From Calditrichia bacterium (GTDB taxonomy: Bacteria > Calditrichota > Calditrichia > Calditrichales > J004): a stretch of DNA of 51,213 bases. The position numbers and the translations under genes were made by a program. Under the pieces are notes generated by a model. It saw nothing but the letters and a program-made list of their open reading frames with translations. It made no database searches and was not told where the DNA came from. The DNA lies in the NCBI GenBank assembly GCA_026991535.1, contig JALXBH010000189.1:1-51213 (forward strand), written 5' to 3'. Numbering within the stretch: position 1 is the stretch's first letter; each line of letters begins with the position of its first letter. Of this stretch, positions 1 through 51,213 are shown in pieces.

Positions 1-1132
1 GGCCGTCACCGGTATAGGCTTTTCCTTTAAAATCTGCCGGCGGTTGTACGGTCCGGATAACAGGCAGATCATATTTTTCGGCAAATTCGTAATCGCGTTC
101 GTCCTGGGCAGGTACGGCCATAATGGCCCCGGTTCCGTAACTGCTTAAAACATAGTCGGCAATCCAGACGGGAATTTTCTTATTGTTAACAGGATTAACG
201 GCATAGCGTCCGGTAAAAACGCCGCTTTTTTGTTTGGCCAGATCGGTTCTCTCCAGATCGCTTTTGCGGGAACTTTCCCTGATATAGGCTTCAACCGAGG
301 CTCTTTCTTCGTCCGTTGTGATTTCATGTACCAGGGGATGTTCCGGCGCCAGCACCATATAAGTTGCTCCGAATAGAGTATCGGGGCGGGTAGTAAAAAC
401 ACGGATAATCTCATCAAGGCCATCCAGCTTAAACTCAACCTCGGCGCCTTCGGACTTGCCTATCCAGTTACGCTGCATCTCCTTGGTGCTTTCCGGCCAG
501 TCCAGATCGTCAAGGTCATTAAGCAGGCGATCGGCATATTCGGTGATCTTAAGCATCCATTGGCGCATGGGTCTTCTATACACGGGATGTCCCCCGCGCT
601 CGCTCTTGCCATCTATAATCTCTTCGTTGGCCAATACCGTTCCCAGGGCCGGGCACCAGTTTACCGGCACGTCGGCCAGGTAGGCTAAGCCCTTTTTATA
701 AAGCTGAATAAATATCCACTGAGTCCATTTATAGTACTCGGGGTCTGTGGTGTTTACTTCCCTATCCCAATCATAGGAGAAACCGATGGCCTGTAATTGC
801 CGGCGAAAACGGTTGATGTTTTTTTCCGTGGTTATCCTGGGATGCGTTCCCGTTTCGATGGCATATTGTTCCGCGGGCAGGCCAAAGGCGTCCCAGCCCA
901 TGGGGTGCAGAACGTTGAACCCCTTAAAGCGTTTGTAACGGGCGATGATATCCGTGGCGGTATAGCCTTCGGGGTGCCCTACATGCAATCCGGCCCCGCT
1001 GGGATAGGGAAACATGTCGAGGACATAATATTTTTTCTTCGAACGGTCAATGGTATCGGGGGTTTTAAAGGTTTTGTTCTCCGCCCACCGTTTTTGCCAT
1101 TTTTTTTCAATTTCGGAAAAGGGATATGCCAT
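1..1132 (-). CDS. leuS: Leucine--tRNA ligase, N-terminal part (continues off the window start)
   Basis: Read by hand from ATG at 1132: [16 protein letters not shown]...; HIGH-type motif [14 protein letters not shown] and [12 protein letters not shown]. Absent from the ORF track because there is no stop in the window. Confidence 0.97.
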
Positions 1133-1207
1133 GAGATGTCCTTTATTGCTTGAATTTTCCATAAAAGGGGAAGTTAAAAAGATTGCCGAAATATAGCAAC
1201 GCGCCCG

Positions 1208-2668
1208 CTAAGATATGAGTGAAATAAGCAGTCCGCAAAAAAGGCTTGCCAGGGAGATGGAAAGGAAATTAACCCAATCGTTATTCATCCAGCGCCAGCC
1301 GGAAACAAGTGCCAGGCTGCCCTGTTCATCCTTTTCGGTAAGCAGGCCGTTTTTATTGCGGAACTGAGCCTGCAGGCTTGCACCGATGATGCTGTCGGCC
1401 AGTGATGAGAAGAAACCGCTGATGAGGGCCGCTAAATAGAAAAGGGACAAATTTTGCAATGGCAGCAACAAATAGCCGGCAGCCACCACCGCCAGGCTGC
1501 CCAAAAATGAGGCCAGGAAGCCGATAAGGGAAACGGCTCCGGAACGGCCCTTCTCTACTTTCTCCATGGTACTGATCAACCTTGGCCTTCCCGGACTTAA
1601 TACGCCAAGCTCGGTGCCCCAGGTATCGGCATTGGCCGCGGCCAGGGCCGCCAGATAGATAAAATAAAGGTTGGGCTGTGGATAGAGATAGTATATAAAG
1701 GCCACAAGCAGGGCAACTCCCCCATTGGCAAAAACCTGATGACCGTCACGTCGGGACGTTTTTGAAAATTGCTCCTTAAACCGCTTTTTGTAACCGGACT
1801 TAAAGAAACTTAGCAGACTGGAGCTGATAAAGAAAACAACTATGGGGAGAGCCCAGGTCCAGCCACCCACGCCATATATTACAATAGCCATAAGATATGT
1901 AGCCACGCCGCCTTCAGGACTTAGCAGTTTTAAGGCCACCACGGTCAAAACAAAAAGAGCTCCGATGGCGGTTGCCCAAACATAGTTCATCGCTGCCGCT
2001 TCCGTGCCATGGCTTAGGGCATTCAGGATAAACGCCGTTGCCAGAACCACGCTAAAATTGTCGGAACCGCGCGCGGAAATGAGTTCGGCCAAAGCTATAA
2101 AAATACCGGCAACCGGAGCCAAAAGCCAAAGCGGCAGGGCCGAAGATGTTTCTCCGTTTATATAGTAGACCAGAAAAACAATTAGGGTGGAAGAGGCAAA
2201 CATGGCCAAAGCACCCTGCAGGCTTTTCACGTCATGCCATACCTTTAGCCGCAGTGGTGTTTTAACGGACTGACCGACCACCGCCGCCAGAGCATCGGCC
2301 ACGGCCAATACCCATACGGAGATGTAAAAAATATTTTTATCATCATACCAGAAAACCCAGGCGCTGATAGCGATGGTAAGCGGGTAAAACACCGTACCGT
2401 AGGAAATCCGTTTGGTGGACAGGGCCGGCAACAGATTAAACTTCAGAACAACAAAGTTTATCAATGTAAAGATAAGGCTGAGAAAGATAATGACATTGGG
2501 AGCATCCAGATTAACGGAATAGATCCAAACAAGTACGCCAACGGCAACATGCACAAACTTTCGGGAAAATTCATCGGAAAGACTAAGGTATTTCTTTAAG
2601 CCCTCGGCCAGGGCCAGAACCACGCCGAGCGTAAGAAAAAACAAACCCAGGGTTTGCCATTCCGCCAT
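1208..2668 (-). CDS. Fusion of a phytol/dolichol-kinase-like domain (CTP_transf) and a DUF92 domain; polytopic membrane protein
   Basis: N-half has SRKFVH, ADALAAVVG, KSLQG, DNF (polyprenol kinase motifs). C-half has RDGHQVFANG, ADTWGTELG, SGAVS, DSIIGASLQ, NNDWVN (DUF92/TMEM19). Start moved to ATG 2668 because the track start lies inside the tRNA. Confidence 0.85.
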   Translation of the reverse strand: MAEWQTLGLFFLTLGVVLALAEGLKKYLSLSDEFSRKFVHVAVGVLVWIYSVNLDAPNVIIFLSLIFTLINFVVLKFNLLPALSTKRISYGTVFYPLTIAISAWVFWYDDKNIFYISVWVLAVADALAAVVGQSVKTPLRLKVWHDVKSLQGALAMFASSTLIVFLVYYINGETSSALPLWLLAPVAGIFIALAELISARGSDNFSVVLATAFILNALSHGTEAAAMNYVWATAIGALFVLTVVALKLLSPEGGVATYLMAIVIYGVGGWTWALPIVVFFISSSLLSFFKSGYKKRFKEQFSKTSRRDGHQVFANGGVALLVAFIYYLYPQPNLYFIYLAALAAANADTWGTELGVLSPGRPRLISTMEKVEKGRSGAVSLIGFLASFLGSLAVVAAGYLLLPLQNLSLFYLAALISGFFSSLADSIIGASLQAQFRNKNGLLTEKDEQGSLALVSGWRWMNNDWVNFLSISLASLFCGLLISLIS

Positions 2669-2725
2669 GTTTTGTGGGAATAGGTAGTTAGTCAAGGCAA
2701 GATAAATCTTTGAAATGAAAAAATG

Positions 2726-2799
2726 TCGGGGTGAGAGGATTTGAACCTCCGACCTCACCGTCCCGAACGGTGCGCGCTACCAGGCTACGCCACACCCCG
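2726..2799 (-). tRNA. tRNA-Pro (anticodon CGG), CCA not encoded
   Basis: Reverse complement CGGGGTGTGGCGTAGCCTGGTAGCGCG-CACCG TTCGGGA CGGTG-AGGTCGGAGGTTCAAATCCTCTCACCCCGA folds as a cloverleaf. Confidence 0.97.
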
Positions 2800-2838
2800 A
2801 ATTAAAGAATGTCAATTTAAGCAGTCATCTTATATAAA

Positions 2839-3723
2839 TCAACCGGAAGAAGAGTCATCCGCTGAAAATTTAATGGAGATGACAAAACCAAGCGTAAGAC
2901 TGATGAAGGCCAGCAGGCCGTTAAGCGATATTTCCACGCCGGGATAAATTTGATACAATGAACCGATTATAAGCCCCAAAATGGCGTACATGGTTTGTGC
3001 CGGAAACTTCTTAAGCAGAAAATCCATTATCCGGGAAAAGCCCAGAATACCGGCAACCACACCCACAAACAAGGCCCCTAAAATTATAAGACGCGGCAAG
3101 GTCTGGTCGTTGAGGCCCTGCTCCATAATAAGAGGTAACAGGCCGCTTAATGCGCCAAGCACCGTCCAGTACACCCCCAGCAATATCAGGATAAAAGACC
3201 CGCTTACGCCCGGTATAATCATGGCCGAGGCGGCTATAAGTCCGGCAAAGGCAAAATAGAAATAATCCGCGAGGCCAAAACCGCTAAAGTCCGTAATCAA
3301 AGCACCATCATTACCATGGCTTTGGTAAAGTGCCAGAATAATCACAAATATCAATCCCGTTAAAAAGGCTGCCATCCGGGTAAATGTGGGTTTCATATCC
3401 TTATGAACTTTTAATACCACGGGAATACTGCCAAGGATCAGGCCCATGAAAAAGTATACTGTAATCAGGGGATAATTATTAAAGGCCCATTTTAACAAGC
3501 CCGCCAGAGCAACGATGGCTATCAGAGACCCGGCAAACAATATGGCCAAAAAGGTGATGTGTTCCCCGCGTCTTTCCCTGTCGGTTAAAAAATTGCCGAG
3601 AGCGTCCATAAGTTTTTCGTAAATACCGAATACCACGGCAAGGGTTCCGCCGCTAACGCCGGGGATAATATTGGCAACGCCCATGGCCATGCCCACAAAA
3701 AAGACTCTTAGATAATATCGCAT
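2839..3723 (-). CDS. DUF368 family membrane protein (undecaprenyl-phosphate translocase family)
   Basis: Two PGVSG repeats (ANIIPGVSGGT, AMIIPGVSGS) and many TM helices; probable start MRYYL at 3723. Confidence 0.9.
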   Translation of the reverse strand: MRYYLRVFFVGMAMGVANIIPGVSGGTLAVVFGIYEKLMDALGNFLTDRERRGEHITFLAILFAGSLIAIVALAGLLKWAFNNYPLITVYFFMGLILGSIPVVLKVHKDMKPTFTRMAAFLTGLIFVIILALYQSHGNDGALITDFSGFGLADYFYFAFAGLIAASAMIIPGVSGSFILILLGVYWTVLGALSGLLPLIMEQGLNDQTLPRLIILGALFVGVVAGILGFSRIMDFLLKKFPAQTMYAILGLIIGSLYQIYPGVEISLNGLLAFISLTLGFVISIKFSADDSSSG

Positions 3724-3742
3724 TATTTCCGTTTTCCTGTTT

Positions 3743-4381
3743 TTAAGGTTTTTTCCAGCCATCCCTGCCTATCAAGGGAACAAAGGAGAGCGGTTCAATT
3801 TCAAATTTGCGTAATTCCCGGCCTTCCCGGATAAAAAGGGTCAACATCTGCCCTTCCCCGTCTCCGATGGGTACCACGCATCTGCCGCCTTCCTTAAGCT
3901 GATCCAGCAGGGAGGCCGGAGAAACCGGGGCGCCGGCTGTAACGATAATTCCGTCGTAAGGTGCGTAAGCCGGCCAACCCAAGCTGCCGTCTCCCACGCG
4001 GGAAAGAAAATGAAAACCCAAGTCCTTGAGTTTGCCCTCCGCGCGCCGGGCCAGGGGTTCTATACGTTCCACGGTAAAAACCCGTGCGCCCATCTCGCAT
4101 AAAATCGCCGCCTGGTATCCCGATCCGGTGCCTATTTCCAGGATGCGCTTATGATCTTCAATCTGCAGGGTCTGCGTCATCAGGGCCACGGTATAGGGAT
4201 GGGAAATCGTTTGATCGAAGCCGATGGGCAGGGCTTTTTCGTCATAAGCCTGGAACTCCATCCCCGGTTGAACAAATAAATGGCGGGGAACGGCGGCCAT
4301 CGCCCGTAAGACCTGTCGGTCGCTGATGCCTTTTGCGATAAGGCGCTCGATCATTTGTTTTTGTTTACGCGCGTAGATCAT
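3743..4381 (-). CDS. pcm: Protein-L-isoaspartate(D-aspartate) O-methyltransferase
   Basis: VPRHLF, QTISHP, LEIGTGSGYQAA, APYDGIIVTAGA, FVPL motifs. Confidence 0.96.
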   Translation of the reverse strand: MIYARKQKQMIERLIAKGISDRQVLRAMAAVPRHLFVQPGMEFQAYDEKALPIGFDQTISHPYTVALMTQTLQIEDHKRILEIGTGSGYQAAILCEMGARVFTVERIEPLARRAEGKLKDLGFHFLSRVGDGSLGWPAYAPYDGIIVTAGAPVSPASLLDQLKEGGRCVVPIGDGEGQMLTLFIREGRELRKFEIEPLSFVPLIGRDGWKKP

Positions 4382-5067
4382 CGTTTAAAGACTTCCCGTC
4401 CTAAAAGTTGCAAAAATTTAACGGTGTCATGCACATGGCGCATTGAAGAACCGTATTGATTGTAAACTGTTGGTATCGGGCAAAAATCTATTTTAACATT
4501 AAGGTCTCTGCAACGGAAAAAGAATTCACTCTCCAGTTGAAAGCCGTTTTCTCTTAGCGCCATCTTCTTTAACACCTCCCGGTGAATCAGACGGAAGCCG
4601 CATTGACTGTCCGGGATGGGGCGGCCGGTCAGTCCGCTAAGAATTTGCGAGGTCAGGGTATTGGAAAGCACCCGCATAAGAGGCATTGCCGGCGGCGTAA
4701 AGTTGCGTTGACCGATAACGACGCGGCTGTTAAGGCGTCGGGCGGTCTGTAGAAAGTCGGGAATATTTTGGGGAGGATGTTGCAAATCCGCATCAAGAGT
4801 AAGCAGATAGTCGCCGCGACAGGCCGAAAGAAAATGAGCATAGCCGGCTTTTAACGCCGCGCCTTTTCCACGGTTTTCCGGGAGCGAAATGAGTTCAACG
4901 GCATGGGAGCGGGCAATATTACACGTATCATCCGTGGAGCCGTCATCGACAACGATCAGCTTTTCCGGAGAAAACTCCGCGGTATGCTGTTGTATGGATT
5001 CCAGAAGTTCGGCAAGGCTGTTTTCAGCATTGTATGCCGGTATGAGAATAGTGTATGTTAATTCCAT
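4378..5067 (-). CDS. Glycosyltransferase family 2 (polyprenol-phosphate glycosyltransferase / DPM1-like)
   Basis: IPAYN, VDDGSTD, NRGKG, DADLQH, DSQCGFR motifs. Confidence 0.9.
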   Translation of the reverse strand: MELTYTILIPAYNAENSLAELLESIQQHTAEFSPEKLIVVDDGSTDDTCNIARSHAVELISLPENRGKGAALKAGYAHFLSACRGDYLLTLDADLQHPPQNIPDFLQTARRLNSRVVIGQRNFTPPAMPLMRVLSNTLTSQILSGLTGRPIPDSQCGFRLIHREVLKKMALRENGFQLESEFFFRCRDLNVKIDFCPIPTVYNQYGSSMRHVHDTVKFLQLLGREVFKR

Positions 5068-5074
5068 GTGTCAT

Positions 5075-5099
5075 AAAAAAAGGGGCTTAGAAAAGCCCC
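5075..5099 (-). terminator. Intrinsic terminator after tRNA-Pro(GGG)
   Basis: GGGGCTT-TTCT-AAGCCCC followed by T7 on the minus strand. Confidence 0.75.
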
Positions 5100-5108
5100 A
5101 TTGTTTTG

Positions 5109-5182
<74 letters not shown>

Positions 5183-5221
5183 AGACTTTGAAATTAAGAA
5201 GTAATATTTAAAAAATCAAAC

Positions 5222-5596
5222 TTACTCTTCATCATTTTCCAGTATATTTTTTATTTCCTTCAGACGGGCCAGTATTTCCTGTAGCAGGTCCGAAGGTAAT
5301 TCGCCAGCGGTACCGGTAATAACTTCCCCGCTTGCAGTGACATCTTCAGCCGCCATTCCTTTCCCCCGGGAGGCCAGATACTTATTGACCCCTTTTATTG
5401 TAAGTCCCTCGTCATGAAGCAGAACTTTAAGTTTTTGTATAAGGGCGATATCTTCCGTTGTATAGCGCCTGCTGCCTCCCGCCGTCTTAACAGGTTTCAG
5501 AGCGTCGATTACCGTTTCCCAATAGCGAAGAGTCGATTGCGTCACATCCACCATCTCGGCAACATGGCCGATGGAATAGGTGAGTTCGTTGCGCAT
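5222..5596 (-). CDS. MerR-family HTH transcriptional regulator
   Basis: YSIGHVAE...STLRYWE...GSRRY...GLTIKG; located next to tRNA-Pro(GGG), a common synteny. Confidence 0.92.
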   Translation of the reverse strand: MRNELTYSIGHVAEMVDVTQSTLRYWETVIDALKPVKTAGGSRRYTTEDIALIQKLKVLLHDEGLTIKGVNKYLASRGKGMAAEDVTASGEVITGTAGELPSDLLQEILARLKEIKNILENDEE

Positions 5597-5666
5597 ATGC
5601 TTCCTTTGATTTGCGTAATGCTTCAGCTAATATAAAGCTTTACTTTAATTATAGCAAAGACCGGGG

Positions 5667-6569
5667 TTAATACATTTTTCTCCGGGAAAGCATATAGTGT
5701 ACCAGAGCTTTTTCTACCGGCTCGCTGGTTTTAAGGGAAACATAGCTTACATCCATTTCCCTTAATTTTCCTCCGAGAAAATCAAAGTGCTCCCTTACCG
5801 CGGCCTCATACTCCCGGCGAATATACTTGGTATCGGTTTTTATTTTTAAAGCTGTCTGCTCCATATCCTTAAACAGGTACTGCCCTTTCATATCCATGGT
5901 TATTTCCAGAGGATCGTTAATGTTAAGGACGATGATCTCATGTTGATTGTGCTTAAGGTGGCGTATACCCTGAAGAATTGTTTGAGGATCATCCAAAAGG
6001 TCGGATATCAGAATGACAAGAGAACGGCGATGGATACGATCGGCAATGTCATGCAGTACGCCTCCAATGTGTGTCTCCGATTGCGCCTCCGTCTTTTGCA
6101 GTTCAGCCGCAAGATGATAAAAATAGTTGCCCAGGGATTTTGCCGGATATCGTTTATGTATGCGGTTGCTGAAAAGAAACATACCCACCGCGTCCCGTTG
6201 TTTAAGCAGAATATAACTCAGCGCGGCCGCAAGAACCCTGGCATAGTCCAGCTTAGAACTGTTTGAACCGCTTTTAAAGGCCATGGAATGTGATATATCC
6301 AACAAAATCTGACAACGGAGATTGGTCTCTTCTTCGTACTGTTTTATAAAATAGCGTTCCTTGCGCGCCAGAATCTTCCAGTCCACATGCCTCAGGTCGT
6401 CACCGCGCATATAGGGACGATGCTCGCTAAACTCAACGCTAAAACCGTGGAAAGGTGATGTATGCAATCCTGTAATAAACCCCTCAACGATCTGCATGGC
6501 CAACAATTCCAAATTATCTATGCGGGAAATGAGCTCCGGTGGCAGCAGACGGGAAACGATATTGTACAT
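5667..6569 (-). CDS. DUF58 family protein (VWA-like, usually MoxR-associated)
   Basis: GLHTSPFHGFSVEFSEHRPY..GDDLRHVDWK, KQYEEETN, LDISHSM, ISDLLD. Confidence 0.92.
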   Translation of the reverse strand: MYNIVSRLLPPELISRIDNLELLAMQIVEGFITGLHTSPFHGFSVEFSEHRPYMRGDDLRHVDWKILARKERYFIKQYEEETNLRCQILLDISHSMAFKSGSNSSKLDYARVLAAALSYILLKQRDAVGMFLFSNRIHKRYPAKSLGNYFYHLAAELQKTEAQSETHIGGVLHDIADRIHRRSLVILISDLLDDPQTILQGIRHLKHNQHEIIVLNINDPLEITMDMKGQYLFKDMEQTALKIKTDTKYIRREYEAAVREHFDFLGGKLREMDVSYVSLKTSEPVEKALVHYMLSRRKMY

Positions 6570-6925
6570 TAATGGCTATCTGATTTTGATGATGCTGTTT
6601 GAAAATCCTTGCAGGAGTGGTGTAAAGATACCATCGATCCGCTTAAACGGCAACGGTATGAAAAAGATTGATCATCATTAAACGGGGCATTGATAAACGT
6701 AAGCCGGTATCTGCAGTTCTGGCAGGTGCTTACGGGGGCAATATTGCCGGCGGCCCTGCTTCCCGTTTGACCGTTGAACCAGGAGCGCATGCGTTTTAAA
6801 TCCTTTAGTACGGAAAAAAAATTCTGTACCAGGCGTTTAAGAAAAAACAATACGATGATTTGAATGGTCAGCAGCACCAAAAGTACCGTTAATATTATGT
6901 CTCGAGTCTCACCCATCTGATTCAA
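6569..6925 (-). CDS. Hypothetical membrane-anchored protein with a C-terminal four-Cys motif
   Basis: N-terminal TM helix; CQNC...YRC...SC; 1-nt overlap with the DUF58 start. The true start may be ATG 6916. Confidence 0.65.
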   Translation of the reverse strand: MNQMGETRDIILTVLLVLLTIQIIVLFFLKRLVQNFFSVLKDLKRMRSWFNGQTGSRAAGNIAPVSTCQNCRYRLTFINAPFNDDQSFSYRCRLSGSMVSLHHSCKDFQTASSKSDSH

Positions 6926-7098
6926 CCAATTATGCCATAATTTTCTGTCTGAATAGCGTTATGCTTTTTTAAAGTCTTTTCACGGTTAAAGTTCCTTTCA
7001 AAAAGTACTCGCCCCGCATGGTGTCCGACTTTATTTTTTTCATAATCTACATGGCGACTGGTCAATTGTTCCGGTATTGTAGGTACTATTTTTCCGGT

Positions 7099-7995
7099 CT
7101 AGCCATGCTCTATGAAATTAGTAAGATGTTTTGCGGCCGTAACGGTGTTCTGCATAAGCATGGCAATGGTCATGGGCCCTACCCCGCCCGGTACGGGCGT
7201 TATGGCCGCGGCTTTTCCTGAAACGGGAATAAAATCCACATCTCCAACAATTTTATAGCCGCGGGGAGTATCCGGCGCTTCAACGCGGTTGATACCTACA
7301 TCGATAACAACCGCATCCTCCCTAACCATATCGGCTGTTACAAAGGCGGCTTTGCCTATGGCGGCGATAAGAATATCCGCCTGAAGGCACAGTGCTTTTA
7401 TATTTTTTGTACGGCTGTGGACCACGGTAACCGTGGCGTTGGCATGGGCCGACTTTTGAACCAGCATATTGGCCATGGGTTTACCTACAATATTGCTGCG
7501 TCCCAATATAACCACATGTTTGCCGGATGTTTCTATTTTGTAATATTTAAGAATCTCCACAATGCCGGCGGGCGTGCAGGGCAACAGATAGGGCTTACCC
7601 AGCATCAATAATCCCACGTTCCGGGGATGAAAGCAGTCCACATCCTTATCGGGTAAGATGGCTTCTATGATTTTTTCAGAATTTATATGTTGCGGCAGGG
7701 GAAGCTGGACTAAAATACCGTGTACTGTATCATCCCTGTTCAGCTTTGAGATGCATGCCAGCAACTCCTTCTCGCTTATAGTCGCTTTGAGTGTGATGGT
7801 TTCCGATTGAATCCCCAGTTTTTCCGAGGTACGCGCCTTGTTACGAACATAAACGGCGGAGGCAGGGTCGTCTCCCACTAAGATAACCACCAGCCGGGGA
7901 GTGATGCCGCTGCTCTTAAGCCGGGTCACCTGAACGGTCACCTTTTCCTTTAGCCGGGCGGATACTTCCTTTCCGTCAAGCAAGAGTGCTTTCAT
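7099..7995 (-). CDS. folD: Bifunctional methylenetetrahydrofolate dehydrogenase/cyclohydrolase
   Basis: YVRNK, GILVQLPLP, KDVD, PCTP, GRSNIVGKP, TPVPGGVGPMT. Confidence 0.98.
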   Translation of the reverse strand: MKALLLDGKEVSARLKEKVTVQVTRLKSSGITPRLVVILVGDDPASAVYVRNKARTSEKLGIQSETITLKATISEKELLACISKLNRDDTVHGILVQLPLPQHINSEKIIEAILPDKDVDCFHPRNVGLLMLGKPYLLPCTPAGIVEILKYYKIETSGKHVVILGRSNIVGKPMANMLVQKSAHANATVTVVHSRTKNIKALCLQADILIAAIGKAAFVTADMVREDAVVIDVGINRVEAPDTPRGYKIVGDVDFIPVSGKAAAITPVPGGVGPMTIAMLMQNTVTAAKHLTNFIEHG

Positions 7996-8782
7996 CGTAG
8001 GTTTCCTGAGTTATATAAAAGGATTTTATTTTTTTACCTTTTCCGGTGCGTTCATCAAAATCGATGATGACGCCGCTAATTTTAGGATTGCGATGGGCCA
8101 GTTTAAAGTATTTCAGTTGTTGGGTGCGGAAGCGCAGGATGGCCGTATCCGGGTCCATGCCGATTACACTGTCCGCCGGGCCGGTCATGCCCACATCGGT
8201 AATGTAGGCGGTACCCTTGGGCAACAGACGGGCATCCGCCGTTTGCACATGGGTATGCGTACCTACCAGGGCGGTAATGCGCCCGTCAAACTCCCAGCCC
8301 ATGGCCAGTTTTTCGGCCGAAGCCTCGGCGTGAAAATCCACAAAAATATTTTTATAGCGCGGACGGTATTCCTTTAATAACAGATCAAGCTTTTGAAAAG
8401 GACAGTCAATAGGCGGCAGATAGCTGCGCCCCTGAAGATTAATAACCACAAGAGCAGTGCCCTCTTTTTCAATAACAATCAATCCGTTTCCCGGATTCCC
8501 CTCCGGATAGTTTATGGGACGCAGGGCGTTAAAATCAGGATGCATCAGCACTTCAACGCTGCGTTTTTGAAAGCTGTGGTTGCCACCGCTGATCACATCG
8601 GCGCCGGCCTTACGTAATTTCTCGGCCTGCTTTTTTGTAATTCCCTTGCCCTGATCGGCGTTTTCACCATTAACAATGCAGAAATCACATTTATAGTCAT
8701 TGATAATTTTTGGGGTAAGGTTTTGCGCCAGATGCATACCCAGATCACCCACAATATCACCAATGAAGAGAATTCTTTTCAT
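7976..8782 (-). CDS. ymdB: YmdB/TIGR00282 metallophosphoesterase
   Basis: GDIVG, NGEN, GNH, DFHAEA, GTHTHVQTAD, TDVGMTG; directly downstream of rny. Confidence 0.93.
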   Translation of the reverse strand: MKRILFIGDIVGDLGMHLAQNLTPKIINDYKCDFCIVNGENADQGKGITKKQAEKLRKAGADVISGGNHSFQKRSVEVLMHPDFNALRPINYPEGNPGNGLIVIEKEGTALVVINLQGRSYLPPIDCPFQKLDLLLKEYRPRYKNIFVDFHAEASAEKLAMGWEFDGRITALVGTHTHVQTADARLLPKGTAYITDVGMTGPADSVIGMDPDTAILRFRTQQLKYFKLAHRNPKISGVIIDFDERTGKGKKIKSFYITQETYDESTLA

Positions 8783-10335
8783 CAGGCATAATCCACGGAA
8801 CGGAATTCCCTTAGTACATGAACTTTTATGCTTTGATTGCTGTTTTCCACTTCCTGGCGGATACGCTGGGTAATGTCGTTGGCCAGCTTATTGCTCATAG
8901 CGTCATCAGCCTTTGTGTGGTCGATAATAATGCGGATTTCCTTACCGGCCTGAATGGCGTAGGCTGTTTTTACACCCTCGAAATTATCGGCGACATCTTC
9001 CAGGTGGCGCATGCGCTTAACATAATTTTCGATAACATCCCGTTGTGCGCCGGGCCTTTTGCGGCTAAGATCCGAGGCAATTCGAATGATGATGGCTATG
9101 GGAGAATTGGCTTCCGCGTGATCGCCGAAGGAGAGAACGGCGTTGGTCACCTTGGGATGTTCACCGTATTTTTTAAGAAATTCATGGCCAACCTTGGAGT
9201 AATCCGATTCGTTGGCTTTTTCGATAACCAGGCCTATTTTGTGCAGCATACCCGCCCTGCGGGCCAAGGAAGCATCCAGACCGAGTTGAGCAGCCAGAAT
9301 TCCCGACAGTTCGGCCACTTCCTTGCAATGTTCCAAAACATTCTGCCCGTAGGAGGTACGGTATTTTAGTTTACCAAGATATTTTAATATATCAGGGTGC
9401 AAACCGTGGATACCGATTTCATGGCAGGCCTGCTCGCCGATCTCCTGAAACGTTTCGTCGATATCCTGAACCACTTTGGCGTAGGTTTCTTCTATGCGTC
9501 CCGGATGAATGCGTCCGTCGCTGACCAGGCGTTCCATGGTTACCTTGGCCAGTTCCCGGCGATAAGGGTCGAAAGCACTTAGAAGGACGGCCTGGGGGGT
9601 ATCGTCCACAATCACATCCACCCCGGTTACAATTTCAAAGGCGCGGATATTGCGCCCTTCCTTACCGATAATGCGCCCCTTCATATCATCCGAAGGCAGT
9701 GAAACGGTCGATATGGTGGACTCAATGGTATGGCTGGAGACAATCTGCTCCATGGAAGTTAGTAAAATATTCTTGGCTTCGCTGTAGGCGTTTTCCTCTG
9801 CTTCCTTTTTAATTTTATAAACAATATGGGCCGCTTCATTCTTGGCTTCTTCGATAAGGTTATCCAGCAATTGGTTTTTGGCTTCATCCCGCGAAAGCCC
9901 GGAAATAGCCTCCAGTTTGTGGTTAGCCTGTTCAATGGCTTCTTCAAGATTCTTCTGACGGATATTCAGGGTATTTTCACGTGTGCGCAGTTCCTGTTCA
10001 AGCAGCAACAGGTCTTTTTCCTTTTTAGAAACCAGGTCCGCCTTGCGGTCGATATTGCTGTCCTTATTGGCCAGCTCGGTCTCAAATTTCAACAATTCAT
10101 TTTTTTTATCGCGGTATTCGTCTTCCAGCTCCTGCTTTTGTTGAAAGATTTCTTCGCTGGCTTCCAGCAGCTTTTCTTTTTTCAGCCCTTCAATTTCCGC
10201 CTGAGCCTCGGAAATAAGTGATTCCGCTTTCTTTTTTGCCGTTGCCAGGCTGCGTTTTCCCAGCGCCGCGTTGGCAAACCAGCCTATGGCAAAACCGAGG
10301 CCGGTTAATACAACAAATATAATAACTTGTAACAC
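8782..10335 (-). CDS. rny: Ribonuclease Y homolog (TM, coiled coil, KH, degenerate HD domain)
   Basis: KH motif LPSDDMKGRIIGKEGRNIR, DGRIHP, YRTSYGQNVL, YAIQAGKEIRI; GTG start with AAGGAG RBS. HD motif reads HK (see findings). Confidence 0.95.
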   Translation of the reverse strand: MLQVIIFVVLTGLGFAIGWFANAALGKRSLATAKKKAESLISEAQAEIEGLKKEKLLEASEEIFQQKQELEDEYRDKKNELLKFETELANKDSNIDRKADLVSKKEKDLLLLEQELRTRENTLNIRQKNLEEAIEQANHKLEAISGLSRDEAKNQLLDNLIEEAKNEAAHIVYKIKKEAEENAYSEAKNILLTSMEQIVSSHTIESTISTVSLPSDDMKGRIIGKEGRNIRAFEIVTGVDVIVDDTPQAVLLSAFDPYRRELAKVTMERLVSDGRIHPGRIEETYAKVVQDIDETFQEIGEQACHEIGIHGLHPDILKYLGKLKYRTSYGQNVLEHCKEVAELSGILAAQLGLDASLARRAGMLHKIGLVIEKANESDYSKVGHEFLKKYGEHPKVTNAVLSFGDHAEANSPIAIIIRIASDLSRKRPGAQRDVIENYVKRMRHLEDVADNFEGVKTAYAIQAGKEIRIIIDHTKADDAMSNKLANDITQRIRQEVENSNQSIKVHVLREFRSVDYA

Positions 10336-10360
10336 GGGGTCATCTCCTTAATAAACAAAA

Positions 10361-10520
10361 AACCCTGTCTCTACATCCTAAAAAGGGACCTGAAAGAAGT
10401 ACGGTGGGTACCTCCTGAACGTGTCATGCTTCCTCATTTAAGTGGCTTGCAATATCCGCTCAGAGCCAGTTCCCTGGTGTAATGGTGTTGGTCCATTTTG
10501 AAATGCAGAGTACAGGGCCA
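10361..10520 (-). ncRNA. ssrS: 6S RNA
   Basis: Lies between zapA and rny, a usual locus. Ends pair (CCCUGU-ACUCUGCAU / AUGUAGAG-ACAGGG), inner stem GGACC/GGUCC, central bulge with ACCCACC. Confidence 0.8.
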
Positions 10521-10538
10521 TTTGTTAAAGCTTTTTAT

Positions 10539-10826
10539 TTATTCGTCTAGCAGCTCCGATATTTTATAGTTCATCTTGCGTGCTTCTTCATTTATCTGCT
10601 CCAAAAGGCGATCGCGATATTGTCTTTCCTGTATAAGTTCCTCAGCGATATTTAATGCTGCCAATATGGCGATTTTCGTTATGGATGTAATATGTGTCGA
10701 ATGATCGATTTCACGCATCTTTTCATCGACGATAGCTGCAATTTGTCTTACAGAACTTTCGTCCTCATCACCGATTAGTGAATATTCAGAACCAAAAATA
10801 TTTACTTTTATTTTTCCGGGAGCCAT
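10539..10826 (-). CDS. zapA: Cell division protein ZapA
   Basis: VNIFGSEY, VDEKM, AILAALNIAEEL. Confidence 0.93.
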   Translation of the reverse strand: MAPGKIKVNIFGSEYSLIGDEDESSVRQIAAIVDEKMREIDHSTHITSITKIAILAALNIAEELIQERQYRDRLLEQINEEARKMNYKISELLDE

Positions 10827-11131
10827 TAGGCCTCTATCTTTTTACCAACACCATTTTTTTCGGCCAATGCCTGCCCTACCTGATCGATAAGCGCATTTAG
10901 CTTTACATTGGCCCGGTTATTTGTTTCTTTTAATTTCCTGTTTTCTTCAATGAGACGTTTTAACTGCTCTTCATATTGCGGACTTATGCCCCCTTCGGCC
11001 AGGTTTTCCAGTTCCTTTTTTAGCCGGGAGTTCTCTTGTAGCAGCCTGAAATTCTGCTGCCGGAGATACATGGTCCGCTCTTCCAGGCGGCCTACCAGTT
11101 TTTGCAATTTGTCAAACTGATCCAGTTTCAT
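10826..11131 (-). CDS. Coiled-coil protein, ZapB-like
   Basis: Short, entirely coiled coil, between pheT and zapA and translationally coupled to both. Confidence 0.75.
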   Translation of the reverse strand: MKLDQFDKLQKLVGRLEERTMYLRQQNFRLLQENSRLKKELENLAEGGISPQYEEQLKRLIEENRKLKETNNRANVKLNALIDQVGQALAEKNGVGKKIEA

Positions 11132-13512
11132 TATTGATCCCTTATGGGAATTCCGTGTATGCTTTCCGCTTTTTTTATTATTTTCCTGAATACATGCTCT
11201 ACTTCCGAATCCTTAAGTGTGCGTTCAAGGGACTGGAAACGGAGGCGGAAGGCAATGCTTTTCTTTCCCGCTGCAATTTTTTCACCTTCATAGATGTCAA
11301 ATATATGAAGGTCGCTTAACAGACGGCCGCCATACTTGCGAATCATGCCCATTACTTCTTCCGCAGCCATGGTTTTATCCACAACAAAGGCAACATCTTT
11401 TTCAATATAAGGAAATCTGGGAATTGTTTGATATTTTAATTCCCGTTTCATGTTTTTTTCTATCAGCTCAAAGTCGAGCTCGGCGCCAAAAACAGGCTGA
11501 TTTATACCAAAACGCTTTCGGGTTTCCTTGTTGATTTCCCCGCAGGTACCCGCTATTTTTCCGTTTATGCGGATTTCGGCGGCATGATGCTTGCGGTAGA
11601 AGCTTGAATCAGAATATAAAATAAACTCCACCTTGTCAAGATGAATCTCGTTAAAAAAATCTTCAAGTATTCCTTTAAGATCAAAAAAATCGACAGGCTC
11701 TTCCTTTTGCGCCCAATTGAAGGGGGCGCGCAGGCCGCATAAGGCCAGGGCCACGCGGGTAGGCTGTTCGGGGAGTTCCCCGTCGCTTTTATTAAAAATA
11801 CGACCTATTTCAAAAACAGGGATCATTTTCTGATGCCGGTTTAAATTGTAGCTTACTACCGGCAACAGGCCGGAGAAAAGAGATTGGCGCATATAAGCCA
11901 GATCATCGCTGATGGGATTAAGAATCCTTACCGCTTCTTTTTCCTCAAAGCGGATTATTTGCCTGGCGCTAATCATGGAATTTGTAAAAACTTCCTGCAG
12001 TCCCGTGCGTGTAAGGGCATCGCGCATGGCCTGATAGCTTAGCTCGCGATTACGTATAGGCTGTTCCAGCGAGAGAGGCTCAATGACGCTGGTGGGCAGG
12101 TTGTCATAGTTTTTTAACCGCGCCACTTCCTCGATAAGGTCAATATCCTGCTTAATATCATGGCGGTAGCTGGGAACGGTCACCTCTCCTTTGATATAGT
12201 GCAAATGAACCCGGGAAAGTAACTCCGTAATCTCTTTGTCGGACAGCCCGGAGCCAAGGATTTTGTTTACCCGGGATAAATCCAGCTTAACACGGGTTTC
12301 TTTAATGGGTTCGGGATAGATATCGATAAACCCTTGCAATACCTGTCCTTTTCCCAATTCCGCGATAAGAGCTGCGGCCCGGTCCAGGGCAAAAAGCACG
12401 CCCGCGTAATCGGTGCCTTTTTCAAAACGTTGCGAGGCGTCGGTCATAAGGCCGAGTTGACGGGAACTGGTGATGATATGCCTGGGATCAAAATAGGCGC
12501 TTTCGAGCAAAACGGTTTTTGTGTCCGCCGAAACTTCCGAGTTTTGTCCTCCCATAATACCGCCTATGGCCACCGGCTTTTGGGCATCGCAAATCATGAC
12601 TGTATTTTCCGGTAGTTTGCGCTCCTTGTCGTCCAGGGTAACAAAAGTGTCTCCGCTTTTGCTGCCCTTCACTACTATTTCCGCGCCCTCGATGGTATCA
12701 TAATCAAAGGCATGTAGAGGTTGTCCCAATTCATATAAAACGTAATTGGTAATATCCACAATATTGTTAATGGAGCGCAACCCTACCGCTTCCAGCCTTT
12801 CAACCAGCCAATCCGGCGAGGGGCCGACGGTTACATTCTCTATAACCCTGGCCGCGTAACGGGGGCAGCCTTCCTTATATTCAATTTTTACGGATAAAGC
12901 CTGTTCAATGCCGCGGCTGCTCTTTTCAATCAGGGAAAATTGAGGAAGACGCACCTCTTTGCCGACAAAAGCGGCGATCTCGCGGGCAATACCGATATGG
13001 CTGAAGCAATCCGCGCGGTTGGCTGTAATAAACAGATCAAAGATAACATCACTTTTTTTCCTGAGAACCTCGTTAAAATCGGTGCCTGCCTCGGGGGCGT
13101 CTTCCAGGGCCCAGATGCCCTCGGAGTGTTCTTCCAGGGCCAGCTCCTCCCTGGAGCATATCATGCCCATGGATTCCACACCGCGAATTTTTGCCTTTTT
13201 TATTTTAAGGCCCACGGGAAGTTTGGCGCCAACCATGGCAAAAGGAATGCTCTGCCCGGCGGCCACATTGGGCGCGCCGCAAATAACCTGATAGGTATCC
13301 TTGCCGTCAGAGACTTGGCAAACGCTTAGCTTGTCGGCATCCGGATGCTTTTCGCAGGAAAGAATTTTACCCACAACCACATTGTTCACAGCCTGAACCG
13401 TGGTGATGATTTCTTCCACTTCCAAGCCCGCGTTGGTGATTTGTTCGGCTAAATCCTCGGGAGAAAGGTCTATGTCTAAATACTCTTTTAACCAGTTGTA
13501 TGAAATTTTCAT
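11131..13512 (-). CDS. pheT: Phenylalanine--tRNA ligase beta subunit
   Basis: MKISYNWLKEY, HPDADKL, NRADC, RSINNIVDITNY, DLIEEVAR, C-terminal FDX-ACB domain. Confidence 0.98.
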   Translation of the reverse strand: MKISYNWLKEYLDIDLSPEDLAEQITNAGLEVEEIITTVQAVNNVVVGKILSCEKHPDADKLSVCQVSDGKDTYQVICGAPNVAAGQSIPFAMVGAKLPVGLKIKKAKIRGVESMGMICSREELALEEHSEGIWALEDAPEAGTDFNEVLRKKSDVIFDLFITANRADCFSHIGIAREIAAFVGKEVRLPQFSLIEKSSRGIEQALSVKIEYKEGCPRYAARVIENVTVGPSPDWLVERLEAVGLRSINNIVDITNYVLYELGQPLHAFDYDTIEGAEIVVKGSKSGDTFVTLDDKERKLPENTVMICDAQKPVAIGGIMGGQNSEVSADTKTVLLESAYFDPRHIITSSRQLGLMTDASQRFEKGTDYAGVLFALDRAAALIAELGKGQVLQGFIDIYPEPIKETRVKLDLSRVNKILGSGLSDKEITELLSRVHLHYIKGEVTVPSYRHDIKQDIDLIEEVARLKNYDNLPTSVIEPLSLEQPIRNRELSYQAMRDALTRTGLQEVFTNSMISARQIIRFEEKEAVRILNPISDDLAYMRQSLFSGLLPVVSYNLNRHQKMIPVFEIGRIFNKSDGELPEQPTRVALALCGLRAPFNWAQKEEPVDFFDLKGILEDFFNEIHLDKVEFILYSDSSFYRKHHAAEIRINGKIAGTCGEINKETRKRFGINQPVFGAELDFELIEKNMKRELKYQTIPRFPYIEKDVAFVVDKTMAAEEVMGMIRKYGGRLLSDLHIFDIYEGEKIAAGKKSIAFRLRFQSLERTLKDSEVEHVFRKIIKKAESIHGIPIRDQ

Positions 13513-13522
13513 TATGAGTCCA

Positions 13523-14491
13523 TTAAAATTGTCTTAGGAAACGCATATCGTTGTCAAAAAAGAGACGTATGTCGCGAATATCATATTTTAACATGGCTAC
13601 GCGATCGATACCCATGCCAAAGGCGTATCCCGAATATTTTTCCGGATCGATACCCACGGCCCGGAAAACATTGGGATGCACCATACCGGCGCCGGAAATC
13701 TCCATCCATCTGCCGTTAAACCAGACGTCATATTCGGCGCTGGGCTCGGTAAAGGGGAAAAAGCTGGGTCTGAAGCGCACCCGGGCGTCTTTGCCGAACA
13801 TGCGATGGGCAAAAGCCTGTATCACGCCCTTAAGGTCGGCAAAGGTCACGGACTCCCCCACCACCAGGCCTTCCACCTGATGAAAGAAGGGTGAGTGCGT
13901 GGCGTCGGGCGTGTCCCGACGATAGACTCTTCCCGGGGCAATCATGCGTATGGGCGGCTTACGTTCTTCCATCACCCGTATCTGAACGGGCGAGGTATGC
14001 GTGCGCAACACGACATCCTCGGTGATGTAAAGCGTATCCTGCATGGCCCGGGCCGGATGGGACTTGGGAATATTCAGGGCTTCGAAATTGTAGTGATCGG
14101 TCTCAATTTCCGGTCCATCTTCTATGGTAAAGCCAAAGGAGTGAAATATATCTTTGATTTCATCGGCGATTTTCAGCAGGGGATGTCTACGTCCGGGAAA
14201 TGTTTTACGTCCGGGAAGGGTAACGTCCAGCATATCGTCATTTTCGGCGGAATCTTCCAGACGCTTTTTTAGCTCCTCGTAGTGCGCTTCCAGCTCTTTT
14301 TTAAGCTGATTCAGTCCGGAACCAAAACGGGGACGGATTTCCGGGGCGATGTCCTTGATCATGGAAAAGGCTTCGGTCACCTTACCTTTTCGCCCTAAAA
14401 AGCGGACACGTAGATTTTCCAGTTGCTCCGGCATGGAAACCTGAGAAGCATGTTCGAAGAATTCTTTTTTTATTTGATCGATTCGTTCCAC
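13523..14491 (-). CDS. pheS: Phenylalanine--tRNA ligase alpha subunit
   Basis: HPARAMQDT, LRTHTSPVQ, FRPSFFPFTEPS, AFGMGIDR; probable GTG start at 14491 with GAGG upstream. Confidence 0.97.
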   Translation of the reverse strand: MERIDQIKKEFFEHASQVSMPEQLENLRVRFLGRKGKVTEAFSMIKDIAPEIRPRFGSGLNQLKKELEAHYEELKKRLEDSAENDDMLDVTLPGRKTFPGRRHPLLKIADEIKDIFHSFGFTIEDGPEIETDHYNFEALNIPKSHPARAMQDTLYITEDVVLRTHTSPVQIRVMEERKPPIRMIAPGRVYRRDTPDATHSPFFHQVEGLVVGESVTFADLKGVIQAFAHRMFGKDARVRFRPSFFPFTEPSAEYDVWFNGRWMEISGAGMVHPNVFRAVGIDPEKYSGYAFGMGIDRVAMLKYDIRDIRLFFDNDMRFLRQF

Positions 14492-14507
14492 AACGGGCCT
14501 CGCAATT

Positions 14508-14540
14508 AAAAAAAAAGGAAGCGTAAAACACACTTCCTTT
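14508..14540 (-). terminator. Intrinsic terminator after rplT
   Basis: GGAAGTGTG-TTT-TACGCTTCC followed by a long T run on the minus strand. Confidence 0.75.
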
Positions 14541-14558
14541 GTAAATGGGCTTGGGGTT

Positions 14559-14906
14559 TTAAGCGGATATTTGTTTTACAAGCGCTTCAAAATCCTGTGG
14601 GTTATTAACGGCCATGTCGGCCAACACCTTGCGATTCAGATCAATATCCGCCTTGTTGAGCAGATTGATGAACCTGGAATAGCTCAGTCCGTGCAGACGG
14701 CAGGCGGCGTTGATACGCACGATCCACAGGCTGCGGAAGTTGCGCTTTTTAGCCCGGCGGTCACGGTAGGCATACAGCCAACCTTTTTCCACCTGATCCT
14801 TGGCATTGTTGTACAGGTTGCCGCGACCCAGGCGATACCCCTTGGCGGCTTTCATTACTTTTTTACGTCGCTGACGGGCGGCGACATTATTTGTTGCTCT
14901 GGGCAT
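14559..14906 (-). CDS. rplT: 50S ribosomal protein L20
   Basis: MPRA...AKGY...[28 protein letters not shown]. Confidence 0.99.
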
Positions 14907-14916
14907 TTTTATACTC

Positions 14917-15111
14917 CTACTTTAAAATCATTCTTTTTACGCGTGGTGTGTCGGCGGCGGAAACGATACTCTCCTTGCGTAAATTACGCTTACGCTTGGT
15001 CGACTTTTTGGTCAGAATATGGCTGTGGAAATTGGAATGGCGTTTCACCTTTCCACTGGCCGTCACGCGGAAACGCTTGGCAGCGCCACGATTGGATTTC
15101 ATCTTAGGCAT
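14917..15111 (-). CDS. rpmI: 50S ribosomal protein L35
   Basis: [20 protein letters not shown]. Confidence 0.99.
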
Positions 15112-15130
15112 AGTGCTTTCCTTTCTGTTT

Positions 15131-15640
15131 CTATTTTTGCGTCATAATTACAGACATGTTCCTGCCTTCGGATTTGATTTCGCCCTCGGGCTTAGCGACA
15201 TCTTCCAAAGACTCCAGAACGCGTTCCAGCAAGGCGCGGCCAAACTGTTTATAGGCCATCTCCCGCCCGCGGAACTGTACTGTAAATTTAACTTTGTTTT
15301 TCTGCTCCAAAAAATTCCGCGCATGTTTTAGCTTGTAGGCCAAATCATGCTCATCCGTTTTGGGGCGCATTCTTATCTCTTTTACAACAACGGTATGTTG
15401 TTTCTTTTTACTTATTTTTTCCTTTTTACTTTGTTCATATAAATACTTTCCAAAATCAAGTATTTTACAAACAGGAGGTTTCGCAGTCGGGGCAATTTCC
15501 ACCAGATCAAGACCCGCTTCCTGTGATCGACTTAGTGCTTCTTCAATAGTTACTATTCCGGCTTGTTGACCATTTTCGTCTATCAGACGAACTTCAGGTG
15601 CGCTTATGTTCTCATTAATGCGCGTTTTCTGGTTTGCGAT
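15131..15640 (-). CDS. infC: Translation initiation factor IF-3, non-AUG (ATC) start
   Basis: The frame extends upstream of the track ORF as [29 protein letters not shown] is 6 nt before ATC and an in-frame TAA lies two codons upstream. Confidence 0.95.
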
Positions 15641-15650
15641 ATCTTACTCC

Positions 15651-17573
15651 TTAGTTATTGGAACTACTGTTAATTTCATTTTCAAGGCGCGTGCAAAGAT
15701 CGGCAACGGACATGCGGCCCAAATCACCCTCTCCCTTATGCCGTACGGAAATCTTATCTTCTTCCACCTCTTTGTCGCCTAAAATTATCATATACGGAAC
15801 CTTCTGAACTTCCGCCTCGCGAATCTTATACCCTATTTTCTCATTGCGGTAATCCGCGTGTACGCGGAAACGGTTACGCGTCATTTCCGCCGCTATTTTT
15901 TTTGCATACTCGATGTGCCGGTCGGCAATGGTTATAATTTCTACCTGTACCGGTGCCAGCCACAAAGGGAAATTTCCGGCATAGTGTTCAATCAGTATGC
16001 CAAAAAAGCGTTCTATGGAACCCAGCAAAGCGCGGTGAATGGTAATGGGCCGGTAATTTTGACCGTCCTTGTCCACAAAGTTGAGATCGAAACGTTCGGG
16101 CAGGTTAAAATCCACCTGAATGGTGGAACATTGCCAGGAACGTCCAAGCACATCTTTTATCTTGATATCTATCTTCGGTCCGTAAAATACGCCCTCGCCC
16201 GGATCAATCGTATACTCCAGACCGTTATTTTCCAGGGCTTCGCGCAGAGCCTCCGTAGCCTGATCCCAATTCTCCTCGCTGCCCACAAATTTTTCGGGAC
16301 GCGTGGATAGATAGATGTCGTATTCCGTAAAGCCGAATTTAGCCAACATCCGGGTGTTAAAGTCAAGTACACGGCTGATCTCTCCCGCCAGCTCATCGGG
16401 ATGGCAATATATATGAGCGTCATCCTGGGTAAAGCCCCTTACGCGCATCAGACCATGCAGAACACCGGAGCGCTCATAACGATACACCGTTCCCAATTCG
16501 GCGAAACGTATGGGCAAATCTTTATAGCTACGGATTTTTGAATTGAAAATCTGCATATGGAAGGGGCAGTTCATCGGCTTAAGCTGATAGCTGACCTCAT
16601 CCACTTCCATGGGTTTAAACATGTTTTCACTGTAAAAACCGCTGTGTCCGCTTGTTTCCCATAAATGGTGCTTAGCCACGTGCGGTGTGTAAACCAGATC
16701 ATAACCGTTAAGGATGTGCTGCTCGCGCCAGTAGTTCTCGATGATGTTGCGGATCATGGCACCCCTGGGGTGCCACAGTATCAAGCCACTGCCCACGCTT
16801 TCGTTAATGGAAAAAAGTTCCAGCTCCCGGCCCAGCTTGCGGTGATCACGCTTTTTCGCTTCTTCCAGACGCCGGATATGCGCCTTGAGCGATTTGGGAT
16901 CGGGATAGTTGGTACCATAAATACGCTGTAACATCTTGTTATGTTCATCGCCTTTCCAATAGGCGCCGGCCAGGGATAACAGTTTAAAGTTCTTACCCAG
17001 CACGCCGGTGGATGGCACATGCGGCCCGCGGCACAGATCGGTAAACTCACCCTGGGAATATGCGGTGATGACGCCGTCCAACTCGCGGATCAGTTCCAGC
17101 TTTAAATGTTCATGTTTTTTTTCAAAAAACTCCAACGCTTCTTCCCTGCTGAGAACGGCACGGGTAATTTTATGGTTTTCATCCACAATTTTAGCCATTT
17201 CGGCTTCAATCTTTTCCAGGTCTTCGGGCGTCAGCTTGGTATCCAGATCAATGTCGTAATAAAAACCGTCGCTTATTGGCGGTCCGATACCCAATTCTGC
17301 CTCGGGATATAAACGTTTTATAGCCTGGGCCATCAGGTGAGCCGAGGAGTGCCAAAAAACTTCACGCCCTTCGTCATCCTTAAAGGTCAAAATACTGATC
17401 GTTCCCGGCTCTTCCAGCGGTGTATTAAGCGCTATAACCCGGTCATTCCACTTTGCGGCTACAGCCTTTTTCTTTAGGGAATTACTGATGGTGGCGGCCA
17501 CGTCAAGCGGGGTAATGCCGGCTTCAAAATCTTTTTGCGTACCGTCGGGAAATGTTACTGTTATGTTTTCCAA
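15651..17573 (-). CDS. thrS: Threonine--tRNA ligase
   Basis: TGS domain, HSSAHL, DLCRGPH, RDHRKLG, KPMNCP, RVRGFTQDDAH, FYGPKID; TTG start. Confidence 0.99.
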   Translation of the reverse strand: MENITVTFPDGTQKDFEAGITPLDVAATISNSLKKKAVAAKWNDRVIALNTPLEEPGTISILTFKDDEGREVFWHSSAHLMAQAIKRLYPEAELGIGPPISDGFYYDIDLDTKLTPEDLEKIEAEMAKIVDENHKITRAVLSREEALEFFEKKHEHLKLELIRELDGVITAYSQGEFTDLCRGPHVPSTGVLGKNFKLLSLAGAYWKGDEHNKMLQRIYGTNYPDPKSLKAHIRRLEEAKKRDHRKLGRELELFSINESVGSGLILWHPRGAMIRNIIENYWREQHILNGYDLVYTPHVAKHHLWETSGHSGFYSENMFKPMEVDEVSYQLKPMNCPFHMQIFNSKIRSYKDLPIRFAELGTVYRYERSGVLHGLMRVRGFTQDDAHIYCHPDELAGEISRVLDFNTRMLAKFGFTEYDIYLSTRPEKFVGSEENWDQATEALREALENNGLEYTIDPGEGVFYGPKIDIKIKDVLGRSWQCSTIQVDFNLPERFDLNFVDKDGQNYRPITIHRALLGSIERFFGILIEHYAGNFPLWLAPVQVEIITIADRHIEYAKKIAAEMTRNRFRVHADYRNEKIGYKIREAEVQKVPYMIILGDKEVEEDKISVRHKGEGDLGRMSVADLCTRLENEINSSSNN

Positions 17574-17619
17574 AAAAGTGTCCTGCTGTCTGTATCTGTA
17601 TCATTAATACGATTCCTTG

Positions 17620-17693
17620 TGGGACGAGAGAGATTCGAACTCACGACCTCTACGATGTCAACGTAGCGCTCTAACCAACTGAGCTATCGCCCC
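17620..17693 (-). tRNA. tRNA-Val (anticodon GAC)
   Basis: Reverse complement GGGGCGATAGCTCAGTTGGTTAGAGCG-CTACG TTGACAT CGTAG-AGGTCGTGAGTTCGAATCTCTCTCGTCCCA. Confidence 0.97.
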
Positions 17694-17781
17694 AAAAAAT
17701 CAAGCGTGCAATTTAAACCATAAAGCTTGTAAAATCAATCTTTTTAATCTGTTATGCTTTTTTGTTTTTTGCGGATTGATC

Positions 17782-17815
17782 AAAAAAAAACCCCAAGTTT
17801 AAACCCGGGGTTTTT
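17782..17815. terminator. Probable bidirectional intrinsic terminator after tRNA-Tyr
   Basis: A9-CCCC...GGGG-T5 hairpin with tails on both sides. Confidence 0.7.
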
Positions 17816-17816
17816 G

Positions 17817-17900
17817 TGGGGAGAGGAGGATTCGAACCTCCGAAGGCACTTGGCCGACAGATTTACAGTCTGTTGCGTTTGACCGCTTCGCTATCTCCCC
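17817..17900 (-). tRNA. tRNA-Tyr (anticodon GTA), long variable arm
   Basis: Reverse complement GGGGAGATAGCGAAGCGGTCAAACGCA-ACAGA CTGTAAA TCTGT-CGGCCAAGTGCCTTCGGAGGTTCGAATCCTCCTCTCCCCA. Confidence 0.97.
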
Positions 17901-17988
17901 AAACGAGTTTCTAATATAAAAAGACTTTAATTTATGAGTCAACTCAATTTTTGCTTTTTTTATGACTTTTTTACACCGGGTTGTAATC

Positions 17989-18813
17989 TCAAGCAGAGCT
18001 AAAGATATCGTACACTTTTTGAGGAAAATAATGCCCTGTCCATAGATAAAATGCCTGGCTGCCCTGTTCGATAAGCATAGGCAGGCCGTTTAGGGTTTGT
18101 AGCCCCAACCGGCGGGCTTCCCTTAGCAATAGGGTCTCTGCGGGATTGTAGATCAGATCGTAAACCACCGTTCCGCCGTGGATAAGGGATGGCAGGTCGG
18201 TCAATGGTGTTTTCCCGGAAAGTGAGCCCATGCCCACACTGCTGGTATTTACAATCAGGTCGTAGGGTTCACCGGTGTGGATTCCGCCGCTCAAACAACG
18301 TATTTGCAATGATGGCATCTGTATTTCAAGGTCTGCTTTAAGCTCCTTCGCCCGGGAAAGGGTACGGTTGAGAATAGCCATTTTTTTTATAGCGGGCTGA
18401 TCCGCAAGAGCGAAGGCCACAGCACGGGCCGCGCCTCCCGCGCCAAGAATAAGGCAACTTTTTAACTCCGGGATATTGCTTTTAAGGGGATGAAGAAAGC
18501 CATGGATATCCGTATTGTATCCGGTCCACTTCCCTTCCCTGTCGCAAACAACGGTATTTACCGCGCCGATCGCCGCCGCCGCAGGGTTCACCTTATCCAA
18601 ATGGTTTAAAATGCTTTGTTTATAGGGCACGGTGATATTGAATCCGCTAATATTTTCCTTTTTCAACGTCTCCATGGCCTGGTCAAACTCTCCGGGATCA
18701 ATGGCCATCGCTTCGTAGCGGCCGGAAATATTATAATGTTCCAGGGCCAGGTTATGCATCTTTGGTGAAAAGGTATGACCAAGGGGATAGCCGATTATCA
18801 GGAAACGCTTCAT
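17989..18813 (-). CDS. aroE: Shikimate dehydrogenase
   Basis: SPKMHN, GFNITVPYK, GAVNT, NTD, GAGGAA, NRT, DLIYNP. Confidence 0.97.
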   Translation of the reverse strand: MKRFLIIGYPLGHTFSPKMHNLALEHYNISGRYEAMAIDPGEFDQAMETLKKENISGFNITVPYKQSILNHLDKVNPAAAAIGAVNTVVCDREGKWTGYNTDIHGFLHPLKSNIPELKSCLILGAGGAARAVAFALADQPAIKKMAILNRTLSRAKELKADLEIQMPSLQIRCLSGGIHTGEPYDLIVNTSSVGMGSLSGKTPLTDLPSLIHGGTVVYDLIYNPAETLLLREARRLGLQTLNGLPMLIEQGSQAFYLWTGHYFPQKVYDIFSSA

Positions 18814-18814
18814 G

Positions 18815-20065
18815 CTATTTTATCAGGCTCTCAAGGGTAGAGTAAAAATCCGGGAAGGAAACCGAGGCGCAGGAGGGATCATCTATTTGAAGGGCTTCAT
18901 CCGTGTGCAAACCTGCTATGGTAAAGGCCATGGCGATGCGGTGATCTCCATAGGTGCTGACCCGGGCGCCGCTAAGCTTATGTGGACCGCAAAAGGCGAA
19001 GCCATCATCAAATTCTTCCACCTGTAATCCGCAACGACGAAAATTTTCAACCATCACTTTAATTCTATCCGACTCCTTTACCCGTAGCTCCCGCGCGTTT
19101 TTTATGCGGAAACGACCCACGGCCCGCGCGCCGGCAATCGCCAGTATGGGAATCTCATCGATCAGGTTGGGAATCACATCATCGGGGATTTCAACATTTT
19201 GCAGTTCCGAGCTTTGTACGCGGATATGTCCCATGGGTTCGGGGGCTTCCCGGACGGTTTCGATTTCTATCTGACCGCCCATATTTTGCAAAATATTTAA
19301 AAACGCCGTGCGGGTGGGATTCAGGGATACGTTCTTTATCAGCAACTCGGAGCCCGGTATGATCAGCGCGGCTGTTATAAAAAAGGCTGCTGATGAGATA
19401 TCACCGGGAATGGTCATGGAAATATCGGGGACTTCAAAATCCCCGCTTACGCTGATAATGCGCTGCCCTTCCTCCTCGCGGAGCGGCAGGCCCAACATCC
19501 GTTCCGTATGATCGCGGGAGGCTTTGTTTTCCACCACTTCCGTTGTACCCTCAGCAAAAAGTCCGGCTAAAAGAACAGCGGATTTAATCTGCGCGCTGGC
19601 CACGGGAAGAACATAGCGTATACCCTTCAGTCCCGTTGTAGGAAAGAACCTGAGAGGCAGGCGGCCCCGGGCGGATTCGATCCTGGCGCCCATCAGACTC
19701 AGCGGAGTAATAATTCTTTCCATGGGCCTTTGAGAGAGCGACACATCACCCGTTAAAACCGTTTCGAATGACGTATTAGCCAACAGCCCGGATAGGAGAC
19801 GCGTGGTGGTACCGGAGTTACCTGCATAAAGCGCTTCCGACGGCTGGCGCCAGTCTTGCGGCTTTTTGCCTTTAATCCGCAAACGTCCGTTGTCATATTC
19901 ATGTTGTATACCCAGGGCGCGCAGGCAGCTTAGCGTGGAGGCGCAGTCCTCGTTGCCGCTAAAATGGCTGAAATGGGACTCTCCCTCGCGAATGGCCGAA
20001 AAAAGTGCCGCCCGGTGTGAAATGGATTTATCCCCCGGAAGGGTGATTTCTCCCTGTAGTTTCAT
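18815..20065 (-). CDS. aroA: 3-phosphoshikimate 1-carboxyvinyltransferase
   Basis: PGDKSISHRA, GNSGTT, SAQIKS, RDHTE, ELRVKESDR, DHRIAM. Confidence 0.98.
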   Translation of the reverse strand: MKLQGEITLPGDKSISHRAALFSAIREGESHFSHFSGNEDCASTLSCLRALGIQHEYDNGRLRIKGKKPQDWRQPSEALYAGNSGTTTRLLSGLLANTSFETVLTGDVSLSQRPMERIITPLSLMGARIESARGRLPLRFFPTTGLKGIRYVLPVASAQIKSAVLLAGLFAEGTTEVVENKASRDHTERMLGLPLREEEGQRIISVSGDFEVPDISMTIPGDISSAAFFITAALIIPGSELLIKNVSLNPTRTAFLNILQNMGGQIEIETVREAPEPMGHIRVQSSELQNVEIPDDVIPNLIDEIPILAIAGARAVGRFRIKNARELRVKESDRIKVMVENFRRCGLQVEEFDDGFAFCGPHKLSGARVSTYGDHRIAMAFTIAGLHTDEALQIDDPSCASVSFPDFYSTLESLIK

Positions 20066-20238
20066 TCGTTCTCCTCTATTTCCTGATGTAACTTAAAAAA
20101 AACGGGGTTAAGATTAAACACAATGAACAACGGTTTTCGCTAAAGTTAACGGATTGTAATGAAATTGGCGCAGGATTGTTCTTTTTAGAAAATAGAGATT
20201 TAAAACAGGGCGACACCATTCCCGCGGCGCAAAAGGGG

Positions 20239-20829
20239 TTATAACTTTATGCCCAGAGCCAATGATTTTTGATATTCGGCGATGGTTGAAAAGCCCATGC
20301 GCCGGTAAAAGGCAATGGCGCCGGAGTTGCTCAGACCGACTTCTAGATGCAGGGCCGGTATATTTTTCTTTCGCAGGGCGGTCATAAAGGCTTCCATGAG
20401 TTTGCGCCCCATGCCCCTACCCTGACCTTCCGGTAATATATCTATGTGAAGATGCGCTGGATAGTCTCGCAGCTCTTCCCTTAAAACATAGCCCCGGAGA
20501 ATCAATTCCCGTAAATAACGGTCCTTTGGCGTAAAGTCTTCGCTTTCCCGGGCATAGCGTTGACGCAACAGGGGAAACCAGTATTGTTCCGTCCATTGCC
20601 TATATTTCCGGCTGTCCGAAGTACCTAAAATATAGCCCAGGGGCCGGGTATGATTATCGAGAATGAAGCACAGTTCCGGTTCAAAAGCCACATAGGGCGC
20701 GGCAAAAAAATGGCCAAGAATTTCTTTGTCGGTGTACAGCTCCCGGGCGTCTTTTCCGCTGTTTCCGGTACGCAGGCATATATCATACAGGGCGCCAAGA
20801 TCGCTCAGTTGAAAGGGACGGATGGTCAT
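20239..20829 (-). CDS. GNAT family N-acetyltransferase
   Basis: YPAHLHIDILPEGQGRGMG acetyl-CoA motif A; NSGAIAFY. Confidence 0.92.
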   Translation of the reverse strand: MTIRPFQLSDLGALYDICLRTGNSGKDARELYTDKEILGHFFAAPYVAFEPELCFILDNHTRPLGYILGTSDSRKYRQWTEQYWFPLLRQRYARESEDFTPKDRYLRELILRGYVLREELRDYPAHLHIDILPEGQGRGMGRKLMEAFMTALRKKNIPALHLEVGLSNSGAIAFYRRMGFSTIAEYQKSLALGIKL

Positions 20830-20833
20830 GGCC

Positions 20834-21394
20834 TTATGTCGTCTGAGGGCCGGAAACAGTCTTATCCCGACTGTTTTCGCTTTTATTCCGGCTGTTCTTT
20901 TGTCTTCTCATGCCATCAATTAGCAAGGCCAATCCAAAAAGGATCAGCAGGCCGGGCCAATACAGCTCAACGATATCCGCCACGCTCCACCAGTCGATAT
21001 ATTGGTAATATCTAAGCATCAGCACGCTACCGGCGCCGCTATAAATCATACCGAAAACAATGCTGGAGGTATGCAGGCGGGTAAATGCAAAGTAGACCAG
21101 GTTGGCCAACCCCAGGGAAAGCAATATCATGCCAAAACCAGTTTGATTGCTAATAGGCAATATGCCGTTATCCATTAAAAACAGGCCGATGGCCGTTCCC
21201 GCAAAAAAGACGCCTCCCAACAAGCCTTTATACTGTTCGGATAGAAATGCGCGCCTGAGCATAAAAATACCCAGCGCCGCCGATCCGGTCATGACCCATT
21301 GGGCCCGCGTAAGGTGCAGCATGTTGAATTGATTGAGTAAAAGGAATACGCCTATCGTAATCAGGGCTATGGGTAAAAAACGTGATTGTTTCAT
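20834..21394 (-). CDS. LiaF/LiaI-like (DUF5668-type) membrane protein
   Basis: LITIGVFLLLNQF...YWPGLLILFG; the start overlaps the pspC stop (ATGA), so 21394 is preferred over the track start. Confidence 0.7.
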   Translation of the reverse strand: MKQSRFLPIALITIGVFLLLNQFNMLHLTRAQWVMTGSAALGIFMLRRAFLSEQYKGLLGGVFFAGTAIGLFLMDNGILPISNQTGFGMILLSLGLANLVYFAFTRLHTSSIVFGMIYSGAGSVLMLRYYQYIDWWSVADIVELYWPGLLILFGLALLIDGMRRQKNSRNKSENSRDKTVSGPQTT

Positions 21395-22059
21395 GACTGC
21401 TTCTCCCCGGCTTGTAGACTCCTGACGCTGGAAACCGTGGGAAAGATAATCACGGCCAGAATATAGGCCAGTATCCCGCCCAGACCGGCGGTGGACAAGG
21501 TGATAAATACCCATAGCAAACGGGCCAGGGTAACGTCTATATCAAAATAGGCGGCTATACCCGTACATACGCCGGCCAGCATTTTACCCTCATCGATACG
21601 GTAGAACTGTTTCCCGGCGCCGTCCCGGGGAGCATAAGTTTCCTGTTTTTTCCCTTCGCTACCGGATTTGTGCCACAGCAGGTAAACACCCAGTCCTATA
21701 AAGAAAACAGCTATCATGGTACGCCAGGGCATGTATAGCAACCAGTGATGCAGTCCGAATTGCCGGAACAAAAAGGCCACGCCTAATATGATCAGTACAA
21801 CGCCCAGCAGATAAGATATATCCCGCGTGGGCCTGGCGGGAGCGGAAACACCGTGGCTTTCGCCAACGGGTTCCTGGGGGACAATAATCAGGGCCACGAT
21901 ATAGGCAATGATTCCAGCGCCACCGATAAAAGTAAAAAAAAGCCAGGCCAGGCGTACCAGCGTTGCATCCAGATTAAAGTATTCCGCAATGCCGCCACAT
22001 ACGCCTCCCAGAAAGCGATCTTCCGATGAGCGGTAGAGTTTTTTTGTAGCTTTGTCCAT
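21391..22059 (-). CDS. pspC: PspC-domain protein (two PspC domains flanking a LiaF-like TM segment)
   Basis: KLYRS..DRFLGGVCGGIAEYF..D..LVRL and FYR..EGKMLAGVCTGIAAYF.ID..LARL. Confidence 0.88.
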   Translation of the reverse strand: MDKATKKLYRSSEDRFLGGVCGGIAEYFNLDATLVRLAWLFFTFIGGAGIIAYIVALIIVPQEPVGESHGVSAPARPTRDISYLLGVVLIILGVAFLFRQFGLHHWLLYMPWRTMIAVFFIGLGVYLLWHKSGSEGKKQETYAPRDGAGKQFYRIDEGKMLAGVCTGIAAYFDIDVTLARLLWVFITLSTAGLGGILAYILAVIIFPTVSSVRSLQAGEKQS

Positions 22060-22112
22060 AGTACCTCCCCAGTATGGTTTAGAGTTATGGACGCAAATTC
22101 CTCAAAACTGTT

Positions 22113-22589
22113 TCAAACAGATAGAGATATGTCCAGAATTTCATACTTTATAATACCCGCCGGTACCTTGATTTCGGCAATATCCCCCACCTTTTTACCT
22201 AAAAGACCCTTGCCCACGGGCGAGGCGATGGATATTTTACCGGACTTGATATCAGCTTCTTCCACGGAGACCAGAGTGTAATTGAATTCTTTTTTTCGTT
22301 TAAGGTCTTTCACCTTTACGGTTGTTAAAATGCTGGCCTGGTCGGTGGTTACTTCACTTTCATTAATAACCCGGGCGCGGGCCACGCGGTCCTGCAATTG
22401 CTGTATTTTTGTTTCGCACAGGGATAGTTCCTCGCGCGCGGCATGGTACTCCGCGTTCTCCTTCAAATCGCCATGGTCGCGGGCCGTAGCCACTTTTTGG
22501 GAAATCTCGGGACGGGTACGGTATTTTAATTCATGCAATTCTTCTTTTAATTTATCAAAGCCCTCTTGGGTAAGATATACAAAATCCAT
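22113..22589 (-). CDS. greA: Transcription elongation factor GreA
   Basis: ARDHGDLKENAEYHAA, ISIASPVGKGLLGK. Confidence 0.98.
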   Translation of the reverse strand: MDFVYLTQEGFDKLKEELHELKYRTRPEISQKVATARDHGDLKENAEYHAAREELSLCETKIQQLQDRVARARVINESEVTTDQASILTTVKVKDLKRKKEFNYTLVSVEEADIKSGKISIASPVGKGLLGKKVGDIAEIKVPAGIIKYEILDISLSV

Positions 22590-22607
22590 AATGGTTCCCT
22601 TTCGCTT

Positions 22608-24803
22608 TTAATTCCCTTCATTCACGCGTTCAACAGAAAACACGCCGGGAAGTTTCTTTATACTTGATATAATTTTTGTCAGATGGTTGAGGTCTTTAAC
22701 CCCTACGTTTAAATTGCCGCGCGCGTACAGGTCTTCCACGGAAAAGCTGGCGCTGACAATATTGATGTTCTGCCGTGATACGCAATCGGTGATATCACGT
22801 AGCAGGTTTTTCCGGTCTTCGCCCACAACGGTTAAATGTACAACAAACTCCTGTTTTTTATCCGTGGCCCATTCCACATCGATGATGCGCTGCTTTTCTT
22901 CCAGTAAGTAGATCAGGTTTTTACAATCGCTGCGATGAATGGTTACCCCCTTACCCCGAGAGAGGTAGCCGATTATCTTATCTCCGGGCACGGGGTGGCA
23001 GCAATTGGCGAAATTGATCAGCATATTATCCAGACCCTGTACCCTTATACCGGATGTATCGCGCGAGCGCTTTAAATATTTTTTAAAAAAGCTTTCCGCC
23101 TTGGGCGGCGGCGTTACAAATTGATCGGGGAAAATCTTTTTAACCAAAATTTCCGTAACAATTTCGCCGCGCCCAATGGCAATGATCAGGGATTCCAGGT
23201 TGCTGAACCCCAGCTTGGGGATTACCTCGATAAATTGCGGACTTTTTTCAGTCAACTGGTATTTTTTCAAAAAGCGGGTTAAAATTTCCTGTCCTATTTC
23301 CCTCGTCTGCTCCAGATGCTGTTCGCGGATATATTTTTTTATCCAGTGCCGGGCCTTGCTGGTCTTTACAAAGTTAAGCCAGTCCTGAGTCGGCCTTTGG
23401 TTTTGCGAGGTAATAATCTCCACCTGATCGCCGCTTTTTAGTGTAGTGCGCAGGGGAACAATCTTTCCGTTGACCTTGGCCCCTATGCAATGATTACCCA
23501 CCTTGGTGTGTACCGCATAGGCAAAGTCGATGGGACTGGAGTTGGCCGGCAGCTTATAGAGGTCGCCCTTGGGTGAAAAAAGAAACACTTCATCCTGAAA
23601 AAGATCGATTTTCAGGTCTTCCATAAACTCCCCGGCATCCTCACTCACCTGCCGCTCCAGCAGGTCCTTAACCCAATTCAGCGACTGTTCGATCTGGGGG
23701 TCTTCATCGGAGCCGCCATGTTTATACTTCCAGTGGGCGGCGATGCCGTCCTCGGCCAGCATGTGCATGGTTTTTGTGCGGATCTGAATCTCTACCATCT
23801 TGCCGTCCGGGCCCACCACCGTGGTGTGCAGGCTTTGGTAGCCGTTTATCTTGGGCATGGCGATATAATCTTTAAAACGGTCATAGACGGGATTATAAAG
23901 GCTGTGAATGATGCCCAGGGCGTAATAACACTCTTCCACTTTATCCAAAATGATGCGAATGGCCAGCAGATCGTAAATTTCCTCAAAGGGCCGGTTGCGC
24001 TTTTTCATTTTATTATAGATGCTGGCAAAGCTTTTGGGGCGGCCCGATATCTGGGGATGCATATTGTTTTTTTCCATCTCCTCGATGATCGGCCGGGAGA
24101 CGTTGCTTATATATTTTTCTCGCTGCTTACGGGTCAGTTTTATTTTGGAGGCGATGGACTCGTAGACCTCGGGCTCCAGATGTTTCAGCGAAAGGTCTTC
24201 CATCTCCCATTTAATGCTGGCGATACCAAAACGATGGGCCAGCGGCGCATATACATCGCGCGTTTCCCGGGCAATGCGCGGTCTTTTGCGTTCGGGGACA
24301 TGATCCAATGTACGGATGTTGTGCAACCGGTCGGCAAACTTGATAATGATCACCCTTACATCGCGGGCCATGGAAAGCAGCATCTTTCTAAAGGTTTCGG
24401 CCTGACGCAGTTCCTTGCTTTCGAACTTCAATTCACTGATCTTGGTAACGCCGTCCACCAGCAGGGCCACATCGGGGCCGAATTCATTGCGGATATCCTC
24501 AAGCTCAAACGGGGTATCCTCCACCACGTCATGCAACAGGCCGGCAACGATGGTGGTTTGATCCATGTGTAAGTCTGCCAGAATACGGGCCACGTTTAAA
24601 CAGTGTTCAAAATAAGGCTCGCCCGAATAGCGTTTTTGATGAAGATGGGCCTTCAGGCCGAAGTTATAGGCCGACTGTACCACGTCATCCTCAAATTCGG
24701 GCAGATAGTTTTGCATATCCCGCAGTATCCCTTTCATCATGGGGTCCAGGCGGTTGTGCAATCGTTTCAACAATGTAGCCTCTGTTTTTTGGACTACGTT
24801 CAT
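22608..24803 (-). CDS. relA: Bifunctional (p)ppGpp synthase/hydrolase (long RSH)
   Basis: Intact hydrolase LLHDVVED, synthetase RFKDY/NGYQSLHT/EIQIRT, plus TGS and ACT domains. Confidence 0.96.
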   Translation of the reverse strand: MNVVQKTEATLLKRLHNRLDPMMKGILRDMQNYLPEFEDDVVQSAYNFGLKAHLHQKRYSGEPYFEHCLNVARILADLHMDQTTIVAGLLHDVVEDTPFELEDIRNEFGPDVALLVDGVTKISELKFESKELRQAETFRKMLLSMARDVRVIIIKFADRLHNIRTLDHVPERKRPRIARETRDVYAPLAHRFGIASIKWEMEDLSLKHLEPEVYESIASKIKLTRKQREKYISNVSRPIIEEMEKNNMHPQISGRPKSFASIYNKMKKRNRPFEEIYDLLAIRIILDKVEECYYALGIIHSLYNPVYDRFKDYIAMPKINGYQSLHTTVVGPDGKMVEIQIRTKTMHMLAEDGIAAHWKYKHGGSDEDPQIEQSLNWVKDLLERQVSEDAGEFMEDLKIDLFQDEVFLFSPKGDLYKLPANSSPIDFAYAVHTKVGNHCIGAKVNGKIVPLRTTLKSGDQVEIITSQNQRPTQDWLNFVKTSKARHWIKKYIREQHLEQTREIGQEILTRFLKKYQLTEKSPQFIEVIPKLGFSNLESLIIAIGRGEIVTEILVKKIFPDQFVTPPPKAESFFKKYLKRSRDTSGIRVQGLDNMLINFANCCHPVPGDKIIGYLSRGKGVTIHRSDCKNLIYLLEEKQRIIDVEWATDKKQEFVVHLTVVGEDRKNLLRDITDCVSRQNINIVSASFSVEDLYARGNLNVGVKDLNHLTKIISSIKKLPGVFSVERVNEGN

Positions 24804-24806
24804 GGT

Positions 24807-26201
24807 TTAAAACTCCGATGTGGGGAAAGCAGCCGTATCATGGAAAAGATCGGGTTCCCCAAATTTACCAAATTCCTTAAGAAAGGTGAGCTTAACCGTC
24901 CCCACGGGACCGTTACGCTGCTTGCCAATGATCACCTCGCACATATTATGGGTGGAGGTGCCGTCTTCAAATTCCTCAATTTTATAGTATTCGGGCCGGT
25001 AAACGAACATAACCACATCGGCATCCTGCTCGATAGCGCCCGATTCACGTAAATCCGAAAGCTGGGGCCGTTTAAATTTATCCCGGTTTTCCGTTTGCCG
25101 GGAGAGCTGCGACAACGCGATCACAGGGATATCGAGCTCTTTGGCGATCCCTTTAATGGAACGTGAAATATGCGTTATCTCCTGCTGGCGATTCTCCCCT
25201 TTTGTGCCTTCCATTAATTGCAGGTAGTCGATCATCAGCATCTGCACATGCGCCTCGGCCTTTAAACGCCGCGCCTTGGCCCGCAGTTCTAACACATTAA
25301 GCGAGGGGGAATCGTCAATATAAATGGGGGCGTTCATTAGTTTACCCACATGACTGGTCAAACGTTCCATTTCGTGCTTGGCCAGTTTACCGGTGCGCAC
25401 GGCCATTTGATTTACCTTGGCCTCCGTGCACAATAAACGCATAACCAGGGATTCGGCGGACATCTCCAGACTGAAAAAACCGATGGGCATGCCGTGGTCA
25501 ACGGCCGCGTTACGGGCCAGGTTCAGGGCCAGGGCCGTTTTTCCCATACTGGGGCGTCCGGCCAAAACGATAAAATCCGCGGGTTGAAATCCGGCGGTCA
25601 TCTCGTCCATCTTTTTATAGCCGGAAGCCACGCCGGTAATCCCCGAGGTATTGGAGTGGAACAGGGTGTCTATTTTTTCAAAGGTGGTATGAAGAATATC
25701 CTGGATGCCGGTAAAACCCTTTTGCATGCGTTTTTCCGAAATCTCAAAAATTTTAGACTCGGCCATATCCAGCATGTCATTGATGTTTTCACTTTGGGCA
25801 AAGGCCATGTCCAGGATATTGGTACACTCCTTGATCAGATAACGACTAAGCGCTTTTTGTTTAATGATTTCCAGATAGCTTTTGATGCCCGCCGCCGAGG
25901 GGGTGCTGTTGGCGATCTCCGAAAGGTAGTAGGCTCCGCCCACCGCGTCCAGTTCATTCTTTTGCCTCAGGGCCTCGGTCAGGGTGACCAGGTCGATGTT
26001 CTGGCGCTGATCAAACATCTCCATTATCTGTTTAAAAATAATTTTATGCGCCTCCTTGTAAAAAAAACTGGCGTCGATGTTTTCCATGGCGATCGATACC
26101 GCCTCCTCATCCAGCAAAATGGCGCCCAGAACCATTTGTTCCACGTCCACGGCCTGTGGCAGGGTACGTACAATGTCTGCTTCGTTACGCGTATTTTCCA
26201 T
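24807..26201 (-). CDS. dnaB: Replicative DNA helicase (no intein)
   Basis: GRPSMGKT, FSLEM, IDYLQL, LSQLSR, DLRESGAIEQDAD, KQRNGP. Confidence 0.99.
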   Translation of the reverse strand: MENTRNEADIVRTLPQAVDVEQMVLGAILLDEEAVSIAMENIDASFFYKEAHKIIFKQIMEMFDQRQNIDLVTLTEALRQKNELDAVGGAYYLSEIANSTPSAAGIKSYLEIIKQKALSRYLIKECTNILDMAFAQSENINDMLDMAESKIFEISEKRMQKGFTGIQDILHTTFEKIDTLFHSNTSGITGVASGYKKMDEMTAGFQPADFIVLAGRPSMGKTALALNLARNAAVDHGMPIGFFSLEMSAESLVMRLLCTEAKVNQMAVRTGKLAKHEMERLTSHVGKLMNAPIYIDDSPSLNVLELRAKARRLKAEAHVQMLMIDYLQLMEGTKGENRQQEITHISRSIKGIAKELDIPVIALSQLSRQTENRDKFKRPQLSDLRESGAIEQDADVVMFVYRPEYYKIEEFEDGTSTHNMCEVIIGKQRNGPVGTVKLTFLKEFGKFGEPDLFHDTAAFPTSEF

Positions 26202-26271
26202 TGTTATACTTCCGTTGGGATAAAAACAGCAAACGGGGCTGATGCCACAGTCCCGTTTATGTTACAAAATT

Positions 26272-26300
26272 GTTATAAGTGTGTTTGGGAGAATAAGCAA
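26272..26300 (-). promoter_or_regulatory. Candidate sigma70 promoter for dnaB
   Basis: TTGCTT-17 nt-TATAAC on the minus strand, about 70 nt upstream of the dnaB ATG. Confidence 0.5.
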
Positions 26301-26372
26301 ATTTAGGCCATGATTCAAGCACAAAGCGCGAGATTCTCACCGGAAAAAACGCGGGAGATTTTTACCGACCGT

Positions 26373-27128
26373 CTAAACGTCATCCATGATGGATTTTATT
26401 TTCTTTAAATCCTGCCAGGCGGCCGCCTTCCATCCGGAATTGCGCAAAAGCGCGGCGGGGTGATAGGTAACGATACAGGGGATGCCGTTATAGCGATGGG
26501 TGCTCTCCCGCAGTTGCTTAAGCGATGCCTCGGAGCGCAGCAGCACCTGTCCCGCTATCCGTCCCAAAGCCACCATCACGCGTGGCCGGATGATCTCGAT
26601 CTGCTGCTTCAGGTACGGTTCGCATTGCAGCACTTCGTCGGGCAGCGGATCGCGGTTACCGGGCGGACGGCACTTTAATACATTGGCGATATAGATATCT
26701 TCCCGCTTCATGGAGAGGGCAAACAGCATTTTGTTTAGGAGTTTGCCCGCGCGCCCCACAAAGGGGAAGCCCTGTTCATCCTCATCGCGTCCGGGCGCCT
26801 CGCCCACAAACATGATGTCTGCATCCGGGTTACCCATGCCAAACACAAAATGCTTTCTGCTTTTGGCCAGATCGCATTGTTTGCAGTCGCGAATCTGCTC
26901 ATAAAAAGCTTTGAGCTTCGGATGATGGCCATGTATTTTGGCCGTGTCCGCGGATGGAACATCCGTTTCGACCGCCGGGGGAACAGCCCGCGGAACCGCC
27001 GGGGCGGGCTCCTCTTCTTCAATAGACAGGTTAAGGGAAAAATCCTCTGACAGGGCAATCTCATCGCCATAATTCAACCTGTACCATTGCAACAGATGCT
27101 TTATATCGTTGAGTAAATCCTCATTCAT
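26373..27128 (-). CDS. Uracil-DNA glycosylase family 4 (Fe-S)
   Basis: CKQC, VGEAPG..ED..G.PFVGRAG, KCRPPGNRDP, TYHPAALLR. Confidence 0.95.
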   Translation of the reverse strand: MNEDLLNDIKHLLQWYRLNYGDEIALSEDFSLNLSIEEEEPAPAVPRAVPPAVETDVPSADTAKIHGHHPKLKAFYEQIRDCKQCDLAKSRKHFVFGMGNPDADIMFVGEAPGRDEDEQGFPFVGRAGKLLNKMLFALSMKREDIYIANVLKCRPPGNRDPLPDEVLQCEPYLKQQIEIIRPRVMVALGRIAGQVLLRSEASLKQLRESTHRYNGIPCIVTYHPAALLRNSGWKAAAWQDLKKIKSIMDDV

Positions 27129-28138
27129 AGCTTCGCGGCCTCTTGTAATATTATGCCTGCCGTCTTCAGTTTGGAAAGCTTGCCCAATTTCCGCTCGCCC
27201 TCCCGGGAAATGAGCGTTACCCGGTTTGTGTCTCCGGCAAATCCCGCGCCTTCGCTCAACGGATTATTGGCGACAATCATATCCAGGTTTTTCCTGTACA
27301 GCTTTTGGCGGGAATTCCGCGTAAGTTCTGTGGTTTCCACGGAAAATCCGATCAAGGTTTGGTTTGCTTTTTTCTGTTCTCCGGCATACTTCAGGATGTC
27401 CGTTGTACGGCGCATTTCCAAAAACATTTTCCCCTCGGTCTTTTTTATTTTATGCTGCCGGACGTTTTCCGGGGTAAAGTCGGCCACGGCGGCGGCGGCG
27501 ATAAACATGTCACAGTTAGGAAATTGCTCCCGCACGGCGGAAAACATCCCCGCGGCGCTCCGCACCCGGATGAGGTTCAGATAAGTGGGGAAAAACAGCG
27601 ATGTTGGTCCGGCAACCAGGGTGACGTCCGCGCCCATCACGTAGGCCGCCCGGGCCAGTGCCAAGCCCATTTTTCCCGTGGAGCGGTTACTGAAAAAACG
27701 GACAGGGTCCAGGTCTTCCACGGTAGGGCCGGCATTAATCAACACCTTTTTGCCTGTCAACGGCCCTTCCTTTGCGGACATGCGGAGTATCCTGTCGCGC
27801 ACCTCATCGGCTGTGGGCACAATTTGGCCGGGCAGAAGGGGGGCAATGTCCTTTCGGGATTCCGGGCAGGGCTCCTGAATATCCACGGGGACGATAAGAG
27901 TGTTTTTGGAAACGGAACGGGGCCATTCATCAACAAACCACATCTGGACCTGCTCCTCCGGCGGGTATTTTCCGGGGCCGGTTCCCTTAAACAGCCGCCA
28001 AAAATCCTCATGGGTCTTAAAGCCTGATTCTTCAACCAGCAGTGCGAACCCCTGCCGGGACAGCTCCCGCAGCAGCGGAGCGGCATGATAAATACGCGGC
28101 CCGCACAGGTTTTTACAGTAAACGGTTTCAGGCTTCAT
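27125..28138 (-). CDS. coaB: Phosphopantothenate--cysteine ligase (CoaB) with a degenerate N-terminal CoaC-like region
   Basis: AGPT.EDLDPVRFFSNRSTGKMG, AAAVADF, GFSVET, KNLDMIVAN; the N-terminal ~125 aa lack flavoprotein motifs. Confidence 0.88.
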   Translation of the reverse strand: MKPETVYCKNLCGPRIYHAAPLLRELSRQGFALLVEESGFKTHEDFWRLFKGTGPGKYPPEEQVQMWFVDEWPRSVSKNTLIVPVDIQEPCPESRKDIAPLLPGQIVPTADEVRDRILRMSAKEGPLTGKKVLINAGPTVEDLDPVRFFSNRSTGKMGLALARAAYVMGADVTLVAGPTSLFFPTYLNLIRVRSAAGMFSAVREQFPNCDMFIAAAAVADFTPENVRQHKIKKTEGKMFLEMRRTTDILKYAGEQKKANQTLIGFSVETTELTRNSRQKLYRKNLDMIVANNPLSEGAGFAGDTNRVTLISREGERKLGKLSKLKTAGIILQEAAKL

Positions 28139-28703
28139 TTTTCAGGATAATGTTTTCCACAACGGCCAGGGTATCATCGATATGGTCATTGACCACAACA
28201 TGGTCAAAGCGATCCATAAACGAATATTCGAACTCAATGCGTTCAAGGCGCTTTTTTATGGTGGCCTCGCTTTCGCTCTTTCGCCCTTTCAGGCGTTCTA
28301 TTAAAACTTCGGTACTGGGAGGTTTTATAAAAATAAGCAGACTGTCATCAAATACCTTTTTTATGGCCAGGGCGCCTTTCACGTCAATATCAAAAACAAC
28401 CGTAAAACCTTTCTTTCGTAAATCCGCTACTGATTTTGCCAGGGTGCCGTAATAGTTGCCATGCACCTGTTCATATTCAAGAAAGGCGCCGTCGTCTATC
28501 CCTTGTTCAAAAGCAGCCTTATCCATAAAAATATAATCTGTCCCGTTTTTTTCGCCGGGACGCATGGGGCGGGTGGTTGCCGAAATGGAAACGGCCAGAT
28601 TGGGATATTTTTCCAACAGCTTTTTTACGATGGTCGTTTTTCCCGCTCCGCTCGGCGCCGAGAAGATGATATAGGGCGCCTTGAATTCAACATGCTTGTC
28701 CAT
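28128..28703 (-). CDS. gmk: Guanylate kinase
   Basis: SAPSGAGKTT, SATTR.MRPGE..G.DY.F, NYYGT. Confidence 0.98.
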   Translation of the reverse strand: MDKHVEFKAPYIIFSAPSGAGKTTIVKKLLEKYPNLAVSISATTRPMRPGEKNGTDYIFMDKAAFEQGIDDGAFLEYEQVHGNYYGTLAKSVADLRKKGFTVVFDIDVKGALAIKKVFDDSLLIFIKPPSTEVLIERLKGRKSESEATIKKRLERIEFEYSFMDRFDHVVVNDHIDDTLAVVENIILKNEA

Positions 28704-28711
28704 ATTTATCC

Positions 28712-29584
28712 CTATTCCAGATTTTGGGCCTGTTCCCGGATTTTTTCCAGCTCTTCTTTTATTTTTATAGCTTGTCCGGCGATCTCAAGATCGGTGGTTT
28801 TGGAATTTATTGTATTGGTTTCCCTCAGAACTTCCTGTAAGATAAAGGTCAGCCGCTTACCGGAAGCGGATGCGGCGTCCATGGCGCCGCGCAACTGTTT
28901 TAAATGACTCTGCAGACGGGTGCATTCCTCGCTGATATCCACCTTGTCCGAAATGAGCGCCAGTTCCTGTTCCAGACGCCCCTCATCCACCTGTGTGCCG
29001 TTTAGAAGATCGTGGATGCGCTTTTTAAGTTTTTCAAACTCTCCGGTAACATTCAACGGAGCTCTCTCTTCGATAACGGCCACCATGCCGCCGATTTTTT
29101 CTACCCGCTTCCTCATATCCTCAAGCAGGTGCGCGCCCTCTTTCCCGCGCATGGCGTCGCAGGCCTCTATTGCTTCCCGCACCGTGTTCAGTATGCCTTC
29201 CTTAAGTTCCGGGTGTTTCCCGAAATCGATTTTAATATCAAACAAATCCTGAAAGGATAAAAAATGTTCCAGGCGTACCTGCTCATCGATGCCGGCAACC
29301 TTTTTAATGGATTCCAGTTGTAAAACGATCTGCTTCAATCTTTGGTTGTCAAGAACGTTTCCGCCACTCTCCCCGGTCTGTTGAATATCTATAAACAGGT
29401 TTACCTTGCCCCGTTCCAGCTTTTGCTTTACCCGCGCGCGGATATCCGCTTCCAGCGAGGCCAGCGAGGTGTTGGAGCGGATATAGATATCCAAATACCT
29501 GCTGTTTACCGTCTTTACTTCCACATTTACTTCAAAGCCGTTTAGGGGACGCATGGCTTTTCCGTATCCGGTCATGCTTTTCAT
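28712..29584 (-). CDS. yicC: YicC/YloC family endoribonuclease
   Basis: MKSMTGYG, KTVNSRYLD, DISEE..RL.SH, GKRL.FILQE..RE.NT..SK, REQAQNLE; start set at MKSMTG. Confidence 0.95.
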   Translation of the reverse strand: MKSMTGYGKAMRPLNGFEVNVEVKTVNSRYLDIYIRSNTSLASLEADIRARVKQKLERGKVNLFIDIQQTGESGGNVLDNQRLKQIVLQLESIKKVAGIDEQVRLEHFLSFQDLFDIKIDFGKHPELKEGILNTVREAIEACDAMRGKEGAHLLEDMRKRVEKIGGMVAVIEERAPLNVTGEFEKLKKRIHDLLNGTQVDEGRLEQELALISDKVDISEECTRLQSHLKQLRGAMDAASASGKRLTFILQEVLRETNTINSKTTDLEIAGQAIKIKEELEKIREQAQNLE

Positions 29585-29770
29585 TAAGAATTTCCTTTGT
29601 GTTTTACTTTTTATAAAATGATGAAACAAATCACTTTTAAAAAGTATATATTCCCTATATTTTTAATTTATAAAAACAGGGCTGCTCCTTTATAAGTTTT
29701 CAAATTTAACATGCTTATGCTTTTGAATAAAGAAAAGTTTAAGAGGCGCCCGCTATAGCGAAAAAAAAAG

Positions 29771-31426
29771 ATGCATAAAAACTACTATATATTTAAACGC
29801 CAGGCGGAGGCTTTAAGGGCGCGGCTGGAAAACCGTGTTATCGATTTGTGCTATACCGCCCGCAAGGATGAACTGGTTGTTTGTCTGGGCGGTGAGGCGG
29901 GACAACTGCAAATTTCCATCCGGCGCGACCTGCCCTATCTTTTTTTTAAGCCTTTGCAAAATATCAGGGCGGTTCACTTTAAGCTGTTTGCGCAACTCAA
30001 CGGACAGCGGATTAAAGAGGTTGAGATTGTTCCCTGTAACAAGCATATTATTATCCACACAGAGACCTTCCGCCTGCATGTGTTGTTTTACGGGAAATTC
30101 CGGAACATCTATTTAACAGGCCCCGGTGACGAAATACTGGATACATTTAAGGCCAACAGGAGCGAAACGCTGTTGCGGTATGCCAATGAAACATGGCAGG
30201 AGTTTCCCGGCGAATGTTGCAAAAAGATGTCGCCGGGCATGGAAAAGGCCCCGGCTGCTGTTTTTTTACAAACGCTCTGTCCCGCGTATAACAAGCTGAT
30301 GCAGAGAGAGGTTTTGGAGCGATGCTCCCTGTCGGAACGGCAGATGTTGGACAACGCCTCCCGACGGGAGAAGCTTTTTAACGTGGTGGAAGCCTTTAAC
30401 CGGGAGTTAAATACGGGCCCGGTCTATCTTTATGAAAAGGAAGGATCCTTAAAAATCACCCTTTTTAAAAGTGTATGGCTGGAAAAGAACGGCTATGCCC
30501 CCAAAGTTTGGGAGGATGTTAACAAAGCCTGGCCGGCTTATGTGGGTAAAACGGATTATTTTAATAATTATCAGCTTTTGTATAAACAGATAAGCGCCGC
30601 CCTTGAAAAACGTGAGAGTCAGTTAAAAAAAGCGCTTTCAAAACTGGCCGGGGCGGAAGATATGGAAAAACGCAAGGAACTTGCCGACATGAAAGGCAAT
30701 ATCCTGCTCAGCTTTAAGCATAAGGTACCCAAAGGGGCCCGGCAGGTCAGTCTGAAAAACATCTACTCCGAGGAAGGCGAAGAGATAAGCATCAGGCTGA
30801 ATCCCCGTAAAACGGCCGCCGAAAATGCGCAAATTTACTTCAACAAATATAAAAATCTGGTTGAACGCAAGGAGGTTCTTGCCTTAAAAAAAGAAAATTA
30901 CAGACAGGAAATGTCCGAAATTAAAGCATTGCTGGAGAAAACGACTAAAACCTCAAAGATAGAACAGCTTAAACGCATACGCGAAGAGCTTATAGCCCGC
31001 CGGCTCATTCAGGAAAACAGCACCAGGGAGGTTGTGCCCGAGAAGACAAATTTAAAGTTTTCCTTTAAAAGAGTTATTTTGGATAAACGCTGGGATGTAT
31101 ATATCGGCAAGAATGATAAAAATAACGATCTGCTCACATTTCGTTTTGCCAACAAATGGGACGTATGGCTGCATGCCCAGGGCGTGCCCGGCTCACATGT
31201 TGTGATAAAAAAGCAAAGGAAAGAGGAAATTATTCCGAAAAGCATAATAGAGAAAGCGGCCCGCCTGGCGGCGGCCAACAGTAAAAGCAAACATTCCGGC
31301 ACCGTACCGGTTCTTTACACGGAAGCCCGCTATGTAAACCGCATTCGCAAGGCGCCTCCGGGAACGGTGGCCGTAAAGAACGAACAAGTGCTTTTTGTTG
31401 AACCCCTGAATATGAATCAGATATAA
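29771..31426 (+). CDS. rqcH: NFACT/RqcH (FbpA-like) ribosome quality-control protein
   Basis: ENAQIYFNKYK, IGKNDKNNDLLT, WLHAQGVPGSHVVI, AA.LAA..SK. Confidence 0.88.
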   Translation: MHKNYYIFKRQAEALRARLENRVIDLCYTARKDELVVCLGGEAGQLQISIRRDLPYLFFKPLQNIRAVHFKLFAQLNGQRIKEVEIVPCNKHIIIHTETFRLHVLFYGKFRNIYLTGPGDEILDTFKANRSETLLRYANETWQEFPGECCKKMSPGMEKAPAAVFLQTLCPAYNKLMQREVLERCSLSERQMLDNASRREKLFNVVEAFNRELNTGPVYLYEKEGSLKITLFKSVWLEKNGYAPKVWEDVNKAWPAYVGKTDYFNNYQLLYKQISAALEKRESQLKKALSKLAGAEDMEKRKELADMKGNILLSFKHKVPKGARQVSLKNIYSEEGEEISIRLNPRKTAAENAQIYFNKYKNLVERKEVLALKKENYRQEMSEIKALLEKTTKTSKIEQLKRIREELIARRLIQENSTREVVPEKTNLKFSFKRVILDKRWDVYIGKNDKNNDLLTFRFANKWDVWLHAQGVPGSHVVIKKQRKEEIIPKSIIEKAARLAAANSKSKHSGTVPVLYTEARYVNRIRKAPPGTVAVKNEQVLFVEPLNMNQI

Positions 31427-31427
31427 A

Positions 31428-32678
31428 ATGAGTTTTATCAGAAACCTTTTATGGGCCGCGTTTTTGCCCGTGTTTTTATTCTCGCAAAATTTGCCGGACA
31501 AAATATTCTCCTTTTGGGAGGCCGCCGTTAATGACTCCGCCGCCACCGACAGCGTTTTGACCGGAGCCATGGCCGGCATGAAGGAATACCTGCACCTGTT
31601 TCCCGCTTCCAAAAATGAAGACGACCTTTTGCTGGACCTTGCGGAGGTGTATGGACGTCTGGACAAACCGGTGGCCCAATGGAACGCATTGCTGAAACTG
31701 GTTATGCTGCACGGTAACAGCCCCACCGCCCCCCTGGCCCGCGCCATGCTGGATTCCATCAATAACTACACTATCAATGCCCGCCTGGATATAAGACATG
31801 TGGCCGCCTTAAACCAGGCCCTGCGTCAACCGCCGGAGGCGGATTACCGGCACGCCTTTATCAACTATCTTAATCTGCTGGTTACTCTGGATGTCCCCCG
31901 GATTAACGCGCTGGCCATAGAGCAATGCAATCTCTATTTGCGCATGTATATCAATGAACCCGCGGATGTGGCCCTTGTTTTGTTCTGGAAGGGATTGTTT
32001 GAAAAACGCGACGGCAGACGGACGGCGGCCCTGTTGAGCTTTAAGCTTCTGCAAAAACTTTTCCCTGAAGCGGATGTGGTGGCCAACAGTTATTACCAGA
32101 TGGCCCTGCTATCGCAAAAAACGCCGCGCCTGGCCCAAAACTACCTTGTGGAGCTTATTAACCAGTTCCCCGACCATCCCCTTAGCGCAAAGGCTCAATA
32201 TCTCTTTGCCGATATCTATTATCGCTCCGGCTCCACCAATGATGCCCTGGCGAATTTCAAACTCCTTCTGGAGGTCTTTCCCCAATCGGACTTATGCCCG
32301 GACGCCCTATTGAGGATAGCGGAAATTTATGAACGGGAGGGCCGTTATGATGACGCACGCCAGGCCTTAAAACAGGCGCTTTTGTACAATAGCGGCGAGG
32401 AAGAGATAAAAAAAATTTTAGAGCGCCTTATTGCATTGGAAAAGGATAAGGCAAAAAATCCGCAAGGCCTTGTAGAGGCGCGTATAGAATATGCCGGACG
32501 TTTTATTAATGATCCGCAATCGCCTGCCTATCTGCTGGCGGCGGCCAGGGAGAGTCTGAAATATTTAAAGGATCGGCGGAAAGCGCTTCAATTGCTAAAA
32601 AGACTGATAGACGCCTATCCGGCAGGCAGGGAAGCTGCCGAAGCCATGAAGCTGGAAAAAGAGCTGAAGGCTGAATGA
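31428..32678 (+). CDS. Exported tetratricopeptide-repeat protein (BamD/CpoB-like repeats)
   Basis: Signal-peptide-like N-terminus; repeated L...FP.S/H...A helical TPR motifs. Confidence 0.85.
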   Translation: MSFIRNLLWAAFLPVFLFSQNLPDKIFSFWEAAVNDSAATDSVLTGAMAGMKEYLHLFPASKNEDDLLLDLAEVYGRLDKPVAQWNALLKLVMLHGNSPTAPLARAMLDSINNYTINARLDIRHVAALNQALRQPPEADYRHAFINYLNLLVTLDVPRINALAIEQCNLYLRMYINEPADVALVLFWKGLFEKRDGRRTAALLSFKLLQKLFPEADVVANSYYQMALLSQKTPRLAQNYLVELINQFPDHPLSAKAQYLFADIYYRSGSTNDALANFKLLLEVFPQSDLCPDALLRIAEIYEREGRYDDARQALKQALLYNSGEEEIKKILERLIALEKDKAKNPQGLVEARIEYAGRFINDPQSPAYLLAAARESLKYLKDRRKALQLLKRLIDAYPAGREAAEAMKLEKELKAE

Positions 32679-32687
32679 GCTGCTTGT

Positions 32688-33125
32688 CTTTGCGTGGGGA
32701 TCGGAATCCGATGAATCGGATTCTTCGAGCACGGTTCCCGTCCATCGGCCCCGCGAATGAATTCGCGGGTTACCCCTATGTGGCTTTGGCCGATGTTCCT
32801 GCGCACACCAGGCCGCAAAGGATACTATTGACCCCCGATTTCAATCGGGGGTATAACGCCTTACGACAGACCTGATCCTGTCTCATTCCCCCAACCTTAG
32901 TAGAAAAAAGTAAACCAAAAAAAATAATAACCTCATTACCTTATTCATATCGCCACATCAAAAAATAAGCTAATAAGGTCGAAAATATTTTAAACACCCA
33001 TGGCTACTAAGGTTGGATCGTTATATAAGGTTTTCCTGGTCTCAATCCGAATCCGATGAATCGGATTCTTCGAGCACGGTTCCAGTCCATCCGCCCCGCG
33101 AATGAATTCGCGGGTTACCCCTATG
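32688..33125 (-). repeat. REP/BIME-like composite, locus A (P1-P2-[TIR element]-P3-P1-P2 read on the minus strand)
   Basis: Hairpins at 32704-32723 (P2), 32750-32772 (P1), 32831-32852 (P3), 33049-33068 (P2), 33095-33117 (P1). Confidence 0.9.
32891..33016. mobile_element. MITE-like element, 126 bp, with perfect 13-bp terminal inverted repeats CCAACCTTAGTAG
   Basis: CCAACCTTAGTAG at 32891-32903 and CTACTAAGGTTGG at 33004-33016; AT-rich non-coding interior; second copy at 50810-50932. No target-site duplication seen. Confidence 0.6.
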
Positions 33126-33165
33126 AATCTTTGTGTGAGGATCAGCTTGAACGATGGCAGACGGT

Positions 33166-34170
33166 TTAAAACAACGGATCGATGGCCAGATTAAAGTTAA
33201 TTCTGTGTATATTGCCCAGCTCATTGGCATAGGCGGTAAAGGCGTAATCGAAGGATATGTGTGGCAGTTTAAGCCCAATGCCCGCGTTTAACCGTTGCAG
33301 GGCGTCCATTCCGGTGCGGATACTGATCACATCATTATAATTGATTTCCAGCCCCGCCATAAAATCGGCGCTGAAAGGACCCATGCTGGCCTGCGCGGCA
33401 AAATTCCTGCCTTCGCCCATAAATTGCGCGCCCACGGTCGGACTGACGGTAAGCGACAGGCTTTCCATAACCAGGGGCCAGGCCGCCCCCAGGCCGATAG
33501 TGGGACTCACCCACTGCTTTTCTCCGCTGTTCCAGGCAATCAGGGTTCCCGTTATATCCCGGGCCACCGCGCTCAGACGCAGCCCCCGCACACGGTATAA
33601 CAGGCCTATATCCAGCCCCATGCCCGCGGCCGTGGTAAAGTCGAAGTCCCGGTAGAGCATTTTTAATGTAGCCCCCCATGAAAGCTGCTTATTCCAGCGC
33701 CGGCTGTAAGAGGCGCTAAGGATATAGTCCCCGGTATTGAAGCTGCGTATCTTAGACTCATCCAATCCCACAAGCTCCAGCGTGGTTTGATCAAAAACGC
33801 CGGCGGAGGCGGTATTTTGAATATTGTTTACGGTAAGGAAATACAAGCTCAGCCCGATAACGGCTCCGTCATCATAGGGATGTGAAACAGCCAGGTAGTT
33901 GGTTTGAATGCTGCTGATAAACTGTTTGCTGTTCATAAACTGAAGCTGAAAGCCGTTCACCTCGCTTAAGGCGGCAGGGTTCCAGTAGGAAGCGCTGGCG
34001 TCATTAACTAAAGCGCCATAGGCGCCGCCTAAAGACGTTCCCCGCGCCCCGGCCCCCAGATACATAAATTCACCGGCATATTTTTTAAAGCCGCCCCCGG
34101 CCAGGGCCTGCCCGGAAAGCCCCGGGATTAGCAGCATGACGAGCAGTAAAAATATATTTCTGTTTTTCAT
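33166..34170 (-). CDS. PorV/PorQ-family (FadL-like) outer-membrane barrel protein
   Basis: Signal peptide; GAGARGTSLGGA..A..NDASASYWNPAAL; C-terminal DYAF....LGNIHRINF. Confidence 0.85.
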   Translation of the reverse strand: MKNRNIFLLLVMLLIPGLSGQALAGGGFKKYAGEFMYLGAGARGTSLGGAYGALVNDASASYWNPAALSEVNGFQLQFMNSKQFISSIQTNYLAVSHPYDDGAVIGLSLYFLTVNNIQNTASAGVFDQTTLELVGLDESKIRSFNTGDYILSASYSRRWNKQLSWGATLKMLYRDFDFTTAAGMGLDIGLLYRVRGLRLSAVARDITGTLIAWNSGEKQWVSPTIGLGAAWPLVMESLSLTVSPTVGAQFMGEGRNFAAQASMGPFSADFMAGLEINYNDVISIRTGMDALQRLNAGIGLKLPHISFDYAFTAYANELGNIHRINFNLAIDPLF

Positions 34171-34748
34171 ATTAAATGTTCACCCACGGTAAGCAGCACA
34201 CCCGTTGCCACCGGTAATATGAGATTATCGTTAAAACGGCCGGGAATCAGTTCCACAATGGCCAAAACGACAGCAACGGGCAGGGCCAGCTCCGGCGGCG
34301 TTGCCCCCAAAAGCATTATGCCCGCGCTCACCAGCACAAAAGCCGTGCTGCCTTCTAAAGTTTTATTGCCTAAACGGCGACGCCCCCAATGGGTTCCCAC
34401 AAGCGCCGCCGCCGAATCCGCCACAATGACCACCCACATGCTGATAATGGCAATGGAAGCGGGAAAAGCGATCACGCTCAGGCTCAGGCCGGCCATTAAA
34501 AAAGTGGCTCCATTGATAATCGTCGTCTCCTCTTCTTCTCTTAACATGAATCCGAGGGTTTTTATATACAGCTTTCTAAAATAGGCGGTATATGTTCTTA
34601 AAACTTCACCTGTAAATAAAAGAACAAGCATAACCGAACAAAGAAAAATCATTTCCGAACGGTTGAGAATGTATTGATACAGCAACGGGAATAGCGCCAT
34701 CGCCAGGTGGATGATTTTGCGTATCCACTCGCCCCGGGTATTACTCAT
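34167..34748 (-). CDS. Polyprenol/dolichol-kinase-like membrane protein (CTP_transf family)
   Basis: RKIIHL, LREEE, ADSAAALVG..WG, KTLEGS, NDNLILP. Confidence 0.85.
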   Translation of the reverse strand: MSNTRGEWIRKIIHLAMALFPLLYQYILNRSEMIFLCSVMLVLLFTGEVLRTYTAYFRKLYIKTLGFMLREEEETTIINGATFLMAGLSLSVIAFPASIAIISMWVVIVADSAAALVGTHWGRRRLGNKTLEGSTAFVLVSAGIMLLGATPPELALPVAVVLAIVELIPGRFNDNLILPVATGVLLTVGEHLI

Positions 34749-34822
34749 CCGTCATGTCCATTTTACAAAAACTAAACCCCATCTTCCGTATCAAAAAATC
34801 CCCCTACCGTTAAATACACCCC

Positions 34823-35584
34823 TTAGCGGTTGTTTTCCGCTGTTCCGCGGGGCATGCGGCTGACCCGAAGCACAATCTTATCCACATCCCTCAGCAATGC
34901 GCCCTGATCCGGTTTTTGCATAAGTACCGTATTGGAAAGATAATTTTCATTCTCTTCATATTCCACCTCTACCGGACCGGCGTTAAGCTGTTGCAACTGC
35001 TGTCGGGCGGCGCTCAGGCTTTTACCTACAAGATTGGGCATGGTGCGGGTTGAGGGTTTTTCCCCAAGGCTTACGGTTATGGTCACGGCGCTGTTTTTTG
35101 CGATCTCCTGGCCCTGAGGGAAGGACTGGCCGATGATGGCCCCCTCCGGATAAAGATCGGAATACTCATAGCGTACGTTTTTCAGCTTAAGCTGCATGGA
35201 GCCGAGAATGATTTCAGCCTCCCGGGCCGATTTTCCATAAAGATTGGGCATGATAAGCGCCTTTTCCCCACTGCTGATGGTCAGATAGACATTGCGCCCC
35301 ACCTTTACCGTGGAATAGGCGACCGGCCGCTGCTCTATAACCGTGCCCCGGGGATAGTGTGCGTCATAAACAGAATCGGCGATAATGACATTAAAGCCCC
35401 GCGAGCGCAACATATTCTCCGCCTCGGTTTCGGTACGCTCCACAACATCGGGCATTTTTATCTCATGGCCCAAATCCACGTACCAGGGCATGAGCAGACG
35501 GTCAAAGATAACGGCCAGTAAAAAAAGGAGTGCCACGTACACAAATCGACGCAGCCATTTATTTTCAAACATTCCCTGCTCCAT
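34823..35584 (-). CDS. Membrane-anchored PASTA-domain protein (three PASTA repeats, no kinase domain)
   Basis: TM helix then MPDVV, MPNLYG and MPNLVG repeats; start uncertain (35572-35590). Confidence 0.88.
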
Positions 35585-36035
35585 TAGCATTTTTCGGTTT
35601 ACTCTCTACAATCAGCGTAACAGGCCCTTCATTTATCAGTTCCACATCCATCATGGCCCCAAAAACGCCGCAGGCCACTTTAACATCATAGGATTTTATC
35701 CGTTCCACAAAGGCCTGATAAAAGGCGCGGGCCTTGTCCGGGGCGGCCGCGTTTATATAACTGGGCCGACGCCCTTTTCGCGTATCCCCCAGCAAAGTGA
35801 ATTGCGAAACAGCCAGAACCTCACCCTTCACATCAAGCAGGGAAAGATTCATTTTACCCGATGCGTCGCTAAAAATACGCAAGTTCAGGCATTTTTCCGC
35901 CATATAGATCAAATCGTCCTCGGTGTCATCGCGGTCTATGCCTATAAGCATCATCAGGCCGCGCCCAATGGCGCCGGTTACAGAGCCTTCCACGGTCACG
36001 GAGGCGCGTTTTACGCGTTGCAAAACAACTCTCAT
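35565..36035 (-). CDS. dtd: D-aminoacyl-tRNA deacylase
   Basis: [29 protein letters not shown]. Confidence 0.97.
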
Positions 36036-39000
36036 CCGCGTTCAATCATTTTTATGGCAATGTTTTCGCAGGATACCAGTTCGCAAAGCTGCCCAAGGGC
36101 AGGCAGGGTCAGCTTAATGCCGGCGCGCACCGAACGCATGGCAAAATCGCCCTGGCCGTTAAAGCGGAAATTCCAGAACACCTTTTGCCTGCCGGGGATG
36201 GACTCCAGCGTCATTTTCAGTTTCATAAGCATATCTTCGCTCATGCGGGACTGGTCTATGGTCAGGCGCAGGCTTTCGGTAAACTGTTCCGGTATTTGTC
36301 CCGGCGAATAGACGGATTCCACGCGTATGCGGATAACGCCGTCGGTAATATCGCCATTTAAAAAAGCCTTGACGAATACGATGGCCCCGTTTTTCAGATG
36401 TGGCTCGCATTGGGCGAATACCGAGCCGAAGATAACCCCGCTGAAATCGGCGTCATAACTTTTCAGGCCGATAAAGGCCATTTTGTTATTCTTCTTGTCG
36501 TATTGTGTGCGGTATTCGGAAATCTGCCCGCAAATATAAAGGGGCTTTTTCTCCGCGCCGTTCAAGGGTTTGTTTTCTTCCTTCTTGCGGATTAAGGCGC
36601 CGACGTCGGTGCCGTATAGTTCCACAATGGGCTTGTAGGGGTCCAGCGGATGACCGGAAACATAAAAGCCGATCATTTCCAGCTCTTTTTTTAATCTCTC
36701 TCCCATGTCCCAATCGGGAACATCCGGCAGGGGCGGCTCGCTTATTTCCAGGATATCCTCTTCACCGTCGCCGCCAAAGAGACTTATTTGATCCTTGTTC
36801 TGCAAAATACGGGCCTGAACGCTCTGACCGAATTCAATGGCGTTTTCCACGGCGTTGTATTTTTGGGCCCTGCTGCCCTTAAGGCTGTCCAGCGCGCCGG
36901 CCTGGGCCAGGGCTTCCAGTACCTTCTTGTTCACCTGACGTAAATCCACCCGCTTGGTCAGGTCAAACAAACTACTGTAGGGACCGTTGGCTTCCCGCTC
37001 GCGGACAATGTTATTGATGGCATTCTCTCCCACGTTTTTTATGGCGGCCATGCCAAAGGCGATATTTTTGTCATCCAGGGGGCGGAAATGAGCATGCGAA
37101 TAGTTGATGTCGGGCGGCTTAACGGTCAGGCCGATCCTTTTACATTCGGAAATCAAAAACTTTACCCGGTCCATCTTATTGATTTCGCTGGTAAGGTTAG
37201 CGCTCATAAATTCCGCCGGATAGTGGGCCTTTAAATAAGCCGTCTGGTAGGAGATGATGGCATAGGCGGCGCTGTGCGACTTGTTAAAACCATAGCGGGC
37301 AAACTTCTCGATAAGGTCAAAAATTTCCGTGGCGACCTTTTTGTCGATATTATTGCCCTCGCATCCCTTGACAAATTTGTCTTTTTGCTCGCGCATAACA
37401 TCGGCTTTTTTCTTACCCATGGCCCGGCGCATCATATCAGCTTCAGCCAGGGTAAAGCCGCCCAGGTCGGATACGATCCGCATCACCTGCTCCTGGTAGA
37501 CCATAATACCGTAGGTCTCCTTCAGGATAGGTTCCAGCAACGGGTGCAGATATTTTATCTCCTTACGGCCATATTTGCGATCGATAAAGTCGTCGATGAG
37601 GTCCATGGGGCCGGGACGGTATAGGGCGTTCATGGCGATCAGGTCTTCAATACGGCTGGGTTTTAGCTTTTTGATGTATTCCTGCATGCCCGTGCTTTCA
37701 AACTGAAAAATGCCGACGGTCAGGGCTTCGCCATAAAGTCTGAATGTCTCGGCATCATCCATGGGAATGTCACGAACACTAAAATCGATTTTATGACGCT
37801 CGCGGATCATCTTTTCCGTCTTGTGGATCACCGTCAGGTTGCGCAGCCCCAAAAAGTCCATTTTCAACAGGCCCATTTCCTCGCAATAACTCATGGTCCA
37901 TTGGGTTACGATGTCTCCGTGGGAAGATTTACACAGGGGGGCGTAATCGGTAATATCCGAAGGGGCTATGATCACGCCGGCGGCATGGGTGCTGTTATGG
38001 CGGGCGATCCCTTCCAGGGTTTGGCTGTACTCCACCAGTTCACGCATGACGGGGTCGTCGCTTTGGGCGATTTCCTTCAGTTCGGGTACCTCTGCAAAGG
38101 CCCGCTTAAGGCTGATGGGACTGGCGCCTTCCACGGGGATAAGCTTGGCGATCACATCCGCCTGTTGCAGGGGCACTTTTAAAACCCGGGAAACATCGCG
38201 CACCACGCTTTTAGAGCCCATGGTTCCAAAGGTAATGATCTGCGCCACATTGCGCCTGCCATACTTTTCGCGTACATATTCCAGCACGTCGTCACGGCGC
38301 TCCACGCAAAAATCCACATCGATATCGGGCATGCTGATCCGTTCGGGATTGAGAAATCTTTCAAAAAGAAGATCGTAGCGCAAGGGGTCCACATCGGTGA
38401 TGCCCAGGTTGTAGGCCACCAGGCTGCCCGCCGCCGAGCCCCGCCCCAGTCCCACGGGAATATCCATTTTCCGGGCGGCATTGATAAAGTCCTGCACAAT
38501 CAAGAAATAACCGGCAAAACCCATTTTTTCAATCACGTCCAGCTCAAAGTTCATGCGTTCCACAACTTCCTTGCCCATATCCGGGTAATGCCGCCGGGCG
38601 CCCTCTTCGGTCAGTTTTCGCAGATATTCATTTTCGCTTTTAACCCCCTCGGATTCGGGTATGGGAAATTTTGGCAGAAGGCGCTGATCAAAATCGAGCT
38701 CCAGATCGATCTTCTCAAAAATCTCCATGCTGTTTTCCAGCACATGGCTTTTGTCCTTAAAGATCGAAAACATCTCATCCGGTGATTTCATGTAAAGATG
38801 TTCCGTACCGTACTTCATGCGGTTGGGATCGTCGCGATCCTTGCCTGTTTGCAGGCAAATCAGCACATCGTGCGCCCTGTGATCGCCGTGGTTGAGATAG
38901 TGGGTATCGTTGGTGGCTACTACCTTTACGCCCATTTCCCGGGCCAGGTCATACACCTTGGGGTATACCGCCTGTTCATCGGGAATGCCGTGATCCTGTA

Positions 39001-39520
39001 TCTCAAAATAGAAATCATCACCAAACAGCTCGATATATTTTTCGGCATGGGCGATAGCCTCGCTTTTGCGGTCCGTCCGCAGCTTATGGGCGATTTGTCC
39101 GCTCATGCAGGCCGAAGTGACAATCAACCCCTCCGAATACTTTTTGAGTACTTCAAAATCTATGCGTGGCTTATAATACATTCCTTCCAGAAAAGCCGTG
39201 GAGGATAGCTTTATCAAATTACGGAAACCGGTGGCGTTTTTAGCCAGAATAACCAAATGATACGAGTCCTTCTCCCCTTCTATCTTTTGGCGCAGACCTC
39301 TTTCCGCGGGGGCCATGTAGGCTTCCATGCCAATGATGGGTTTTACGTTGTGCTTTTTACAGGTTTTATAAAATTCAACCGAGCCGAAAAGATTGCCGTG
39401 ATCGGTAATGGCCAGGCCGGGCATCTTTAATTCCGCGGCCCGCAGTACCATATCCTCTATCTTGGCCGCCCCGTCCAGCAGGGAGTAGTGAGTGTGACTG
39501 TGCAGATGTACAAATGACAA
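36032..39520 (-). CDS. dnaE: DNA polymerase III alpha subunit (no intein)
   Basis: [18 protein letters not shown] domain, [32 protein letters not shown]. Confidence 0.99.
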
Positions 39521-39784
39521 TGTAACGCCTTGATTTTTTATGTGAAATACGGGTTGTTACCTGATAAAAATCCGGCTTCAAATATAGAATAGCCGGATAT
39601 GAATAGCAAAAGCCAAATTAATAAAAAAGGCGTCTTGTAGCATAATTTTGTTATTGCTAAATTGAGCAGGTACATAGATAAAACATTTTATGAATACCCC
39701 TTAAGGATGGATGCCGCGCTGTCCTTCCGCTTTTGAAAGGAACCGCGGCTGCCAAAGGGGAAAATATTAAAAAAAGGAGTATGC

Positions 39785-41029
39785 ATGTCCACAATAAAAC
39801 CCTTTAAAGCCCTGCGGCCACGCAAGGATATCGCCGCCCGGGTAGCCTCGCCGCCATATGACGTTTTGAACAGCGAGGAAGCCCGCCAGATGGCCGCGGA
39901 TAATCCCTTTCTCTTTTTACATGTCAATAAACCGGAAATAGACCTGCCCCCGGATGTGGACGTCCATTCCAAAGCTGTGTATGAAAAAGGGGCGGAAAAC
40001 CTGAAAAAATTTATGCGGGAAAAGATTCTTGTCCGGGATGAACAGGCCGCGTTTTATCTTTACCGCCAGGTGATGGGCGAACATGTGCAAACGGGACTTG
40101 TGGCGCTGGCTTCCGTGGATGAGTATGACAAGGGCTTGATTAAAAAACATGAATTCACCCGCCCAGAAAAAGAGGACGACCGCGTGAAGCACATGGACCA
40201 TCTCAATGCCCAGGTGGGGCCGGTTTTCCTTACCTACCGGCATCAGCCGGTTATGGATATGATGGTGGATGAAATTACCGGGCGGGAACCGGAACTGGAC
40301 TTTACCACCGAAGACGGCATACAGCATGTGATATGGCCTGTAACGGACAGCGATGAGATCAGGGGAATAAGCGAAATATTTGCCGGCCTGGAAGCCATGT
40401 ATGTGGCCGACGGGCATCACCGTTCCGCCGCCGCTTCACGTATACGGGCTATGCGCCGCGAAGCGAACCCCAATCATACCGGAGATGAAAGCTATAATTA
40501 TTTTCTGAATGTCATCTTCCCGGATAATCAAATGTTAATTATGGACTATAATCGGCTGGTCAGGGATTTAAACGGACTGAGCAAGGCCGCTTTTCTTGAA
40601 GCCATTGAGAAAAACTTTGATATCCGTCGTTTGGGTAAGGCGGGATTTAAACCCATGGAAAAACACAGCTTTGTGATGTACATGGATCAGGAATGGTATC
40701 TGCTGATGGCTCAGGATCATATTGTGGATGAAAGCGATCCGGTAAAACGGCTTGATGTGGCCATTTTGCAGGATCACCTGCTGGCCCCGGTACTCGGCAT
40801 CGGTGATCCGCGCAAGGATACACGCATAGATTTTGTCGGGGGTATCCGCGGTCTGGACGGTTTACAAAAACGGGTTGACAGCGGCGAGATGGCCGTGGCT
40901 TTTGCCCTGTTCCCCACATCCATTGAGGATCTGATGGCTATCGCCGACGCCGGTGAAGTGATGCCGCCAAAATCCACCTGGTTCGAGCCGAAACTGCGCA
41001 GCGGCCTGTTTATACATATGCTGGACTAA
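39785..41029 (+). CDS. DUF1015 family protein
   Basis: PFKALRP, PPYDV, IKKHEFT, YVADGHHR, MPPKSTWFEPKLRSGL; AGGAG RBS. Confidence 0.93.
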   Translation: MSTIKPFKALRPRKDIAARVASPPYDVLNSEEARQMAADNPFLFLHVNKPEIDLPPDVDVHSKAVYEKGAENLKKFMREKILVRDEQAAFYLYRQVMGEHVQTGLVALASVDEYDKGLIKKHEFTRPEKEDDRVKHMDHLNAQVGPVFLTYRHQPVMDMMVDEITGREPELDFTTEDGIQHVIWPVTDSDEIRGISEIFAGLEAMYVADGHHRSAAASRIRAMRREANPNHTGDESYNYFLNVIFPDNQMLIMDYNRLVRDLNGLSKAAFLEAIEKNFDIRRLGKAGFKPMEKHSFVMYMDQEWYLLMAQDHIVDESDPVKRLDVAILQDHLLAPVLGIGDPRKDTRIDFVGGIRGLDGLQKRVDSGEMAVAFALFPTSIEDLMAIADAGEVMPPKSTWFEPKLRSGLFIHMLD

Positions 41030-41040
41030 TTTTTAATATA

Positions 41041-41072
41041 ACAAAGCCATCCGTTACGGATGGCTTTGTTTA
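41041..41072 (+). terminator. Intrinsic terminator after the DUF1015 gene
   Basis: Perfect 13-bp stem ACAAAGCCATCCG-TTA-CGGATGGCTTTGT with a T-rich tail. Confidence 0.85.
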
Positions 41073-41234
41073 TTGTTTTCTTCAAAAATCCATAGTTTTT
41101 CTTCTTGTGCATAATTTTTACAAGCACGGAAATTATTTAAGACTTCATGGGCTTTTATAGCGACATTCCTCCTCGCTTTTGTTCCTGGCATTACACTTGC
41201 ATTTCTCCGCTTAAACTTAACACGGAGCTATATT

Positions 41235-41891
41235 ATGCGAGTTATAACAATACTTATAGCGTTTTATATCTTCCCCCTTTTTCTTCAGGCAGGGAATTTT
41301 GATTTTGGGGCCGACATTGCCTATCGCCGAGGGCTTTCGTTTCAAATAGACGGTACCTTAAGCAAAATCAGTCGCGCTTTACCTTTCAAATTACGTATTG
41401 CCGCAGCCTATACTTCCCTTGATCCCGGCAATCCCGCCGCCGCAAGACGTATCTTTATCAACAACGCCACCAACGGAACGCCCGAGGAAGAGGGCTGGAT
41501 GTGGGACGTCCGTTTTGACGTGCTTTACAGGGTTGACTGGTTTTCGCTTAAGGATGCCTGGTTCTTTGCCGGACCGCGCTACTCCTGGTTTACGGGGCGC
41601 TTTGATTTTGTGGGCGGTAATGAGGATTTTGATATTTACTGCGACCAATGGGGTATTGGGGCGGGTTTGCAGTCTAATTACCCGGTATCAAAAAAGCTGA
41701 ATCTTGTTCTCAGCGCCGGCCTGGATTACTATATCACCGACTACCTCCACGGACATGATACAACCTACCACTCCAATGGTGAAATCTATAACGGTCGTGA
41801 GAATTACAACTTCAAGGATGCGGATGAAGCTATAAATCAACCCACCTTTGTGCCTAAGGTCGCCATTGGTTTTAGTTATCTGCTTTATTGA
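41235..41891 (+). CDS. Hypothetical outer-membrane beta-barrel protein
   Basis: Signal peptide, alternating aromatic/hydrophobic strands, C-terminal IGFSYLLY. Confidence 0.75.
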   Translation: MRVITILIAFYIFPLFLQAGNFDFGADIAYRRGLSFQIDGTLSKISRALPFKLRIAAAYTSLDPGNPAAARRIFINNATNGTPEEEGWMWDVRFDVLYRVDWFSLKDAWFFAGPRYSWFTGRFDFVGGNEDFDIYCDQWGIGAGLQSNYPVSKKLNLVLSAGLDYYITDYLHGHDTTYHSNGEIYNGRENYNFKDADEAINQPTFVPKVAIGFSYLLY

Positions 41892-42546
41892 TGATCGGAG
41901 AGTAACAGTACCACGAATTCCTTTGTGGCAGGTGCGGGAAAGAATAACGCCAAAAGCAAATAAGGGTAACCCGCGAATTCATTCGCGGGGCAGGTGGAGG
42001 CGTACCACCCCCGATGGAATCCGATTCATCGGATTCCGATTCCCACAAAAAGAGGCCAATGGGCAGGGCCAATAAGGTTGGGTTGTGTCATAAGGCGTTA
42101 TGCCCCCGATTGAAATCGGGGGTTAACAGTATTCCATGTGGCCAGGTGTGGGCAGGAATATCAGCCCAGGCCACATAGGGGTAACCCGCGAATTCATTCG
42201 CGGGGCGGATGGAGGCGTACCACCCCCGATGGAATCCGGTTCATCGGATTCTGATTCACACACAAAGGGCTAATGGGCGGGGCCAATAAGGTCAGGGTGT
42301 GTGATAAGGCGTTGTACCACCGATTGAAATCGGGGGTTAACGGTATTCTTTTAGGCCTGGTGCGGAAAAGAATATCAGTCCGGGCCACATAGAGTTAACC
42401 CGCGAATTCATTCGCGGGGCAGATCGAGGTGTACCGAACTCGATGGAATCCGATTCATCGGATTCCGGTTTGGATTCCAAACCTTGAGATCAGGGTTAAT
42501 ACATATTGCCTTTACGGCCTGGTGTGAGATCCAGGAAAAGTTATAA
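41889..42546 (+). repeat. REP/BIME-like tandem array, locus B (~215-bp unit, about 3 copies)
   Basis: P1 at 41968, 42183, 42397 (periods 215 and 214); P2 at 42016, 42231, 42445; P3 at 42103, 42317; degenerate partial units at both ends. Confidence 0.92.
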
Positions 42547-42571
42547 AAAGGCGCCGCACGAATACGGCGCC
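42545..42571 (-). terminator. Intrinsic terminator after the HMA gene
   Basis: GGCGCCGTA-TTCG-TGCGGCGCC then TTTTT on the minus strand. Confidence 0.75.
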
Positions 42572-42592
42572 GGATAAAATCAAGAGCTGGTT

Positions 42593-42814
42593 CTACTCTT
42601 CAACAACCTCATAGTGGGTGCCGTTGATGGCCATAGTGATAAACATCGGATCGGTCTGTTCCGCGTCATAAACCACGGTGGCCGTGCCATCCGCATGGGA
42701 AGCCTTAACCGATTGCACCCCTTCAACCTCCATCACCGCATTCTGCACGGTGTTTTCACACCCACCGCACATCATACCTTTTACTTTTAGGGTCACTTCC
42801 TGAATATCTGCCAT
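42593..42814 (-). CDS. Heavy-metal-associated (HMA) domain metallochaperone, CopZ-like
   Basis: LKVKGMMCGGC; start MADIQ with AAGGAG RBS. Confidence 0.9.
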   Translation of the reverse strand: MADIQEVTLKVKGMMCGGCENTVQNAVMEVEGVQSVKASHADGTATVVYDAEQTDPMFITMAINGTHYEVVEE

Positions 42815-42916
42815 TATTTTCTCCTTAATTTTGGATTGATTGCCTTTATGCATGTTCATAGATTGTTTTTTTAAGGATAAACACGATCCACTCTTTTTAA
42901 TTTTCGCGGAGAATCT

Positions 42917-43186
42917 ATGTCCATAGCCGAAGAATTACTCAACATTCTGTGCTGCCCCGAAACCCGGCAGGACCTTAAAGTTATGAACGATAAACAGATT
43001 ACAACCCTGAACCGCTGGATTCGTTCCGCGGATGTTCACTATCGGGACGGTTCCGGGATCGACCTGCCCGTTACCGGGGCCCTGATAACGGAGGACGGCA
43101 GTCGTTGTTATCTCATCATTGACGATATCCCTGTTATGCTGACCGATAAAATCATCGATCTGGACGAGGGATGGCAAAGTATGTAA
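42917..43186 (+). CDS. Trm112/YcaR-like protein
   Basis: LLNILCCPET...YLIIDDIPVML. Confidence 0.85.
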   Translation: MSIAEELLNILCCPETRQDLKVMNDKQITTLNRWIRSADVHYRDGSGIDLPVTGALITEDGSRCYLIIDDIPVMLTDKIIDLDEGWQSM

Positions 43187-43192
43187 CGTCCC

Positions 43193-44563
43193 CTACAGGC
43201 CCAGGCTGTCGATCAGATAAAGCAGCGCGCTAAGCGACGCCGTGCCCAGCTCCAGTTCCCGGCGATTGACGGCCTCAAATAAATCCCGGTCCGAGTGGTG
43301 AAAGTCGAAATAACGCTGGGAATCGGGAATCAGGCCGATCAGCGTTGTTCCCATGGCTTTGCCCAGGGGCCCGATATCCGCGCCGCCTCCGCCATCCCTG
43401 ATTTCACTTATGGTAAAGGGGGGGAAATATTTCAACCATAACTTCATCGTTTCCAGTTGCCGCCCCTTGCCGCTGATACCAAATCCCCGGGGCGTAAAAC
43501 CACCGGCGTCCGTTTCTATAGCCGCGATATGGTACTGTTTTTCCCCGGCCGCTGTTTCGGCATATTTTTTACCGCCACGCAGACCGTTTTCCTCATTCAT
43601 AAAACATACAACACGCAAAGTGTTACGCGGCTTATAACCGGCCTGGCGCAGAAGGGCCGCGGCCATGATACTATGGACAATCCCCGCTCCGTCATCCTGC
43701 GCTCCCTCGCCCACATCCCAGGCGTCCAGGTGACCGCCAATGACGATTATTTTTTCGGGATGCTCCGATCCGCGAATTTCACCAATCACATTGTAGGATT
43801 TTTTATCGGTATAGGTTTTACTGTTTATCTTCAAAAACAAGCGGGTATCCGGTTCCTTTTGCCAGGCCCGGTACAGGCGATCGGCGGATTGATAGCCCAA
43901 AGCGGCCGCGGGAATTTTGGGAACGTCCCTGGCGTAAACCAGTGAACCGGTATGGGGATAATCGTCGCGGGCGGTGGTTACCGAACGGATAACCACGGCC
44001 ACGGCGCCTTTGCGCGCCGCCTCGGAAGCGCCGGCCACCCTTTTCATTACGGCAGTTCTGTATCCGTACATGGTTTGAACAAATGTATCCGGAAACGCGG
44101 CATTGTAAAATACAATTTTGCCTTTCACATCCCCGGCGGACATGTTTTTGATATCCTCCACGTCATCCACCACCACCAAAGGGGCGCTAATGCCCTGTTC
44201 CGCCGTGGCCACGGAACGCCCCAGCGCCAGCACCGACAGTTTTTCCCGCCTGCCCCGGGGATCAACCATAAAACAGCTTTCCGCCTCGCCGCGCACCCAA
44301 TGGGGCACCATTACCTCTTGCAGGTAAACCTTGTCAAAGCCCAGTGCTTCCATACTTTTACGCGCCCATTGAACCGCCCCTTCCGCGTCGGGCGAACCCG
44401 ATAAACGATGCGGATATTGTGACGTCAGTTCCCGCAGCAGATCATAGGCCTGATGTTTCTCCTGCGCCTGCTTATACAATCGTTCAATAAATCCCTTGTG
44501 CGGCCGCTCGCCCGCTGTAAGCAAGCCAACTATAAGTAATAAAAAGGCAACCCTTCTGCTCAT
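43193..44563 (-). CDS. Secreted M28 family metallopeptidase (carboxypeptidase Q-like, PA domain)
   Basis: RLSGS, GGHLDAWDVGEGAQDDGAG, NEENGLRGG, ETDAG, HHS..D. Confidence 0.92.
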   Translation of the reverse strand: MSRRVAFLLLIVGLLTAGERPHKGFIERLYKQAQEKHQAYDLLRELTSQYPHRLSGSPDAEGAVQWARKSMEALGFDKVYLQEVMVPHWVRGEAESCFMVDPRGRREKLSVLALGRSVATAEQGISAPLVVVDDVEDIKNMSAGDVKGKIVFYNAAFPDTFVQTMYGYRTAVMKRVAGASEAARKGAVAVVIRSVTTARDDYPHTGSLVYARDVPKIPAAALGYQSADRLYRAWQKEPDTRLFLKINSKTYTDKKSYNVIGEIRGSEHPEKIIVIGGHLDAWDVGEGAQDDGAGIVHSIMAAALLRQAGYKPRNTLRVVCFMNEENGLRGGKKYAETAAGEKQYHIAAIETDAGGFTPRGFGISGKGRQLETMKLWLKYFPPFTISEIRDGGGGADIGPLGKAMGTTLIGLIPDSQRYFDFHHSDRDLFEAVNRRELELGTASLSALLYLIDSLGL

Positions 44564-44587
44564 CGAATATCTCCCTGTGCCATAAGA

Positions 44588-45469
44588 TTAATTTTCGGGG
44601 TAGGTGGAAAATCCATCTTCCTCGCTCCAAACCAATTTGGGAAAATACAATTTATCATCAATCCCCGCAAACGCACGTTCACGCCCGTAGCCCAGATTAT
44701 GGGAAAAATACCGCACACCTTCAATTTCTCGATAGCGGTTACGGTGTTGATGGCCGTATATGTGAAAAACAGAACCCATGGCCCGTAGTTGAATATCCAG
44801 ATGGGCGCTGCCGGCAAAACGGCTAAAGTTAAATTTCGGATGGGGGTCTTTAAAGGGACGGCCCTGTTTATCCACGGGCCTTTTCAGGCTCATTATCAAA
44901 TCACGGCGGGGCAAAAAATGGCTAAAGGACAATACGGGCGCCTGAAAAAAACGGGTATCGTGCTCCAGATTCCGGCCTAAGAAAAAATCGGAGGCGTTAT
45001 CCGCGCCGTCAAAAACCGGCCAGACTATATGATAGTCGTCCATCCATACCTTAAGGCCGGGGTCTTCCCCCGGTTTGCGCATATAAAGGCTGTCAGGCCC
45101 TTCCTCCGGTTTAACATACCAGGAGAAGAGTGGCAGAACACAGAGCGAAGGAGTCTCCTCCCCTATCAGGCGCGGACTGTATTCAACCTCGCAGGAGGCG
45201 CATACATTCAGCACCTTATAAAATTTCTCCAGGGAATGGCTGTATCCGTCCCGGCGTATCCATAAATCGTGATTGCCGGGAACAAAGAATACACGCGCAA
45301 AGCGATGCTTCAGCAAAAGAAGCGTTTTCTCCAGGATGCCGATATCATCGCTGATGTCACCGGCCACGATTATTATATCGGAAGTGTAATCTTCCAGAGA
45401 GAGGTTGCTCACCCAGCGCATGTTTTCCCGGAAGTCGGTATGCAGATCGGAAATGGCCCAGACGCGCAT
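44588..45469 (-). CDS. Calcineurin-like metallophosphoesterase, PptH-like
   Basis: WAISDLH, VAGDIS, RFARVFFVPGNHDLW, SHFLP, YGHQH, LGYGRER. Confidence 0.85.
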   Translation of the reverse strand: MRVWAISDLHTDFRENMRWVSNLSLEDYTSDIIIVAGDISDDIGILEKTLLLLKHRFARVFFVPGNHDLWIRRDGYSHSLEKFYKVLNVCASCEVEYSPRLIGEETPSLCVLPLFSWYVKPEEGPDSLYMRKPGEDPGLKVWMDDYHIVWPVFDGADNASDFFLGRNLEHDTRFFQAPVLSFSHFLPRRDLIMSLKRPVDKQGRPFKDPHPKFNFSRFAGSAHLDIQLRAMGSVFHIYGHQHRNRYREIEGVRYFSHNLGYGRERAFAGIDDKLYFPKLVWSEEDGFSTYPEN

Positions 45470-45471
45470 AA

Positions 45472-45831
45472 TCAGGAGTGAAAGATGCGCAGGCCCACAA
45501 TGCCTGCAATAATCAGCATGATGCTCAATATACGGGCCAGGGTGACCGGCTCGCTAAACAACAGGAAACCACCCACCACGGTGCCTACAACCCCTATGCC
45601 GGTCCAGGCGGCGTAGGCTGCGCCAACGGGTAAATAGCGTACACTGATGCTTAACAGCCAGACGCTAACCGCCATAGTCGCCAAAACAAAAAAAACCGGA
45701 GCGAGGCGTGAAAAACCCTCCGTGTATTTCAGGCCAAGAGCCCAGGCCGTTTCAAACAATCCGGCCAGGCTTAACAACACCCAGGCCTGACCGTTACTCA
45801 GGTGCGATAGCGAAATATTCAATTTAAACAA
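45472..45831 (-). CDS. sugE: SMR family small multidrug/guanidinium exporter (SugE/Gdx-like)
   Basis: AW..L.LAGLFE.AWALGLKY.EGFSRL, LPVGAAYAAWTGIG; TTG start overlaps the egtD stop. Confidence 0.88.
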   Translation of the reverse strand: MFKLNISLSHLSNGQAWVLLSLAGLFETAWALGLKYTEGFSRLAPVFFVLATMAVSVWLLSISVRYLPVGAAYAAWTGIGVVGTVVGGFLLFSEPVTLARILSIMLIIAGIVGLRIFHS

Positions 45832-46780
45832 CCTTTAAGTAGTGTATGCTAAAATAGCGGCGCTCATCCGTCCAGACCCGTTGCGGTTGAAATCCGGCTT
45901 CGCGCGCCAACTGCCGGAATTCTTCTATATCATATTTATAGGAAGATTCCGTCCAGATAGACTCATTTTCTTCAAACTCAATTACCGAGCCGTTTATGCT
46001 GACCCGCTGTTTGTCATTGCTGACTATGTGCATCTCTATGCGGCCGGCCTCGGCGTTGTACAGCGCCTTGTGTTCAAACTTGTCCAGATCAAAATCACTG
46101 CCCAGTTCCCTGTTCAGCCGTTCCAGTTGGTTCAGGTTAAAGGCGGCGGTCAGCCCCCGGGCGTCGTTGTAGGCGGCGTGTAAAACACGTTCATCCTTTT
46201 TTAAATCCACGCCGATAATCAGGCCGCTGCCCCGGCCGCACACGGCGGCCATATTTTGCAAAAAGGCGCGTGCTTCATCCCGGTGAAAATTACCGATGGT
46301 GGATCCCGGAAAGTAAACGACTCTTTTTTCTACCTGCGTACGCGGTTGCGGCAAGCCAAAAGGCTTGCTGAAATCGGCACAGACCGGAATAACCTCCAGG
46401 CGCGGATAACGACGGGCTATGGCGGCGGCGCTTTCTTTTAAAAAAGCGCAGGATATGTCTATGGGCACATAAACCTCTATGCCGCTTTTCGCATCCAGAA
46501 TGCGCTTTATTTTTTCGCTGCTGCCGCTGCCGTATTCTATCAGCATGACCCGGCGCCCAATCACCTCCACCATTTCATCCATATATTTTTCCATAATGGA
46601 TAATTCGGTGCGTGTTACATAATACTCATCCAGGTCGCAAATCGCGTCAAACAGCTTTGAACCGCGCTCATCATAAAAGTATTTACTGGGCAGGGTTTTG
46701 GGACGCAGGCTCAGTCCAGATAAAACTTCACGGTACATGGCTTTTATTCCCGTATCATCCTTTTTTACTTCAGGCTCCAT
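45824..46780 (-). CDS. egtD: L-histidine N-alpha-methyltransferase (Methyltransf_33)
   Basis: LPSKYFYDERGS.LF..IC.L.EYYVTRTE, EYGSGS, FPGSTIGNF, AYND..G.TAAFNLN, RIEMH, TESSYKY. Confidence 0.93.
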   Translation of the reverse strand: MEPEVKKDDTGIKAMYREVLSGLSLRPKTLPSKYFYDERGSKLFDAICDLDEYYVTRTELSIMEKYMDEMVEVIGRRVMLIEYGSGSSEKIKRILDAKSGIEVYVPIDISCAFLKESAAAIARRYPRLEVIPVCADFSKPFGLPQPRTQVEKRVVYFPGSTIGNFHRDEARAFLQNMAAVCGRGSGLIIGVDLKKDERVLHAAYNDARGLTAAFNLNQLERLNRELGSDFDLDKFEHKALYNAEAGRIEMHIVSNDKQRVSINGSVIEFEENESIWTESSYKYDIEEFRQLAREAGFQPQRVWTDERRYFSIHYLKVV

Positions 46781-46789
46781 ACTTTTTCC

Positions 46790-47074
46790 TTACGATTCCG
46801 AAACGTCCACACCGCGCCAAAAGGCAATATAGCCTTCTATGGGCCTGGCCGCTTCCTTTGTTTTCGGGTAATACCATGCGGCGTCGCGGTTTTCCTTTCC
46901 ATCCACGCTCAGGGTGTAATAACTGGCGATCCCTTTCCAGGGACAACTGGTGTGCGTTTGGCTCTCTTCCAAATATTCCCGGCGCACGCTGGCGGGCGGA
47001 AAATAGTGATTGCCTTCCACGACGATGGTCTCATCGCTCTCGGCCACAACCTTACCATTCCATACTGCCTTCAT
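46790..47074 (-). CDS. DUF427 family protein
   Basis: MKAVWNG.V.AESD.T..VEGNHYFP, CPWKG.ASYY, AWYYP, YIAFW; start MKAVW with AGGAG RBS. Confidence 0.92.
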   Translation of the reverse strand: MKAVWNGKVVAESDETIVVEGNHYFPPASVRREYLEESQTHTSCPWKGIASYYTLSVDGKENRDAAWYYPKTKEAARPIEGYIAFWRGVDVSES

Positions 47075-47166
47075 AAAATCTCCTAAAATGTTCGCCCACA
47101 AAGTCCCGAATGGATATCACGTTTTTATCACAGAGATAAAATAAGTATCTGCCAAAACAGACGCAG

Positions 47167-47763
47167 CTACTCTTCGTTATCGGCCATCTCTTCCCGCAGG
47201 CGCACCGGCCCCTGGTTTTCTGGAATTTTGCCCTTCATGCCGGCATAAAAATCACGCAGGCGCTGCATATCCTCGGGTATATTACCGCTGGGCATAAAAG
47301 AGGGACCAATACCGGCCACCTTATTTTCCCAGTCTTCATAGCCCATGGCAATGGGTACCCCGGCCGCCAGGGCAATGCGATAAAAGCCGCTTTTCCAATA
47401 GGGCGCCCTGGAGCGGGTGCCGTCGGGGGCTATCACAAAGGCAAAGCGATCATGTTTTTTTATCTGTTCGGCTATCTGCTCCACAAAATTGGTACGTTTA
47501 CGGCGATTTACCGGTACACCGCCCAGCCACAGCATATACTTTCCGAATAAGCCTTTAAACAGCGTGTCCTTGGCCGCCCATTTAAATTCAATCCCCATCA
47601 CATAGGAAGCCAGCAGCATAACCACCAAATCCCAGTTGGAAGTATGCGGTACCGCCAGCAATACAAATTTTTCCGAGGGGGGCGTGGTGTACTCCACTTT
47701 CCATCCAAACAGACGCAGAACGGCGCCGGAGAGGCGCGCGGACCATTTTTTATTTTCTGGCAT
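47167..47763 (-). CDS. Lysophospholipid (1-acyl-sn-glycerol-3-phosphate) acyltransferase family
   Basis: PHTSNWD (HxxxxD), APDGTR, WKSGFY; start MPENK. Confidence 0.9.
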   Translation of the reverse strand: MPENKKWSARLSGAVLRLFGWKVEYTTPPSEKFVLLAVPHTSNWDLVVMLLASYVMGIEFKWAAKDTLFKGLFGKYMLWLGGVPVNRRKRTNFVEQIAEQIKKHDRFAFVIAPDGTRSRAPYWKSGFYRIALAAGVPIAMGYEDWENKVAGIGPSFMPSGNIPEDMQRLRDFYAGMKGKIPENQGPVRLREEMADNEE

Positions 47764-48628
47764 CGATTTTTCCCGGTTTATATAAAACTTTTTTTTCCGT
47801 AAGCCACAGGGCGCCCAGCACAAACAAACCGCCAAAGGTCAGACGGGCAATATCCGCCTTCTCGCCGAAAAAAACAAGGGCTACCGCGATGGCCAGCGGT
47901 ATTTTTAAATTATTGAACACGGCCAGAGTCCCCGCATTAACAAGGGTCGCTCCCCTGTTCCATAAAAAGAAACCGAGTCCCGAGGCCACAAGACCAAGGT
48001 AGATCAGAGTCAGCCATTGTCCGGTTTCCAGACCCCGGGGAACGATTTCGCCGAAGGCCAGCACATAAACCAGGGTAAGAGATACCGCCCCGAGGAAGAA
48101 AGCGCCCATGGGGGAAGCGTCACCGGTCTCTCTGTTTTTATTGCGCCATATTTTATAGGCCACCTGACCGGCGGCAAATGAGAGGTTGGCTCCCTGAATC
48201 ATGAAAAAGCCCAGGGTCAGCGCATAGCTTTTTCCGGGTTCGTAAACGATAGCGCCCGTTCCGGTCACGGCAATAATGGCCGCAAGTAAATTCCTGCTGT
48301 TCAGACGCCTGTTGTAAAGATCATACATAAGAGACACATAAAGAGGGGTTGAGACGGTAAACAGGGCCACCTGCCAGGCCGTCAGCCATTTAAAGGAATT
48401 AATGTAAAGCAGATACATCAGCCCGAATTGAACCATGCCACTGAAAAAGGCCGCGAGGAAGGCGGCGCGCCCCTTTCGCCAAAGGGCGGGCAAAAAAGGC
48501 GCGAAAACAACAAAGGACAACAGAAGCCTGAAAAAAGCCACAAAGCCGGCATCGACACCGCTAAGTTCACCTTTGATGAGACTGAAGGAAAATGCCCACA
48601 GGATGGATACGGACAAGAGATTGATCAT
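47750..48628 (-). CDS. EamA/DMT transporter, YigM (BioP)-like
   Basis: ILWAFSFSLI, QFGLMY..Y, LFT..TPLYV, LG.VASGLGFFLWN.GA..V.AGTLA..NN. Confidence 0.85.
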   Translation of the reverse strand: MINLLSVSILWAFSFSLIKGELSGVDAGFVAFFRLLLSFVVFAPFLPALWRKGRAAFLAAFFSGMVQFGLMYLLYINSFKWLTAWQVALFTVSTPLYVSLMYDLYNRRLNSRNLLAAIIAVTGTGAIVYEPGKSYALTLGFFMIQGANLSFAAGQVAYKIWRNKNRETGDASPMGAFFLGAVSLTLVYVLAFGEIVPRGLETGQWLTLIYLGLVASGLGFFLWNRGATLVNAGTLAVFNNLKIPLAIAVALVFFGEKADIARLTFGGLFVLGALWLTEKKVLYKPGKIDARK

Positions 48629-48800
48629 GGAATGAAAATTAAAGAACGGCGGGGATAAATAGCAACCGGATTCCCATTAATTTGAAAAAGAGAGAAACAT
48701 TTGAACTTTTTAGGGGCAACCTTTAAATTTATAGGCTTTTCTACTAACAACGACCGACATAACGAATTTTTCCATAGGAACTTAAGGAGAACAAAGCGCT

Positions 48801-50606
48801 ATGATGACAAAAATGCGCCAAATGAGCAAGATGATATTCTGGGTTGTAGGGCTCGCCTTTATTGCCCTGATTGTTTTTGAGTGGGGCGCGGATGTTAACC
48901 GCGGCGGGGGCGATACGACCCTGGGAGAAGTAAACGGGCAAAAACTATCCCTACAGGAATTTAACGATCTCTACCGGGCCGCGCTGGAAAACGAACGGGC
49001 GCGGACAAAGGGCGAGCTTTCCGAATTAAGAAGCCAACAAATCCGGGATCAGGTTTGGGAACAGTTTGTTCAGCGTGTGCTGCTTAGGGAAGAAATGGAA
49101 AAGTTGCATATCGCCGTTTCCGATTCCGAAATCGTCTATCAAATTATGAATCATCCCCTGGATGAATTCAAGAAGGACCCCGCCCTGCAGACCAATGGTA
49201 TTTTCGACATGAAAAAATACCAGGCGGCCCTCTCCAACCCGAATATTCCCTGGGCACAGATCGAGGACTTTTACCGTCAACAGATTCCATTTCAAAAACT
49301 GCAGAACCTCATAACCAGCTCCGTACGCGTAAGTCCGGCGGAAATAAAGGATGAGTTTATCCGTAAGAATGTTAAGGCCAAGGTGGAGTATCTGGCCGTG
49401 CTCAGTAACCGCTTCCGTACCCAAACCGACGTTACCGACGGGGAACTGGAGGAGTGGTACGAAAAACACAAGGATGAATATAAACGTGACGAAAGCCGTG
49501 ACCTGGCCTATGTTTTGTTTGAGATAAAGCCCACCGCGCGCGATACGCAGATCGTGTTTAACGAAATCGACAAGATAAAGGAGCGCCTTGCCCTTGGTGA
49601 GGATTTCAACCTGCTGGCCCTGCAATATTCAGAAGACCCCAGTGTTTCCGAAAACCGCGGAGACCTGGGATATTTTGAACGTAAGGCCATGGTTCCGGCA
49701 TTCAGTGATGCGGCTTTTTCCGCAAAACCCGGCGAAGTAATCGGGCCGGTAAAAACCAACTACGGCTACCATATCATAAAGGTTGAAGACAAGAAAAAGA
49801 TAGACGGTGTTGAAAAAGTGAAAGCCAGCCACATCCTGCTTAAGATTGTGGCCGGCCCCAGCACCCTGGCCGAACAGGAAGACAAAGCCCAGGCTTTTTC
49901 CAGGGATGCCAAGGAAAACGGTTGGGATGAAACCGTGGCCGCTGACAATTATGAAGTTAAAACCACCGGCTATTTTGAGGAAAAAAGCGGTTTTATTCCC
50001 GGTATCGGACGTAATGCCGCCATTATGGCTTTTGCCTTTATGAATGAAAAAGGGGAGGTTTCCGGAATATATTCCCTAAACAACAATAAAGCCTATGCTG
50101 TTTTTAAAGTGAACGACATTCTGCCCGCGGGATACAAGCCCCTGGCCGATGTGCGTGCCCTGGTTGAAAATGAAGTCCGTTTTGACAAGGCCCGTTCCCT
50201 GGCCCGCGCCTATGCCTCGCGGATTGAACCCGATGTAAAAGCCGGCAAGGCCTTTAAAACCATTGCCGAGGCGGATACCGGTAAAATAGTTAAATATGAT
50301 GTAACCCGTATGTTTGCCCTTAGCGAATCGGTTCCCGGCGTTGGCAAAATTCCGGAATTCAACGGCACCGCCTTCCGGTTAAAGCCCGGAGAGGTCTCGG
50401 AGATGATCGATACTGAATCGGGAATGTTTTTTGAAAAGCTGATTGAAAAAAGTGCATTTGACAGCACGGCCTTTAATGATCAAAAGGAACTGATTCGTCT
50501 GCGTATCCTTAATGCACGCCGGCAGGCTGTTTTCAGTAAGTGGTACCAGCAGCTTAAGGATAACGCCGATATTGTGGACAACCGGAAGAAGTTTAATATC
50601 TTTTAG
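48801..50606 (+). CDS. ppiD: PpiD-like peptidylprolyl isomerase (SurA N-terminal plus parvulin domain)
   Basis: N-terminal TM anchor, F..LA..YSED.S...GDLGYF....MVPAF..AAF, GYHIIKV. Confidence 0.88.
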   Translation: MMTKMRQMSKMIFWVVGLAFIALIVFEWGADVNRGGGDTTLGEVNGQKLSLQEFNDLYRAALENERARTKGELSELRSQQIRDQVWEQFVQRVLLREEMEKLHIAVSDSEIVYQIMNHPLDEFKKDPALQTNGIFDMKKYQAALSNPNIPWAQIEDFYRQQIPFQKLQNLITSSVRVSPAEIKDEFIRKNVKAKVEYLAVLSNRFRTQTDVTDGELEEWYEKHKDEYKRDESRDLAYVLFEIKPTARDTQIVFNEIDKIKERLALGEDFNLLALQYSEDPSVSENRGDLGYFERKAMVPAFSDAAFSAKPGEVIGPVKTNYGYHIIKVEDKKKIDGVEKVKASHILLKIVAGPSTLAEQEDKAQAFSRDAKENGWDETVAADNYEVKTTGYFEEKSGFIPGIGRNAAIMAFAFMNEKGEVSGIYSLNNNKAYAVFKVNDILPAGYKPLADVRALVENEVRFDKARSLARAYASRIEPDVKAGKAFKTIAEADTGKIVKYDVTRMFALSESVPGVGKIPEFNGTAFRLKPGEVSEMIDTESGMFFEKLIEKSAFDSTAFNDQKELIRLRILNARRQAVFSKWYQQLKDNADIVDNRKKFNIF

Positions 50607-50628
50607 CTTAAGGGCTACTCTGTTAATT

Positions 50629-50660
50629 ACCCCCGGCGCTACTGCGTCCGGGGGTTTTTT
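50629..50660 (+). terminator. Intrinsic terminator after ppiD
   Basis: ACCCCCGGCGC-TACT-GCGTCCGGGGGT followed by a T run. Confidence 0.8.
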
Positions 50661-50699
50661 ATTGGAGGGAATACGCTCTATCTAAGCCTTACAGAGCCT

Positions 50700-51085
50700 C
50701 GCAGGGATAACCCGCGCATTCATTCGCGGGGCGGATGGTAGCGTACCACCCTCGAAAGAATCCGAATCATCGGATTCGGGTTGAGACCAGGATAACCTTA
50801 TATAACGATCCAACCTTAGTAGCCCCGGGTGTTTAAAATATTTTTGACCTTAATTAGCTTATTTTTTGATGTGGCGGTATGAATAAGGTAATAAGATTAT
50901 TTTTTTGGTTTACTTTTTTCTACTAAGGTTGGGGTGGAAAATAAGGTTTGGTCTTCTTATAAGACGTTATACCTCCCCGATTGAAATTGGGGGTTAACCG
51001 AATCCTTTCCGGCCCTGTGAGGGAATGAATATAACCCAAAGCCACATAGGCTTAACCCGCGCATTCATTCGCGGGGTGGATGGAC
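50700..51085 (+). repeat. REP/BIME-like composite, locus C (inverted, diverged copy of locus A)
   Basis: P1 50708-50730, P2 50758-50777, TIR element 50810-50932, P3 50975-50997, P1 51053-51075; collinear with the reverse complement of ~32735-33125. Confidence 0.9.
50810..50932. mobile_element. MITE-like element, second copy (123 bp), 13-bp terminal inverted repeats
   Basis: CCAACCTTAGTAG at 50810-50822 and CTACTAAGGTTGG at 50920-50932; interior is a close reverse complement of 32891-33016. Confidence 0.6.
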
Positions 51086-51104
51086 ACGGAAGTTGCCTGA
51101 AAAG

Positions 51105-51149
51105 TGGAGCTGAATCCCGAGGCTTCGGGAAACCGCTGACCTCTTGCTT
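51105..51149 (-). pseudogene. 3' fragment of a tRNA-Ala-like gene (about positions 37-73) with a palindrome replacing part of the T-arm
   Basis: Reverse complement AAGCAAG-AGGTC-AGCGG-TT-[TCCCGAAGCCTCGGGA]-TT-CAGCTCC-A; U70 and A73 fit the Ala determinants. Confidence 0.65.
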
Positions 51150-51159
51150 TGGGTCAATA

Positions 51160-51188
51160 TAAAAAAAGCCCATCCTGCGACGAGCTTT
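51160..51188 (-). terminator. Intrinsic terminator for a minus-strand RNA entering from the window end
   Basis: AAAGCTCGTC-GCAG-GATGGGCTTT followed by TTTT on the minus strand. Confidence 0.7.
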
Positions 51189-51192
51189 ACAG

Positions 51193-51213
51193 TGGAGCTG
51201 AGTCCCGAGGCTT
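51193..51213 (-). tRNA. 3' end of a probable tRNA-Ala (truncated by the window), carrying the same palindrome
   Basis: Reverse complement ...AAGCCTCGGGA-CT-CAGCTCC-A, directly followed by a terminator; only 21 nt are visible. Confidence 0.45.

Follow-up and report, generated by a model that had tools for sequence, protein, structure and literature searches.

Intergenic hairpin clusters in an uncultured Calditrichia genome are probably mosaic REP/BIME-type arrays of two interleaved palindromic families

We conclude that three clusters of recurrent hairpins in a 51,213-nt stretch of DNA (the window) from an uncultured Calditrichia bacterium (G000, a draft genome of 333 contigs) are probably mosaic arrays of the REP/BIME (REPIN) type, in which two palindromic families are interleaved and which were spread by a Y1/HUH transposase. 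The clusters add one more instance to a kind of element already known and do not constitute a new kind. The coordinates of the arrays and their parts are given in Table 1. The initial annotation of this DNA had counted seven copies of a hairpin P1, six of P2, and four of P3, in fixed order at three convergent loci and nowhere else in the window. A recount tolerating up to 3 mismatches returned the same numbers, with the order constant at all three junctions, and no copy was found outside the three clusters on the entire contig of the window. The start-to-start spacing in the window arrays is 46-47 nt from P1 to P2 and 82 nt from P3 to P1, and that from P2 to P3 is either 86 nt (short form) or 216-217 nt (long form). 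Array a (32.7-33.1 kb) lies in the opposite orientation to the other two. Tandem Repeats Finder resolved positions 41929-42467 into 2.5 copies with a period of 214 and 84% matches, and exact 20-mers at such recurrence cannot be the product of chance. As a single strand of DNA, the segment 41950-42480 of array b has a predicted folding energy of -126.7 kcal/mol (z -9.7).

All P-type hairpins have a stem of 8-9 bp and a TTCA/TGAA apex. The reverse complement of P3 with its tail and P1 with its tag are identical at 19 of 23 positions, including the TAAC tag and the asymmetric apex; P3 is therefore an inverted P1-like hairpin, and P3...P1 is a REP doublet in inverted arrangement. The third hairpin of the unit, P2, is related to these two. 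TAAC is borne by P1 and by the reverse complement of P3, and the GTAG and CGTC of the two described REP super-families are absent from P1-P3. Further, arrays a and c contain an AT-rich module with the termini AACCTTAGTAG...CTACTAAGGTT, which had previously gone unmentioned and which we refer to as B. This is a long-hairpin module of ~120 nt between P2 and P3 in most units, and its position and relative orientation are shared by most units of three species. Two ~70-nt half-sites containing GTAG (the GTAG being part of the terminus AACCTTAGTAG) make up B as an inverted doublet, with terminal inverted repeats of 13-15 bp that form the outer stem; the predicted single-stranded DNA folds of the B modules in arrays a and c reach -13.3 kcal/mol (z -3.3) and -13.9 kcal/mol (z -2.65), respectively. 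Half-sites of B occur singly too, and the linker between P2 and P3 comes in three variants, short, half-B, and full B. The 11-mer AACCTTAGTAG has 38 exact occurrences in the genome against ~1.8 expected. The inverted doublet that defines the REPIN/BIME unit is thus seen twice, in P3/P1 and in the B half-sites.

Table 1. Arrays, constituent hairpins, and neighbouring terminators, in coordinates of the 51,213-nt window
Feature	Position	Strand	Remark
Array a, P1-P2-[B]-P3-P1-P2 in unit orientation	32688..33130	-	fills convergent gap, stop 32678 / stop 33166
P2 hairpin, exact (array a)	32704..32723	-	
P1 hairpin, exact (array a)	32750..32769	-	
P3 hairpin, exact, inverted P1-like REP (array a)	32832..32851	-	
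B module, long imperfect hairpin, termini CCAACCTTAGTAG / CTACTAAGGTTGG (array a)	32891..33016	-	doublet of GTAG-containing B half-site
P2 hairpin, exact (array a)	33049..33068	-	
P1 hairpin, exact (array a)	33095..33114	-	
Array b, P1-P2-s-P3-P1-P2-s-P3-P1-P2, short form without B arms	41929..42480	+	period 214, 2.5 copies
P1 hairpin, exact (array b)	41970..41989	+	
P2 hairpin, exact (array b)	42017..42036	+	
P3 hairpin, exact (array b)	42103..42122	+	
P1 hairpin, exact (array b)	42185..42204	+	
P2 hairpin, 1 mismatch, A-to-G giving G-T (array b)	42232..42251	+	
P3 hairpin, 1 mismatch (array b)	42317..42336	+	
P1 hairpin, exact (array b)	42399..42418	+	
P2 hairpin, exact (array b)	42446..42465	+	
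Canonical intrinsic terminator of HMA-domain gene	42550..42571	-	between gene and array b; outside repeat
Canonical hairpin + T-run terminator, PpiD-like gene	50630..50662	+	upstream of array c; outside repeat; read directly
Array c, P1-P2-[B]-P3-P1	50692..51085	+	ortholog L028:4492-4877, ~90% identity
P1 hairpin, 1 mismatch (array c)	50711..50730	+	
P2 hairpin, 1 mismatch (array c)	50758..50777	+	
B module, long hairpin, B half-site doublet (array c)	50810..50932	+	
P3 hairpin, 2 mismatches (array c)	50974..50993	+	
P1 hairpin, 1 mismatch (array c)	51056..51075	+	

Copies exist well beyond the window. At up to 3 mismatches, the genome contains P1 at ~19 positions (13 exact), P2 at 15-17 (10 exact; the figure of 17 includes two singletons with 3 mismatches), and P3 at 15 (6 exact), and, save for the two P2 singletons, these lie at 8 places on 6 contigs. 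As the assemblies are fragmented drafts, these copy counts should be read as minima, and absences carry little weight. Every position is intergenic by the ORF maps, and the view that this is a REP/BIME-like, non-coding family is upheld. It had also been proposed that the family sits only at convergent junctions. This holds in the window and fails genome-wide, as contig C30 has arrays in two co-directional gaps, on either side of a two-gene cassette; the convergent bias is nevertheless real, with 6 convergent places when only 12.8% of all intergenic gaps are convergent.

In the window, array a is flanked by an ORF with TPR Pfam matches (31428-32678, +) and by the ORF at 33166-34170 (-), array b by an ORF without a Pfam match (41235-41891, +) and one with an HMA domain (42593-42859, -), and array c is preceded by the gene for a PpiD-like SurA_N/rotamase protein (48801-50606, +). 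ARAGORN found no tRNA at the window end. The orthologous sister-species contig L028 carries at this point a tRNA-Ala(GGC) and, behind it, an 88-nt unit in 5.1 copies, in which the 3' part of the tRNA plus a terminator is repeated; positions 51100-51213 of the window are the start of a repeat of this type. This match makes junction c convergent and the earlier label "tRNA-Ala-like" a fair one. The 6-nt gap at 43186/43193 is likewise as described, although it is not the sole other convergent junction, since 15107/15131 is convergent too (23-nt gap, by crude gene calls).

The initial annotation had supposed that the transposase is encoded elsewhere. The genome does encode one Y1/HUH enzyme, on contig C180, but its gene is flanked by B and not by P1/P2/P3. 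It gave the single Y1_Tnp match in the genome in a profile search (PF01797, 62.9 bits against a cut-off of 23), and its ORF of 161 aa has the motifs HVHFLV and YILNQ..HH. On each side are two direct copies of B and a duplicated fragment of the 5' end of the gene itself, and no P1, P2, or P3 lies beside it on C180 at up to 3 mismatches. Two homologues from a different family within the order, 74% and 71% identical, also have the B 11-mer on both sides, with 10 (L073) and 5 (L074) exact copies of AACCTTAGTAG around them. B is thus linked to the only Y1 gene of this genome. When compared with NCBIfam, the protein scored 51.1 against a cut-off of 55 for the IS200 equivalog and 20 against a cut-off of 80 for REP_Tyr_transpos, and it therefore falls outside the curated RAYT family.

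For P1-P3 themselves, no Y1 gene flanked by P hairpins was present in G000 (one Y1 match; draft), in the related genomes G001 and G003, or on two P1-bearing metagenome contigs; their cognate transposase, not found in the draft genome, may be lost or unassembled. Y1 genes are present in 72 of the 86 Calditrichota genomes searched. In the sister genus (G008, locus L017), such a gene lies between four-hairpin units that include TAACCCCCGAATTYATTCRGGGG and AAACCGTTTCAACGGTTT. Two Y1 genes of Anaerolineae are similarly placed, one (L066) with arrays on both sides in which the P1 20-mer recurs exactly, alongside a P3-like hairpin, the other (L067) with three-hairpin units on both sides. The Anaerolineae Y1 proteins beside arrays are 26-28% identical to the C180 protein and 26-35% to Y1 proteins of the Calditrichia lineage, and protein comparison gave no clear grouping of P1-type hairpins with Y1 lineage, the L017 protein being 32-35% identical to those of Anaerolineae. 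We infer that a Y1 enzyme moved P1-P3 in the Calditrichia lineage.

As had been proposed, the family is lineage-specific: BLAST matches occurred in 5 of 41 genomes (that of the window included), all of one taxonomic family, and, among 86 genomes of the phylum, 5 had the P1-core pattern. Array a is collinear with a sister-species contig (L029:25-441). In the diverged contigs of G001, junction a and the PpiD junction are both empty, and the latter is empty in G002 as well; elsewhere, G002 does have homologous P3'-P1'-P2 units, and one of their places corresponds to an empty gap of 120 nt on contig C256 here. Unit number differs at orthologous places between species, array c measuring ~0.4 kb here and ~2.7 kb in G003, and at the C129 place the make-up of the units differs on a metagenome contig that is 98-99% identical. 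These differences in occupancy and unit number suggest past mobility. Every array place in G003 and in the G000-like contigs of G001 is orthologous to a G000 place, and there is therefore no sign of insertions since the split. We note that G001 is apparently mixed, as its array contigs are 91-98% identical to G000 and its orthologues of the window genes 66-80%. When insertion boundaries and a target site were sought at the empty sites, the intergenic DNA was too diverged to align. Exact P1 had 0 matches in viral contigs.

The stems of the hairpins are conserved and covary. Between orthologous arrays of G000 and G003, 29 of 400 hairpin positions differ, compared with 169 of 1218 in the rest of the arrays (Fisher p = 3e-4), and divergence among paralogues is 2.9% in hairpins versus 24.6% in linkers; relative to linkers, divergence of the hairpins is thus half as fast in the orthologous comparison and eight times slower in the paralogous one. 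Compensatory changes affect 5 of 9 pairs in the type of P1 and reverse-complemented P3, and 3 of 9 in the P2 type. Gyrase and IHF are reported to bind the BIMEs of E. coli, and by analogy the slow divergence of the hairpins could mean that P1-P3 are orphan REP arrays, their transposase gone, kept as DNA-level sites for a protein such as gyrase or a nucleoid protein. The failure to find a cognate Y1 gene in G000, G001, or G003, the sharing of all places with G003, and the convergent bias fit this explanation, which we nonetheless regard as unlikely: the binding protein is purely putative here, conservation of short hairpins may also arise by gene conversion between units, and the transposase gene may have been missed by the draft assembly. 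Further, G001 and G002 lack arrays at the corresponding junctions, which makes the arrays non-essential there. A present host role of the arrays may exist.

Stem conservation with compensatory changes could also mark host RNA elements, i.e. 3'-end structures that stop or stabilise the transcripts of converging genes and that spread without a transposase. The location at 3' ends, with 6 convergent places, and the very stable folds are compatible with such elements, as is junction a, which has no canonical terminator on either side (0 terminator-like sites in 32500-33300 in a terminator scan). We consider them improbable because no hairpin of the arrays leads straight into a T-run as the G+C-rich hairpin of an intrinsic terminator does (for arrays b and c, the scan yielded loose P2 matches only), and because the real terminators sit outside the repeats. 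The HMA-domain and PpiD-like genes keep canonical terminators of their own, and that of the PpiD-like gene (50630..50662; called by eye, as it is missing from the automated scan) persists in two other species whose corresponding sites are empty of the array. Single-sided stem changes have no strand bias (11 of G-U type versus 8 of A-C type, an uninformative difference in copies that are non-independent), unit number varies freely among close relatives, and related arrays flank Y1 genes. RNAalifold applied to 29 P3-P1-P2 blocks recovered three short stems only; additional P3/P1 and P1/P2 stems appeared in single folds, and covariation could not be shown for them. A search for a catalogued family in Rfam gave no repeat match: the whole window yielded only 4 tRNAs at gathering scores, and 41850-42600 had no credible match at E values up to 10.

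An origin of the units as MITEs of a DDE-type insertion sequence, which would have terminal inverted repeats and be bounded by target-site duplications, is very improbable. Despite the 13-15 bp terminal inverted repeats of B, no target-site duplication is visible beside it (its flanks only extend the palindrome, CC...GG), single half-sites exist, a Y1 gene lies between copies of B both in this genome and in two from another family, and P1-P3 lack terminal inverted repeats. CRISPR, integron attC sites, and a plain satellite were rejected, given that no spacers or cassettes lie between units (except on C30), that the places are dispersed, and that there are links to Y1 genes.

Arrays of the REP/BIME type thus remain the preferred explanation, and they can be compared with described systems. 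The available text of one account has RAYTs flanked by REPs (a "REPtron") and the REP doublet as the BIME/REPIN unit (PMC6006769); in excerpts from two others, most REPs are located between ORFs that are co-directional or convergent, with some families clustered at few loci (PMC3733652), and some RAYT groups have only ~12-14 copies of the flanking 16-mer (PMC5581495). With REPtrons and E. coli BIMEs the arrays share short extragenic palindromes in inverted-doublet units (P3/P1 and the B half-sites), a tandem mosaic of palindromes and conserved linkers, a bias to gene 3' ends, and, for the B module, a lone Y1/HUH gene flanked by its repeats. The likeness to E. coli BIMEs is one of architecture only, seen in the inversion of P3 relative to P1/P2, the linker variants, and arrays of up to 2.5 units here and ~2.7 kb in G003. 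Unlike REPtrons and BIMEs, the family has tens and not hundreds of copies, at ~8 places, with three different hairpins per unit and a second family nested within. Further differences are that P1-P3 have a TAAC tag in place of GTAG/CGTC and no Y1 gene that they flank was found, and the Y1 protein in hand scores below the NCBIfam RAYT cut-off. GTAG-23 of Thermomicrobium roseum, as partly described in PMC3733652, is similar in its tandem REPs with flanking pieces of DNA and in the GTAG that the B terminus also contains, and differs in that the P-type hairpins lack a GTAG tag.

The three-hairpin composite had been put forward as not previously described. Its design is, however, known, in that Caldithrix abyssi has an 18-nt REP-like palindrome, aAACCGTTgaAACGGTTt, with a GA/TC centre (PMC5317091, in the available part). 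This palindrome belongs to the same phylum and likewise has a stem of 8-9 bp and a directional central GA/TC, and it is intergenic, with convergent genes often on its two sides. In its TC form, it is the same sequence as AAACCGTTTCAACGGTTT beside the Y1 gene of the sister genus, and the stem of P2 differs from it by compensated changes. According to that paper, nothing beyond the 18 nt is conserved and there is no larger repeat, whereas the hairpins of the window belong to a three-hairpin unit of 214 nt (or ~345 nt) in tandem arrays. The Anaerolineae arrays (L066, L067, L041, and L051) resemble those of the window in having 3-4 hairpins per unit in tandem units of 120-142 nt, an identical P1 20-mer, P3-like hairpins, a Y1 gene with arrays on both sides, and a gene-end fragment duplicated with the unit; they differ in belonging to another phylum, in their unrelated remaining hairpins and linkers, and in having no B module. 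No account of them was found in literature searches that had other aims. The identity of P1 with an Anaerolineae hairpin could reflect convergence on the 4 bp at the base of the stem, around a core of 12 nt that is common to both.

A broader proposal, which we put forward as speculative and doubtful, is that multi-hairpin "REP cassettes" form an unrecognised REP class outside the GTAG/CGTC super-families. Such cassettes would be tandem units of 3-4 different hairpins of 8-9 bp with a TTCA/TGAA apex, many with the core CGAATTCATTCG, common to Calditrichota and Anaerolineae and flanking their Y1 genes; in the genus of the window, they would have outlived their own transposase, and selection for a host role would retain them at convergent junctions.

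In the REP/BIME explanation that we prefer, a Y1/HUH (RAYT-type) transposase would recognise the hairpins in single-stranded DNA and would cut and rejoin them, thereby seeding copies in intergenic DNA. Locally, duplication and recombination between units would then lengthen or shorten the arrays, and copies would survive chiefly at gene 3' ends, where they would do least harm. For the little-studied phylum Calditrichota, the arrays illustrate REP/RAYT biology in a specific case, with two repeat families nested in one mosaic and a transposase in view for one only. For this reason, the locus can serve as a test case for whether a RAYT mobilises a composite containing its own REPIN and whether orphan REP arrays are kept through host use. 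For annotation, the arrays explain the contig breaks at these places and the long intergenic gaps in these draft genomes.

The three arrays of the window (see table) contain seven P1, six P2 and four P3 hairpins, as the initial annotation had described, and the rest of the contig contains no copy of any of them (all at ≤3 mismatches). Within these arrays the order is fixed: P1 is followed by P2 after 46-47 nt, P2 by P3, and P3 by the next P1 after 82 nt. The P2-P3 spacing is 86 nt in a short form of the unit and 216-217 nt in arrays a and c; the period of 214 nt found by Tandem Repeats Finder in array b (2.5 copies, 84% matches) results from the 86-nt spacing of the short form. The long form carries an AT-rich module between P2 and P3 that had previously gone unmentioned (hereafter B), which has the termini CCAACCTTAGTAG...CTACTAAGGTTGG and folds into a long hairpin. 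Each short palindrome is most plausibly a stem of 8 bp closed by an apex of 4 nt (TTCA for P1 and P2, TGAA for P3). Because reverse-complemented P3, taken together with its 3' tail, agrees with P1 plus 5' tag in 19 of 23 positions (TAACCCCCGATTTCAATCGGGGG vs TAACCCGCGAATTCATTCGCGGG), P3 and P1 form an inverted doublet of a single hairpin type, the basic layout of BIMEs and REPINs; P2 is a third, related hairpin.

Coordinates of arrays and associated features in the window and in retrieved loci
Sequence	Positions	Strand	Feature
Window	32688-33130	-	Array a
Window	41235-41891		218-aa ORF
Window	41929-42480	+	Array b
Window	41929-42467		214-nt tandem period in array b
Window	50692-51085	+	Array c, downstream of the PpiD-like gene
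Window	51100-51213	-	First 1.3 copies of the 88-nt unit
L028 (sister species)	1718-2234		88-nt unit, 5.1 tandem copies, downstream of tRNA-Ala(GGC)
L010 (contig C30)	4211-5185		Small ORF and nucleotidyltransferase gene, array units on both sides
L001 (contig C180)	1075-1160		Duplicated 5' end of Y1 gene
L001 (contig C180)	2040-2125		Duplicated 5' end of Y1 gene
L067 (Anaerolineae)	800-940		Duplicated 3'-end piece of Y1 gene, with unit

Across the 3.87-Mb draft genome (333 contigs), 19 P1, 17 P2 and 15 P3 positions were found at ≤3 mismatches, in eight places on six contigs (C30, C63, C96, C129, C278 and, with three places, the window contig C189); two P2 singletons, with 3 mismatches each, lie on contigs outside those six. 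The places on C63, C96 and C129 and the three window arrays lie between convergent genes, the convergence being read directly for all except array c, for which it follows from the tRNA-Ala side seen in the sister species (G003), and the place on C278 runs off its contig. Convergent gaps, as delimited by crude gene calls, account for 12.8% of intergenic gaps in general (369 of 2873) and for 127 of the 928 that are 100 nt or longer. The proposed confinement of the family to convergent junctions fails at C30, where arrays fill two co-directional gaps flanking a small ORF and a nucleotidyltransferase gene. These two genes, which overlap (the latter encodes 232 aa; PF12281, NTP_transf_8, 74 bits), look like an inserted two-gene cassette; contig C32 of the related genome G001 has the same arrangement.

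A reading of the hairpins as transcription terminators was rejected, as no T-run follows any hairpin and the canonical terminators of the PpiD-like and HMA genes lie between gene and array. At junction a no canonical terminator is present, and array a might therefore have a role in 3'-end formation. Beside array c, we note an 88-nt unit, each copy of which comprises the 3' part of the tRNA-Ala with an altered T-arm and a hairpin/T-run terminator; copies also occur on G001 contig C73, and they may represent a tRNA-derived repeat or the scars of repeated integration.

A BLAST search with array b matched 5 of 41 genomes, including the window's own, and gave no match in the other 36; the genomes bearing the family represent three species of the same genus and one species of another genus of the same family. 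Among 86 genomes of the phylum, 5 contain a match to a pattern that combines the P1 core with a G+C-rich stem base. The P3-P1-P2 order is kept in the more distant G002 and in the sister genus (G008), with compensated stem changes; the P1 counterpart in G002 is CCCACGACTTCAGTCGTGGG and the P3 counterpart in G008 is CCCATGATTAAAATCATGGG, in a unit of only 123 nt. Instead of B, the linkers of the three-hairpin units in G002 (L006, L089 and L091) contain other modules that are likewise repeated, namely CCCCCTGTCATTCCGAACGCAGTGAGGCATCCC, a box beginning CACCACAAAGTCGCCAAGAC... and the hairpin AAACCGATGCATCGGTTT.

We aligned 17 distinct hairpins of the P1/reverse-complemented P3 type, picked by regular expression and at least 7 of 9 pairs, a rule that raises the percentage paired and not the number of compensatory changes. 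Five of the nine pairs have changed on both sides, with a covariation score reached by none of 500 shuffles; in the P2 type (13 hairpins), this applies to three of nine pairs. Further, orthologous arrays of the window's genome (G000) and G003 differ at 29 of 400 hairpin sites compared with 169 of 1218 other array sites (odds ratio 0.49, Fisher p = 3e-4), the orthology of inner units being uncertain. The eight complete P3-P1-P2 blocks of G000 differ from one another by 2.9% in hairpin columns and by 24.6% in linker columns, as would be expected under selection on the hairpins, whose conservation may also owe something to gene conversion between identical short palindromes.

All arrays seen in G003 and in the G000-like contigs of G001 are orthologous to one of the eight G000 places and differ in unit number. 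Array c measures 0.4 kb in G000 and ~2.7 kb in G003, the C96 array 0.5 and 1.0 kb, respectively, and junction b of G003 holds an array of ~1.15 kb, without the 218-aa ORF. This ORF, which has no Pfam match, is present in G000 and G001; G003, which lacks it, has an array of twice the length at the orthologous place. At the C129 place, one more B-containing unit is seen in a metagenome contig of 98-99% identity to C129, which could mean either that arrays have genuinely exchanged units or that the contig is misassembled. Empty sites were also found: in the more diverged DNA of G001, junction a is a gap of ~110 nt, and the PpiD junction of G001 and G002 contains the gene's terminator only. G002 has its units elsewhere; one or more of these sites (C256 among them) are a plain 120-nt gap in G000, and at another (C197), synteny differs. 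Taken together, the orthologous places, varying unit numbers, empty sites and G002 places indicate past movement of the family, followed mainly by local gain and loss of units. Array-bearing contigs of G001 (C32, C85, C88, C161, C169 and C203) are 91-98% identical to G000 and its orthologues of window genes (on C73, C151 and C56) 66-80%; G001 may thus be a mixed bin or a mosaic genome, and presence/absence counts using it call for caution.

The genome has a single Y1_Tnp match (63 bits), a 161-aa ORF on C180 with the motifs HVHFLV and YILNQ..HH, which scores under the NCBIfam cut-offs for both IS200 and RAYT; Y1 matches occur in 72 of the 86 genomes of the phylum. The flanks of the C180 gene contain no P1-P3. 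Instead, each side has two direct copies of B, split by a repeat of the gene's own 5' end (EFNNLDTHFIF vs EFNNLFTHFIF), the same layout as a REPtron (in the part of PMC6006769 consulted). An 11-mer of B has 38 exact copies in the genome (~1.8 expected), and all 38 share a larger half-site (AACCTTATT, ~12 nt, AACCTTAGTAGAAAA, ~22 nt, CTTATT) that occurs singly or as inverted doublets, the latter being module B. The closest homologues of the C180 protein (74 and 71% identity), which belong to two genomes from a different family, have the same 11-mer on both sides (10 and 5 exact copies); B is therefore, as judged from sequence, the cognate repeat of this transposase lineage. The initial proposal of a REP/BIME-like non-autonomous family with a Y1 transposase encoded elsewhere is upheld in kind and fails in two particulars: the family is not restricted to convergent junctions, and the Y1 gene in view belongs to the nested B module and not to P1-P3.

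In other genomes, P-type hairpins are transposase-linked. One Y1 gene of G008 (L017) has four-hairpin units on both sides, which include the P1-like TAACCCCCGAATTYATTCRGGGG, with the same TAAC tag, and the P2-like AAACCGTTTCAACGGTTT. A scan for exact P1 20-mers in one genome per species found 24 stretches, in Calditrichia records, scattered singletons and several Anaerolineae draft genomes. The Anaerolineae copies lie in tandem arrays whose 120-142-nt units comprise three or four different hairpins apiece. In two of these genomes such arrays flank a Y1 gene on either side, and in one of the two a piece of the gene's 3' end is duplicated. Co-duplication of a gene fragment with the repeat unit, at C180 and at Anaerolineae L067, suggests that units are duplicated by the same process in both phyla. 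Across phyla, the Y1 proteins at P-type hairpins share only 26-35% identity, so the 12-nt core CGAATTCATTCG that the hairpins have in common could stem either from shared ancestry or from a similar mode of recognition. A Y1 gene with P1-P3 in its flanks was found neither in G000, G001 and G003 nor on the two P1-bearing metagenome contigs. This is weak evidence, because the drafts are fragmented and genes between repeats are poorly assembled; the Y1 genes of G001 and G002 each lie at a contig end.

These features match the published picture of REP, BIME and REPIN elements. In the sections consulted, REPs are described as inverted doublets and tandem clusters that include flanking DNA, with a preference for co-directional and convergent gaps and at least one family in blocks at few loci (PMC3733652), as repeats flanking their own single Y1 gene (PMC6006769) and, in some RAYT groups, as only about a dozen copies of the flanking 16-mer (PMC5581495). 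Particular to the present family are the three-hairpin unit, the nested second transposase-linked family and the few clustered places. In Caldithrix abyssi, of the same phylum, an 18-nt REP-like palindrome, aAACCGTTgaAACGGTTt, is described, which has a GA/TC centre that gives it a direction and which occurs between convergent genes; in the portion consulted, the authors report no larger repeat around the 18 nt (PMC5317091). The TC form of this palindrome is identical to the hairpin flanking the Y1 gene of G008.
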